Source of the DNA: Moniliella sp. 'wahieum'
Taxonomy: Eukaryota
Reading direction: 5' to 3'
DNA: 64,000 nt
NCBI GenBank assembly: GCA_003971905.1
Contig: RSEE01000003.1
Coordinates: forward strand, 1,116,001-1,180,000
Part shown: positions 1-64,000 of the stretch, piece by piece
Position numbering within the stretch: the stretch's first letter is position 1
How the letters are laid out: each line of letters starts with the position of its first letter
Made by a program: the position numbers and the translations under genes
The notes under the pieces: generated by a model
Told to the model about the DNA's origin: nothing
Databases searched by the model: none
The model's input: the letters and a program-made list of their open reading frames with translations, nothing else

Positions 1-584
1 ACTGGAATTGTGGTCGTCATTGACATTATGTGAACCCGTCGATGAACGGAGATCGCCAAGTGGCAATATAGATCCGAGATAGTAGTTCTCGGATCTCATA
101 TCTCAGCGCGTGCTGTGGGATATTCCGTGGGCAGGGCTTGGCGGTCCTGGCAAAGGAGCGATTCGTGCCGGGTGTAGATCATCAGTCATCGACTTGATCG
201 ATGCCCTCCCGGCTGGCTTTCCCAGGAGCCGACGACCAAACGGGGACTAGTGATTAAGTGATTGATGATGACCGATGACTTGATCAGACAGGCGGCGAGC
301 AATTGATAATCTGGGTCATCGATAATCGAGCGGGGTGGGGGCCGGTGCGCGCCGGACACTGGCGCTGTGGCGGGGGCGGGGGGCGTGCGCTAGGGGTATC
401 GGGGGGAATGCGCCGGGCAGCGGAGGCCTGCGCCTACCCGTGCCAGATGTTCGCAGTGATAACATGCACAACACCTTAGGTCTGGGGAGCCGCGCCGTGC
501 TTATCAATCGGCCCTGGCGCCTTGCTGGCTGGTGCGACGTTCCACCGGCTCAGATCGGCCCAGCTGACCCATGCGTCCACAGCG

Positions 585-591
585 TATAAAA
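585..591 (+). promoter_or_regulatory. Putative TATA box of the UPRTase gene
   Basis: TATAAAA about 125 bp upstream of the ATG at 712, followed by a CT-rich tract typical of fungal 5' leaders. Confidence 0.55.
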
Positions 592-711
592 GGCCGCCGC
601 TGCTGAGCCGCCGCCTCGCCCTTCTCTCTCTCTTCTCTCTTGGGTTCGTCCCCCTTGGCCCGCTGCCCAGCCCCGCCTTGTGCCTTGACCCCCCTCCCAC
701 CCTCGCCTCAC

Positions 712-1465
712 ATGAGCACCACCACTGCCACCCCCTCGCCCGTCCCCGGCGTCTTGGTCATTGACCATCCGCTCGCCAAGCACCACCTTGCCAACCTGCG
801 TCTCGCCGAGACGTCGGCCCGCGACGTGCGCTTCCTCATTGGTCAGATCACCTCTGTGCTTGTGATTGAGGCAACCAAGGACCTGCCCACTCACCAGGTC
901 CAGGGTGCCGGTCCGCTTGCCCAGTTCACAGGCAGCGAGGTTACGCCCCGGATCGGTGTTGTGCCCATTCTTCGCGCCGGTCTGGGCATGACCGAAGCTG
1001 CGCTCAACTTGTTGCCCGACAACACCTCTGTCCTTCACATTGGCCTGTACCGCGAAAAGGTATCGCTGCAGCCAGTCGAGTACTACAACAAGGTATGTTG
1101 TTTGTCATTTCTTTTCTCCACTCGACCTTGGCTCCTCGTCCTTGGCCCCTCCAAATACTGACGTTGAATTGTTCTTGGCAGCTTCCATCCCAACCCACTG
1201 TGGGCAAAGTGCTCATCCTCGACCCCCTCGTCGCAACGGGCAACACGGCTGTGGCCTGTGTGCGCATGATTCTCGATTGGGGGCTCAAGGTGGAGGACAT
1301 TCGCTTTCTCTCCATTCTCGGGTCCGAGCCCGGCCTTGCCCATCTCGCTGCGTCGTTTCCCGGTCTGACTATCTACACGGCCGCGATTGACCAACATCTG
1401 GATGATAAGGGGTATATCCTTCGGGTCTTGGCGATACGGGCGACCGGCTGTTTGACACGTTGTAA
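712..1465 (+). CDS. Uracil phosphoribosyltransferase (Upp-type), 2 exons
   Basis: Motifs DHPLAKHHL, VPILRAGLGM, HIGLYRE, PVEYYNKLP, ILDPLVATG and C-terminal GYI..GLGDTGDRLF. Intron 1093-1181 (GTATGT..ACTGAC..CAG). Apparent frameshift near 1420-1440. Confidence 0.93.
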
Positions 1466-2654
1466 CACTACGCGGCCGGCCTTGCACAAGTTCGATTCTC
1501 AGCACTTTCCAGAACGGGCGTTCTCCTGGGGTCCCTGCTGATCGAGCTGATCTAGCACAACAACGCCTGCAACTTGCTGGGTTGTGGTTTCTCCCCTGAA
1601 CATGCCTTCCAACCATATAAGTACCTGTACCAAAACCAAACCAATCGTATACATCTACTTATCTTTCTTCTGGAGATATTCGCATGTCCAGCACCATCTA
1701 TATTAGGAGACCAACTGAAGACCTCGAGCCTCGGGTTGAATGGAGGTGTGCGCTCCAAGGGCACAAAGTCAATTAGGAGCAATCCATCGACCTGTGGGCT
1801 CGTTCGGCATCACGGATTGATGGATCCGCCGTTTGCTTGAGTGACAAGGGCGAAAAGTGCCAGTGATCTACCCTGACAAGCAGCTTGGCCAAAAGCCATC
1901 GTATGGCTGGCGCACAGTCGGGCTAGTGAGGAGGCGTGTGGATCCAAACGTTGCCCATCAGCACGAGGTGCCCTTGCGGGGCGTGTCGGTATTACTAAGG
2001 GATGACCAATGTGCGAGCTTAGTGCCCTTTCCTGTTGGCAACGCAATTCGATTCGCCACTGTGGGCACAATCCGCTTCACAACTAGCCGATATGGGTGCG
2101 CCCCCTGGCCATTCTCCAATCGCATCAAAAATCACTGTCTCTAGCACTACGTTCAGTTCGGGCGCATCAGACTGAGCTACTTTCGGCTCTTCTTCGTCTT
2201 CCTCCCCTCCTCCCATGGATGCGAGGGTTGAGAAAATGTGGCCAAGCGACCCACTTACTCGTGCAATGGGCGCATGCGCTTGGGGACAAAGCTCACTATC
2301 CCCTCGTACATGGTGACAGGTGCAGGTGGATGTGGTGATGCCGACTTGGGCGCGGTACCGGCGCTCGGCAACCTCATTCGTACCCTGGTTAGGTTTTCAT
2401 GCAGAAACCAACTGTAACATGTAACTGACGTATACCCACTGCGGCCCAAGGGGCAGCACGCCGTTACAATCAAGTGAGCCTTGCCCAGCGCATCGACCCC
2501 CTTTCCACCTATCGTGGACCCCGGCCTCATTTTCCCCCAAATAAGTGCGAATGCCTGTTGCACCCAACCCATGCAAGCCATGTAATCCATGTAATCCATG
2601 CAAGCCTGCCAGCTGCCAGCGTGAATCAGTTCCATTTCCACCCTCGATCTAGTC

Positions 2655-4008
2655 TTAGTCTGGGCCACCGTAAAACTGGAGCAGCGTACTGCCCACCTCA
2701 CTTGGCGTTAACACTCCTCGTCGGTAATAATCGAGGAGATGAGGCCCGGTCCCGTGTAGTCCACCTAGCCAACCATGTCAGTTTCCCCGCGTGCACGCCC
2801 ACCGCAGCAGAATCTCCAGAGCAGCTACGTACCAAAGAGTGAGCGGCCATCATCTCGTCGGTCAGCAGGCCCTCTCGCGGCTGGATCGGGCCATTTGGGG
2901 TTGTAGGCGGGCAAGTCGTCGAGTTGCGGGAAGGGAAGGATGTCCTTCTTTTGCATCGGAAGGTCCTTGGCACTGACAGGAAAGTATCGAATGAATTTGA
3001 ACCTAGCCGAGGAGCGAATGAATGAACGTGGACGCGTCAGTGGAACCCCCCCCAAACAAAACAATCCCCTTCTCTCTCCAAAGCGACCCATGGTCCCAGA
3101 ATGTGCAACGTACGTTTCCGCACACACCAAGAACGGCTTGTTGCACGCCTTGGCCGTCATGGCCAACGTAGCCGTTCCCAACGAATTGAGGATCCCGCCC
3201 GACTCAAACACCCCCTCCGCACCGACCAGCACCGTGTTGACGCTCGGCATCACCAAACCAACAGCCGAGTCGAGAATCACCGTACAAGGGATTCCTGCCT
3301 CCATCAGTTCCGCGTACGTTTGCAACCTGATCAACAAAGAGGGGGGGGGGACGACCCAACCAAACAAAACATAACAAAACAGGGGGGCGGGGGGAGGTCA
3401 GTTACCCTCGGCCGCTGCACCGTGCCCAACAGGGGTGATCGAGCCACTAGTCAACCAACAACGTACCCTTTACCTGTCGAACGCGATTCGGTCACGTACA
3501 CCCGCACCCGCTTGTTGTCGCGCTTGGTCGCCTTGAGAAGAACTTGCATCACAACGCGCGAGTAGGAGTGGGTAAGAATCACCGACCCGTCCGAGATGAG
3601 CGGGAGCGAGAGCTCGGTGATACTTTCTCTACTGTCGTGGGCTGCTGAGTGGGCAAACGCACGTGCTTTGGCCAGCAACTCGGTCTTGCTCAGCTCAAAG
3701 TCCTCCAGGTCGGGCCGGTCGTAGTGTAGGCCGACAAAGCGCTGGAACAGGTCGGCACCAGCCGTGGCAGGAAGCGGGTTGGGCAACGTCGTGCGCAGCT
3801 GCTCCACCGCATTCCGAATCGCAATCATCATCTCCGACGTGGTCTCGGGCTCAGTGGCAGTGATCAGGTCGCACAGCGCCAAAATCGCAGCAATCGGCAT
3901 CGGCGTCAAGTCGGTCTGGTTGAGGTGCTGGTTGAAAGCGGCCGTCACGTCAAAGGCCAGAGGGCTCTGGCCCCGACCGGGAGGGGGAGCCGTAGGGGCA
4001 GACGTCAT
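2655..4008 (-). CDS. GCN3: Translation initiation factor eIF2B alpha subunit, multi-exon
   Basis: ILTHSYSRVVMQVL, VYVTESR, VILDSAVG, VLVGAEGVFESGGILNSLGT, PFLVCAET..KFIRYFP and terminal VDYT..IITDE..LTPS motifs spread over ORFs 3451-4161, 2825-3367 and 2655-2765, separated by introns with GTACGT donors. Confidence 0.93.
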
Positions 4009-4547
4009 TGCCGAGCTCGTCGCCTGCTTCGTAGTGGAAGAAGAGCCTTGCAGCTGTGTTGGCAGCGTCCAGTTGAACCTAGCCCGCCTGCCCGCCTCAA
4101 CCGACCGCCGCCAATCCAGCCGAGGCGGCGGACAAAAAAAGACGAAACGTTTAGGCGCCATTACGTAACACGCTTCGGCTGTCCTAACAAGTCACATGTC
4201 ACACTCGATTGGGTTTTGAATCCGGCAGTAGCGCTTAGCTTGAACGCCTCCTCGACAGAAGACCACGCAGTGATCAAGCTCTTACGCGTCGCGTCGAGGG
4301 GCTGGTAGATTAGATGGCACCCCTGCGTTCGACATACATGCCTACCGCCTCCCAGCTGTACGGGTATGCCAGTTTCTTCGCCCAACTGTACCGCGTACCG
4401 TGAAGTGATTCGAACCAATGCCGCATTGTCCTCTCTCGCCCTGCAACGCTCTTCCCCCCCGCTGTGCATTAGAGAGAAGACGAGGAAGAGGCAAAGGTCA
4501 CCAAGAATTTCTCATTCCTACCTTAAGGTGCAAAGGCCAAAGGCCAG

Positions 4548-4571
4548 GCGTCAGACGTCAGACGTCAGACG
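4548..4571. repeat. Heptamer tandem array (TCAGACG) x~3
   Basis: gcgtcagacgtcagacgtcagacg read directly; contains the palindrome GACGTC every 7 bp. Confidence 0.85.
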
Positions 4572-5153
4572 ACCCTGCCCTCGCTCTCACCCTTCCAACC
4601 TATCAGAACCCGAGTAACAGACTGGCGTTCTACTCTTCTGTCCTGGCTGCACCCACCTACGCCGAACAACCCCACCACACGCTCGAGCACTTACTTCATA
4701 TTGAAAACGAGGATGGACGCAGGACGAGTATGGTACAAGAAGAAAAAGGGATAAGGGACAAGAGGGTGGTCCATCCAAGGCTTCCTGGAGAGAAGGAAAG
4801 AAGAAAGAGAGGCACGGGGGAACAGGGAACGATGACAAGGTGCAGATAGGAATTGGCACGGTAAACGAGCGGCGCGCCCGGTCCGAGTAAGCGCAGCAGG
4901 GCAGAAATGAGAGTACGCGTGACGCATGCGACCAAAATGGAAGCGGCGACACACCAACCAAAAATGACCAGGGAAGAAGAGGAGCAAGAACAAAGCGCGG
5001 GAAGCGATCCGTTTCCCACAGAGCGGGGATGGGGGGGGGGAGGCTGTTCCCGTCTGTTGGTAAGAAAAGAAAAGAAAAGTGGGAATCCGAGAATCACGTC
5101 CGCACCTGGTGCGCAGCGATGCAGACGGGAAGCAGCACGGTTGTCCTCAGGCC

Positions 5154-7840
<2,687 letters not shown>

Positions 7841-8699
7841 TCAGTACCCCGTGCCGTGTGCTGCGTGCTGCGTGCTGCCGTCTGCCGCTTGTCCAGTGCA
7901 GGAGCAGGACGCATGACGGCGACGCGTGACGAGATGGGCGGTGGCCTGGTGGGCGCCCTGGGGCTCCCCATTCCGGGCCGGTGACTCGTACCCGTCCGTG
8001 CCTTGGGGCGCAGTGGCTAGTGTGGCCCAGTGCCTAGGACTCCCGACCGAGGCGCCCTGGAGCAGGGCCGCAGCCGTGGGATGCGGTGTGGGATCGATGG
8101 GACAGAGCGAGTGCAGTGTGATAGCTACGGAAGCACCTACCAACTCCCCGTCCAGATGAGCAACATTTCATTATTAATCCAGGCGGCGACAAGGGACCAG
8201 TGCCCCAGACGGAGGGTGAGGCGTGACACGCGTGACAGAGGAGGGCTAGTGGCAAACGGGTCCTCTTCGAGCGCGTCACACGTCATGCGTCACTAGCACT
8301 CCTTAGAGCTTGGCACGTCCGATTGAACTCTGCACGCAGAGCCCCCCCCGCGCCCTGGTCCTGGCCTGGGGCACGGCGCTGCTCTTGCGTCTGCGACATG
8401 CACAGTGACCAGGTGGCTTGCGACAGGGCTTGCTGTTGGCCGCAGACACGCCATGCCAGCTCCTGTTCTATGCACAGGCCACGCAGACCGACTGCTCAGG
8501 CGCTCAGACCGAGCTCTCAGATCTCAGACGGAGCACGGGAACCGACTGGCTGTTCCTGCGTGCGCTGAGCGGCTCAGCGCTGCTGAATGGCTGAAGCTTG
8601 AACCAGTCGAACATGGAATACTGCACCAGAGCTGCGCTGGCAGGGCCCTCGCCCTTATTCAGGTGGGGATTGCGGCTTTGGAGGCCGGTGGCTACTGGC

Positions 8700-11650
8700 G
8701 CGTGCATGTGACATGTGACGCGTGGTGCATGATACACGATGCGTGACGTGTGATGGTGCAAGTTGGTGGCAAAGCCAGTCACGAATTAGCCGGCGCGCAG
8801 GGTAGGCGCTCATGCATCGCGTTATTTATTAGCGCTTGACGTACTGAGTAGCACGAGTACTGCGTCTGTGTTGAGTATGTGAGTACTCAGGCTCAGGGTG
8901 TTCTTGTGAGTAAATAAGTACTGAGTTTTTTTGGCTGGCTCAGTACTCAGTATCTCTTGAGTAACTAGTAACTAGTAACTAGTAACTAGTAACTAGTAAC
9001 GCGTAACGCGTAACGCGAGTCCAGTGCGTGACTGAATGCACACCTGCGACTTGGAGCTTGGGATGCCGGATGTGTGATGTCTGCATGATGTCTCCGATCA
9101 TTGGTGATCAATGCTTGCGCTTGAACCAGCACGTTTATTTGCACCCTCGGTGCCGCGGGCCAAGTTCTAAATGTGTAGCCTGTGTAGCGTGCAGCCTTGG
9201 AGCTTGGAGCTTGGAGCCTCTTGTAGTATAGCTTGTTTATTATTTCCGATTTTAACGCGTAACGCGCATCGTTTAACGTTTGCTGTTTAACGTTTAGGCT
9301 TTGCGCTAAGCCGCTAAGCGCTAAACGCATATAGTGCTTAGGCTAAGCTCAACGCCTCCCGGTTACCGCTTCCCGGTTCCCCGGGAAAATGGACCGCTCT
9401 TCAGTCTCATTGGTTTCATATTTCAGTCCCGGATCCCAGACCCTACACCGTCTGGCCCTAAGCTGTTGCAGCCGATGGAGCGCGGTGCCTGCATTGGATC
9501 CCTGCACCTCGCGGGGCCGGAGCCAACTGTCATGCGTTGCATCATGGCAACTGTTTACTGTAGCCTGAGTTATGCAGACGCCATCACTAGCATTTGTCAC
9601 TTGTTACTATGTCGCGTGCCCACTCGTCCCGCCGGCTTTTGCCAGGCCCGGACGGGGGCGTGAAAAGCAATTAACTTGACGCTAACGTGCTGACGGGATT
9701 ATGAGCCCCTGTGCCGCTCTTCGGCCTGAATATCTGAATCCTGAATAGTGACTAGCACTGATGACTAGGTGAGTGACTAGTGACTGAACCAACCAAGCGC
9801 CAAAAGGACATCCTGCATCCAATCCAAACCTGTGGCAACTATCCAACCCATCCTTCGGAGCAGGAAGATCATCGATCATCATTCACCGGTCACCGGTCAC
9901 CGGTCACTGTGGCACAGGTACCCCCGGCATCACGAGCTTCACGCATTACCCGTTGAGCTTTACCAAGCTGTATACCAGGTGCACCAGTGCTGTACCATCA
10001 GGTTGTAGCGGCCAAGGTGTACCTGGCAATTGGAATAGCCGTGGGGTAGACAGAAACATGGAACGAGAATCGGACCGGCGAGAGGGCGGGCCGCTGGTTA
10101 TTGACCGCTCCTTTCGGTCCTGTTCCGCCTCTGCTCCCCCCCCCCAACCGCCCCTGTTTGCCCCCCTGTGGCAGCCCGCCGCCCTTGTGAGCGAAAGCCC
10201 GCGCGCATCTCCTCTACCGCGTCCTACACCATGCATCATGCATCACCGGTCACCAGAATGAGTTACTGGGGTGGTCTCGTGGAAGGTAGCATAGCGTTGA
10301 ATGATGAAACGTTGAACGTAACGTTGAATGTCTGACAAGAATGGGAATTCGAACCCACGCCCCCAAGTTTGGAGCTACAAGCTGCTACAGCCGGCTAACG
10401 TATGTATCGGCGCTAGCTTGGACCACTGGTACTGAGTATACCGGGAGTACACTGAGCACGTACTGAGTACTGATCGATGATCAATGATCGGTGACGTCTG
10501 CATCATGCATCATGCGTCACGCGTCAGTGCGTCAGCACATCTGCATGTCAGATCTCAGACTGCAGGGTCCGTCAGGGTCTTGCCAGGTAGCACCGGAGGT
10601 ATCGGGTTGTGCAAAGGCTGGAGCAGGCTAGAGCAGGCTGGAGCAGGTAGGAGTCGGCTGCGCTGGCGTCGCCTGGCCGCCTGAGGGCCTGGTCCGGCTA
10701 CATGCAGATGCAGGTCGGATTCTCAGAATTCAGATGGTCAGCCGGTCAGATGTCGGAGCTCATGCGCTCATGCACGTACCATGCACCGAAGCAACTGATA
10801 CAGATGATCGATGGTCGATGGTCGATGAAGCTGCCGTAGCAGTGCTGTAGCCTGCAGAAGATGCTGCAGCTCCGCCGGCCCGATGTCGGGCAAAGCGGGA
10901 TACCGGACGTGTGAGATGTGACACGTGACATGGAATGTGATGCAATGCATGACGGCATAGCGTGACATGTGATGCACGTGATGTACGATACCACGCGTGA
11001 CATGTGACGTGCGGCGTGAGTGCAATCAGCATCACATGTCACAGGGACTAGCGACTTCTGACTCTAGCTACTAATAGTGCCTAGTGACTGACTAGCTAGT
11101 GACTAACCACAGTGACCGGAGTGACTAGTGACTAGTGACTAGTGACCTAGTGACCGGAGTAGCTAGTAGTGGTCCAAGCTTGAATTTTGAAGCACAACAT
11201 TGTCGCGCAGGCTGTAACCACATTATATTCACAGCCAAGCAACAAGCCGCCTAGAAAGCGCTGCTTAGGCTAAGCACTCAGTACGTCCAGTCACTATTCC
11301 TAGAGTGACTGTCGGGGCTTGTGAAAACAAGGGGCAGTCACTAGTCACTAGTCACCGGGTCAGATGGCGGGTGACGTAATGTTGGGGTTTATACGCCTGA
11401 GCCTCACCGGCACCTCAGATCCCTCAGACGACTAGAATGCGAAGAGAAGTAACTAGTAACAAGGGAAGCAAAGAATGCGTTGGTAGAGAGGAGGAATCAT
11501 CACTCAGGTTAATCAGGATCGGCGAAGAGCGAAGAGCAACTATAGTGATAGTGAGCCCCAGGCCTGATTAGTTCCTGATTAGCGCTTAGCTACTGTGACG
11601 CGTGACAGGTGGCAGTATAATTCTGAACATTGAACGTTGAACGTTCAAGG
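8700..11650. repeat. Dense field of 7-bp-period quasi-palindromic arrays (TNA + 4-bp palindrome)
   Basis: Examples: (TAACTAG)5(TAACGCG)3 at 8962-9017; (TCACCGG)3 at 9883-9905; TGCA-TCA-TGCA-TCA-CCGG-TCA at 10232-10252; (TGACTAG)3 at ~11122-11144; TCA-CTAG-TCA-CTAG-TCA-CCGG at 11338-11358; TGA-ACGT-TGA-ACGT-TCA at 11631-11647. Confidence 0.9.
10333..10427 (-). pseudogene. Degenerate tRNA-Leu-like sequence
   Basis: Minus strand reads AGTGGTCCAAG..GCGCC (A-box/D-arm like), then a disrupted anticodon region, a long variable-arm-like stem CTCCAA-AC-TTGGGG, and GCGTGGGTTCGAATTCCCATTCTTGTCA (T-arm/B-box plus 3' acceptor strand). No matching 5' acceptor strand is visible. Confidence 0.6.
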
Positions 11651-11878
11651 TGAACATTTAAGTTGAGCGTTGGTGTGAAGGGCGGAATGGGTGGGAGGGT
11701 TAGGCGGAGTTTCCATCACGTGACCATCTGGACCGGACCGGCCGGCCCAGCGCGGAGCGGCTCGGCTGGGCGCTTGGGGTTGCTGTGCTTTCGCCCCAAC
11801 CTGCCCGCGGCCCGCTTCCACTCGAGTAGGGCCTGGTGCGCGCATCCCCACCCCCGCCTCGCCGTCCGCACCCCCAGC

Positions 11879-14800
11879 ATGAGTGCCGGCTTCAACGCCA
11901 TTTCCACCGTCCTCAACCACCCCACTCGTCGGGCCCACCCCATCGACCCCCACTCGTCTCGCTACCCCGCCCTTCTTTTCCCCGCGCTCCCTCCGGCCGA
12001 CACCCTCGTCCCCCCCGCTGCCCCCCCATTGACGCCGAGGCATATGCGCGTGAGACTAGGCCGGTGTGGGGGAAATTGCGACGCCCCCCTGCCGCCCGTG
12101 GCTCTGGGCCTGGGGCGGCTGGCACTGGCACTGGCGTTGTGAGCGAGGAGGAAGACGTGGCGCCGCTGGAATCGGTGCCTTCGGTCTTCTTTGACTTGGA
12201 CTATTCCCTGTCCGACCCAAGGTACTTCGAGCAGGTCTTTGAGGTCAGTGCCGCTGTCCCCTTTCCACCGATGGCACTTCGTCCCTTGCCGAGGCCGCCC
12301 AAGAGGCCTTGACAGCATCCCTCCCCTGCTGGGCGAGAAACTGTCGTTTTATTCGGATGTGATCGAACAGCATCTCGTCACTGCCTTGTCTGAGCGGTCG
12401 GAAGCGATCCTGAATGCCGCCTCTTCTCTGCAAACCCTCACCGAGGCTGGACGCCAATGTGCTTCCGACACAGCTGCGCTCCAGGGCAGCATGCGCGCTT
12501 TGGACCAGGACATCACTCATACCGGCACCTCTCTCATCCTACACCAGCACCGCCGCCGCCGACTTCAACTGCTACTGTCCACGCTAGAACGCATCCAAAC
12601 GGTTGTTAGCCAATCCGAAACAGTCGAACAGCTTGCTCAGCAACGTAGATGGTTGGATGCGTTGCAGACTGCCAAGCAAGTGCGTCTGTCACTCCAACAG
12701 CCTCTTGTCCTTTCAGCCTCAGCCGGCACAGAGGATCAGCAAGAGGAAAAGCAGCTCAAACTTTCCGACGTTGCCTCCCTGGCAGCATTGTCAACTCGCC
12801 TGGACGGAAGTGCAACACAAACCTCTGAGGCTCTCTGTGGCGAGCTGGAAACGGCATTGAGAGACTGGTTCACAAAGAGCATACTGATCTCCTCGTTTCT
12901 GAGGCAGATGACCGCGCGACACCCGGCACGCTTCTCAGGTACGACTGAGCAATTACGTTCTCTGCGAGCCCGGCGAGCCCGCACCTTGCGTTCCTCCATC
13001 GCTTTGGCTGCCGAGCAGTTGGCCGAGGCTACAGCGGAGGCTACACCCTTGCCGGGCACAGAGGCCTCCCCTGTCGTCACTGCTTCTCTGATCCAAGGTC
13101 CTGATTCACTTCCCTCGGCGGGGTCTCCGACCCGTGTCAGAAGGAGATGAAAACCCACCTCAAGTTGCAGGACGAGGGGATGCTGGAGACCATACGGCCC
13201 TTGCTTGCTGCTCTGGCACAAGCCAATTCCCTTGGTTTGGTCCCTCGTACCCTAGAGCAGGCTACCTTGGGAGCTGTCCAGCAAATTGCCCCGGTTGCTT
13301 GGACCGCTGCCCAGTTCCCAGAGGAAGCGATTCCTGGCCTTGTTCAGCTCGTCAATCCAGAGCCCGGAGTGAATAAACCTCCTGAGGCGGCCATCGCCCA
13401 CCTTCGCTCGTTGTCTGCCCCCGAGTTTGTGGAGCGAACCCACGTTTACCTAGAGGCCGTGTTAGACGTGCTTCATGCTTCTGACCAGGCCCTCGTCATT
13501 CTTTCGCAATTGCCCGAAATGATCCAGCTGCCTGCGGACGACGAACGCATAACCCAAGCTCGTACAAATGCGTGTGGCAGTTCACACCTCGGCCGCACGT
13601 ATCTTTTCCGCGCGGGGTCTTGTGCTGGGATCGCCACAGCCCGCACCGACCCTATCCGATCTTGAGGACCCGGCGAACGTCTGGGCTGACCCAGAACTGA
13701 CCGCTTTCCTTCCCTCTTTCCAACTGGGATGGGGCTTCATGCTGCGTAGCCGCTTGCCTTCTCACTTGGCAAGCAGTAATAGCGGGTCCAGTAACGGTCC
13801 AGTGGCGGATCCGATGTGCTGCGCTCCACCCTTCTGCGTTTGGCACGCGAGTTTGTGGGTGTGGTACATGCCCGCAGGTTGTCGGTTGCAGCGGCTGCTG
13901 TGGACACGGAGAAGTGGAGTGCGAAATCGGTGCCAGCCCCAGTTCAAGCACTTGTGGAGACGATGTTGCTTGGGGCAACGGAGGACCCAGCGCAGCTGTC
14001 GGTGTTGTGTCAGACTGGTCAAGGATCTATCCAGCAACCGTTGCAAAATGGCAAGACAACCACCCAACGCGATCCCAAGACACTTGAGATCGAGGGCCAC
14101 CGGTACTTTGTCGTGGGGGCGACCTTGATCGTGCTCCCCCAGTTGGGGCGGTACTGTCGCCTGGTTGTCAACCTGCCCTTGATCTGTGTCGAAGTTCTTG
14201 CCCGTCTCGTCGAGTTTCTCAAACAATTTAACAGCCGCGTGTGCCAGCTGGTCCTGGGTGCAGGTGCGCTCCGCAGTGCCGGTCTGACCAATATCAACGC
14301 TCGCCATTTGGCGCTGGCTGACAGTCTCTCAGTGCTGTGATGGGCCTACTGCCCTACATTCGCGAGATGGTGCGACGCCACCTGCCAAAGCGGATGAAGC
14401 TGATGCTCACTGAGTTCGATCGTCTGCGACAGGACTACACTGATCATCGGATGGAGATCCAAACTAAACTCGTCTCCATCCTTCAGGAACGAATTGCTGT
14501 TCATTCACGCTCTCTCCGGGTACGTTTCTTCCTTCAGGTAGGGTTTGATGTTCTGAATGCTGACTGCTGTCTCGATACAGGTTCTGAATTGGGAAAAAGC
14601 TGCTGAGGCGGAGCGTCAGTTCCGACTTGGACTCAAACAAAAAGCGGCCAATACACCTCAAGATGAAGAAACCCCACAGGAGGAAGGGAGCGGGAATGAG
14701 AAGGGCGAGGAGGAACCTCCTCAGCTGAGTCCCCTAGCTGGACTTCTCAAGGATAGCTCAACGTTATCGACCATTCTAAGTCGCTATCTCCCCACTGGTA

Positions 14801-17758
14801 CGCTCGAGTCGATCATGAGGCGGACGGGTGCTTCCATTGATTTGCACCTTACCGACACAGTGCGGGCGATCGACTGGGACGCATTCGAAGCGCCCCCGCC
14901 AACAAGGTCGAATGGTATGGGTTCGGTCCGATCCGGCATGTCCTTGCCTTCTCGGGAATTTGTACGGCCCGAGGTACCTCCACGTGATGCAATGCACGCC
15001 GACTTGGCTCGCTTTGTCGCGCATCTTCGCAAGCTGAAGGGGATGAGCGCGTGGGATCCATGCAACTTGCTCAAGCTTCAAGACAACATCCTAGCCCCCC
15101 GCCCCCCTCCCGTGGCAACACCCCGGACATCCATGACGACCAGCCGGCGTCCGTTTCGATGGCGCGTGAATCGCCTACTCAGGCAACCCCGATCGATAAA
15201 CCCGCTGCTCCCGCCAATTCTACGTCCTCAGCCCCCATTCACTCGGTCCTTTCTGAATCAGGTACCCGGGTGTTCGGGCGATACGGAAGGACTCTGAGCC
15301 TAACGTTTGGGCTCCCCAGCTCCCCTAATCCCATCGGCAGCAAACTATGCGCCACCGCCTGTCCAGGCACGTCCACCAGCCCCAACGATCAAGTACCAAC
15401 CCCGGCAGCGGCCACCACAGAGGCGCAGTACCGCTTCCCCTGCTCCGAGCCCTCCCCCGACGGACTTATTGAGCCCCTCGATCGACCCAACGCTGCGTCG
15501 ACATGGATCGGTGGGCTCGTCAATGGATCGCGCTTTCTCGCCTGCCGGTTCTCGCCCCCCAACTTCGCCCTTGTCACCAGGAACGGGACGGGAGTATCCG
15601 ATCACCACCTCCTACATCCCTCGCCGTTCCAGTTCGAGCATGGCCAATTCCCAACACGCCCATCTACGTGCACCGTCGGAGCCTGTGCGTTCCAGCCGCT
15701 CCCCCCTTGCTTCCCCCGCCCCGACACCTTCCTCGCCCAGTTCCAGCCCGCCCCGATCGACAGTGTCGACGTTTGAGTCGGCCGTGCACGCACCTTTGCT
15801 TACCCGCCCAGAACCGATCAGAGCCACAACAGTGCCCGTGACGGACGACGAAGACGATGCACAACCGATCTTGCTTTCTCGCAGAGGGCCACCGGTCCGT
15901 GTCACCGCGTCCCCATCCCTGGGAGGTAGCATGCCCACCATGCCCACCAGCGACGACTCGGACGATGACATCCCACTTGCTCATCGCGCAGCTACGATCG
16001 CCAACCGTTCTTCTTACTCACCGGCTCCGAAACCTTTGCCGCATCAGGCCCCAACTCCAATGATGCAGACGATCATTACTGAGAGCCCGGCGGGGGCGGA
16101 CCAGGATGTGCCTCCCCTGGCCCTCGGCCCGAAGTGACAGCCCCTGCCCCAGAACCAGAATCGGCTCCAGTGCCAGCTCCAGTGCAAGCTTCAGTGCAAG
16201 TGCAAGCTCCGGAAGATACACCTACCTCCACTGGGCCGACTGATGTGCCCGCCTTGACGGATACTGCTGGTCCCACAACCCTGCCCATATCAGTGCCTGC
16301 TTCTGTTCCAGCACCCAATGTGGTTGAAGCCCCAGCGCCTGATTCACATGCGGCTCCTACAGAAGCGGTGGAGCCTGCGGTCGCTCCTGCACCCACAACC
16401 ATACCCTCATTGGCTACAGGTTCCACTCAGGCTCCTGCCCCGGCTCCTGTTTCAACAACATCCGTGTCAACGCCTTTGACGGCCACACCAGAAAAGCAGC
16501 GCAAGCGTCTTTCGCTCAAGAGCGTCTCGCCGAAGCCACGCGAAAGCGGACTTCGTTAGGCAAGACACCACTATCCCCTATCGTTACCAGCCCTACCACC
16601 TTGCAGAACTCGTCCTCTCCTGTCAGATCTACTCCCGTTTCATCTCCAATGGCCAAAACCGCAACCACTGCCACTCCTGCCTCCACGGCCGTGGAGGATG
16701 TTTCAGTGCCCATCGCGCAAACCCGCAAATCTACGATGGAGGGGACAGCCAGGTTTCTAAGGGAGACCTGGGGAGAATGGTACGAAGGGCAAATCTGGCA
16801 CCCCCGTCGCTTCACCCACGCTTGATGTTGAGAAGAGGGAGCACCGCGACGGAGAAGGGTACGGAAGAAAGGGTTGACCTCACCACAGCCAAGGAAAAGG
16901 AGACTGCTATCACAGCTGTTCCCTCGGTCGGTGTTGCTGAGACTGTGGCAGAGTCTGTTCCTGGGCAAGAAAAGGTTGTCATGCAGCAACCTTCCTCCCC
17001 GGCCCAAGAGAGTTGTCGCATCGCACCCAATCCTGAATCCAATTCGCCCTCACGTTCCGGTCCTGAGGCGCTATCCGAGGCTACTGCATCCTACTCTGAT
17101 TCTCCGCACCCCACTTCTTCAAAGGCAATTCCAGAGGGCGTGGTCACAACGCCAGACTCCGCGTTACCTGCTGCAACGTCTGCGGAGCAACCCGAGAAAC
17201 GAGTCCCTGCGGAGGAGTCCGATCTAGAGGCCCCAAAAGAAACGATGGAGACGGCTTCTACCGATTTGGTGGTCGCGCCAGTCAACCCTCAGCCCGACAA
17301 GGAGCCAGCCAAATCTGAGCCCGACAAGGAAACTACAAGTCCTGATACCCGGACGAGCCTGTCGGATCGTGCCGAAGCACGGCAGGATGATGTGGAACAA
17401 GCAGGTGTGGCTAAGCCCGAAAACAAGATAATCCAACCCAGCACCTCGCCTCCATTGGATTCAACCGCATCGGATCCGCCCCTGGTTTACCCTCTCAAGC
17501 GGGGGAAGGCGACGCGGCTGGGCCGGAAAAGAGCACTGTGTCGTCCATCACAGCTGATCTGATCACCTCAGACACAACGCCTTCTTCCCTGCCCACGCCT
17601 GAGCCTGAGCCCGAATCTCTCGTTACTAGTGAGGACCAAGTCGAAAATGTCGACCCAGATACACAGGTCGCCTCTTCCCCGGCCTTACCAAGGAGGAGAA
17701 GGAACGCGAGAAACGTCGCCGTAAAAAGAAAGCGCAACGGCAGCGCAAGAAAAAGTAA
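11879..17758 (+). CDS. VPS54: GARP complex subunit Vps54 with long Pro/Ser/Thr/Glu-rich C-terminal extension
   Basis: GFNAISTVLNHP, LESVPSVFF..LSDPRYF, EKLSFYSDVIEQHL, and the Vps54 domain EFLKQFNSRVCQLVLGAGALRSAGLTNINARHLALA..EFDRLRQDYTDHRMEIQTKLVSI. Intron ~14520-14580. Many frameshifts; tail inferred to end at KKKAQRQRKKK* (17758). Confidence 0.88.
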
Positions 17759-17962
17759 GCTAGCTTCGTCGTGCTTCGTCGTGCACTCGCACTGGTCTCC
17801 TATGTCCCCGAACCATCCATGAAAATAGACGTTTCGCAAAATATGTCACCGACTCACCTACGAAAGAAGCCCTTCATCTGATAGAAATCCGCCCACAAAG
17901 AGACAGAATCGCACCCCAACTTGGTGGAGTAGATGGATCATTGCACAGGGCAGCCAGGCTCA

Positions 17963-18734
17963 TCATCGCCTACCGAATGCCCAGTTCATCGCCGTGCCCG
18001 CGGCCGACCAAGTAGACGCGGCTGCCGGAGCCAGCATGTCGGAGAAGCCAGTGACAGTACCCGGCATCGCAGCGGCTACGGCGGCGGCGGATCCAGGGAT
18101 GTTTTTCGCCGATTCGGCCCGGGCCGCCCCAATGGCCTGGGCTTGCTTCACCAGCTCGGCCATGTTGGTCTCCACCACAATCCCACCTTGGATCATCTCC
18201 CCCAGCAAGGCATGGACCCGATCAAAGGCAAATACAAGATCCAGCTCGCAGACCGAGGTGAACATACGATCCAGTGCCTCCACAAACACCTGCAAGACAA
18301 AAGACATCCAAGGTTAGTAAGCGCCCATATACCAAACCATCCCACGCGACAAGACGGACCTGAATCAAATCCAATGCCCAGTTCGCTCTCCGCTGCATCA
18401 ACGACAAAAACGAAGTACAGCGTGGCAAACTGGCGGTAAATGATGCGCAAGGGACACGTGTCAACCGTGCTGGCCGTCGCTGGTGGATCGGCATCATCAA
18501 ACGGAACCGGCTTGGGAGCGGCAGCTGGGGACCGGCACCAACGAACGAGGCCAGCAACGGTTGCAGCTCGGGAGCATCAGCAAAGTTGGCTGCCTTGTCG
18601 GGTCGACGCGAGACGAGGCTGTAGATGAGCCGGAGGGCACGCTGCTCCGCCCCACTGCCGCCGGCGAGAGGCGTGTAGAAGCGACTCAGACGGGGGCGGC
18701 CGCTGTTGTTGAAGATGAGCACTGCATGAATCAT
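17963..18734 (-). CDS. APS3: AP-3 adaptor complex sigma subunit
   Basis: MIHAVLIFNNSGRPRLSRFY, IIYRQFATLYFVFVVDAAESELGI.DLIQ/VFVEALDRMFTSVCELDLVFAFDRVHALLGEMIQGGIVVETN. One intron ~18291-18359. Confidence 0.92.
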
Positions 18735-18943
18735 CTCCTCATCGTTTCCCGCGCAGAGGCGGGCAGAGCGGCAGCCGAAGGGAGGACGTCGGGCGATGGT
18801 GGGAGGCGCCGCCGCGCCATCGAAACGACACGACAGCGCCGAGGGGGGGGGCCGAAAGCAACCCTAGCGCTTGGTCCCAAGGCACTAGCTGCCCCCGTGC
18901 CCTCGGCCTCAGTCAGGTGTCCAATCGGCGGCGGCGGCAGTCG

Positions 18944-18978
18944 TGCATCATGCATCATGCATCATGCATCACTAGTCA
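18944..18978. repeat. Heptamer array (TGCATCA)4-CTAG-TCA in the APS3/nucleoporin divergent promoter
   Basis: tgcatcatgcatcatgcatcatgcatcactagtca read directly. Confidence 0.9.
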
Positions 18979-19085
18979 GTTTTTTTCCCGCAAGTTCGCC
19001 CAAGCCGGAAGGCGTCTCGACCGTCGCTGTCGCTGCCGCCGTCGCCGTTGCCACCACCACCGCTCCGGTTGGGCAGCTCACCTAG

Positions 19086-20814
19086 ATGGCCAAACGTCAA
19101 GCAGCACACCAGCTCACACGCGAAAATGAGGGGGATGCAAGAAGAAGCCCCCGAGGTTACCGCCGCACCGGCCGTGCCCATCGAGCGGCGGCCAATGAAG
19201 GGGCTGCCCCGCCGCCTGGGTGGCGCCCGGCCGACACCGTCAGCGCCGTCTACGTTGGGCAGCGGAAGCTCTCGGTTCCCGCTGCGGCGCCTGCCTCCAC
19301 CGGAGCTTCATCGAAGCCCATGTTTTCCTTTGGTGGGGCCGGGACTGCTGCGCCCGCGCCCGCCACAGCGCCCCTGCGTTCAACTTTTTCAAGCCTGCCG
19401 CCCCCTCTGTGCCCACCTCCACGACCACGCCTGTGCCCAGCGTGGGAGCACCCGTACCTCCATCGGATCCGCTGCCTGCTGCGGAAGAGGATAGTGCACA
19501 CGAGGCGCTCATCTTGTACTTTACCCAACTTCGTGGGCTCAACGCCAGTGTGTCCCGCACCATCAAAAAGGCACTGGAGGACGACCCATTTGCCGATCTC
19601 GGTCCCGTACTCCAGTCCTACGCGGCTCACAGGGCCAAAGTGAAGCAGAGAAACCCGTGCAAAAGCCTTTGTCTGCTCCAGCCCTGCCTTCTGCTGCTCC
19701 TTCTGTATCTAAGCCTTCCTTTGCCTTCAACACATTTTCTACCCCTTCCCCGGCGGTTCCAACTCCCAAAGCTCCTTCTCAGTCGCCTTCTTTGACATTT
19801 GCTCCCGCTACCACGGCACCCAAGGCCACATTTACGTTTAAGCCTGCCGACCTGTTGCTCCAGCCCGAGCAAGGCCAGTGCCGACAGCGACAACCCCGTT
19901 GAAAAGGAGTCAAAGAGTACTACGCCTCCGCCACCGGAAGCCAAGAAGACGCCTTCCGCTCCTACGGTGGCCCCTGGCACGTCGTTCACGTTTGGCGGTA
20001 ATCGGTCGGGTTCTCTCCCTCCACGGGCAATGGTGGTGCCGCACCAGCAGGGGTGCCCAAATTTGAGATTCCCAAGGAGGGTTCAGCTTTGCTGGGGTTA
20101 AGGTGGCGCCCAAAACTTCCTTGCCCAGTTCTTCCAGTGCAGAGGCGAAAGACGATGAAGGGACAAAGAAAGAAAAGACGGAGCCCAAGACGTTCGCCTT
20201 CATCCGCCCTCGGGGGAGAAGAAACCTGAACCAGCGACGGCCCAGCCTGCCTTCACGTTTGCCTCGGCGGCGGCGGCGCCCCCCACATCAAGTGGGTCAA
20301 CATTCAGCTTCAAACCGTCTAGTGGGGGGAGAAACCGGTTTCTTCAGCTGGCTCATCGCTATTTGCCACGACTGAGCAGGCGGCTCCGACCAAGGCCTCG
20401 TTTGGTACGGATGCGCCCCCGACCAGTCTGTTTTCCGATGCATCCAAGAAGCCTGCGCCTGCCTTCAGCTTCAAGGCGGCAGCGCCCACCAATGCCGAGG
20501 AAGGAGACACGACCAAAAAGCCGGCGTCCGCCTTTAGCTTTGGTTCGGGTGGTTCTGCGTTTGGATCGAGTGCATTTGGCGGCTTTGGCTCGACCAGCAC
20601 ACCCGTTAAAGTGGGATTTGGGACGGCTGCGCCTGCCAACCCAGCCGCCAGCAGTTCGCCACCCGCCGTTGGGTTTGGGTTTGGCAACTCGCCCACGTCC
20701 AGCTTTGAAGGGGTGGCTAAGCCGGGCAAGTTCAACTTTAGTGCGGCCAAGGGAGGGGGCATCAAGTTTGGTGATGCCACGACCGACAAGAAGGGGGACA
20801 AGGACAACCAGTAG
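19086..20814 (+). CDS. Nup2/Nup50-like FxF(G)-repeat nucleoporin
   Basis: N-terminus MAKRQAAHQLTRENE...RPMKGLPRR resembles the Nup50/Nup2 importin-alpha-binding N-terminus; LRGLNASV..DPFADL segment; many FSF/FTF/FSFG/FGFG repeats; AATAAA about 30 bp after the stop; frameshifted. Confidence 0.8.
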
Positions 20815-20931
20815 AGTGCCTATTGGTGGTGGAATCCCTGTTGAATAAAGCGGCGTGCGCGTTGTCAATGTTCTGACGTAAGCGGCGGGCGTAAGCCGGA
20901 GGTCACCCGCCCACATGGGTGATAAATTCCC

Positions 20932-21074
20932 TCCAGCGTGGAACGGTGGACCGGCGGCTGCGATGGCGACTGGGGAACGGTGGCTACGGTGGCGAAGGTG
21001 GACCGGTGGCTACGGTGGCGAGCAAGCACCAAGCACCAAGCACCTGACCGGGCCGTAGGCCGGTGGCCCTCTAG
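20932..21074 (+). mobile_element. Short non-autonomous Helitron-like element, copy 1 (3' end)
   Basis: GC-rich hairpin ACCGGGCC-GTA-GGCCGGT (21047-21064), 6-nt spacer, CTAG (21071-21074) followed by T. Internal ~10-bp GGTGG repeats. Homologous to 26281-26387. Confidence 0.65.
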
Positions 21075-21519
21075 TAATACTAATTTCTATCGTTGCCATC
21101 CAGTTGGTCAGACGGCACAGGCGAAAGGGGGTATAGCGAGACTCACAATGAGATTGAGGGAGTGGAGGGGGTGGCTGCGAGTTGATATAGATGTGTACGA
21201 GACGTGTATTTCGGCAGATACGCGCAGGCGGCTGATTCAAACACAAGCTACAAAATGTCGACCAAATCCATGCAAGCTTGAGAGCTCGGGTGTTAGCAGC
21301 TCCGACGTTCTTCTTGCCGCATCCCCGACCCTCGGTGCCCCTACTTATCCCGCCTGCTCCTTTATTCCGTGTCCCATCTTGGGCCATTCGTCTTTCGAGT
21401 GCCTCCATCTCCTACGAGGTCTATGTCATTGCCTTCACAATAGGCCGCATGCCCAATATCATGCAGCCCCATAGGATAGTACCCACAAGACATGAATTGT
21501 GTGCAAAACGTTCCAACAA

Positions 21520-24500
21520 CTATATTAAAAGAAGCGATAATGACCCGCGCCAGTCGATGCCCCCGTCGCTGTCCTCGTGGGAGGCCCTCCTTCGTTACCC
21601 AGCTCGAGAGACGAGGTTCTGGGTGACGCAACGCCATTAGCTGTTTCTGTTCGAAAGTAGGAGCGTCAGAGGGCAGAGATGAAGGCGGAGGCAGATCGCC
21701 CAACCCCACTCTTGCGGCTGGAGCATGGGGAGGAAACTGGCACTGGTAATGCCCCCCAAACTGAGGGACGCCCCGCCTCCTTCAAAGGCAGACGAGGAGG
21801 AAGGGAACAAGTTGACCGACCCCAGCGAATCCTGTACCATTTGGTTCCACGTTGTAAGCCATACGGAGCCAGTTGCAGTCCCACCCCGCATCATCGGCTA
21901 GGGCGTGCAAATGAGTCGCCGCGGGAGGTATGTTCCCCCCAGCCATGCCCATTTCGTAAAGCAAGGGGAGCGCAGTTTGCCTCATCTCGTCCACAAGTAG
22001 GCCCACACTTTGCTTGTTGTCCCTGCCACTCCCGTTCATCTCTCCTGGGGGTGGCGTTGGCAGGCTCGACTATCCCTGTGCTCTCTCAGCCTCGAGGGGC
22101 ACGGGTGGCTCAACGGACGTTTGCGCTGGGGGGGAAGAGAAGGGGCGCTGAACCGAAGCGCGGGCGGGCTCTGGCTCGGCAGGCACATCTGTCAATCTGA
22201 CGCTGCACCGAGTTTTCGTCTCAACTTGTCAACAAGAGAATGAAGCACCCTACCCAGCACACAGCAGCAGGCAGTGCAAGCTCAAGACGCCGCAGAGCGT
22301 CACGGCCAACGCAGCCTCTCCGAGCAATGCTGCTGGGGTTTCGGTGGTGGCAACGGAAGAAGCGGTATCGGCCGTTTTTGATTGCAAGGTCGACTTGCCC
22401 TTTTGAAGAGAGAGGTGGCGCCTCCAGGCTGTCAGCGCAAGGTACCCCCCTGCGACTAAGAGCTGCTGCCCGTATTCGAGCAAATAAGGTGAGGCGGCGA
22501 GCGTGGCGGCAATGGTTGGGGCCGAACGAATAAGCGTCATTGAGGTCTTGCGACATTCTGTCAAGACGGTTTCCTCCTCCTCCAGCGTGGTTGCGGAGAT
22601 GTTGACTTGCTCCTTGAGGCTCCGCGCATAGTCAACTGAGCCAGATAAGATTGACTGGATGAGTGACCGTTGCGTAAGAAGCATCGTTTGACGGTACTGT
22701 ACGAAATGAAAACACGTCAGTCAACCCCTCGAATACAACAAATTGGAAGTAGCTCACCATGACTGAAGCAGCACATGACTGGAGAGCCAGGTAATGTCGT
22801 GTTGCATCTCCAGTGTCCTTGAAAGATGTGGTCACACTACTCGAATGACCTTTAGTCTCTGTCTTCTCTTGGACTCGCACTTGAGCTTGAGCATGCTTAA
22901 ACTGATCCGGCACTGCGGCAAACCAACGATGAAGAGCGCGTACATCATGGAGGGGAGGAATGGCCTCCATGCCATCCCCCTCCTCCCATTCCATGTCCGT
23001 TTCCGAATTGGACCGTGACTCTTCTTCGTCTTCCCCCGAAGCAGAAGAGATGGGTCGTTCCTCCTGGTCGCTGGTTGGCTGATCCGATGCATCATGCTGC
23101 GTCCTCCTGGATGAGGAATGAGATCGGTGTTTCTCCTTGAGCCGGCCCCGGCGTTGTCGAACAAACGCGTTGCGAGCCACGCGACCCATCAATCGAGAGA
23201 TCTTGACCATCTCGTTAAAACCCTCCACCGACCCGAGGATGTAACTCTTCCCCTTGTCTGGGGGAGGGGAGATATTAGTCACGACAGGTGGGATCAACGG
23301 TTCACGAGGGAACTGTTGGTCCACACTTTCATCCGCAACTCCACATGGCCGTCCGAGGGAAACAGACAAGAGGCGGTCCATCAGGTAGACGCACCACCAA
23401 GTCCGTCTCCGCAGTTCAGGTTCTAACACATCGCCTTTGCTCTGGCTGTGACTTGGTAGGGGTGACCTCAGGTCCAGATCACGATGTAATCCTAGATCTT
23501 GGGCCATGCGCATGGCACGTCCCATGATGATCCAAGCACGAGCAGCGCAGTTGGATGAAACAAGGTAGTAAGCGCGCAGTCCTATGCAATGTACCATTGC
23601 TAGAGACGTTCGCCCGGCACTAAGCGTGTGGAGCGACAAGAGTTCACTTTGCACGAAGAAATGAAGCCCTGCTAAAGTACCATCAACCTTGCCCCTTGCG
23701 CCATCAACAACAGGACCAGCAGCTGAGATTTCGTGTGTTTTAGGCAAGTCGTCCCCCGAGCTTGGGTCGGCAGGTGTGCCTGCGCTAGAGAACGCCTGGG
23801 GAGAGGCGTCTGGTCGGCTTTGGAGGAAGGTCGAGAGTCGTACGTTGATGGGGGTACGGGAGGACATACCCTCGGTTCCTGGGCACCTAGCACGCGTGAC
23901 GCGCAGGCAAACACCGCCAAGACATTGGCAACCAGCATCGGGTCGTTTGCCAGTACGTCTTCTGGGGTCTTTCCCCCGTTGGCAGAGGGCCCCGCGCCAT
24001 GGACAAAGATAGCTTCGGCCTCTCGCCGAAGGGTATAGGGATCAAGAATGGGGAAAAGTGGATGAACAAAGTTGATGTACGTGTCCCATAATCGATCGGC
24101 AAGCGATTTGGGCAAGTTTTTGAGATCAGACGCCGGCGTACCTTTCGCTTTAGCAGCATTGGAAAATGCCTCGGCCGCCGAGTTAAAATGCACGGCTGCC
24201 TGGGCCATGGAGGAGACTCGTCCGGTCCTGCCGATCTGAGTTGGGGACGGTGGGCAGGAGGTCGGATATGCAATGGGCTCAAAGCATAGAGCAGATAAGC
24301 ATCGATCGCATCAACATAGGCATCAGGATCCTCCGCCGGGGAACTCGACTTTCTCCTGAGTCCCGAGTTACTGCCCGAGGAGAGGCGATGGGTCAAAGGA
24401 TCAGAGCTAGCTCTACCACTCCCTTCTTCTCCTGGAACGTCTGTGTCAAATGCGCCAGCACCAGTCAAGGCAGAGGCAGCGTCCATGACGAGCGTGACAC

Positions 24501-25257
24501 TTGAGGAGGGACCCAAGTACCGGGTATAAGTGTGACCCGAATCGAACTGGAGACGGCCAGAAGATGGCGCATCCCAGTATTGTGGTTTGTCCGGCACAGG
24601 CGGAGCGGGTGTGACGCTCTGGCTCTCGCTCGTGTCGCCTCGTGGAGGCTTCCTGGCGGTAGGCAGCTGATCCGATGGTGGAGGGGGAGCAGCTGAAGTT
24701 GATGTGTGAGAGGAATCTGCTAGCAACCCCAGCTCACGCGCCTTGGACATAGCAGACGCGCTCAAAGTCGGTGCCAAAACGGCAACAAACTGTTCCATCC
24801 GCGCCAAACGGGACTCAAGAGTCTCGACATAACGGCGCGAATAGGCAGCTTTGTCTTCCATCTCGGCATACGTGCAAACCGAAATAGCGTTGATACGAGC
24901 CACTTCAGGGTCGTTTCCGCCAGGCGCATTCATAGCAGCAACAAGGCAGCGATGGCAAGGGGATTTGCCGTCACTATCACATTTGGCCTTCTTGCGGCGG
25001 CAAGGCAAGCAAGCACGGCCGACCTTGCTGCGTTTGCGCTTGGCGCCGGCAGAAGGTCCAGCATCCGGATCAGCAAGTCCCTCGCTGTCCTCATCATCGT
25101 CAGCCTGGAAAGACTGAGAAGGCGGGAGCGATGAGCGGGACGGGCGCACACTCCCCCCACGGCCCTGCCCGCGACCGCGACCGCGCCGCGAGGGTGCAGA
25201 TGGAAGGTGCGGACGTGGGGGTGCCTGGGGGGGAAGGCGACTCGAAGATGCCGGCAT
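21520..25257 (-). CDS. Zn(II)2Cys6 fungal transcription factor with middle homology (Fungal_trans) region
   Basis: RACLPCRRKKAKC..PCHRC..CTY, coiled linker YVETLESRLARME, YLGPSS, YINFVHPLFPILD, AWIIMGRAMRMAQDLGLHR, ELRRRTWWCVYLMDRLLSVSLGRP. Intron ~22699-22757. The 3' end is approximate. Confidence 0.92.
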
Positions 25258-26280
25258 AGAAGTACGGCGCCGGGCGCACGTCGATGCGTTGGCCGGCGGG
25301 GCGGCGGAGCGGGGGCGATGGGGGTGGTGGGGGGGAGCAGAGGAGGCGGCCAGGGCAGCTGGTTATCGAGTGACTAGGGACTAGTGACTAGCTAGCTAGT
25401 GATACCGAACGCGCTCAGGCTGAGTGGCTGAGCCAGCCGGATTGAAATGTTTGTTTATCCTCCGGCCGGACCCTTACCCGCTTTCGCCGTGTCAGCCTCT
25501 TGGCTGCTCTGGCTGGCGTCGCGTTAGTATAGTGGACAGTACCACGGCCGTCAGCAGCACCGCCGCCCCTGCGCTCGGTATCAGGTCGCTGTCGTGGGGG
25601 GCTTCGGCTGCCCCTCGGCACCGTCTTCTCTAGCTCGCTATCGCTCGTTTTCCGCCATCAATCATGTGGTGCGTGCATTGAATGGCGGCGATCATATTAC
25701 ACACACCGTTGCAAACAACCCTCTCTCGTCGAAGGCACTGCGGCGCAACAGAAGAGAGGTATAATATCTCTCTCGCTCTCGAATGTGCACACAGGGATTA
25801 TACGTTCTGGTCCCCACGCCATCGCGCCCGGCTTCCAGCGCTTCCATGGCACTCAAGCAAGGTTCAACGTCTAACGTATCCAAGGGACAACAATGGCCTA
25901 TCGTGGGGCTCTTTCTGCGAGAAAAGGCCACACTGGCACAGTTGTGGAGAAAAGGGGGCGGGGGGACTGAGGAGCGTGCGTATTCTTTCAGTATACTAGT
26001 AGCTATAGCCCCGTGACACTCAAATATCAATCCTGCACCGAGCTTCACATGCCCCCCCCTTACCCACCACCCGTTTCGGGTCACGAATGATCCTTGCCAC
26101 CGACCTTGAAAATGGGACAAGCTGGTAGTTAGCCTTCAGTCGCTGGTATACGCACTGACAGCATGGATCTCTATTCCATACGCAAAAAGGATCGACCGTG
26201 CACTTTTACATCAACCTGCCCCGTGCCACGTTCAACGCCACCCGCTGCCAGCAAGCATCGGTGATATTATTTCGTCTTTT

Positions 26281-26387
26281 TCCAGCGTGGAACGGTGGAC
26301 CGGGGGAACGGTGGCTAAGGTGGCGACCAAGTGCCAAGCTGGGGGGAAGCCCCAGCTGACCGGGCCGTAGGCCCGGTGGTCTCCTCG
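26281..26387 (+). mobile_element. Short non-autonomous Helitron-like element, copy 2 (3' end)
   Basis: Shares TCCAGCGTGGAACGGTGGACCGG and GGGAACGGTGGCTA.GGTGGCGA with copy 1. Perfect hairpin ACCGGGCC-GTA-GGCCCGGT (26359-26377), 6-nt spacer, CTCG then T. Confidence 0.6.
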
Positions 26388-26540
26388 TATAGGTAATTAA
26401 AACGTCGGTACCACACAACAGTTCTTCGCCGGCAGTCAAGGTTCAGCGTGGTGGATGCCTGCTTTGGATTGGCATCAATAAGATATGAATACGTTGAGTA
26501 CTCAGACTGAGGATTCATATACATGTACAGGAGAAGGACT

Positions 26541-26671
26541 TTGTTTTGCTTTTTGCTTTGCTTTGCTTTGCTTTGCTTTGCTTTGCTTTGCTTTGCTTTG
26601 CTTTGCTTTGCTTTGCTTTGCTTTGCTTTGCTTTGCTTGCTTTGCTTTGCTTTGCTTTGCTTTGCTTTGCT
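26541..26671. repeat. (GCTTT/AAAGC)n pentanucleotide microsatellite, ~25 units
   Basis: Read directly; gives the spurious CFALL/KAKQS ORFs. Confidence 0.97.
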
Positions 26672-26954
26672 CCAAGTACTAGAGAGAAAAAAGAGAAGAG
26701 AAAAGCGTATAATTCGGATAGGTACACCACAAAGTATAATAGCGTGAAAGAAAGAAATATTGTACACAACAAAGGGAGAGGGAGAGGGCGGGGGCAGGGT
26801 TCTTCGTTTCTCCTCGAAACTTGATGGAGGACGGAGAGAACCGATACTGCGTAACTGCGTAATGCATATAACAATGCTGAACGACGGGGGTACGACGGAC
26901 ACAATGGGTACGATGGGGAGGATGGGTAGGGGCTCGGAAGGGAAAGAAAATGGA

Positions 26955-28884
26955 TCATCTCGTTGCCGGAGCGAGAGATAAGAGAGCGCCGAGCGGAGTG
27001 CGGCATACAGGGCAGGTATACTTGGTGCGCATCCTGCGTCCCGCTTGAGCTTCCGCCTGGCGCGCAGCGGCCGTCGACGCACGCAAGGCAATCGCACACG
27101 CACGACAGAGACTGTGCGTACACGGTAAGAGAAGTGTGGTGGGACGTTCCCAGAGACAGATCAGGCATTCACCCTCGGAAGGTGGGTGGGTACTGGGAGC
27201 AAGTACCATGGGCGCAGAAAAGCGGCCAGTCGTACCCCCTTCCTCTTCATCTTCCTCCTCCTCTTGGAACGCCGGAGACGTAGCAGCGGACGCTTGCACA
27301 GTCGCTGCGGGCGGTAAGGTGCTCAGTCCATACAGCTCCTTGAGTTGGAACCGATGGTCGTGCACCTCCACCTCCTGTTTCTCCACCCACAGCGACCAGA
27401 GTCGCTGGCCACCTCGAGCTTCGACCGAGTGCAGGCGCAGGTAAGTCGTTTGTAAGTTGACTGGTCGGAGGGGGTGCCCTGTTCATCGTGTTAGCCGCGC
27501 CCGTCCTATCCAAGTAAAAAGGGTGGAGATGGGGGAGGGAGGGAGGGGCGTACTGTACATACTGTCTTCACCCAGCGCTTCGACCACAATCACCATCTTG
27601 AGAGTTTCCCTGGTGGCTTTTTCGTACTTGGCTCGCTCTGCAGGGAGCAAGGAAGGTTCATCTCCCTTCCGCAGCGACGGTCCCATGGAGTGGACATTGG
27701 ATTCTTGCAAAGGGAGGACCGGTTCAAATTCAAGTGGGGTGGGAGAGTGGTGGCCTGGAAGCTTCTGGTCCTCCTCCTCCTCAGCCTTGGCCATGGGATC
27801 CGTCTTGCTTTCCTTGGTGGTTAGAGGGGTCGCAGGTGGGGCATACAGATCCAAGTGAAGTGCAAGGGGGAGAAGAACACGACGTTCAAACCCTCGAGAC
27901 ACACGATCGGAAAATACAGGGTACCCCAATACATGTTCCGCTGGCTTCCCCAGCTGGGCAAACCAACCTCGATCGGTAGGGGATGATACGGGAGACCAAG
28001 TGCCGTGCTTACGCGAAGCACGGACAAACACATTGATGCTCGCCCACGGAGCGGCCGAGTCGATGTCCAAAGCAAGGAAATGGGTAGGTGGCGGACCATG
28101 GTAACCCAATTGATCCTCCATCGTCGTCTGGCTAGCGGGACGGAGCAAAAGACTGTTCCGTTTGAGATTGACATAGGACTGCAACGATGTGACCAACATC
28201 GGCTCTCCCATGCCGTCCGGCTCAGCCTCCTTCCCCTTCCGACTTTTCTTCTCGTTCCCGTCGGACAACGCGGGGCGCCATCGCCTGCGATCGGTCCATC
28301 CAGGACAACAGCGTATCGTACCGGACACCCCGTAAGTCTTCAGAAGGCAATGGGGGCGACGTCTCTTGCAGCGTAGCGTCTCCAAAGCCCAATCCGCTGA
28401 TTGCTGTGAATCGAGGGACACTGTCCTGGTCTGTAGGCGCGCTGGGGCCAAACCAGCCCCAAAGGCCGACACCAACGGGCCAAAGAGCGCAGCTCGGTCA
28501 TCCTGCTCTTTTTTGATCCGACGCCTGTGCCGCGCAGCTTGACGTGCTTGGCGTGCAAGGTCATCGGGTGGAACGGGACCCGGCGACGAAGGGACTGGGA
28601 AGGCGCCCCGATTGGGCCCTAGTCGCTGTAGGCGACCCGGCTCGCGGACAAGCGACCCCATCGCTTCGTCCGGCTCGAGCGGCAGCGTAGCAACCGAGGA
28701 AAAGCAAGCGACCGCACGCCTCGCTCAAGGGCTCGGCGTTCTTGTACCTCCCTGGCATGGGGAGGAAGAGCGGGACTGGCGCGGAAGCGTCGCCAGTGGC
28801 CGCTTGAGCCTCCACGTCGCCGGCGGCTCTCATCTCCATCTCAGCTTGTTGAGAGGGGGGCTGACGACGGAAAAGGGAGAACAT
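26955..28884 (-). CDS. MGRN1/LOG2-like RING E3 ubiquitin ligase
   Basis: TSLQSYVNLKRNSL, LKMVIVVEAL, VEKQEVEVHDHRFQLKELYGL and C-terminal RING ECLICLWERPTTLLLPCTHSLCRAC..YTCPVCR; frameshifted. Confidence 0.8.
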
Positions 28885-29728
28885 CAGGGCGGGTTTGTCC
28901 AGGGGGGGGGTATATGGGGGGGGTCAGGAATGCGGTGGTGTTGGGCAATGCGATGGTAATGGGCGACCTGGGCTGCAGTTGGTCCTCGGTGAGAGAAGGC
29001 CGGTGGCGGCGAATGTGATTTTGGATTGCATCAGGTTCTGGTGGTTATCGATTATCACCTGCTAATGCGCTGATAAAGTCATCGATAAAGCGATGAGCGT
29101 TGGCCGATGAGCGATCGCGGTGATCGATGATCGGGCGAGCGATCGCGTATGGCATGCTATCAAGTCCTCTCAGCCTCTGCTGGGATGGTCGACAGCCGAT
29201 AGGAGCGCCGCCAGGAAATCTGCCCTCGTCCGCCCGCCTCTGTCCTGGTGCCTGCCCTGGTCTGGCGATCGAGTAAGCCTCGGGTGCACGTGCCAGGCCT
29301 GCCAGACCTCAGGCTGGCATATTGATGTGACCAGATGCCGATGCCAAGCGAAACGGCAAGGAAGAGCGCTGTAGTACAGTAGGTCAAGTAGGCCATACTA
29401 GGGATTGATTGCTGGTGAGCGATAGAAGAGAGCAGCAGAGAGGGAGGAGGGAGTGGAAGAGAGGAAGACCAAGCTACGATTGCCGAAACTTCGGGGAGGA
29501 GACACGTCGGACTGCAAAACTTTCGCCCGCGGAGGGAACCGTAGCGGAGCGGGCGGATTAGGGTGGAAGTGGTTGGGAGCGCCAGAGTCCGGCTATGCTC
29601 TTGGCACACTGCAGTAGTGTTCCAACAATATGCCCGCAAGCATATCCAGGGCTATCCAACAAGTCACAAGTCTACGACGACTGGGAAAAGAGAGTAGGAA
29701 AAGATGCAGATGGAATATAAGTGCCTCC

Positions 29729-31773
29729 CTACCATGGCATCTCCTCCAGCGCCTCCTCGGCGGCCAAGGAAGCGAGACACGTCTCCGTCTCTTCCGGCGC
29801 AGGCGTAGGCGTTGGCGTGTGGCGATGGACATGAACGGCGCCCGAGGCGAGCGCGGCAGTGCGCGATTTGGACGACTTGGATTCGTGCAGGGCACGTTCC
29901 AACAGGTCGGGATCAAATGCACGAAGTCGCTCACAAAAGCGATCAAAGATTGTGGGTGCACTCCACGTCTCATTTCCTTCCGCCTCAGTGTCTGGATCCA
30001 CACCATCATGGTCCTCGCACCCTTTGAACCCCGAAAGTTGGTCCCAGCGGGTAGCCATGAACCGTAGCACCGAAGCCAGCACCGGCCCGGCCGAGACAAA
30101 GTTCTGCGTTAGCGCCACACACTCTTCCAGATTGATCACGATGTGCCACCAGCCATGGGGACGTAGACCGTTTCCCCTCGCCCGCAAACGGCCTCTAACA
30201 GCGTGCCATCGCCGCCCATGCTACGCGGGCCATGGAGACGTTTGGTCTCGTCGTAAAACCCATGTACCCACTCAGCAATGGACAAGGGTGCAGTCACCTC
30301 CGCCTCGTCTTCCGTCACGTACACTCCGGGGGAGGGCGGTCGGGCGGGAGCATCAACCACAGCTTGCTCCCGTCCAAGATGGTGTTCCAAGCGGAGGTCA
30401 TGTTGGGATCCTTATGCCATCCGCTCCCACTCCTACGCGGACCAGCAATGATCCAGCGAAAGTCGGGACGGTACCCGCCCAAGAGGCGGAACAAGTCCGC
30501 CTTGGTTTCCCTCCGCGCTAGGTCCTCTCCCACCGCCGAAAGGGGAGGGGGCAATACGCCAGCAGGCACCGAGCCGAGGTACGCCGGCACACGCCAGTCG
30601 CGCTGGGCCTTAGGGTGGGTGGCAAATGTGCGTCAAAGAGGTACATGGGCGATTCGTCCGCCACGTTAAGGGATCCCACCAGGCAGCACCTTGCTCTGGC
30701 AGCTCTGCGTCGTCGGTATAGACCCGATCAAAGGCGCCTGAGGAACGAGCATAGTCACGGTACACGGGCAGAGTGCACGAGAAACTCTCAGCTGCAAAAA
30801 GTGGCTGATGGCCCTCCGAGTCGGTACCAAACTCATCCGCCAGGCGATCCAAGGTCCACGTCATACACTCGTATTCTCCGTTGGGCCCAGCGCCAGTCGG
30901 ATCCTGTACCCCCGACGTGTCAATGATGGCTGGTGTGTTGGTGAGACAGTAGGAAGTGAAAAACTCCTCGGCTGTCAACGCGGTTGCAGCGAGTACCCCC
31001 TCGCCCCGCACGCCGGGGCGATCCCTGCCGCGCGCATGGATATGCGATGGATGGGCGTATGAGCAAGCCGGCGCTGCAGGAGCTTGCTGCGGCACGCCCG
31101 GGCAGGCTGGCCATCGGTGTACTGAGACACATACGGAAACCATTGTGCGAAGGAGAGGGTGGAGAGGTTGAAAGGCTCGTACAATTGGTCCGAGTAGTAA
31201 TGCCAGCTGGGAAGGTCTTGCGACAGCTGCAGTGCGGCCTGCCGCGGCCGAAGAAGAAATCGGTCCACCGCCTCAGGCTCGTTGGCAAGCACAAACTGGC
31301 CCACATAGGATGCACGCCAGCTTCCCAGCCAGGCGCGGAGGAGCGAACGGCTAGGACCATCCAGGGGATTGGTGTGCTGTCCTGGCGTAATGGCAGCAGC
31401 CCACGTGAAGAGTTCCTTCCACATACGCGGTTGAGCAAGGAGCACCGCACCCACCCGGCTCACCTGTGCCAGGCGAGCAAGGCACACCGCCGCCCCGGTC
31501 GCTGGGTCAGAAGGATGGAAGCTTGCCGGCAAACTGGGCGATACGCGGCAGGAGTTCCACCAAGGCCTCGTCGGTGAGCCGGCTCAATGCGCCCAAGCCG
31601 GCAGCCCGACGCTGGGTGGTCTGCGAGGCGGCGGCAGACCCAAGGCATTGCCGAGCGGGCGGATGCGAAGCGGATGCGGGCGGCGAGCGGGGGCAGGGGG
31701 GCTGGGTGCGCGCGCGTTTGGACGGCGGGCCCGGCTGGAGACTGGGCTCAGTGTCAGCGGTGGATATAGGCAT
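29729..31773 (-). CDS. JmjC-domain dioxygenase, JMJD6-like with N-terminal F-box-like segment
   Basis: [103 protein letters not shown] (HxD...H triad present); frameshifted. Confidence 0.9.
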
Positions 31774-32398
31774 GGAAGACGGACAGGGCTGAGAAGACGG
31801 GAGAGAAGAGTGTGGTGGGCGAGACTATGTATGTGCGGCGTGTGTCGACTGCGTCGACAGCATGCCCAGGCGCCTGGCCAGCCCAGCCGAATTTTTTTGT
31901 TCGCCCGGGATGGCCTGATTAAATGGGCGGGGCGATCGGTGCATCGCACGCATCAGCCATTGGGCTGGTCACGGGTGGGCGTGGGTGTGGCCTGCTGCGC
32001 GGAGACGGTGTTGTTGAACGTTCAACCGGCCGTGTGGGTGCACGTACTCGTACTCCGCCCGAGTACCCAACGGAGTCTCAGACCGACGTGTTGACAGGAG
32101 ACAGGGGGCGAGGGCGGCGAGAGTGGCGCCGTGCGGCTCAGGAGGCCACGCGCTGTTGCCGCCAGCTGCCACGCAGTTAAAGTACGGCGGTGCGCGCTGC
32201 TGCGCGGCAGATGCTGCCCCAGTGCGGCGCCAGTGCTGAACCCCTGCCCACGGTGTCCTGTCTTTATAGCCGCTACCAACGGGGGTTATTTATCTGCCCC
32301 ACCTACACCACCCCGCGCCCCTCACCTCCACCTCCGCCTCTGCCCCCGCCCTTGGCCTGCTACACCACCCTCTCTCCGTCCAAAGCACATCCGTCGGC

Positions 32399-33028
32399 AT
32401 GCCTCCTGTTGTGCTGATCCCTACGGCGCGGCCCCCCCCACCCCCTGTCTGCATCCATTCCCCCACCGCCGCCCGACTCTCGCCCAAGTCATTGGCGTCC
32501 CGCAGGTCCCCGAGCGTTATGACGGTACCAACACACATTCTCCACTCGCCTCGCCCTTGCGTCTTGCGGCACCCTTTGCTCAGCCCCGCACATGCATCAC
32601 CTGCCGCTGCCGCTGCGTCGGCCGTGACACCCAACAGCGCATCCCCCTGTCCCTCTCCACGGCCAAGCTCAAGTGCTGCCTCGTCAACGCTCGCAGCCCT
32701 CTTGGGGTTCGACACCTCGTACTTGTCTTGTACGCCCACGTCCTTGTCAGGCAACATTACGACGTTCGAAGAGGGCGCCTCTCTACCGTCTCTTGTGTCG
32801 CCCCCTTTTGGGGGAGGGCACACCCCCATTCGGGCCGCGCCTTCGACCTGCTCGGACGAAGAAGAAGAACTGGAACGTCTGTTGAGCCAGTTTGAAGCGC
32901 AATTTATGCCCCACCTCCAGTCGCTGCCACCGCCCTTGCCTACCCTGCCTCCGCCTCCACCTCGGTCGCTCTCACTTGCCTCCCCGTCCGACTTGTTTTA
33001 CTCCCCAGTCGTGCCGCCCACACTATGA
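32399..33028 (+). CDS. Hypothetical Ser/Pro-rich protein
   Basis: 209-aa ATG-initiated ORF downstream of TTTATA and a C-rich leader; acidic helix SDEEEELERLLSQFEAQF; no recognisable domain; may continue to ~33300 after a frameshift. Confidence 0.4.
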   Translation: MPPVVLIPTARPPPPPVCIHSPTAARLSPKSLASRRSPSVMTVPTHILHSPRPCVLRHPLLSPAHASPAAAAASAVTPNSASPCPSPRPSSSAASSTLAALLGFDTSYLSCTPTSLSGNITTFEEGASLPSLVSPPFGGGHTPIRAAPSTCSDEEEELERLLSQFEAQFMPHLQSLPPPLPTLPPPPPRSLSLASPSDLFYSPVVPPTL

Positions 33029-33686
33029 GACCGCCACCACTTTCTTCCCCTCCGGACCAACCTCTTCCCAAGCCGCCATGCGCTCACAAGGACCCACCAG
33101 CGTCCTCCCTCCCCGCCTCGAACTCGGTACCAGTAGGTCAGGACGACTACATTCATCGTTGGCGGCGTCAGTCCACCATGCCCATCTCCTCGATCCTCCC
33201 CCCAGGCCACACTGGATTGACCAAGATTGATCACGATTGACCCCCCTCCCTTGCGCTCCATTCTCATATGTCCCCTAACCGCATTGCCCTCGGCTAGCAT
33301 ACTGTCCCCACCCCGACTAATGTAAATTCCCCGTGTACCTGGTTACGCACCCCATCCGTCGTCATGAAGAGGCAGAATGCAGCATGGTCAGAGACCAGCG
33401 TAGTCGTACGTATTCCAGTTGCCGCTGTCGAAGGAGCTGAAGCGACAGGCGGGGAAGAATGTGTCTCCCCTCTTGGACCGTCGAGGCTTTTTGTTTGTTG
33501 ACACAGAACGACGAGTATCTACACTTGATACACGCACATTTCATAGTAGTTTTTCTGGATTGATTCGGATGAGAACACGTGTTCTCTTTCATAGGTACAG
33601 TGCGGTCGACGTTTTGCTGTCTATCAACTTATGCCGTGATGCTATAGGGGGGGGCCTTGGTCGTTGCCCCTGAGAGAGACGCTTGT

Positions 33687-34890
33687 TTTACTGTAGTGGT
33701 ACACGGAAGCAGACCAACACGCTTCGTCAGCTGCTTCGCTGTATACAGTGAGAGAAGGGCGAGAGCAGGAGGAGATGTGCTGTATGCAGAGTTTGAAGCT
33801 CTCTCTCTGGATAGAAGCGTGGCGGATTCCTTGCGGCGAGAACCCATAGGAAAAAACACGGTCAAAGTAAAGCAGTTTCTAGCTCCGTAATGCGGCGGGT
33901 GGCATTACGGGTAGTGTCGCCGCTACGAGACCCAGACAGGTGGGGCAGGGGCACCGGGGCCGTTGCCCCCTCTGGAGGGAGAGCGGCGGGCGACAGCGGC
34001 GGGCAGCGGCGCTGCAGACGAGATGCAGGCCGGGGACAGGCTTGCCGGGGGATGGCTCTTCGCCTCCATCTCCGCTGTGGCAGCCGAAGGTGCGCTGCTG
34101 CCTGCTGCTGTCGCCCACCGCCTCCTTGCGCTCCTGCCCTCCGCCCGGCCACCACACCAGAGGACACGTCCCCTGCCTCGTACGTCTGCCCCCCCTCGTA
34201 CGTCTGCCCCCCCTCGTGCGTCTGCCCCCCTCGTGCGTCTGCCCCCCCTCGTGCGTATCTCCCCTGTCCCCCGCCCGCGCTCGTCGCCACCACCACCCCC
34301 TCCCATCCGCATCCCCCCCTCTGACCCCATCATGCCCCTAGACGTCCCCGCACCCCCCCTCCCGTTCCCACCATGGACGACGGCTCGCACAGTTGCCCGT
34401 GTTGCAACTACGACCCCCAGCAGGGCTATTACAGCTATGACAACATGCACCCTGGCTACTACAGCTATGACAACATGCCCCCTTTCTGCCAACAGCACAT
34501 GTACTGCCAGCACATGTACTACCACCAACAACAGATGTACAACAACAGCTTGATGGCCGCTGGCGGCGGCGCCAACCAGGCCGCGCCCCACCCCCCCCCA
34601 ACACCATGGACGACGGCTCGCGGAGTTACCGGTCCAAACTACGACCCCAGCAGGGCTACGGCTATGACAACATGCCCCGTGATCACTACAGCCATGACAA
34701 CATGCGCCATGGCGGCCAGCACATGTACGTCCATCAGCAGATTTACAACAACATCAACATTGTCACCCCCTCCACAATGGCCGCTGGTGGGGGTTCCGTA
34801 GCGTCGTCCGCCGCTTCCTCGGACCCTAACCGTCTTGGACCGTCGGGGCTCGATTCGTTGCCACAGAACGACGGGGGAACAAAAAAATGA
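33687..34890 (+). pseudogene. Partial duplicate of the upstream region and 5' coding end of the HMG-box gene
   Basis: 33687-33850 matches 35626-35787. 33983-34830 matches 36502-37078. The MDDGS..NYDPQQGY..NM..QHMY..QQMYNN segment occurs twice (34373, 34606). No HMG boxes follow. Confidence 0.8.
34178..34258. repeat. ~18-bp tandem repeat CTCGT(A/G)CGTCTGCCCCC(C) x4
   Basis: Read directly; an expansion of a unit present about twice at 36700-36735. Confidence 0.85.
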
Positions 34891-35625
34891 ACCCAAATGC
34901 CAGGCGTTGGAAAGGACTCATCGAGACAAACATTATTGTATCTCCGTTCCCTTTTGATCTTGCCTGTACCCCTCCTGGTTGATGGGGGTGTCCTTTCCCC
35001 CACCTTCCATTCTCGTCCACCCTCTATCCTCGTCCTTCCTGCATCCTGTCCGACCCTGCCCGTTTTCCAGCCAATTGATCCAGTAATCCAGCTTCTTCTT
35101 GTTAGCGTCTGACTTCTCCTCCGACCTCGTGCTCCAAAAATCCGTCAGTCCAGTCACCCGAGCCCCCTCCTCTGGCCGCGTCCAGTTCCAGTATCCATCC
35201 AGTCTCAGTTGAGGCGTGTTTGTCAACCTCTGCCTCCTCCCCCGTACCTAAGCCCCGGAGGCTTCAGACACGTTACTACGGCCCAAGCCGGTGCAGACGC
35301 AGCCTTGCCACACGAGCAGCCGCCCCACCAAAGGCCTCTCCTCGTCCCTTAGTAGCTCCGCTCAGATCCACCAACCAGCCCAAGCCCGAAACTACCGTGA
35401 GTCGACCTACCGTCGCTTAAGGGATTGTACCCCAAAACCCGAGGAGGGGCCAAATATGGTTAGGAAAAGGCTCTCGTCGGTGTTCCGCAGGTGTAGTGAT
35501 ACTTACGTGGGAGATCATGTGAGGACTGTCTCCAAAGGTGGATTTGGAGAAGTAGGCGCAGGAACTCCTGCGGGAAGACGTGACCATTGTACGTATGGCA
35601 CATTGCCCATGAGGGAGTCCCTTTT

Positions 35626-35787
35626 TTACTGTAGTGGTACGGAAGCAGACTACGCTTCGTCAGCTGCTTCGCTGTATGCAGTGGGAGAGAAGGGCGAGAG
35701 AAGGAGGAGATGTGCTGTTGGCGGAATTTGAATCTCTCCTCTCTGGATAGAAGCGAGGCGGATTCCTTGCGGTGAGAATCCATAGGG
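35626..35787 (+). repeat. Second copy of the ~160-bp block at 33687-33850
   Basis: Shared TTTACTGTAGTGGTAC..GGAAGCAGAC..ACGCTTCGTCAGCTGCTTCGCTGTAT..GAGAAGGGCGAGAG..GGAGGAGATGTGCTGT..CTCTGGATAGAAGCG.GGCGGATTCCTTGCGG.GAGAA.CCATAGG. Confidence 0.9.
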
Positions 35788-36809
35788 CAGCAAGGACAGT
35801 CAGTTTGACCGGCTCATGAGTCTGCCCCTTTTGGATGGGTGGGTGCGGCTGGCCACTCTCCTCGTCCAGTGCGCCCAGCAAGTGCAAGTTGGGTCTGACG
35901 TATTCGCTTGAACTCTCATCTCAGTTTGCACCTACACCCAGTCTAAGTTTTGGTAATACGGCAGTGCTCCTCACGTTCGTGCGCTCCATGGGAAACGGAT
36001 GGTCTGAATGATGAGCTGAGAACGCAGAGGCGATGGTACAGCTGGTATAGGTGGATTTGGTGTGCAAGCGGGAGGTGATGGTTGGCGATGCACGTGATGA
36101 CCATCAAACCGCGTGTGCTGCGCCAGGCAGAAGCTACAGAGGGGTGTGGGTGACGCGGTGACGGGGCGGTGTTACACCAGTGTTACATTCTTCTGCCGCG
36201 TGTAGATCGGTTTCTCCCGCACTGGCCCAGCGATGGATGGTGCCTGATGCATGACCATCCATGGCCGTGTTTGGGCCGAGTAGCATCCAACGCTGCCCAT
36301 CGCCCCCCCCGCCCAGACGCATGGCCTCGCGCGGCGCAGGCGCAGTGTCGGAACCCCGCGCGTATTCCGCTGCAGGGTCACGTCAGCAAGTTCAGCGCTG
36401 AGCACTGGCCCCATGCTTTAAGAGGCACACGGGCAGTGTTAATGCTGGGTGACCCAGACGCGTGGTGCGGTGGCACCCGGGCAGTGTGCACTGCAGGGGG
36501 CGCGGCGGGCGACGGCGGCGGGCAGCGGCACTGCGGACGAGATGCAGGCCGGGGGCAGGCTGGGCGGCGGCTGGCTCTACGCCTCCATCTCCCGCTGTGG
36601 CTGCCGAAAGTGCGCTGCCTGCTGTCGCCCACCGCCTCCCTTGCGCTCCTGCCCTCCGCCCGGCCACCACACCAGAGGACACGTCGCCTGCCCCGTGCTG
36701 CCCCCGCGTCTGCCCCCCTCGCCCCCCTCGTGCGTATCTCCCCTGCCCCCTGCCCGCGCTCGTCGCCGCCACCACCCCCTCCCACCCGCATCCCCCCCCT
36801 GACCCCATC

Positions 36810-38097
36810 ATGCCCCCGCAGACGTCCCCCGCGCTAACCGTTCCCACAATGGACGACGGCTCGCAGAGTTACCCGTTCAACTACGACCCCCAGCAGGGCT
36901 ACAGCTATGGCAACATGCCCCTGGCTACCAGCACATGTACTATCAGCAGATGTACAACAACTTCAACATGGTCACCCCCTCCATGATGGCCGCGGCGGCG
37001 CCAACCAGGCCGCGCCCCAGGCTCCCCCAACGCCGCCGTGCCTGGTTCCGTCGCGTCATCTGCTGCTCCCTCGGACCCCGCCGCGGCTGCTGCTGCTGCT
37101 GCCGCACAACACTACATGCCTTACGGCCACCCGCAGTACTTTGCCGGAATGATGCCCCCGGGCATGTCACCTACGAGACGGCCGCCGCTTCCGCCGCCGC
37201 TGCTGGCTCGAAACACGCCAAGATCAAGGATGCCATGGGTGGTCTGGATGAGCGCAAGTTCAAAAAGAAGGAGATCCTGTCGTCAAGAAGCCTGCGCGGC
37301 CGCACGTGCGGCCGCCAAAGCAAGCGCCGTCGGCCTGGCAGATTTACTTCAACGAGTTGCCGATATGCGCGCCAAGAACCCGTCGGAACGATTGAACGTG
37401 TCCCATGTCGCCCGTGGTGCTGGGGAGCGGTACAACGCGTTGCCGAGGAGGAGAAGCGTCGGTACTACGAAGAATCGCTTCGCCGCAAGGCGCAGTGGGA
37501 AGCCGACGTGCAGGCTTGGCTTGAGAAGTTGTCGCCCGAGGACATCAAGCTGGAAAATGCGTACCGCACCCAGCAGCGCAAGTCGGGCAAGTCGCGCAAG
37601 TCGAACTTGAAGGATCCGCATGCGCCCAAGAAACCGCTTTCGGCTTACTTTTTGTTCCTTCGTTCCATTCGCGCCTCGCCCGAGATGACCAAGGAGGGGT
37701 TTAATGACGAGAGTGAAACAACGAAACAAAGTGTCCTGGCTGCTACCAAGTGGCGCGAGCTCGACGAAGACCGGAAACAGCCCTACCTTCTCAAGGCGGA
37801 GCAGGACAAGCAGCGGTACGAGGAGGCGCGCAAGATGTACGACTCAGCAACGTCGGTGCCTGGTGTAGACGCGTTGGTTGCGCACGAGCAGGCGCAACAG
37901 GCAGGCAAGGCAGCGGCCAAGAAGTTTGCCGAGACCAACCCGCAGATCCAAGAGATTATTGCGCAAGGCCGTGTCCCTCGGCGCTGACGTTTGATGTGGA
38001 CGAGGAAGATGTCCAGTTGGCTGCACAGGCCGCGACGCACAAGGACCATGGGCGTCACGGTCGCAAGTTGGCCAGTACGAAGCTGAATGAATGTTGA
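36810..38097 (+). CDS. Two-box HMG protein resembling Coprinopsis Exp1, with Y/Q/N-rich N-terminus
   Basis: Box 1 PPKQAPSAWQIYF..LNVSHVARGAGERYNAL; linker PEDIKLENAYRTQQRKSGKSRKSNLKD; box 2 PHAPKKPLSAYFLFLRSIR..ETTKQSVLAATKWREL..PYLLKAEQDKQRYEEARKMY; frameshifted. Confidence 0.9.
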
Positions 38098-38989
38098 GCG
38101 AGGCGGCCGAATCGAAGTAAAAGCCTTTTACTTCTTCGGGTCTCGATCTCGACGCGTCGGACGTCGGACGTCGGGCGGACGGGTCTTGTTGTTCTGGTGT
38201 ACTATTCCTCCCTGTTCCTGATGGCTATGCGCGTCCTAATCCGTTGTCCGTTGTCCGTTCTCCCTTTCTCTTCCTTTTTCTCCTTTCTTTTTTTTCTCTC
38301 TCTCTGTCGTCCCCTTTACATCTTCCTTGCTGCGGGTGGCTCAACTGAACGTTGAACCCTCGTGGCACCTGAGGATGGCAATCGGTTATGTTGTCTGTAC
38401 ATTGGCTTTTGAAGGCTTGCTTGCTTGCTTGCTGTGCGTTAGGCCAGTGGGCCGTCTGCCCGTCTACAGTTGTGCTCCTGCATCTTTGATGCCGCAGGCC
38501 TCAGGGCCATAGCCCCCGTTCCGTGTCTATACTCAACGTTCGCCGTTCAACCTCATCTGAGTCCCGAATGTACTTTGATCTGCGTCGTGGTGCCTGGGCA
38601 GGCTCAGGCGCTCAGGGCTCGCGCTCACCACCAGGAGAGACCCAATCACTATAGTAGTGGGTTGTTGGGGGAAATATGCACGACACAGATGTGCTGAAGA
38701 TGAATGGTAAACTGACCCGCTCGAGGGAAAGACTGAGTACTGAACAGACTTAATGAAGCAGAGCACGAGGACGCCAACGGTGTAAGGAACACAGACCAAC
38801 AGTAGTATTATAGCCCGCGGGAAAGTTTCCCACCCTCTCAGCCACAAACACAAAGGAGAGACGAGAGTACTTTGGTTTGGTTCAACGTACAGCGTCCAGA
38901 CAAGCTGGCCGGGTCTTCTGACGTAAACAGCCTAGGCAAAAGGAAGGCAAGGAGAGCATGTCGTCTGACGCGTCGCGTTGCGGGTTGCG

Positions 38990-39022
38990 CGTGACGAGTG
39001 ACGTGTGACGCATGACGCGTGA
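38990..39022. repeat. Heptamer array TGA-CGAG-TGA-CGTG-TGA-CGCA-TGA-CGCG-TGA upstream of SMC6
   Basis: TGA at 38992, 38999, 39006, 39013 and 39020. Confidence 0.85.
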
Positions 39023-39293
39023 AGACCGGCGCGCGCCCCCTGGTTTTGAACGTTGCAAGGTACAGGCGTACTTAAGGAGGATGGATGGGTGACATTAGAC
39101 GCGTCGCACGCGGGCAGCCGACGCGCTGCGGGCGGGCGGGCGGGTGGCGCGCGGGGCGGAAGGCGGGAGGCGGAAGCGCAGACGGCGCATCGGCAGGGCC
39201 TGAATCCTATTCCCTGAATGCCCAGCGGACGCGTCCAGTTGGCGCCACCGACCGACCCCCACGTCCCCCCACCACCTGCCTCGACACGCCACC

Positions 39294-42200
39294 ATGGCAG
39301 GCCGCAAGCGCCACTCTGCGCCCCACTCGGACGACGAAGCGGATACCAGTGTACGTCGGCCCCCTCTGCTCTGTCTGTGTGCGTGGTGCGTGGTGCGTGG
39401 TGCTAGCAGGGTGCTAACATGGCGCTGACATGGGACAGGCCAAACGCGCGCGTCTCAATGGCGAAGAGGACGACGACAGTGACTACCCCGATGCCCAGCT
39501 CTCCGACGCGTCTGAGGTGGAGCAACCGATGCCCCTGACTGGCGCCAGTGTACGTTATCCCCCCCCTCAACCCCCAACCCCCAACCCCCCATGCCTGTGC
39601 CGCTACCGTGTTTCTGAGCTGAGCTGACGCGGTGCAGAATACCATGCTGAGGCCGGTCCAATCGAGCACATTGAGGTGTTCAACTTTATGTGCCACAAGC
39701 GCATGAGCGTCGACTCTGCCCCAACCTAAACTTATCGTCGGCCACAATGGAAGTGGCAAGTCGGCCGTCTTGACCGCCATCACGATTGCCCTGGGTGGAA
39801 AGGCGAGCACTACGAACCGCGCCGGCAGCATGAAGAGTTTCATCAAGTCGGGTGAAAAGTACGTTCTGCCCCCTGGTTGATAGGCAACAGAGTCAGAGCC
39901 ACTGACCTCATCCTGCAGTTCGGCCGAAATTGTGGTTCGTCTGCGCAACCGCGGAGAAGATGCGTACAAACACGAAGTTTATGGCGATAGCATCACCATT
40001 GTGCGCCGCATCCACCTCGATGGCGGTGCGTCCTGGAAACTCATTGCCCACAATGGCAAGACCCGCTCGACGCAGCGTGCCGAGCTCAGTCGTATCCTGG
40101 ACCACCTCGACATTCAAGTGGACAATCCCATGTCGGTGCTCAACCAAGATGCGGCGCGGCAGTTCCTCAGTGCCTCCAACCCGGAGGAAAAGTACGCGTT
40201 GTTTCTCAAGGGAACACAACTTACTCATCTGGCTCAAGAGATGGATACGCTCAAGGACCACAACATGGAGATCAAGGCTGCTTTGAGCAAGCAGAAGGAA
40301 TACCTGCCTGACCTCAAGGCCGAATACGAGGAAAAGTTGCGCAAGTTTGCGCAGTTTCAGAAACAACGCGAGGGCAAGCAGAAACTCGAGGAACTGTCCG
40401 ACACGTACGTCTGGGCTCAGGTCGCAGAGGCCAAGAGGAAGTACGAGTTGGCAGGCGAGGAAGTGCGCAAACAGGGCAGTAAGATTACCAAAGCGCAGCA
40501 AGCCGCCCAGGTCGTCGCCGGCGATCTCGAGCAAACCGACACGACCCTTTCTCTGATCGACCAGGAACGGCAGAATGACCAGAGTGCGGACGACGAGCTT
40601 GTTCGTGCGCGTGATGAAGCAAGGGGACGCGCTCATGAAGCCATTAGCCAACGCGAGGGCAGCTCAGGTGAAACTGCAAGAGATCAGCGAGCAGTACCAG
40701 GTCTACAAGAATCAGCATGAGAGCGCGCAAGCCAAGTTGGACCAAGAGCTGCGCAAGGCCAACCAAGCAGGCGAACGAGAGGCGTGGATGGAACAACGCG
40801 CTCAGGGCCAAGCCAAGATTGAGCAGATGGAACAAGAGCTGAATGACCTGCAGGCGCGGAAAGATGAGGTTGAGCGCCAAATTGCGCCGTTGCAAGAAAC
40901 TCTCCAAAACATCGACACTGACTTTACCCGTCTCGCGCGCAACGTGGCCTCCACCGAGCGCACCGCACGGGAGATCAAGGCGGCTGCCCAGGACAATCTC
41001 TCGGCGTTCGGGCGGTCGATGCCTGCTCTGGTTCGGGCGATTAAGCAAGAAAAGGGATGGCACACCCCCCCAGTGGGTCCTGTGGGGAGCTACATGAAAC
41101 TCAAGGACGAGTCTTGGCTTAACATCATCGAGGCCATTCTCGATAAGGACCTGAATGGGTTTTGTGTGACCAACGAGCACGATCGACAACTTCTCCTGAA
41201 ATGGACGAGGCGGCTTAATTGTGCGTCCTTTGTCCCCATTCTACGGGGCGATGATGAGCCATTTGATTATTCCTCTGGCGAACCCGATCCGGCCCTCACC
41301 ACCATTCTGCGGGTGTGCGAGTTTGAGTCGGACTACATCAAGCGCCAGCTGATCATTTCGCGCCACATTGAGCGTACCGTTCTTGTTCGCCAACGCAGCG
41401 ATGGTGACCGCCTTCTCCGCAGCGGGCACGGATTAAATATGGTGCACAGTGCCGATCTCTTTCGCATCACAGGTGGTGACCGTACCAGTTCCTCCACCGC
41501 GATGCAACGTCCCCAGGGGGCGCATCGACTGAGTAAGGACAACTCTTCGGCTCTGGCCGAGGCCGAGGCTGCACTCAAAGAGCTTCGCGTGGAGCAGCAG
41601 TTGCTCACTGAGCGCAAAGATCAGGTGCGCGCCGAACTCACCGCCGTGCGGGGACAGCTGCAATCTTTGACCAACCAGTCCACCTCCGTGCATCGTAACC
41701 TACGGAAACTGCAAGCCGAAGTGGGTCAGCTGAATGGTAAGTTGCAAGCACAGACGACGGTGGATGTGGATGTATTCCAAGAGATGGTGGACCAGGCCAA
41801 GCAGCACATGGAGGAGGGTAAAGAGCGTTTCCGTGTGACCAACGTCGAGGTGGAAGAGATGACGAAAAAGGAGGGGGAAGCCCAAGCTGTTTACGATGAG
41901 ATTCGACGTCGTCTCGGAGAGCGGGAAAGCGGACAACGCGCCATGACGGAAGCAGCAGAGCAAGCAGCACAAACGAGAGTCGCGCTACGGCACAAGCTCA
42001 CTCACTTGGAACGCAAAGTAACTGAGTACTCGGAAGAACTCAACTCGTTGGCCGAGCAGCACGAAATGGACAAGGCCGATTTCGAAGAGTTGGTCAAGCA
42101 GGCCAAGGAGCATACGGGATTGGAGTACCATGAGGTGGGTCCTTCGGTTACGTCGGCCAAGATTGAACAAGAGATTCGCCAATGGGAACAGTACATGGAC

Positions 42201-42829
42201 AGAATGCGTACCCAGACTGGCGGCAACATTGATGCTGCCAAGATGGAGATTGAAGAGGCCGAGCAGAAATTGGAGACGCTCAAATCGAGAATCACCAAAT
42301 TGGACGAGTTTGCCAAGCAGCTCGATCGTTCGTTCAACGACCGTTGGGTCCGTTGGCACTTTTGGCGAGGTGTCATTGCCCTCCGTGCCCGCTCACTCTT
42401 CACGGCCAACTTGGAGCATCGTGGCTTCTCGGGCAGTTTGTCGTTTGAACATGAAAGCCAAGGTCCTGATGGACGCCGCTGCCGGGCAAGCTTCTGATCA
42501 AGGTACAAACCGAGCATGGTCCAGGTGCTGGGACCAAGAATTTGCAAAAGGAGACCAAGGCTCTGTCGGGGGGAGAGAAGTCCTTCTCGACCATCTGTCT
42601 TTTGCTCTCTCTCTGGGAAGCGATCAACTGCCCCATCCGCTGCTTGGACGAGTTTGATGTGTTTATGGACTCGGCCAACCGAACAATCTCAACCAAGATG
42701 ATTGTCGATGCTTGCAAGGTCAACCGACGTGTACAATATGTGCTCATCTCGCCCCAGAGCATGACCTCTACCCAGTTGGGCGACGATACGCGGGTCATCA
42801 TGATGAAGGACCCAGAGCGTAACCAGTAG
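39294..42829 (+). CDS. SMC6: Structural maintenance of chromosomes protein 6
   Basis: IEVFNFMCH, Walker [47 protein letters not shown], hinge PVGPVG, signature/Walker [37 protein letters not shown]; three short 5' introns (first 39351-39438). Confidence 0.96.
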
Positions 42830-43237
42830 CCCTTTCATTCTCTCAACCTGACTCTCGACATGTGTGAACTGGATCGATTTTATGGTTATCTGTTCTGCCT
42901 CGTAAGAGAAATAGCGGTAGTGTAGTTCAAGGACTCCAGGTTGTCCAACTTGTGTATGGGAGCTCGATACAAGAAAGAGAAAGAGACGGAGAAGGCAGTG
43001 GCCTGGCTCTCGCGGTTCCCATCTCCATGCACAGGCTGAGCATCAAGCATGGCGAAGTGAGAAAAATACGACGAACAGTGTATTGAAGCTCAACGTCCAA
43101 CTGCCTAAAAGGTGAGAACCTCCTGCCCTTGTCCACATCTCCAGAGTGACATATGAGCCGGCAGTCCAGTGGAGGCACAGTGAATGGGCATATCTGCATG
43201 TGACCTAGTTCGTTCCGTCCCGTCCCGTGATCACGGA

Positions 43238-44839
43238 TCACGGGCGCTGCAGGATACAGATGCCCTCGACGTGGCTGGCGGACAGGTCAGTGGTCTGTTG
43301 CTCGGAAGGGAGTACAGAATGAGGATGGGACGTACAAGGTCTGAGGGAAAAAGTCGGCGGCGCGAAGGGAAAAGATGGAGTACTGCGGGTCGCGACGAAG
43401 AAGGAAGCCCACGTCCCTTGCTTGCGTGTGGACATTGCAAGAAACATAGATCACCAGTCGTGGCCGCAAAGCGAGGAGCTGGGTGAGGAACACTTCATCA
43501 CACCCCTTTCTCGGTGGATCGATGACCACAGTGGTCTGGTCCGGCGCAAATTCATTCAGTGAGAAAAGATATGCTCGGCAGAAGCAGCGAGGAAGGTGAC
43601 ATTGTCAATGTTGTTGCTGAGCATTGACCTTGGCGCACTCGATGGCACGGGAAGAGATTTCAACCCCTGCCACTTGAGAGAAGAGAGATGCTAGACTTAG
43701 AGCAAACAGCCCTGCACCACAGTAGGCGTCCACCAAATACGTTTTCCCCTCGGGGACAACGGTGCGGCGGAACCGTTCAATCTCGGAACGAATAAGGTCC
43801 ACAACAGGCACCAAAATGGAACGGTTGTTTTGGAAAAAGTCCCCAGCGGGTCCTTGGAACAGGAGCGAGCCCACTCGCTCATGCATCACACCGTGCTTCA
43901 TGTCGGTCACCACCTCGCGTGCACTCGGATCCTCGCTCGAGGGCACAATCGAATCGCGGAACAGCAAAGTGGAGCCATTCGAGTAGGAGAATATGTCGTC
44001 TCGTACCTTCCTCCGCTCGATAGGAAGCGCACGGTTGATGGCCGGAGTAGCAATGGGACATTCCTCAATATCCAGCATGGGCCGGCGTCCGAGTCAAAGC
44101 CAATGGGAAACGAGACGGTCGGCTTAGGCGTGGAGGGCTCCTTGGAGACCTCCTTGCGCCATTGTCTCACGAGCGAGGGGAGGTTAAAGTGAGGCGTGAG
44201 CTTAGTCCTGTACCCCATTTGCTCAGGCGAAGCGAGGGTGGGAAGCACGTCGGGCACCTGCTCAGGAAGGAGATCCGAGTAAAACTCAAAGGCTTTCTGC
44301 ACCACGTTTCGCTTGATTTCCAACTGGCGCGGGTACGCAACCATTTGGTACTGGCATCCGCCACATTCGTTAAAGTACTGGCACGTTGGTGTCTCGGTCC
44401 TCCACTCGGATTTTTCCAGCACTTGCAAAATGACGGCTTTGGACCTCATCATATCATTCTTGACGATCTTGACCTTGAGCTTATCTCCAGGGAGCGACTT
44501 GGGGACAGCAATAACCCAGTCCTTGAGGAGAGGGTCCTTGGCGAGGCCCAATCCGACAGCCGTCAACACAAGGACCTCCACCTCCATCTCGAGGCCGAGG
44601 GGGTGAGGGCGGTCAAATTGGCGGCCTGCCTCGAAGCGGGCGTCGACCGCATCGCCGCCCAAGAGATGGCGGATCTCGATGAGAAGCGGATCCGCGCCAA
44701 ATTTGCCCTCCTTCTTGGCGGCGGCCCGCTGGGCGTTCTGCACACGCTTGCGCTCCAGCTTGGCCCTTTTCTTCGAGTCCTTGTCGATGGGCGACGCGGC
44801 ACGCTTCTCTGGCGCGGCCGGGGCGGATGGGCCAGGCAT
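43238..44839 (-). CDS. TRM2: tRNA (uracil-54-C5)-methyltransferase
   Basis: TRAM-like domain, CQYFNECGGCQYQM, GYRTKLTPHF, LDIEECPIATP, FFQNN, LVDAYCGAGLF, VIDPPRKGCD, IYVSCNVHTQARD, DFFPQT..HVEG; short 3' intron. Confidence 0.95.
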
Positions 44840-45126
44840 GGTTGATGTATGGCAGACGGCCCGCCGACGCGACTGGCTCGGCCGAGGTGCAAAAAGGCGC
44901 GGCGCCCGGCCAGACAAAAAAAAAATAGAACAGGTGCGGTGGGGCTCGCACGCCCCATTCCGCGCACCGGCGGAAGGAAATTTCTTTCTTGGCCTCTCTG
45001 CGGTTCTGGCTGGGCGTCCAGAGCAGCCAAGTCGACCACCTCAACCAGGCGCCCAGCCCACCACACCAGGCCCGGCCCGGCCACCCCTCCCCCACCTCCC
45101 CCCACCACCTCCCCCCCCGCCACACC

Positions 45127-47678
45127 ATGGAGCGGGTGGCGCTGCGCCTCGAGCAGTCGCTCCCGCAGCTCGAGCAACTCGCCAACGCGGGTATCTTTTC
45201 GCGCGACGAGCTGCGTGCGCTCACCACCCAGCGCTCTGCGCACGAAGCGGCACTCGCTCGTCGGGAAGTGACGTTTGGCGACTACGAAGCGTACATCAAC
45301 TTTGAAGACCGTGCGGAGCAACTGCGCGTGTTGCGTACACGCAGCCCAGTGTCCAAGACAAACTGACGCCTCAGGACGACAAAAAGCTCAAGAGCGCCTA
45401 CATTGCCCGCGGGATCAGCATTTTTGAACGTGCTCTCCGGCGCCTCAAGGCGATCTGCGCGTTTGGCTTGCGTATGCCGATGGGCCCGCAGACATGGAAT
45501 GAACGTTGTCCTAGGCCGCGTCTTGGGCAGGGCCATCGTCCTCCATCCAAAGCAGCCGTCCCTCTGGATCTTGGCCGCACGCCAAGAACTCGCCCTCGAC
45601 CCATGGGGCAAGGGCGCCCGTACGCTTTTCCTCCTGCGTTGAAGGTGAACCAACCCCCTGCAGTTGCTGCCGATGCAAAAGCCCCCGCGGAAGAAGAGCA
45701 GACAGTCTAACGGCTTCGTTGCCCGGGACCCGAAACCGCATGAGGGATTACTGTATATCCCCCATGCCCATGTCAGAGACTATATCCATCTTGCCCTTGA
45801 GTATGTGAGGATGGAAGTGACGATCATCGAGCGCACCCGTCGGCGGTTTACCAAACTCGGGATTGATCTTCAATCGCCCTACCGCCCCTGCAAAGGGGAG
45901 AGCTGCAGCCCGACAGCAGGGGGCAGGGGATGACGCGGCAGAGCGAGCAGCAGTCAAGATGGCTAACATGCCTGCTACTGAAACCCCCATTGCCGAGGAA
46001 GCCACTGCTGCTTCCGAAGGGCTTCTTCAAATGAAGGCCCGAGTGACGACCGGCTCTTGGCCGTTGTACGGCATGCGATCGACAAGCTGATTCTCCCCCT
46101 GCTCCCAAGCGAGCAAGCAAGTTCACATTCCTCGCTGCGGTATATCGTCTTCTCCTTTCGTTCCCCTTTACCGACACGGTGTCTTCCTGGCAGAGTGGCC
46201 AGAAGTTGCGCAACACTATCCTCGGCTTTATCGTGGAAAGATGCCACCTCAAGTTGAAGCAGACTTCCTTAGTGCTGCTAAGGAAGTAGTGGACCCCACC
46301 CCCATTTGGGCTTTGGACCGAAAAATTGCCCAGCATCAAGAGGGGGAAGAGATGGACACGTTTTCCCGTCTCAAAGCAGCCGGGGAGCTGCGACTTCTCA
46401 TCTCGGACAGTGAAGTGGGGGACTTGTTCCCCCCACGGCCGAAGGTGGCGAAACTTTCTCTCGTCTGAGCGCGATCTTGGCGGGTGCAGTCAAGGTTCGG
46501 AGAGGGCATGACGACACTTCTTTGCCCCCCTCGCTGGTGGCATGGAGTAGGGCGACTTCTACTACTCTCAGCTCGTACCTTGCTGAGGGAGAAAAGAGGA
46601 CCGTCTCTCTTGGCCGAGGGCAATGTCCTCTTCCTCCAAGGAATCCGAGGAGGGGAGTCGACCCAGTTGGGCAAGCTACTGGATGCGCTTCTAACACAGG
46701 CTTACCAGAGCGCCAAAAAGGGAAGATATCTTTCTCCTCGTCTCATCTTTGCCTACTTCAGCTCTCTCCCGCCTGATGACTGGTCTTCCCGCGCGGAGGC
46801 GATCCGCAAGCCTCTTCGTCTGGCTAAGGATTTGACGCTCAAGGAGCAAGAGGCGTGGGCTCCATTTGGGAGCTGTACTTGGATGCGCTGGTCCATGCTC
46901 ACCAAGCAGACCTAGAGAGCAAGGCACTGATGCCTTGGCCGTGCGGGAACAGCTCTTTAATGAGCACATTTCTGCAACCCAATCCGCCCACCCAACTTGC
47001 GGTATGGACCCATGCGATCGCCCTGGCCCGTGGAGGGTTCCAAGTGCGAGACAAAAAGGTGGACAAATGGACCGTCTCTGCCCTTGAGAAATTGCTCTCC
47101 TATCCCGCAAGGGTGTGAGTGGGAATAGCGACTCGTCCCAGGCCGAAGGCAGGCAACTTGTGCACGACCGTCTGCTCGCAGCCGTGGCTGCCACGCCCAC
47201 TCAACTGAGTAAGACCCGAAGTGCCAAGTCAACGAGCAAGGTGCGTCAAGCGGTGAGGGGAATGATCCGCTCGGACCCTGTGGCATCAGCGGCGTTCTGG
47301 CTTGCGCATGCGCGATCTGAGTCGGGCCTCTACCGTACTCTTCCCCCCGGAGAGGATAAAGAGGCGGTGCGAACCTATCTTTCCACGTTGTGGTCGCGAC
47401 TGCGCTCAACAGCCAGCAGTGCCACGCTTTTGATTCCTGCCAGGCTGTTATGGCTGCGTCACTTCTCTTGGATTTGAGAGATGGGACAGCAGCATTGGCC
47501 GCGTTGGATGTTGCACGTCGAGACGCAGCAACCTTGGATCCTCGTCTGGTGCCCCTCCTTGAATCTGGGTGGCAGCGCCTGAGTAGCGGTCGCCCCGAGG
47601 ATGCCGAGGATGAGAGAGGATGAGGACGACGACGACGACGATGAAGAGGAAAGCGATGAAGAGGAGGAGGAGGACTAA
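45127..47678 (+). CDS. UTP6: U3 snoRNA-associated protein 6 (HAT-repeat)
   Basis: MERVALRLEQSLPQLEQLANAGIFSRDELRALTTQRSAHEAALARR..DYEAYINFE, RAIVLHP..PSLWILAARQE..ARTLF, LEYVRMEV; acidic C-terminal tail ending at TAA 47676-47678; frameshifted. Confidence 0.88.
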
Positions 47679-47978
47679 AAGACGTGAAGCGATTCCCTGT
47701 ATTGCATCTCTACATCTTTTCGCACATTCTTCAGGCTGAAACAGGCCGAATGAGCGGTCAGCTAGTGGTAGCCACCAACTCCTAACCAGCCACATGATCT
47801 GTACCTTTCTGTTTAGACGGCGACTGCGAGTCTGGGGTATAGCGTTTGCGGTATACACCCTACCCGTTAACAAACAGCAAAAGTGAGCAGAAAATGAAGA
47901 CCCTTTGAAGTGAAAATTGCCAAGATACTAGCATGGAGACATAGGGGGGGAAGGGGGGCGGGGAGACACCATTGGCAC

Positions 47979-49317
47979 TTAGTAATACACTGTTTGATCG
48001 TAACCCTCCGCATACGAAGGATACGGGTACCCATCAATGATCTCTTGCACGACGTCCGAGTCGAGGGTCTGAGTTTGGTGTTCGGTGACAATGGGCAAAG
48101 CGGTGGGCTGAACAAATCGGACATCGTACTCGTACAGCACTTCAGACGCCAACTTTTCTCGTTGGGCCAAGCGGACCTCACTGAGAGCAATCAGGACGTA
48201 CGTCTGCACTGAAAGCAGGAGTATCCCACCCCACCCCAGAACAAGTGGAAGACTCACCGTCCGTTCGTACCCGTGCGCGGCGACTTCGTACCACAGACTG
48301 TGCAGTGGAGAGTAGACACCGAAAAAGGAAAGACACGCTGCAGGCGGGGTCCAAATCTCCATCGCCCGACTGGATGGGGGAAGTACAGGATCATCAACCT
48401 GTTCCTCTGTCGGTTGGTCCAGACCCGAGGGAGGCGCAAGAATGTAGTACCACACCGCGCGCAAAACCCAGCGAAGCGCCAGACTTTTCATTTTGTCAGT
48501 ATTCCGATACGCGGAATGGGGAAAGAACGTACACGCTCCACCGAAGTGCGGTCTTAATTCCCAACCAGGCCGCTTTGGAGACAGTGAGCGGCGCTTGGGC
48601 TTCCTTGGCGCGTTCCTCCGCCTCGGCCTGGGCGCGGTCGCCAGGCACCAGGCCAATTCGCTTGGTATAGGAACGGTAACTCGCCTGGCAGAATAGAGCG
48701 TACGCATTCAGCCCCGAAAGGAAGAACAGTCCCAGCATAGCCAGCACAGCAAGCGTGGAGATGCTCCAAGCAGTCCTGGGAATGGAAAGAATACGAGGGG
48801 TGGTGGAGGTGGTCTGGAAGCGCAAAGTCTGGGCATGGGCATGAGAACGGGCACCCGCGCCGCGCCGGACAAGCAACAGAAAAAAGGACAAGAGGTGTGC
48901 TGCTCCTGCTGCTTTACCTCCAGTCTCGAGCGGGAGCGCTGTGACGTCGGCCCGCCATTCGGCGGCGGCCTGCAGCAGCGCGTCCCACATTTCCCGAGGG
49001 AAAGAGCTGATGCGGTCGTACAGTCCGCGGCGTCGCACCTGCCGACGGAGGGAGCTGCGGCGACGACGTCGTTTGTCCTTACTCTCCTTGCCCTTGGATG
49101 TGGGGGTAGACTTGATGGTCGACATGTCCAGATCAGAACGGAGTGAGTCGTCATTGTCGCCAGCCGAGTAAGTGTAGGAAGACAGGCGGCTGCGGCGTGG
49201 ACCAACATGGGCAAAGGGCACGTTGCGCCGCATCAGCGCAGAGCGCGGGGCGCTGAATGTCGACGCTTGGCCAAGTGATGCTCGCTGCGACACATACACA
49301 GACCCCGAGTGGGCCAT
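47979..49317 (-). CDS. Nuclear rim protein Nur1/Mug154-like membrane protein
   Basis: RRQVRRRGLYDRISSFP, transmembrane segments ending NAYALF..RSY, IWTP..CLSFFGVYSPLH, EVLYEYDVRFVQP; probable intron ~48490-48535. Confidence 0.75.
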
Positions 49318-49729
49318 TGTGTTGGAACGGGCGATGGCGAAGACGGCGGTTCGTGTGAGTCTGGTGTTGGCGTGGACGTTGAGCAGGATGGCCGACGCCT
49401 CACGTCGTCCGCGTGAAGGTCACGTGATCATACCCGCTGTCTGTGCTTCGACGCGTCAAATTTCAAAGCGCATCAACCACACAAGGTATCGATCGCGTTT
49501 GAAAACTGCTGTGGGAGTGTACAATGGGTACGCCACTGGTACGCCTGCACACTTGAAGCTTGAAGGTTGACTTCCAACTGGGGGATTGAAGCGTGAAGCT
49601 TGAAGCTTGAAGTATCCTTGCACCAAGGTATCCACCACTATCTCTTCGGTCTTGAGGGTGCATATCAGCTAGCGCCGTAAGCAAAATATTAGCACCCTCT
49701 TGTACTCCCCTTTTTGAGAGTAAACACAG

Positions 49730-51170
49730 TCAGTGGGATTCGAATAGAACATGGTATATGCCTAGTCCCTCGGCACGAAAGGTACACTCGATGCAGCATA
49801 ATAAGGGAAACTTGGGACAGGGTAGGGGGCACTTGGAGCAGCGTAAGGAGGCACACTCCCTCCAGAACGAGGGGTGGCGGGGGGGGGGGTAATACATGCC
49901 CTGCATCCAAGGGTAGTAAGGGTATACGGTGGGGGTAAAAGTATGGTGGAATCCCTCCATGGGGGCAAGGTGCCCCTCCTCTGTTGTCCCTGTAGGACGA
50001 GATGGTGATGGGTAAATTGGGACCTGAGGCGGGGCAGGGGGGATCAAATGTTGCTGAGTAGGAGGGGTGGATCTCCTCGGGTCTTCCATCACCTGATGGA
50101 CTTGCTCGAGTAGCGAACCGACCATACCAATGCTCCGGTGAGTGCGGTATTGTCTCGATGGCCATGTCTCCGTTGACCAGGTGGGTGAAGTGACTCTTGC
50201 ACCTCCGGCTGCTCAACCGAATTGTGAGATACACCAGCATGTGAGGCATGCATTGCAGGGGACGAATTCCTCCCTTGTTCAGGTAGAAGACTTTCCTCCC
50301 GCTGGGCCTTGAATTGGTCGAGAAGAGCCAGAGCGCGATCTATGGCGTCCAACTCTCATCCTCTTCCGGGACAGGGATGCGCGGTAGGTATTCTTGCGGT
50401 ATGGGCCGGTACTCAATGCGTCCCCAGGGGTAATTGACGGTGAGGGAGGTGTGGATTTTCTCAATTGGGGGGACTGCACAAGCGACTCGTCGTTTGGTGG
50501 GAGAGTGCCTCCTCCCCCCGACGATACAGAGAGAGCAAGCTCTTGCAGCATTTGCGTCAACGCGCCCACTTGAGCCGATTGGGCCTGAAACTGAGTAGCC
50601 AATCGAGCATGAGATTGTCGCAGCTGATCGTTTTCCTCTTTCAGTTCTTTCATGGCCGCAAGCAAATCAGTCGCATCAGAGGCATTGTCTTCGTCTGGCC
50701 GAGAAGAGGGCCAGCCACCAGGGGGCACTTCCGGTTCCTCTTTCCTCACTCCCGGGAGAAGAAGACCCGAAGAAGACCAAGCCCTGAAGGAGCGGTAGGG
50801 GAGAGATGGTGGCCGGAGAGGAGGGTGTCGATTTCGGTGTCCCAGTAGGGGAGTATGGCAAGCGGCGGCTGTGGATCGTAGTTCGGGACACTTCGGGAGC
50901 AGACGAGTCCGAGGGCCGAGGACGAAAGCCTTGGGATCTTCTTCCCTTGCCGCGAGCAGGCGGTTGAGCAGAGCCGTCTTCCTGGGAGGGAGCTACAAGG
51001 CTGCGCACCGCCTCTTGCGCAGAGATGGGTGGGAGATCTGGCTGCCACTGGTTGATAGCCTGGGCAGGAGCATGGCCCGCTAGCAGATGTGCAACAGCGA
51101 GAGAGCCTGTGCGGACTGGGGGAAGAGGCGAATTGGCGCGTGGCGACGAGTTGCGGTCAGACACGCCCAT
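49730..51170 (-). CDS. Hypothetical low-complexity protein with central coiled coil
   Basis: Chain of overlapping minus-strand ORFs (50676-51326, 50279-50749, 50089-50352, 49730-50125) joinable by frameshifts; heptad segment LLAAMKELKEENDQLRQSHARLATQFQAQSAQVGALTQMLQEL; ATG at 51170. Confidence 0.45.
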
Positions 51171-51758
51171 GCCCGTGGCACACCTGCAAGTCCGTGACTG
51201 GGACTGTGGCCAGCGCAGAAAGCAAGATGGTGTGGGAAGGAACAAGCCCCTGCCAGAACCGCGCATCGCACAGGGGCGGCGGTGCACAGGCGCGGCGCGG
51301 CGTGGCGCAGGAGGCACAGGAGGCACCCAGGCAGTAGTTCAGTGTCTATGGATGCAACCCAAAGCCCCCAGACCTAAAACCTAAGACCTAAGGCCTAGCA
51401 GCTAGTAGTAACTAGTAACTAGCAGCTAGTAGCCAGTATGGCCTAGGCCCAAAGGGACGCCACAGGCGTAGCCTCCAAGATACACGAAGCTTGAAGCCCC
51501 CCGTCCAGGCTGAGCCGCCCTCGTCCACACTATTGACGTGACGCGTGAGGCCTGAGGATGGGATACAACACTATTGGATCACTAGCCACTCGTCTTGTCA
51601 CCACCTTGTGTGGCCAGAGTCGGGCATGAGCACTGCGTGGGCATCAAGAGGATGCGCTAAATAGGGGGTAGGCAACCCTCCATTCGATTCTTGAAAATGT
51701 ATTTCGAACAATGCCGGTCGCGGTAAGGGTAGGGAGTGAGGTGGTGGGAGGCTAGGGA

Positions 51759-52942
51759 TTACGACAGGATGAAGTGCTGCACCGAACGATGCTTGTCAAT
51801 GTGGACGCGCAGCAGCCGCTCAGGTAACGCATGCGGCAACTCGTCCTGACTCAGGTTGGAAGTTACATCCGTTTTTTTGGACCTTGCCGCAAGTGCGTGG
51901 TCCGACTTGAGCCACGGATCAGCCTCTCCACCCGAGCCTGGTCCAACAGGGGAGTATGGGGCCAACTTGGAGCCACCCCCGTTGATGTCCACAATTCGTA
52001 GATGGGCATGTAGGATGAAAGGAAGTGCATATCCAACTGGTCTTCAGTCGGCGATGCCTGTGATGATCCATGCCACCATGAAGATACCAGGTTCCAATCA
52101 GGCATGTTGGCGCGCAAAATGTCGTCCTGTTGTAATGCTGTACGCACTCCGACCACGGGCCAGAGCTGAATTAAAGCGTCAAGATGGGAGCCCCAGCGCT
52201 GAGCATACTCTGACACTGCTTCATCCATCTTTTGCAAATGGGCCAGCGAATGCTTGAGGAAGAAAGGCGAGGTCCCGCCATTGCGCGCTGTTGACGCGCA
52301 TGCTCATAGCGCGTCGTCAATAGGTCTCCAAGCGGGCCAAGCCAAGGCACCATCCCTCCAGTAGGAACAAATCCAGCTCGCGAGGCCTATTGACATCGTG
52401 GCCCACTACCACTACCGCCTCACAGTGAGGCAAGCATGCAACCTCAGCGGATTGGGTGAATTCGCGATTGGATGTTTCCGGGTCGGAAGGCCAAAGCGGA
52501 GGCTCAGGCTCGCCACGTAGGTTGCACAAAATCCGTTCTCCTAATGCCACATCGTGCGTACCTGGAACATCGCGGACCCGGAGGAGGGTGTTGGTGGGGT
52601 CGCGCCGCTGAATTTCTTCCAGCGCCTCATCAGAGGACGAAGATCGTCGATACCGATCACGGCGACACGCAGGCCGTAGCCCTCGGAACTGAGTTCTGAG
52701 GCAAGGCGGTGGACAACCTGGTGTTTACCTGCTGGATAGTCAGCAGAGTCCGCTACCAAGACGGGGACGTACCGCTTCCCTGGGGGCCTTGGACGCCAAC
52801 GATGAGTGGGCGGTCCCGCGCTCGTGTGGGCGGTTGGCCAACTGAGAACAGATGAAGTTGCGGCACAACTGCCACGTAGCCACTGCCACATCTCGGCAGC
52901 GTCGCGCTCGCGGCCGCGGTTGGGAAAGCGAGGGCGATACAT
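51759..52942 (-). CDS. Tda10/D-glycerate-3-kinase-like P-loop kinase
   Basis: PLIVGVQGPQGSG(K) Walker A split by an intron (~52730-52770), VAVIGIDDL, RGEP, DLFLLEGWCLG, FLSSYMPIYELW, LRVHIDKHR. Confidence 0.8.
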
Positions 52943-53801
52943 TCGTGAGGAGGAAAACGGCGGTGGAGCAACGATTGAGCGGGTGGATCGAACACGCTGT
53001 GTCTCTGGCAAGTTGAATCCCCCACCGCCGGGGCCACAGCTGCCACACAACATGCCATGGAGCAGCCAGGGGCCCACACGGCCACAGGCGGAACTCGGGC
53101 TGATGTTGCAATTTCAGTGGCTTATTCCGGCCCCGCTGCATTGAGCATAGATAGGTACCTGGTTCAACTGAACGTTCAACCAACCTGCCTGTCAGCGATG
53201 TGACAGATGGCCAAGGGCCGACGACCGATGATAGATCAACGCCAGGCCAGCTCAAGCACAGATAAATCCAGCCCAACAGGACAGGTCCAATCTCCGTCGG
53301 CGGCGGGGCCGGCTAGCCCTGGTCTTATACTCCCCCGAGCCCGTGGCAGGAAAGGGTTAGCGGCGCTTACTGGTTACCAGCTTCGCACTTCTCCCGTATC
53401 AGGGCCAGAGCAGGCCACACAGGAAGCCATCGGTCATCGGACCCAAACGATCAATAGCATTCAATCTGTTCCTTCACGACCTGGGAAATCTCTATGCCTA
53501 CCGCGCACATGAGGGTGCCCAAGCCCACAGTTATGTGCAGTGGAAATGGCGCCTCAAGCTCAAGCTTCTCACACGAAAAGGGTTACCCAGGCATCAGGCC
53601 TCAGGGCAGCCGTCAGCCGGTCACGCTCTCTCTACGAGGACTGGCATCGACGGAGCATATGCCGCACACTCAATGCAGTTCCTCCTGAACCATATGTTCC
53701 TTCACTGAACCGCAACGAGGGAAGGCAATTCTCAATGGGGGTTCCCGTGATTATCGGTTACAGGCGACAACAAAGGGAGTAGGCTTTGCTGTATTCTAAT
53801 G

Positions 53802-53883
53802 TAGGGTTAGCACCGCAGCGATTTTTGAAAGTCGCGCTGTGCAAATTAATTGCGGTGATCGTCAGGAAATAACAAAACCCTAA
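53802..53883. promoter_or_regulatory. Pair of telomere-like (telo-box) motifs in the RPL12 promoter
   Basis: TAGGGTTAG at 53802-53810 and AAACCCTAA at 53875-53883, in opposite orientations, 75-155 bp upstream of the ATG. Confidence 0.55.
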
Positions 53884-53958
53884 TACCTTCGTGCACCGAG
53901 TCGAGTTGCGTGGCTACGCGTTCAAAGTTCATCGTTTCCCACCCAGCACTTGTTCAAG

Positions 53959-54522
53959 ATGGCGCCTAAGGCTGACCCCTCGATCCCTGTGACGGTGATC
54001 CTGCGTGCGACCGGTGGTGAGGTTGGTGCCTCCTCGGCGCTCGCGCCCAAGATTGGTCCCCTTGGTCTGGTATGTCCCCCCCCACCCTGTTCTGTCTGCA
54101 GACAGGAACATTACTGACTCTGATTCCATCACAACAGTCGCCCAAGAAGATTGGTGAGGACATTGCCAAGGCAACGGGCGAGTGGAAGGGTCTCCGCGTG
54201 ACGGTCAAGCTGGTTGTGCAGAACCGTCAGGCGGCGGTGTCGGTTGTGCCCTCGGCCTCTTCGCTTGTCATCCGCGCGCTCAAGGAGCCCCCCCGTGACC
54301 GCAAAAAGGAGAAGAACATCAAGCACGGCGGCAACATCCCCTTCGACGAGATTGTCGAGATTGCGCGCACCATGCGCCCCCGCTCTTTCGCCAAGGACCT
54401 CTCGGGTGTGGTGAAGGAGATCTCGGCACTGCCCAGTCGGTCGGGTGCCGCGTCGACCGCCGCCCACCCCACGACATTATCGACGCCATCAACGAGGGCG
54501 AGATTGAGGTCCCTCAGAGTAA
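53959..54522 (+). CDS. RPL12: 60S ribosomal protein L12 (uL11)
   Basis: [83 protein letters not shown]; intron 54070-54137. Confidence 0.98.
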
Positions 54523-55338
54523 GCCATTGTGCGTGAGCGGCTCTTTTGGAGGATACAAGATGGCCTTGTAATGGTTTGCGTCTGGCCCTCTTTTTCTCCT
54601 CCATACATGTGCCACTTCATGGCACTGGCACACCGAAAATATATGGCGCATGACCATGCGTTGCTTGCTTCTAGCCATCGTAGTGTGAGGATTACTCAAC
54701 CGAGATGTGCCCCGGGCGCAGTATCGTATCCGTTCCCTTAGTATCGGGATCTCTTTTGCTTGAAAGATGGGGCGATGAATAAGGTGGGTGCTACAGACAA
54801 CTTTACGGGGCCCATATGCTGAGTCTCTTGTATAGGGCAACTGGTGAATTTGCCGGATGAATTTCTGGCTAATAACTTTGATGCATGGCTCCCACACATT
54901 CCACGTTCAGCAAGCTTCTCATCATCATGCGCCTCACCATGCTATGTGCCATCACCAAGCGCAGTATATCTACGGGCCATTCCAGGTTTGGCAATTGTGA
55001 AGTTACAGACAATCATCGTCTATAAGTAGCCCGCCATTCATCAAAGAAACAGTGCCGCTACATGGCACTACGGATGGAACATGCCACAATCAGACCCTGC
55101 ATAAATGTAGTATTGCATGTCTGAACTGCTGTACGAGAGAGACTGCACACCCCAGTGAAGGCACACTACTAACGAGAGACTTATGTTCAGCTGAAGGGAG
55201 AAAATTGATTGAAGGCATGCATCAATTGACGTTCTGCATTGCAGAATGAACGCAGGTTGACTAGTCGTATGGACAAGTGGGGGCACGAAGGAATTGGCCC
55301 AAGAGTCGTGGAAGGTGTGGGGAGAGCGCAAAACGAAA

Positions 55339-57951
55339 TTAGCTCGATCCCGAGGAGGCTGGGATGGGGTTGGGCAGCCATTGGCCGTTAGGGGCAGGCG
55401 CAAATCCATTGGCAGGAGGCACTTTGTTGAGCAAAGTGCCCAAGCCCTGCAGGTTGTTGCCTTCCACTCTGTTGCCCCACCACAAGTTCTCGCCATTGAA
55501 TGCGTTGTCGACGGCAAGCAAACGCGTGTTAGGCACCTCGAGACAGAGCGAGATAAGGAACGACATGATGGCCGCGCCAGCGTCGAAGCCGGCCGAGATA
55601 AGGTAGTTGTAGTCCGACCAGAACTCGAAGTAGTGACGACGGAGGAAGTACTGGAAGAACCAGCCGACAACGAACCACGAGGTGAAGTTGATACCCGTAG
55701 CAGGGGGCATCATACCCGTGCAGCTGAGGAATACGGGCCAGTTGATCAGGCGCACCCAGGAGTTGGGGTACTTCTTGGCAAGCAGCCAGGTCGGCACAGG
55801 AAGCAAGCACCAATGATGAACATGATGTTCAGTGCACCGTAGGTCTGGCCCACAGCGAAGGTACGTCCAGGTCCAATCAGACCCCAGATGATACTCGCAG
55901 AGTAGAAGGTGTGTTGAGAAGCGCAGACAAAGTGCGCGGGGCTGATCTTCTCGTTGGGGTTGATACCGCACAGGTTACGCGTCGAGCCAAAGAGGAAGGC
56001 AGTGACGCAACTTGGACGAGACACGCCCAGATGGTAGAGATGACCTGGGCATAGAACATGTCGCGGGGGGATCTTCATGTAGTGACCCAGCTTGAGGTCA
56101 CTCACGAACGTGACGGCTTGCGCCATCGAAATGTAGCCAAACGTCTTGAAAATCATCATGGCAACAGGACGGCCGGGCAGAGCGTAACCCACAATCATCT
56201 CAGCAATCACGTTGAGGCCGGGCGTGTTGGAAGTCACAGCAGTAATGATTCCAATGGGGATGGTGTAAATCGCACTCATCAGGACGGCAATGATGAAGAG
56301 CCAGATGGGCAGATCGGTTTGGTAGCAGTAGATAGCAGGAACAGCCATGGCGAAAGATGCCAAGAAAGTAAGCAAGTACCAGTAGTACGGAACCTCCTTG
56401 TAGCGAGCCATGAGGCGGGCGTGGATGTCGGGCTCCTCCGTAAGAGAGCGCTTGAACTGGCGAGCAATGTCCTTGCCGTAGTAAAGGCCAACCTGAGTCA
56501 GGTACTGTAACAGTAAAAAGTCAGTCAGTGGTTCAAACTTCATACAACATGAAGGATGCACGTACCTAGTGATCACACCAAAGCCGACAGCGTAGGAGAT
56601 CATGAACGTAGCCGAAAGGTACTCCTTGGAGGGTGTTGTACTTCTCCTCGTCCAACTCGAACCGGTCGTTAACCACATAGTCAACCGAGTATTCGTTGCC
56701 AAAGCGGTCGTAAATGCCAGAACTGCTGAACGTGAAGTAACCAGTGTACCGGGCATTGGTGGCCCAAAGAATGGGGGACACAAAGCCGATGATAACAACG
56801 TAGCCAACGAAGGTGTTGACAATGGCAAACCAGGGCTGGTAAATAGGCGACAGCAGAGCACTAGTAACCTGGAGCCAGTCGAACGAGATGAAGTTGAAGC
56901 CAATACCGCCCGAGCCTCCGAAGACAACGTTAACACCCTTGTTGTTGGGAGCCGCCCAGCAAGGCCAGGAGAAGACGCCGAGACCAGTGAACAAGTAAGT
57001 GGGAACGACCTCCCAGACAAACATGATGAGCGCGGCAACAGAGAACATCTTGAAACGAGACCATCCACGGAAAGAGCCAACCTTAGCCTTCTCGTGCATC
57101 GAGCTCAGGAAGGCAGTTTGAGTCAAGTTCGAGGGCCAGATCATGGAAGCGGGCCAGACCAGAACTTGACGGCTAAAGCCAGCAAACGAGAACCCAATCA
57201 TCTGAGTCGAAAGCGTAAGAAGGATCATGTAACCCGCAGAGAGGTGCTGACGGTAGTACGCGTGCTGCGTGATAAAGATGTCCGTGGAATAGGCCGTGCC
57301 GACACCGACAGTCGACATGATAGAGATCATGGTGTGTTCCTTGATGTTAAAGGGCCAGGGTTGACCCAGTCGGCAAGCGGCCAATTGCGAGGGTAGGGGA
57401 TCTTGGACATGAACACTCCGATCGGGTATGCAACCAGTTGCACGGCAATAGGGGGGAAGGTAACGGTAGGCCACTGCACGACAGATGAATATTAGTTACG
57501 CTGAAAGATCATGCAACTGTGACAACATCATGCAAGGACGTACCTGGGGAGAGAAATACATGTTGATACCACTCAACACCGTGCAAGCAATCATACCCAT
57601 GAACCAAGCGCGGAAGGTGTTGGCCCGCATGGTGGGGTCGTCGACGTTGCTCACAGCGGCGCGAACTTCAGGGTAGATGGAGTCGTCCTCGATCACATCC
57701 TCGAGACGCAGCTCCGCTTTCTGATCGCCCTTGGCCAACGCGCGGTCAGCTTCACGCAGCAAGGCGGGATCCAAGTTAGGGTCATTGAGGCGGCCATCGG
57801 TAATCTCGTGGCGAATGTCCGCCTCGATGCCACCGAAAGCAGCTTCATGATCGGCCAAGTACTGGGGCTGTTGGCGCTCGAGATCAGGGAGGACAGGCAC
57901 GTCGCTCGCGACGTCCTTGACGTCGTCCTTCTCTGGGTAAGGACTAGCCAT
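55339..57951 (-). CDS. OPT-family oligopeptide transporter
   Basis: EDDSIYPEVRAAVSNVDDP..TFRAW, PFNIKEHT, WPASMIWPSNL, SFDWLQV, PDIHARLMARYKEVP, GLNVIAEMIVGYALPGRP, FVSDLKLGHYMKIPPR, SASIIWGLIGP, YNYLISAGFDAG; two introns. Confidence 0.97.
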
Positions 57952-58017
57952 GGCGGAGGAAGGGTGGGTGGTGAGTTGGGTGGTAAGGAAAGGCAAAGGC
58001 TTGCCTCTGGGTGGGGA

Positions 58018-58025
58018 TTTATATA
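58018..58025 (-). promoter_or_regulatory. Putative TATA box of the OPT gene
   Basis: TATATAAA on the minus strand about 70 bp upstream of the ATG at 57951. Confidence 0.6.
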
Positions 58026-61000
58026 CAGGGAATCCTTGCGTGCTCCCGCCTGCTGATACCGGAATTGGACGAGCCACCGCTGAGCCACTGGCGAACCCAC
58101 GTAGTCATCTGCGAGCCCCTGCGAAAACACGGGTTCATCTGAACGAATGTGACCTTCTAGACCACCCGAGGCACACTGTGCCAGATCGAGGCGAGGCCAT
58201 TTCAGTATGAGACAGCGGGGGGGGCTCTCAGGTGGCGAGTGCGGTGGGCGACGAACGGTGGACAACGTTGGGTTGCTGGTACTCATCGATCATCGATCAT
58301 CACTGTGGGTCTGTGGATAGGCGATGACTGTGACAGAGATACGAGTTCGCAGTAGCATGTGTCGGCGACCTTGGTGGGGAGCTCAGTGCCCCCGTGCCCC
58401 CACCAACGGTGCTCACCCACACCGACTCGATCATCGCAAACACCACGGCCTGAGGCAGAGCAGGCCATAGTCCTGCATAGCCTGGCCAACGAGCGCCGAA
58501 TGACTAATCCCAGCAATGGCTGAGGGCCTGAGCGCCTGGGTGCCAGCACACGTTGGATGTCCAGGAACGCCGTTTCTGGTTCTGTCCCGAAGGACGAAGA
58601 TGATCCGGCGAAGACACCCAAGACTACGCTAGTCCCGCGCCACGGATCAATATAGCTATCGCGCAAGCCTCAGGAACATCCCTGGACGAGGCGTGGTTGG
58701 TCGACACTGTTATCGTGCGGGGGTGTGTTATCCATATGCTATCGCGCCGATCACATCCATCACCACCTGTTTGCATGATTGGCTCGGTGACAGTGACCTG
58801 TGACCTCGTCACCCGAGTGTGGCCGTCGCACAGCGCCTGTGGGAATGTGCTGCTCTGCACCATATGGCCCGACGGTTTCTCATCTTTTCATTTCAAACGA
58901 TTCTTGGCACAGCAACGCTCAGCGCAGTAGTTCGGTTGGAACCGTGGTGGCTTATCTTCGGGAAAACAATGCCGGCGCGGCTGCCATGCCTCAGCGCCTC
59001 GTCCTGCCCGGCTGGGCGGCTGAGCTGAGCTTCGGAGCACGCGCGCCACAGCCTGCCGTAGTGCATAGCAGGCCATCGCCTGACGCGCTGACGCCAGCCT
59101 AGGTGATGCTCAGGCCTGCTCAGGCTCGACGAGCGCTGCGGTTGAGCCTGATTGAGCGCGTCCCAGATCCCACCAGGTCCCAACGCGCAGCGTGCTGGCT
59201 CTGGCCATCAATGCATCACATGGCATATGCCCGCAGCACCACCACATGGCTGTTCGGATGCCACGGCAAGGCCACACCGGTCACGCGGAAAAGGACCGCA
59301 TGGTTCTACGGTTCGTCCAATTTGTCCGCATTCCCCACCTTTAAGCTTTGGCGGTGATATATGGACGAGGGGCAGACACGCTTCTCACTAGCGCAGAGGA
59401 GGCAGAAGGACCCACACGTTACTTCTATATTGCCGCAGGCCCTTCGTCACAGAGATATGCCGAAGCACTGTCACATTGCATTGTCACATGTGGACAACAG
59501 ACGCATGACCCTGTTTCGGAAATTGGACACGCTGTTACAGGACGGCGGAGTCGAAAATGGGGGTGTATGGCAACGGCACTGTTGCAACAAGCTACAGTTT
59601 GTTGCAGTTCGCCACATTATCGTCGGCAATCCGCGCAGACGCAGAAAGCTAGGGGGGAACATACATTCTGAGTATGGAAGGCGTGGACAACGACGGCTTC
59701 CAGCACACCGCTCCACCCACAGGGGGTAAAGAGGCGGGGGCGTAGCGGGGTCGCGAAAAAGTCGCACATGGATATCCAGTTAAGCGGTACCCTCGATGAA
59801 TTAGTGATCCTCAGGCCTCACGCGAATATACCGCGTACCGGCCAGACCCCCATATGGCCGATGTGGTACCAGTCTCGGCGTACACAGCCTGCATGTGCAT
59901 GTCTGCGGGTCCCGCCAGGGTCACGCCGGTCAGGCCGGCCACGGCAGATCCCGGCAGGCCTCGGCGCAATTTTCTATGTATACCGCACAGTACTGGGCAG
60001 TACTCAGGTACACAGTGTGTCCTCAGTATTCCATGTGTTTAATCTATCACCGTTCAGCGTGATCATCGACCAACTGTAGAGTACTCTGTGCATACGGGCT
60101 GCCCCACTATATCTCTCAGAAAGAAGTTTCCGAATCGCAGATAGTGTGGAGGAGACCGCGACTCATACGTGCGAGATAACTCGATTAGCACCCGAATTGT
60201 GTGTTTGTCAAGCGTCAAACGTTTCGGTATCTTGCTCAAAAAAACGTGTCTTTTGCCACCCTCTTATAGATCAGAGAACCATTATTGCACCCCAGCGTTT
60301 TCTCATTCTGGTTTATCTCGATATGATAGTTGTGGGTCGCAGTACTCTATCCCTCGCGTCCACAGCGAGTTGCTGAAGCTGCCAGTTGCGAGCCGCGAAA
60401 AGTGAAGCCGTTCCAGGTCGTATTGAACGTTAAACGTTCCTGAATGTTTTGAGCTCTCGAGCGCGCTCAGCCTGAGCGCTCCCACCGCAGCATTCAACCA
60501 GCGCTCAACGCAACGTGCTCTGGAATAAGGCGTTCCTCCAAACGAGGGCTTCAGATCCAGGTCTGATGGTTGTGGTGCATTATAAGATGGAGGTTTTTCA
60601 TTTAACTCAAAAGGCTACCTCTCGTCTAAATCCCTCTGCTTGGGCGCTCGACCGCCGTTCCACACCGTCCACCGTCCACCGTCCCACCGTCCCACCGTCC
60701 ACAGTTTCACCGTGCACTGATCCATCGTCCACAGTATGGTTGGCTGTAAAAGTCATTGGTAGTATGGGCAACAAGTAATACAGAGGTGCGATATATACAC
60801 CACACAGCGTGTGACGTTTGCTGATATGCGAACCAAAAATTGGGAGACCGCAGTGGAGTCGCCAGCAGATCGGGACTCTCCTCTGGCTCTCGCCATAGAC
60901 TTCCAAAAAGCGAATGAGCCCGAATGAATATGAGAATGAGAGCATGGTAGAGACATGCGAGCGACAATGAACCACATTGCATCTCCAATGAGAAATCATG

Positions 61001-62368
61001 TTTTGGCAATGTTGGTGGCAAAGTACCCGTTAAGTCGTCATGACCCGAGGAAACAGTGGCCATTGATAGCGTCCGTCGAATACTTGGAGTTCTTGTCTTT
61101 GCTTTCCGCTTGCTCCAGCAGGCGATGTAGATTCATTTCTGCTGTGGCGTTCCTCACATGTCACACGAGCGCGTCAGGTCCCATCACTCGGCAGTCCGTA
61201 TAATATGCCTGGGCTTTATCCCGTCCGTCTGGGGTATCGTCCTTCCTCACATATCGGCAATAGAAATAGACCAAAAAAGACTATAAGTAGTATATATACA
61301 TGTGAAGCACAACACTCCCCACAGTACATATGCCAACGTGTGTTGTATTGCACACAAAAAGTCTGAACGAGAAGTGTATAGATGTTAATCTTTCTCGGCA
61401 TCAACGGTCTAGGCAAGAGCTCAAAAATCCCTGTGGCTTCCCACAATGATCCGTCTGGTTTTTCGCCACGGTCGTTCTTTGCGTGTCTCTGTGCTTGCGC
61501 GCATCCTTCACACTCTTGTTGTTTTCTCTGTGGATCTCTGAGATAACCAAGTATAATAGTTGATGGCAATAATAATTCGCACATGGGCGCCATATTTTCT
61601 TGTACACATGACCTCTCTCTCTGTGTTATTGTATCACCACAATGGTACTAGCCCTCTGGTTCCCTTCAGTGCATATTGGTTCCGATGTTGATCCTACACG
61701 GAGAGCATTGCAGGAATAATCTCTAGCCTCTTCTGCATAGTTCATGCGCGCAATGCACAGCCTATGCTCTCCGTGCTGTGGCCTTCCACGCCGAGAGGTA
61801 CTAATATAGTGCATCTCTTCTATATTATGGCGCATACTTGTGTTGAGTGCATTCCACTTAAGGCCTACCTGGCGCACGATCGGACTTGAGTCCACAGTAG
61901 AGTAACTACCGTTCCATCTATAGTCCACCGTTTCATAATAGGTCATCGTATGATCAAGAAGGGGGTGCACCAAACGTGGCGCATGGGCCTGTGAGATAGA
62001 AGTGCTATAGGGTTCTTGCTCGGCCCTCAAGTTGATCGCAGTGACGCTCTCTTAGTCGGGCGGAGGGGTTCCTTTCGCAAGCATCAACACAGCGCACCCC
62101 CTTCCCCTGCTCGCTCCATCTCTCTGCTCTGTGTGTCTCCTGTCTCCTTATTCCTCAGACGTTGCTTGAAAAGATGTGGCTCACCGTTTTGCTTCCACAG
62201 GCATCACGTCTTGTTTGAAGGCTCCGCCTCCGTTTAGGAGATGTCCCCGAGTGTTCGCAAATCGTACTCTACTTGTAGTAGTATTGGCATGCTTTGCATT
62301 TGAAACCCGGCGGTTTCTACACCCTGAGAGAAGAGCCCCTTATCCCTCTGTCATGTTATACCCCGCGG

Positions 62369-62392
62369 TTACCGGTTATGCATGATGCATGA
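62369..62392. repeat. Heptamer array TTA-CCGG-TTA-TGCA-TGA-TGCA-TGA
   Basis: ttaccggttatgcatgatgcatga read directly. Confidence 0.85.
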
Positions 62393-62730
62393 TGGCATAG
62401 ATCGTGAGACCTGAGGAACAGAATTCATGGCGGCCCCAACGCCGCTAGCGCCCGCCGCGCAGACCGAGCACCGAGCGCGCGCGCTGAGTTAGTTGTCTTG
62501 GGGCCACTGTGGTAGCTCTGTAAATTATCTAATCGTCCCCGCCTTGCGGCAAGCATTGTGGAAATGAAAGTATGAACTTGGTGATTCGATTATTATCGCC
62601 GCACAATGCGGCGGTCTCTCCTGTAGATATAGCTATCGTGGCCAGGCACTCTCCCCACCCAAAACAGCAATGCGCCCCCAGGCTTTTAGCAAGCTATCTC
62701 TTTTGCGCTCGCCCACCACCCGCGACCATC

Positions 62731-63728
62731 ATGCCTATTCAACGCACAGCTACCGCTATCGAAGCCTCCAAGGGAGAGCAAAGCCTTCGGATCGAGTTAC
62801 GGGGCGCACGAATTGTTTCCTTTGTCAGCCAAGGGCGGGAGGTCCTGTTCATGCCAACGGCGTACTCTTCGGAGTTTGGTGGGATCCCACTCTGTTGCCC
62901 TGTCTTTGGAAATCCTCGTGCTTGGCCATCCTGGAGACAAGAAGAAGCCCAAAAGGCAGGCGTGGACCTGGCTACTATGCCGCTCCATGGTTTTGTGCGG
63001 GACATGGATTTTTCCCCACGAGAGCTTAACGAGACTGACGAGCGCGTCACAGTTTCGCTTGGTTTGGAGATGCCTGCCCAGTCAGGGTTTTTTCCGCTGA
63101 GCTTGCAGTATGATGTGTATGTGAATTTCTCTTTGAATCCAACGTCCGACAGGGCCGAAAGAAGTACAGGAATAGTCCTAACCCTCCTCCGTGTCGCAGA
63201 ACAATCGACTGCGGACCTAGTTTGAAGATGAGCCTTTCGGTGTACAATCCCACACACAACGAAATTGGCTTCAATGCTCTTTTCCACACTTACCTTCTTT
63301 CTCCTCCCGGTGAGCGCACAGTCAAGGGATTGCAGGGCAAGTTCTTCGACGCAACCAATTCTTGGCAGGAGGGCTTCAACTCCGAAGAGGCTCTACCAAT
63401 TGATATGGAGAAGGGATCCGATGCTGTCTTCCCTTCCGCGTCTACCGCAGGAAAGAAGACGGTGACATTGCATGATTCACGTGGGGTTGTGCAGGTCTGC
63501 ACCGAGGGAGGGGGGGATGTTACACTGTGGGTTCCGGGTAAAGAATTGCAGCCTGAGTTGGGCATCGGCGCGGCCGATGGGTTTGTCTGTATTGAGCCGG
63601 GCAAATTTGGGTTTGCTCCTGTGCATCCAGGGGAAACGGTAAGTTTGAAGCCGAAGCAAAGAAGAAGTGTGCTAACCGCTACTCACTCTCGACAGTGGAA
63701 AGTGACCCAAACACTCACACCCAATTAA
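62731..63728 (+). CDS. Glucose-6-phosphate 1-epimerase / aldose-1-epimerase superfamily protein, 3 exons
   Basis: GARIVSF..GREVLF, GGIPLCCPVFG, HGFVR, ALFHTYL, TLWVP, FVCIEPG; introns ~63117-63199 and ~63639-63695 with CTAAC branch sites. Confidence 0.85.
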
Positions 63729-64000
63729 CGGGGGCGATACGGTATAATTTCATGGAATTACTAAGAAGAAGAAGAAGAGTCGATCATGGGGTACGGGGGT
63801 GAGAAGGGAGAGGGAGACATAGGAGGGAAACACTCGTATGCCACCTAGCGCCAGTAGGGGTGATAATTTGGAATGGGTTCCAGGCAGGTTCGCTCCTGTG
63901 CTCTCCCCCCCACGCGAGATTCGCTGGCCTGAGGCTCCGTAGAAACAGTTATGAGAAGGCGAGCCTGGATGGTACCCGAAGGGGTGAAGCAGTTATCTTA

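Follow-up and report, generated by a model that had tools for sequence, protein, structure and literature searches.

Here, we show that the heptamer arrays in the non-coding DNA of Moniliella sp. 'wahieum' follow one 5+2 rule, and that their elementary element is a 12-mer of the form TNAcd + d'c' + TNAcd and not a pair of full 7-base units. In this 12-mer two direct copies of a five-base repeat flank a two-base spacer, whose sequence is the reverse complement of the final base pair of letters in the repeat (cd gives d'c'). All counts are confined to the window, a stretch of 64,000 nt of contig RSEE01000003.1. The rule of the event emerges from sequence statistics, from which we infer an enzymatic pathway as its cause, and the arrays are probably a variant form of transposon footprints.

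The association of T-N-A anchors with palindromic spacers is real and far above chance. As an earlier note on this DNA had proposed, TNA-N4-TNA with a palindromic N4 is in strong excess, with 78 occurrences against 7.3 ± 2.8 expected and a maximum of 14 in 100 shuffles (8.3 ± 3.4 in a separate set of 30 shuffles), whereas non-palindromic N4 between the same anchors shows no excess (106 vs 117 expected). Half-palindromic spacers show no comparable excess either, at 30 vs 25.0 for the outer pair alone and 26 vs 21.5 for the inner pair alone. T-N-A is the sole standout among the 16 X-N-Y anchors, the runner-up being ANC (23 vs 13.6). The 78 palindromic links form 50 clusters, in which every possible four-base palindrome except ATAT, TATA and TTAA appears (13 of 16), in agreement with the claim that at least ten were in use; decayed spacers, one base off, number 16. 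Eighteen of the 20 coordinates listed in the note are strict TNA-palindrome-TNA; at 25371 (GGA) and 10805 (TGG) the palindrome is present and one anchor base is off. The strict period of seven bases was likewise recovered: Tandem Repeats Finder listed 146 rows for the 64-kb window, of which 45 have this period, and there are 22 perfect period-7 arrays with a length of 2k+3 bases or more, compared with 10, 8, 1 and 2 at periods 5, 6, 8 and 9, with no such period-7 array in any of 20 dinucleotide shuffles. Identity at lag 7 is 0.305 vs ~0.26 at adjacent lags over the 10,733 bases outside long open frames. The lag-7 signal persists once TNA-type runs are masked (0.288 vs ~0.265), and generic heptamer arrays make up 18 of the 34 perfect arrays.

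The phase of the runs is as specific as their anchor. The TNA-initial combination of a five-base repeat with a two-base inverted spacer, (5,2), was counted 78 times, compared with a mean of 0.15 over 20 shuffles, while the other combinations stay near background: (5,0) 10 vs 5.8, (5,1) 6 vs 1.25, (4,2) 5 vs 1.35, and a single (5,3). The commonest length among 52 same-N runs is 12 (18 runs), and length modulo 7 is 5 in 20, 6 in 10 and 0 in 8; the first base of these runs is T in 22 cases and p2' in 13, and the last is p2 in 20 and A in 15. Single-link runs are extended by exactly two bases on one side and none on the other in 16 of 41 cases, where 7% would be expected (binomial P = 6.7e-9), and only 4 of the 41 are full 14-mers. 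It is unlikely that the 12-mers are eroded 14-mers, and we dropped this model, as 13-base runs phased as edge-decayed 14-mers number only 3 against 16 such 12-mers where equal numbers would be expected. The base two positions beyond the 12-mer is d' in 7 of 16 cases. The duplicated cd pair takes 11 different values in the 18 canonical runs, and this diversity, together with the 13 palindromes, fits junctions derived from the flank; if each event makes its own palindrome, the occurrence of 13 different ones would follow. Isolated odd-palindromic 7-mers are at chance level (168 vs 167), hence palindromes were not a pre-existing target. Individual elements are given below by position in the window, with the strand where one applies.

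4549..4571: (CG-TCA-GA)3, heptamers centred on TNA whose junction is not palindromic
8200..11800: long intergenic stretch between divergent genes, with 21 of the 50 clusters and no Pfam match in its ORFs of 70-149 codons
8960..9017: composite chain (AG-TAA-CT)5 AG-TAA-CG (CG-TAA-CG)2, CTAG and then CGCG, with a single switch
9883..9907: (TCA-CCGG) array of 25 bases, length 7k+4, one base under the rule
10230..10254: chain TCA-TGCA-TCA-CCGG-TCA-CC, readable as a left event, CA-TCA-TG-CA-TCA, joined at a common TCA to a right event, TCA-CC-GG-TCA-CC
10460..10526: TGA/TCA anchors at 7-base spacing with junctions GTAC, TCGA, TGCA and CGCG, partly decayed (TCAA, TCGG, TGCG)
11032..11043, plus strand: elementary 12-mer TCACA-TG-TCACA
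11120..11146: (AG-TGA-CT)3 AG-TGA +C, 27 bases, 7k+5 and one chance base
11336..11355: (AG-TCA-CT)2 AG-TCA +C, 20 bases, 190 nt from the array at 11120, of which it is the reverse complement; the only inverted array pair in the window
15071..15082, plus strand: elementary 12-mer TCAAG-CT-TCAAG
18944..18978: (TGCA-TCA)4 then CTAG-TCA, immediately 5' of an AP sigma-subunit-like gene; 18969-18978 is a bare 10-mer in which the expected extension is absent, an exception to the rule
29045..29056, plus strand: elementary 12-mer TTATC-GA-TTATC
32013..32026: complemented-N variant TGAAC-GT-TCAAC, also a perfect palindrome of heat-shock-element type
38346..38357, plus strand: elementary 12-mer TGAAC-GT-TGAAC
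49594..49612, plus strand: 19-mer TGAAG-(CT-TGAAG)2, length 7k+5
51537..51557: CG-TGA-CG, CG-TGA-GG and CC-TGA-GG in series, one left and one right event flanking a single putatively ancestral CG-TGA-GG
53594..53605, plus strand: elementary 12-mer TCAGG-CC-TCAGG, upstream of a ribosomal L11-like gene
58283..58301, plus strand: 19-mer TCATC-(GA-TCATC)2, upstream of an OPT transporter gene
61154..61165, plus strand: elementary 12-mer TCACA-TG-TCACA
62366..62394: GG-TTA-CC-GG-TTA then (TG-CA-TGA)2-TG, upstream of an aldose-epimerase-like gene

What kind of event could write such elements? We see about an even chance that the arrays are the accumulated scars of one event that adds 7 bp at T-N-A sites by a hairpin pathway, initiated by a transposon or a transposase-derived nuclease. 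The sequence statistics define this event as a change of ab-TNA-cd into ab-TNA-cd-d'c'-TNA-cd, or into the mirror form ab-TNA-b'a'-ab-TNA-cd, with five bases added as a direct copy and two as a reverse-complement copy, so that the local flank supplies the sequence of the palindrome. A cut-and-paste transposon, or the nuclease, would insert and create a 7-bp target-site duplication that has T-N-A in its middle, and excision would leave both flanks as hairpins exactly at the element border. Host nucleases would then open these hairpins 2-3 nt past the tip to give 4-nt palindromic 3' overhangs, of which end joining would retain one, ligated to the recessed 5' end of the opposite side. Longer arrays might arise by repeat hits at the regenerated TNA sites, by replication slippage, or by both, and either route would keep the length at 7k+5. 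Every site would presumably go back to an empty ancestral allele. Enzymes of the hAT, Transib, RAG1 and MULE types leave hairpins on the flanks, which the host opens before end joining, according to the excerpted text of PMC5499845.

Several features of the arrays agree with this hairpin pathway. Left and right versions of the element stand around one TNA in four composite chains (51537-51557, 10230-10254, 10460-10482 and 8960-9017), and the single switch at 8960..9017 is as expected if a left and a right event occurred at one ancestral AG-TAA-CG. In five 12-mers with a d'c' spacer the second N is complemented and the cd extension retained, as the pathway would predict for hairpins opened 4-5 nt from the tip; the variant at 32013..32026 would fit such an opening. 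Artemis-type enzymes open hairpins 2 nt from the tip. The array at 4549..4571 could be a precise 7-bp duplication that carries no hairpin signature. The earlier suggestion of a 7-bp NN-T-N-A-NN site that is duplicated with a fold-back palindromic junction thus fits the 12-mer rule, the left and right versions and the complemented-N variants, and the 12-mer rule sharpens it, being what would be expected if 7-bp nn-T-N-A-nn were duplicated and both flank hairpins opened 2-3 nt from the tip. Against the hairpin pathway, the density is very high, at 50 clusters per 64 kb, and some arrays depart from 7k+5 (9883-9907, and the bare 10-mer at 18969-18978). A bolder version, which we regard as rather doubtful, holds that a still-active hairpin-forming transposase, possibly domesticated and left with no recognisable element, repeatedly cuts T-N-A in open promoter DNA of this fungal lineage, each visit writing a 7-bp unit and a new palindrome of 4-6 bp.

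Other geometries were dropped. A 3-bp TNA duplication with remnants of transposon ends would need 13 different termini, and what follows the second TNA is a copy of the local flank. If a palindrome already in place had undergone symmetric 7-bp duplication, full 14-mers should be common and isolated palindromes should deviate from chance, yet only 4 of the 41 single-link runs are 14-mers and isolated palindromes are at chance level; hAT cleavage with a one-base offset predicts odd palindromes.

The agent itself was sought within the window. No transposase domain was found in the 130 ORFs of at least 150 codons across the whole window, or in 112 of the 380 ORFs of 70-149 codons, taken from selected gene-poor regions; terminal-inverted-repeat pairs in the window were not notable. 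A transposon flanked by 7-bp NNTNANN duplications, as the note had envisaged, was looked for as nnTNAnn direct repeats around an insert with inverted ends, with 0 instances in the window, and inserts with other duplication lengths gave single matches at chance level. Of the interpretation of the arrays as enzyme footprints, the structural part fits the data, and the cause stays a matter of inference.

How do the arrays compare with footprints of known elements? Ac/Ds, a hAT transposon of maize whose excision footprints are described in plants, S. cerevisiae and Candida albicans, generates P nucleotides via a hairpin intermediate that host factors such as Pso2 open (PMC5873905, in excerpt). As in the window, the excerpt describes a target-site duplication kept as a short tandem repeat with a palindromic junction derived from the flank (PMC5873905). 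However, Ac/Ds duplicates 8 bp and the period in the window is strictly 7. The Ac/Ds palindromes in the excerpted account centre on the complement of the single base that adjoins the element and are thus odd, in contrast to the window junctions, which are all even (cd|d'c'); and the Ac/Ds products reported there are heterogeneous, with 28 footprint types in 128 excisions and the two commonest making up 53 of the 128, whereas in the window one product dominates (78 vs at most 10 for any alternative) (PMC5873905). Because the palindromes are even and the product is far more uniform than that of Ac/Ds, as far as the excerpt of PMC5873905 describes it, the proposal of a specifically hAT-type agent found no support. 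Closer in length are hAT7 of Puccinia and Melampsora and Kyakuja of Laccaria, cut-and-paste elements of Basidiomycota whose 7-bp target-site duplications, in the portion of PMC12730594 that we draw on, equal the period in the window; the likeness is one of length, that portion of the paper describes no footprints, and no such element or transposase was found in the scanned ORFs of the window.

V(D)J coding joints and Transib/RAG cleavage resemble the arrays in even, loop-less palindromes of ~2 nt per side; hairpins on their flanks are documented (PMC5499845, in excerpt). As the Transib/RAG hairpin forms exactly at the border, off-tip opening gives even, loop-less palindromes, and the even P-nucleotide palindromes expected of border-exact hairpins are present in the window. 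Transib and RAG duplicate 5 bp, and the direct repeat in the window is 5 bases. A 5-bp duplication would, however, yield the window product only if the two hairpins were opened unlike each other, while a 7-bp duplication would do so symmetrically. No RAG-like or Transib-like gene was seen in the scanned ORFs of the window.

The pattern might also have arisen with no mobile element at all. An endogenous error of replication or repair that always has the same geometry, such as a template switch at T-N-A or a host nuclease with a 7-base stagger followed by hairpin capping, could make the first product and leave its extension to slippage. This would agree with the failure to find an element in the window, with a product that is unusually uniform for end joining when set beside the Ac/Ds footprints of PMC5873905 (in excerpt), and with the residual lag-7 signal and the generic heptamer arrays, which hint at a wider period-7 bias. 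We nevertheless consider it unlikely: simple fold-back priming cannot make a loop-less palindrome, no flank complementarity able to guide a template switch is visible in the 18 canonical runs, and we know of no host process that gives a 7-base stagger at T-N-A. Moreover, DNA structure cannot initiate the 12-mers, for which no fold is predicted (0 kcal/mol; z 0.77 and -0.04). The same observation weighs on structure-favoured microsatellite growth, in which odd-palindromic heptamers would form slipped hairpins with T-N-A triloops and expand more often than others. Long arrays do fold somewhat better than shuffles, with 3-nt T-N-A loops (z -2.28 and -2.45), and in some unrelated metagenome contigs most of the runs are arrays of odd-palindromic heptamers (26 of 35 in L005 and 7 of 11 in L026). 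Yet slippage requires two full units and the commonest element is a fixed-phase 12-mer, enrichment is confined to the T-N-A centre when A-N-T, C-N-G and G-N-C should fold just as well, and isolated odd palindromes are neither enriched nor depleted, which makes such growth quite unlikely as the source.

Selection could instead maintain the arrays in promoters, as clusters of palindromic transcription-factor sites or as stop-codon-rich insulators. Most runs lie 5' of genes, each TNA reads as a stop on one of the two strands, and the period of 7 places stops in all three frames; some junctions, e.g. ACGT and ACGCGT, match known core motifs. With 13 palindromes and 11 cd pairs, however, no motif beyond T-N-A is common to the units and the junctions follow the flank, and a fixed 5+2 phase would be meaningless for protein binding; we therefore judge selected cis-elements to be very improbable. 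An assembly or base-calling artefact is hardly credible, as the pattern tracks the local flank, concentrates in non-coding DNA and includes decayed copies alongside the perfect ones (16 vs 78).

Heptamer repeats are also familiar from bacteria and cyanobacteria, including STRR, the heptamers of Xanthomonas and Nostoc, and TAACTGA (work on such repeats includes PMC4692102 and PMC4679880). These too are intergenic, of period 7 and often rich in stop codons. In such prokaryotic genomes, though, a small set of fixed units is found at many loci, frequently as inverted pairs, whereas the window holds many units that have in common only T-N-A and a flank-derived palindrome, follows the 12-mer rule and belongs to a eukaryote with introns. 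A metagenome scan for (TNACTAG)3 returned 122 loci, 80 of them with flanks, none of which resembles the window. Many metagenome contigs carry arrays of (AGTGACT)n and (AGTAACT)n alongside other heptamers. When two loci of ~620 bases are left out, the densest non-CTAG 12-mers are in contig L070, which is packed with repeats of 5-8 bases; the remaining contigs resemble either prokaryotic genomes with heptamer repeats or eukaryote-like sequence with no relation to the window, and the peak of length modulo 7 at 5 is absent in L005. Our literature search returned no account of such arrays in fungi, Ustilago included, where the note had placed heptamer arrays, and no paper that matched the exact motif.

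If the hairpin pathway holds, one simple sequence rule would make past visits of a transposon or nuclease directly countable in a genome and would show the birth of microsatellites of unusual period. It would also mean that a mutational process keeps adding new short palindromes, as potential regulatory sites, to promoters. The signature predicts an exact empty allele for each site, nnTNAnn target duplications of 7 bp made by the responsible element, and hairpins that the repair enzymes of the host open 2-3 nt from the tip. Should an active transposase be at work, it would amount to a built-in generator of heptamer microsatellites and palindromic cis-elements, responsible for a major share of non-coding indels.

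Finally, the runs have a distinct genomic setting. On the Pfam gene map they are concentrated in non-ORF DNA, 39 of 64 falling in the 16.8% of the window that lacks long open frames. The long divergent region at 8200..11800 lies between a kinase gene on its left (minus strand) and a Vps54-like gene on its right (plus strand). A protein atlas placed the kinase with Basidiomycota, and the nearest protein matches to the window are 63-71% identical. Scans of the window for tRNA and Rfam families gave no matches. The genes look eukaryotic: the UPRTase and eIF2B domains are each divided between two open frames, the UPRTase gene shows an intron bounded by GT...AG, and there are domains of the Zn2Cys6 and HMG types.

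Repeats with a period of 7 bases make up 45 of the 146 Tandem Repeats Finder rows for the whole window. With a threshold of at least 2k+3 bases, 22 perfect arrays have period 7, compared with 10, 8, 1 and 2 at periods 5, 6, 8 and 9, and 20 dinucleotide shuffles yield no perfect period-7 array, which upholds the strict 7-bp period claimed in an earlier note on this DNA. Identity at lag 7 in the DNA outside long open frames is 0.305 versus about 0.26. Where two T-N-A anchors enclose four bases (TNA-N4-TNA), a self-complementary N4 is seen 78 times against 7.3 ± 2.8 expected (maximum 14 in 100 shuffles), whereas non-palindromic N4 shows no surplus (106 vs 117 expected): N4 with a single complementary pair is at chance level (30 vs 25.0 and 26 vs 21.5 in shuffles) and N4 without such a pair is slightly below expectation (50 vs 71.0). 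The preference for palindromes proposed earlier thus holds, as does the common anchor, since TNA alone stands out among all 16 X-N-Y anchors; the at least ten palindromes reported are now 13 of the 16 possible. Eighteen of the 20 positions listed earlier are strict, while at 25371 and 10805 one anchor is one base off.

The N pair is identical in 66 of the 78 links, complementary in 6 and otherwise mismatched in 6. The links group into 50 clusters, of which the long divergent intergenic stretch at 8.5-11.6 kb holds 21. Long open frames are absent from 16.8% of the window, and this fraction contains 39 of 64 runs, which a Pfam-based gene map places mostly 5' of genes. A further 18 generic perfect arrays of period 7 lack the TNA-plus-palindrome form (TNA is present in 2), with these examples:

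5161-5186, generic heptamer array, perfect period 7
9196-9217, generic heptamer array, perfect period 7
21023-21044, generic heptamer array, perfect period 7
39379-39403, generic heptamer array, perfect period 7
60663-60684, generic heptamer array, perfect period 7

For each same-N palindromic link, the stretch of period-7 identity was extended to both ends. The modal run length is 12 (18 of 52 runs; length 10 in four, 11 in two), and the remainder of the length modulo 7 is 5 for 20 runs, 6 for 10 and 0 for 8, matching a base length of 7k+5 for k units with chance extension. Runs start at the T of TNA in 22 cases and two bases upstream in 13, and end two bases past the A in 20 and at the A in 15. 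From these lengths and phases, the elementary unit is a 12-mer, TNAcd-d'c'-TNAcd or its reverse complement, not two full 7-base units: a 5-base direct repeat around a 2-base spacer that reverse-complements the final two bases of that repeat. Of the 41 runs with a single link, 16 gain exactly two bases at one end and nothing at the other, where 7% would be expected (binomial 6.7e-9); full 14-mers and bare 10-mers number four each. In a grid of alternatives compared with shuffles (direct repeats of 3-7 bases, 0-4 inverted bases), the cell with five direct and two inverted bases holds 78 vs 0.15, and the remaining cells are near background except those arising from long arrays.

Erosion of 14-mer edges would predict equal numbers of 13-mers and 12-mers of the corresponding phases; 3 and 16 were seen. 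This deficit, together with a d' two positions beyond the 12-mer in just 7 of 16 cases and a chance level of isolated odd-palindromic TNA-centred 7-mers (168 vs 167), means that the event itself makes the palindrome from the local flank, so that any palindrome is possible; the 18 canonical runs contain 11 different cd pairs. Decayed copies exist as well: same-N 12-mers comprise 78 with a perfect spacer, 16 with one deviating base and 10 with an unrelated spacer.

How could such a unit arise? Palindromes without a loop typify the off-centre nicking of covalently closed hairpins (P nucleotides). Judged from sequence, the five direct and two inverted bases may well be the product of insertion, flank hairpins, off-tip opening and joining, which we put at about even chances. 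Insertion would duplicate a 7-bp site ab-TNA-cd, and excision would turn both flanks into border-exact hairpins. Opening two bases past the tip would leave a left 3' overhang c-d-d'-c' and a right duplex beginning at T, whose ligation would give ab-TNA-cd-d'c'-TNA-cd or, with the other overhang retained, ab-TNA-b'a'-ab-TNA-cd. These two mirror forms match exactly those observed. Opening three bases from the tip would give an identical product; opening at four or five would complement the second N and keep the cd extension, a prediction that corresponds to the five 12-mers of this kind seen. The symmetry of the target nn-T-N-A-nn would suit a dimeric enzyme. Long arrays may grow through repeated hits or slippage, either of which would maintain 7k+5. 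All ancestral site states are putative. Composite chains, with at most two palindromes each and a single switch, are derivable from one ancestral site and fit a scheme of left and right events; a few arrays break the length rule:

51537-51557, composite chain CG-TGA-CG / CG-TGA-GG / CC-TGA-GG
10230-10254, composite chain
10460-10482, composite chain
8960-9017, composite chain
9883-9907, array of length 7k+4
18969-18978, bare 10-mer

Palindromes of the TGAACGTTCAAC type at 32013-32026, 53169-53180 and 11636-11647 match the heat-shock-element pattern nGAAnnTTCn and can equally be read as variants of the 12-mer with a complemented N. The arrays (AGTGACT)n at 11121-11146 and (AGTCACT)n at 11336-11355 are exact reverse complements 190 nt apart, and the intervening DNA lacks inverted ends.

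Artemis opens hairpins 2 nt from the tip, and the Transib duplication is 5 bp. Passages of one source describe hairpins left on flanking DNA by hAT, Transib, RAG1 and MULE enzymes, thought to be opened by Artemis-type host enzymes and end-joined into footprints (PMC5499845). As far as excerpts on Ac/Ds in Candida albicans go, footprints there comprise deletions and P-nucleotide palindromes, with 28 kinds in 128 excisions, and the palindromes centre on the complement of the element-adjacent base (PMC5873905). The window arrays, in contrast, have even palindromes and a uniform product, far less varied than measured excision footprints, and the even palindrome does not match the one-base offset of Ac/Ds; a specifically hAT-type origin, as named earlier, is thus not supported. 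The 7-bp duplications described in parts of another source for hAT7 (Puccinia, Melampsora) and Kyakuja (Laccaria) of Basidiomycota equal the array period (PMC12730594). The ingredients, namely duplicated targets, hairpins on the flanks and P nucleotides, are known; what is new is that they have built up across the window into one uniform set of arrays, with a target of their own and an even junction. The literature searched describes neither T-N-A-anchored heptamer arrays nor such a footprint rule in fungi.

Fifty clusters per 64 kb demand a very active process. No transposase domain is present in 130 ORFs of at least 150 codons or in 112 of 380 ORFs of 70-149 codons, the latter scanned in selected gene-poor regions, and the window has no convincing terminal inverted repeats. 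Inserts between 7-bp nnTNAnn repeats, the flanks by which transposons were to be sought, number zero in the 64 kb. The earlier fold-back reading fits in its site and its palindromic junction, and the transposase or nuclease that it names would be a candidate agent. An endogenous repair or template-switch error, possible though less likely, would explain the absent element and the lag-7 signal left after masking (0.288), a signal due in part to the generic heptamer arrays; however, we know of no endogenous process that yields this geometry.

Structure-driven slippage would account for the preference for odd-palindromic units, and the predicted folding of long arrays is modestly stronger than that of shuffles (z about -2.3 to -2.5), yet 12-mers lack any fold and the enrichment is limited to the T-N-A centre. 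The location of the arrays suits selected promoter elements, whereas 13 junctions and a fixed phase do not. An artefact is unlikely, because junction sequence varies with the flank and decayed copies are present.

When metagenomes were scanned for three TNA+CTAG units, 122 loci matched, the majority on contigs rich in fixed heptamers, which resemble repeats described from bacteria and cyanobacteria (PMC4692102, PMC4679880). In four eukaryote-like contigs of one sample series (L005, L006, L036, L026) the heptamer arrays are mostly odd-palindromic; odd palindromes form 28-74% of their period-7 runs, with all four centre types (ANT, CNG, GNC, TNA) and no 7k+5 peak in run length. With fixed heptamers or no such peak, these loci give no sign of a lineage-wide fungal pattern. 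A (CCCTAAA)n tract in L036 suggests that this contig is eukaryotic. Two loci of about 620 bases aside, the density of non-CTAG 12-mers is highest in L070, an 8.7-kb contig in which tandem repeats of 5-8 bases leave little other sequence (Tandem Repeats Finder gives 128 rows). The 14.4-kb L065 holds a dispersed (CTAGTAG)n satellite, with one centre type in 53 of 96 runs.

The window itself has 58% G+C and eukaryotic gene content of fungal appearance, including Zn2Cys6, fungal-specific transcription-factor, HMG-box and OPT transporter domains. Two open frames are needed to cover the UPRTase domain, and likewise the eIF2B domain; the UPRTase gene has a visible intron (GT...AG ends). Best database proteins reach just 63-71% identity, and basidiomycete clusters are the nearest neighbours of the kinase in a protein atlas. 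The stretch 60001-62000 has a G+C of 0.485, compared with about 0.58 in the remainder, and ORFs of at least 70 codons there have no Pfam match. Other repeats are a (CTTTG)26 microsatellite at 26539-26671, a (GTG)25 tract at 7677-7751 in the kinase open frame, within its 5' portion, and one family of CTACCAGCACATGTA-like 15-/30-base repeats at 34424-34711 and 36925-36955, the latter within the HMG-box gene's open frame; these repeats probably encode a repeated peptide.

Follow-up and report, generated by a model that had tools for sequence, protein, structure and literature searches.

The birth of a microsatellite is usually attributed to chance proto-repeats and slippage. Target duplications measure 8 bp for hAT, 5 bp for Transib and 8-10 bp for Mutator-type elements, and maize PIF has an extended palindromic target. 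Flank hairpins and end-joining footprints have been described for hAT, Transib, RAG1 and the Mutator-type Muta1, and by that chemistry a hairpin opened a couple of bases off its tip leaves a 4-base palindrome (PMC5499845). PIF/Harbinger elements have a 3-bp target, T-any-A, the middle base of which is free, and their excision is reported to be precise, both duplications being left only when the two were mismatched (PMC4561436). Over-represented heptanucleotide repeats are described in Xanthomonas and Nostoc; these are prokaryotic, intergenic, G-rich and quadruplex-forming (PMC4692102). In eukaryotes, repeats able to form hairpins are as a rule depleted (PMC7441554). Among open-access papers and bioRxiv preprints, none was found that describes palindromic heptamer arrays centred on TnA in fungi.

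The window analysed here, a 64-kb stretch, is part of a chromosome of a basidiomycete fungus. ORF and domain analysis found fungal gene content across it, and the one protein that was compared, a transporter, has only 46-54% identity to its nearest named relatives, from Tilletia and Tilletiaria. A two-motif heptamer array sits inside a spacer of about 4 kb that separates two genes, a kinase gene and a Vps54-like gene, which are divergently oriented around a 7-periodic island:

5154..7274, minus strand: protein-kinase ORF on the left flank (ORF and domain scan)
7187-7813: upstream ORF that may be part of the flanking protein-kinase gene
7801..11700: 7-periodic island, comprising the whole inter-gene spacer (lag-7 identity and palindrome counts)
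12191..14337, plus strand: pieces of the Vps54-like gene on the right flank, with a possible ATG at 11879

Identity at lag 7 is 36% in the island, compared with about 25-27% at other lags, and odd 7-base palindromes number 120 there against 63.7+-7.3 in shuffles. A window-wide surplus of 6-base palindromes was considered and rejected (948 versus about 1000 expected); the excess is seen only within the island and at TnA centres. Rfam found no RNA genes in the window at the gathering threshold and, with E values as high as 1 admitted, none in 7800-11900; ARAGORN found no tRNA. The words GTGAC and GTCAC recur throughout the island, and a single inverted pair of heptamer arrays, at 11121-11140 and 11336-11355, is found near the two-motif array.

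The two-motif array has two successive blocks in direct orientation, (TAACTAG)5 at 8962-8996 and (TAACGCG)3 at 8997-9017. The in-register passage from one motif to the other with AGTAACG in the middle, as given in the initial annotation, is exact by direct reading of the sequence, by Tandem Repeats Finder and by a scan for exact repeats:

8960-9000: left array, AGTAACT x5.9 with 100% matches (Tandem Repeats Finder), equivalent to (TAA+CTAG)5 or ACTAGT+A
8995..9001: boundary unit AGTAACG, whose arms AG and CG are not complementary
8996-9017: right array, GTAACGC x3.1 with 100% matches (Tandem Repeats Finder), equivalent to (TAA+CGCG)3 or ACGCGT+A
9253..9266: separate second array (TAA+CGCG)2, 236 bases downstream

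Parsed in the AGTAACT frame, the sequence reads AGTAACT x5 (8960-8994), AGTAACG (8995-9001), CGTAACG x2 (9002-9015) and a closing CG (9016-9017). The hybrid unit exists only in this frame; parsed as TAA+CTAG and TAA+CGCG, the array has no hybrid, just a change of 4-base palindrome. Each unit is a 6-base palindrome plus A (ACTAGT+A, then ACGCGT+A), and a change of two adjacent bases, TA to GC, is all that separates the motifs, with no intermediate unit within the array. The array folds with TAA-triloop hairpins at -13.2 kcal/mol, compared with -8.4+-1.9 for shuffles (z -2.5), 4 of 200 of which fold as well. Folding above the level of shuffles is shared with hairpin-prone expandable repeats; independence of the centre bases is not seen, enrichment here being confined to TnA centres. 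Like the bacterial heptamers of Xanthomonas and Nostoc, which are sometimes found as inverted pairs, the repeats here are intergenic and of period 7, whereas the bacterial units, as far as the available text describes them, are not of the TnA-plus-palindrome type, and here the host is a fungus and the array is direct, with one inverted pair nearby.

Perfect arrays of at least three copies in the 64-kb window number 13 at period 7, none at period 6 and one at period 8, so the array is not a product of chance. As in compound microsatellites, two perfect tandem arrays of short head-to-tail units abut in register, and slippage presumably sets the copy number. Unlike compound microsatellites, 17 of the 34 heptamer arrays in the window are of the form 6-base palindrome plus one base, the constant part is always TnA, and motifs are swapped as whole palindromes, not by drift, as at the following sites, all of them in register up to 51539..51555:

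8709..8722: TGA+CATG to TGA+CGCG
10236..10252: TCA+TGCA to TCA+CCGG, all four palindrome bases differing
10464..10480: TGA+GTAC to TGA+TCGA
11345..11358: TCA+CTAG to TCA+CCGG
18962..18978: TCA+TGCA (x4) to TCA+CTAG, outside the island
51539..51555: TGA+CGCG to TGA+GGCC
62369..62392: TTA+CCGG, TTA+TGCA, TGA+TGCA, a palindrome switch and then a change of the middle base

The pair of TCA+TGCA and TCA+CCGG recurs inverted at 62367-62394. Paired palindromes differ at the centre only, at the outer bases only or at all four bases in a ratio of 3:2:5, which looks near to random matching (2:2:6 expected); the five of ten switches that change all four bases do so without an intermediate. The initial annotation suggested testing whether the boundary unit always equals left arm, TNA and right arm. 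Within the window this describes the 10 loci at which the palindrome switches at TnA; in 2 the switch falls at the palindrome centre, and "always" is too strong, the more so as 15 of 24 neighbouring TnA units are non-palindromic by hand count.

The evidence for specificity at TnA comes from this one 64-kb window, in which the patterns were found post hoc, with order-1 or order-2 Markov shuffles as nulls. A palindromic 4-mer separates the members of 78 of 184 TnA..TnA pairs at lag 7 (baseline 5.9%), compared with 5/142 for AnT, 18/459 for GnC and 15/357 for CnG. Loci of the form TnA-palindrome-TnA number 54, of which 29 are outside the island, versus 5.6+-1.7 in shuffles, and the subset in which a 4-base palindrome lies between TnA copies with the same middle base numbers 44 versus 1.7+-1.2; AnT, CnG and GnC loci do not exceed their shuffle counts. 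At least nine different 4-base palindromes are in use, and enrichment of the filler is exclusive to this length (66 versus 1.6 at lag 7, 9 versus 6.7 at lag 5, 0 at lag 9 and 1 at lag 11). TnA-centred odd palindromes are enriched at 5, 7, 9 and 11 bases (at 11 bases, 43 versus 11.4+-2.8). Among 41 isolated sites, the middle base of the two TnA copies is the same in 31 and complementary in 5 (a split made by eye), and therefore the repeat is direct.

Most of the smallest products are 12-mers, [TnAxy][y'x'][TnAxy], in which two inverted bases join the copies of a 5-base direct repeat; the palindrome matches the two bases following the second TnA. Across both strands, the general form [abcde][e'd'][abcde] occurs 136 times versus 9.0+-3.5; isolated copies number 31 versus 4.3+-2.2, and 16 of these 31 start with TnA. 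Isolated 5-mer repeats at lag 7 number 97, and in 29 of them, where chance would give about 12, the two spacer bases form the reverse complement of a neighbouring repeat end; the effect is absent for the other repeat and spacer lengths tested. Examples, with two longer tracts, are:

15071..15082, plus strand: isolated elementary 12-mer TCAAG CT TCAAG
29045, 38346, 49456, 53594 and 61154: further isolated 12-mers of the same form
49594..49612, plus strand: 19-base tract TGAAG(CT TGAAG)2, of length 5+7n and ending as predicted
58283-58301: tract of the same form as TGAAG(CT TGAAG)2

Such products would follow from an elementary event that converts L-uv-TnA-xy-R into L-uv-TnA-xy-y'x'-TnA-xy-R, in which TnA and two flanking bases would be repeated directly, with the reverse complement of the flanking pair inserted between the copies, so that identical TnA sites would enclose a 4-base palindrome; the opposite-strand version would use the left arm. 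Palindromic-type tracts of exactly 12 bases are in the phase predicted by this rule in 17 of 28 cases (p=4e-4 versus 2/7), and the same phase was found in 5/17 and 9/45 in two control sets of metagenome loci. Tract length modulo 7 was uninformative because the 12-base threshold dominates its distribution.

A signature that matches this duplication with inverted junctions was found window-wide independently of the two-motif array, within which AGTAACG at 8995..9001 is the putative ancestral site, or seed, to which the window-wide 12-mer and switch tests point. From a seed AG-TAA-CG, the rule acting on both strands would give AGTAACT to the left and CGTAACG to the right with the unchanged seed between them, which is the array observed. 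Duplication of a seed with hairpin-templated junctions had been suggested in the initial annotation. The window-wide excess of 12-mers in the predicted phase speaks for it, and the left tract begins exactly at AG, matching the prediction (phase l=2); the right tract departs from it, extending two bases (CG) past the predicted end and closing with a full CGCG, and the array at 9253 is likewise two bases over. The two-motif TAA-based array could plausibly be one of dozens of TnA-specific +7 products in the window, a view that we hold tentatively.

The process that we favour, again tentatively and as somewhat short of probable, is a staggered break centred on TnA, the ends of which would be processed by way of hairpins, leaving the equivalent of a transposon excision scar and adding 7 bases per event, slippage then altering copy number. 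We infer a staggered double-strand break across NN-TnA-NN, the ends of which would be capped by hairpins and opened two bases from the tip, as with hAT, Transib and Mutator-type flanks and V(D)J coding ends; rejoining would keep one 4-base palindromic overhang, for a net gain of 7 bases. Every event would make a new, perfectly symmetric NN-TnA-NN site, and repeated hits, with replication slippage aided by TnA-triloop hairpins, would yield homogeneous arrays. Two features of footprints are found in the 12-mers, namely direct repetition of target bases (the 5-base TnAxy) and a junction that reverse-complements the flank beside it, as in the P-nucleotide footprints of hAT, Transib and Muta1 and in V(D)J coding joints. 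Unlike the case with those footprints, no element was found in the window, the implied duplication is of 7 bp centred on TnA, and uniform scars are reiterated into arrays; hAT footprints are less uniform than the exclusive 4-base filler seen here. T-any-A is repeated both here and by PIF/Harbinger-Tourist elements, whereas the repeat here reaches 5 bases, and a 3-bp duplication alone cannot yield the flank-templated 4-base filler.

No transposase domain was found in nine ORFs of at least 319 aa, chosen from a list of ORFs of at least 200 aa, or in the 105 stop-to-stop frames scanned out of 130 that reach 150 aa in this window. Nor was any element found in the window that has terminal inverted repeats and is flanked by TnA, and no left-right similarity emerged beyond the arrays themselves. 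A large element with long inverted ends at 8592-11183 was rejected, only heptamer arrays being aligned there. The idea that the palindromes are remnants of transposon ends was also rejected, because at least nine different 4-base palindromes occur and these match the two bases after the second TnA. We know of no family of eukaryotic transposons whose target duplication is 7 bp long and has TnA at its centre. It is possible, if on balance rather unlikely, that an enzyme peculiar to this basidiomycete lineage, be it a cut-and-paste transposase not yet recognised or a nuclease of the host, breaks NN-TnA-NN and leaves a fixed 7-base scar made up of the repeated target and a 4-base palindrome templated by the flank; each scar would be a better, fully symmetric target, and scars would therefore multiply into microsatellites. 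If such an enzyme exists, whole intergenic spacers would have been written by scars.

Replication template switching could produce palindromes with no site-specific enzyme, fold-back of nascent strands on TnA triloops creating and perfecting them and slippage of the hairpin-prone units building the arrays. The enrichment of TnA-centred odd palindromes at every length tested is as this predicts, as are the TAA-triloop hairpins of the array, and in humans there are documented cases of short template-switch insertions that give rise to pseudo-palindromes (PMC3638132). FoSTeS/MMBIR and quasi-palindrome correction give, as here, short insertions whose sequence reverse-complements nearby DNA, according to the same source, but template-switch insertions vary in length and context, whereas here every step is of 7 bases, enrichment is limited to the filler of 4 bases at lag 7, and TnA forms every centre. 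A structure-driven process should ignore which complementary bases flank the centre, yet AnT, CnG and GnC are without excess, and the predominance of TnA copies with the same middle base marks a direct repeat. In the eukaryotes surveyed in PMC7441554, moreover, short repeats that can form hairpins are depleted, and few hexamer repeats are rarer than ACGCGT; template switching is considered unlikely. An ordinary compound microsatellite, in which TA changed to GC in one (TAACTAG)n unit and the variant was amplified by slippage, palindromy being incidental, agrees with the difference of just two adjacent bases and with the stepwise path TGCA, TGCG, CGCG visible at 10503. According to the initial annotation, point mutation in a microsatellite would require compensatory changes in pairs; that argument fails here, since the motifs differ by one adjacent dinucleotide, and a simple count shows that the self-complementary TA remains so after 3 of its 9 possible double changes. 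In control arrays (three in-register units on either side of the first (ACTAGT+N) array in each of 122 metagenome loci), variant units, ACCAGT and ACTGGT among them, are frequent and have themselves been amplified, but these neighbour variants are almost all single-substitution and non-palindromic, whereas half of the switches here change all four bases. With the intermediate unit absent from the array, and with TnA specificity, the isolated 12-mers and their phase left unexplained, this origin is judged decidedly improbable.

Selection for clusters of sites bound by a dimeric, bZIP-like transcription factor, as 7-base odd palindromes with a TnA core in a divergent promoter, would suit the position of the island between two divergent genes and the recurrence of GTGAC and GTCAC within it, bZIP sites being 7-base odd palindromes. 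Against this, the palindromes are of at least nine kinds, 29 of the 54 loci are outside the island and spread over the window, and selection predicts neither a flank-copied palindrome nor the phase of the 12-mers, so that this explanation has very little probability.

With a break at TnA as the favoured reading, the birth event of a microsatellite seems readable here as a site-specific, 7-base, flank-templated insertion, the products of which can be counted and phased. If the pattern is genome-wide, it would constitute a new mutational signature in fungi and a mechanism for self-seeding repeats that could explain long 7-periodic inter-gene spacers, and the logic of the boundary unit would be a practical route from compound arrays to ancestral sites. 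Where tools for simple sequence repeats stop at hexamers, as common ones do, such arrays would be missed in fungal genome papers. Arrays otherwise of the same kind but centred on AnT are present in metagenome contigs of other eukaryotes, which suggests that, if a lineage-specific enzyme is at work here, there may be a family of such enzymes with differing specificities.

The array at 8960-9017 reads directly as AGTAACT (five copies), AGTAACG, CGTAACG (two copies) and a final CG, or equivalently as (TAACTAG)5(TAACGCG)3 over 8962-9017. Two perfect period-7 arrays, overlapping in a shared GTAAC, are reported both by Tandem Repeats Finder and by a scan for exact repeats, and with the direct reading these confirm the composition first noted. 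In the frame of TAA plus four bases, five TAA.CTAG units are followed by three TAA.CGCG units and the hybrid unit is absent. The argument of the initial annotation that point mutation would need compensatory changes is weak for this array taken alone, because CTAG and CGCG differ solely in their adjacent central dinucleotide (TA versus GC).

The array lies in a spacer of approximately 4 kb between two genes:
5154-7274, minus strand, kinase ORF, left flank of the spacer
plus strand, Vps54-like gene, right flank of the spacer

The entire spacer (7801-11700, the island) is 7-periodic, with lag-7 identity of 36% versus approximately 25-27% at other lags, and contains 120 odd 7-base palindromes versus 63.7 ± 7.3 in shuffles. 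A (GTG)25 tract at 7677-7751 is just upstream of the kinase reading frame or inside its 5' part, on the opposite strand. Fungal domains on ORFs of the window are Fungal_trans, Zn2Cys6, protein kinase, Vps54, OPT, HMG box and ribosomal L11; for the OPT transporter fragment, the nearest named relatives are from Tilletia and Tilletiaria (46-54% identity), with one further protein at 65% identity, and no RNA-family or tRNA matches occur in the window. Thus, judged from sequence, the window is read as chromosomal DNA from a basidiomycete whose lineage is poorly sampled, probably near Ustilaginomycotina. On the minus strand, ggaattcgaacccacgcc at 10330-10400 is similar to a tRNA at its T-arm end, but was matched by neither ARAGORN nor Rfam.

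Perfect arrays of at least three copies number 13 at period 7, none at period 6 and one at period 8; these and all the signature counts come from one 64-kb window, with patterns found post hoc and Markov shuffles as nulls. Of the 34 perfect heptamer tracts that span 15 bases or more, 17 repeat a unit made up of a 6-base palindrome and one extra base (chance approximately 11%), and 14 of these 17, read from the tract listing, have the form A....T, i.e., TnA (T-any-A) plus a 4-base palindrome. A palindromic 4-mer is enclosed in 78 of 184 lag-7 TnA..TnA pairs (baseline 5.9%), as against 5/142 for AnT, 18/459 for GnC and 15/357 for CnG, so the palindrome enrichment is specific to the TnA centre. 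There are 54 TnA-palindrome-TnA loci (29 outside the island) versus 5.6 ± 1.7 in order-2 Markov shuffles, and 44 with an identical middle base versus 1.7 ± 1.2; locus counts for AnT, CnG and GnC centres are at or under those of their shuffles. Palindromic filler is enriched at 4 bases only (lag 7, 66 versus 1.6), with nothing comparable at lags 5, 9, 11 and 13, and the window shows no excess of six-base palindromes per se (948 versus approximately 1000 expected).

Among 41 isolated sites, read from the site listing, the middle base is the same in 31 and complementary in five, which makes this a direct and not an inverted repeat. Periodicity at lag 7 typically reaches exactly two bases further on one side (right extension of two in 13, left in eight, of the 31 same-base sites), giving a 12-mer [TnAxy][y'x'][TnAxy], where y'x' is the reverse complement of the flanking bases xy. 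The general form [abcde][e'd'][abcde] is present 136 times over the two strands versus 9.0 ± 3.5 in shuffles, and 31 times in isolation versus 4.3 ± 2.2, with TnA at the start in 16 of the 31. In 29 of 97 isolated lag-7 direct repeats of 5-mers (chance approximately 12) the two spacer bases reverse-complement an adjacent repeat end, an effect not seen at the other repeat and spacer lengths tested. Palindromic-type tracts of exactly 12 bases have the predicted phase or its mirror in 17 of 28 cases (p=4e-4 versus 2/7), compared with 5/17 and 9/45 at metagenome control loci, and two 19-base tracts, at 49594 and 58283, share those ends and follow 5+7n in length.

Different 4-base palindromes are parted by a TnA at 10 loci, and different TnA-centred odd palindromes directly abut at two, with near-equal base counts for the two kinds of switch site (250 and 255). 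Of the 10 switches at TnA, three alter just the palindrome centre, two just its outer bases and five all four bases, versus 2:2:6 under random pairing; thus half would need four symmetric substitutions without an intermediate. In the comparison set, three in-register units either side of the first (ACTAGT+N) array at 122 metagenome loci, neighbouring variants read from the listing are mostly single-substitution and non-palindromic (e.g., ACCAGT, ACTGGT), and the TnA-palindrome link is absent from the pooled contigs of those loci (59/1312).

The proposal that the array arose by duplication of a seed, AG-TAA-CG, with hairpin-templated junctions is partly supported. By the 12-mer rule, TAACG on the top strand gains CG+TAACG, and TTACT on the bottom strand gains AG+TTACT (AGTAA+CT+AGTAA on top), which yields AGTAACT..AGTAACG..CGTAACG, matching the order seen in the array and leaving the seed unaltered in the middle. 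The left tract begins exactly at AG, but the right tract overshoots its predicted end by two bases (CG), as does a smaller TAACGCG array at 9253; CG-dinucleotide slippage or chance (1 in 16) could be responsible.

In the mechanism envisaged, a staggered break across NN-TnA-NN would leave two hairpin-capped ends, each opened two bases from the tip to carry a 4-base palindromic 3' overhang built from its own last two bases. Retention of one overhang and loss of the other would give uv-TnA-xyy'x'-TnA-xy (uv and xy, flanking bases) or its mirror, a net gain of seven bases, and arrays would grow because every scar would be a new, fully symmetric site; slippage, aided by TAA-triloop hairpins, probably altered copy number later. 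The scheme as a whole would explain why the period is seven and TnA constant, why the palindrome is templated by the flank, why the 12-mers are one-sided and why switches fall at TnA. The proposed step resembles the chemistry of hAT, Transib, RAG1 and Mutator-type Muta1, for which PMC5499845 describes flank hairpins with end-joining footprints. PIF/Harbinger elements share the T-any-A target, but their excision, reported as precise in PMC4561436, counts against a footprint mechanism. Also against it, no transposase domain was found in nine ORFs of at least 319 aa (from a list of ORFs of at least 200 aa) or in 105 of the 130 frames that run 150 aa or more from stop to stop; most of the 25 omitted overlapped frames read from the other strand or in a different phase. 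Likewise, neither a TnA-flanked element with inverted ends nor extended inverted similarity was found in the window, and open-access papers and preprints yielded no description of TnA-type palindromic heptamer arrays in fungi.

Structure-only template switching is compatible with the palindromes, but is at odds with a specificity for TnA, a constant step of seven bases and a middle base that is repeated directly; in the eukaryotes surveyed in PMC7441554, short repeats that form hairpins are depleted. An ordinary compound microsatellite is possible for the single array, but leaves the window-wide signature unexplained, and templating by the flank is not what selection for transcription-factor sites would predict.

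Heptamer arrays also occur as inverted pairs. (GTGACTA)n at 11121-11140 and (AGTCACT)n at 11336-11355 are 20 bases long, 100% complementary and 195 bases apart, with more GTGACCGG/CCGGTCAC-like symmetry beside them; the pair has the look of a foldback, or of a MITE-like unit, with heptamer arrays as arms. Multi-motif arrays are inverted approximately 1.4-1.8 kb apart with 81-85% complementarity (8709-8742 versus 10499-10526; 9087-9112 versus 10473-10498), the two-motif array falling between the left-hand arms. The motif pair ATGCAT+n then ACCGGT+n is found at 10227-10254 and 62367-62394, in opposite orientation, 52 kb apart and 89% complementary over 28 bases. Four metagenome contigs from other organisms (L063, L004, L005 and L025; GC 41-49%) have dense palindromic heptamer arrays (e.g., 23 in 4 kb of L063), in which AnT is the enriched centre (32/144) and TnA is not, and 12-base tracts in this small sample have no phase preference. 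Elsewhere in the window are a long pentanucleotide array, (CTTTG)26 at 26539-26671 (93% matches), and a segmental duplication (33750-34800 versus 35685-37034) whose blocks are 88-97% identical and lie approximately 1.9-2.5 kb apart; it carries proline-/tyrosine-rich coding repeats beside an HMG-box gene (36935-37987).
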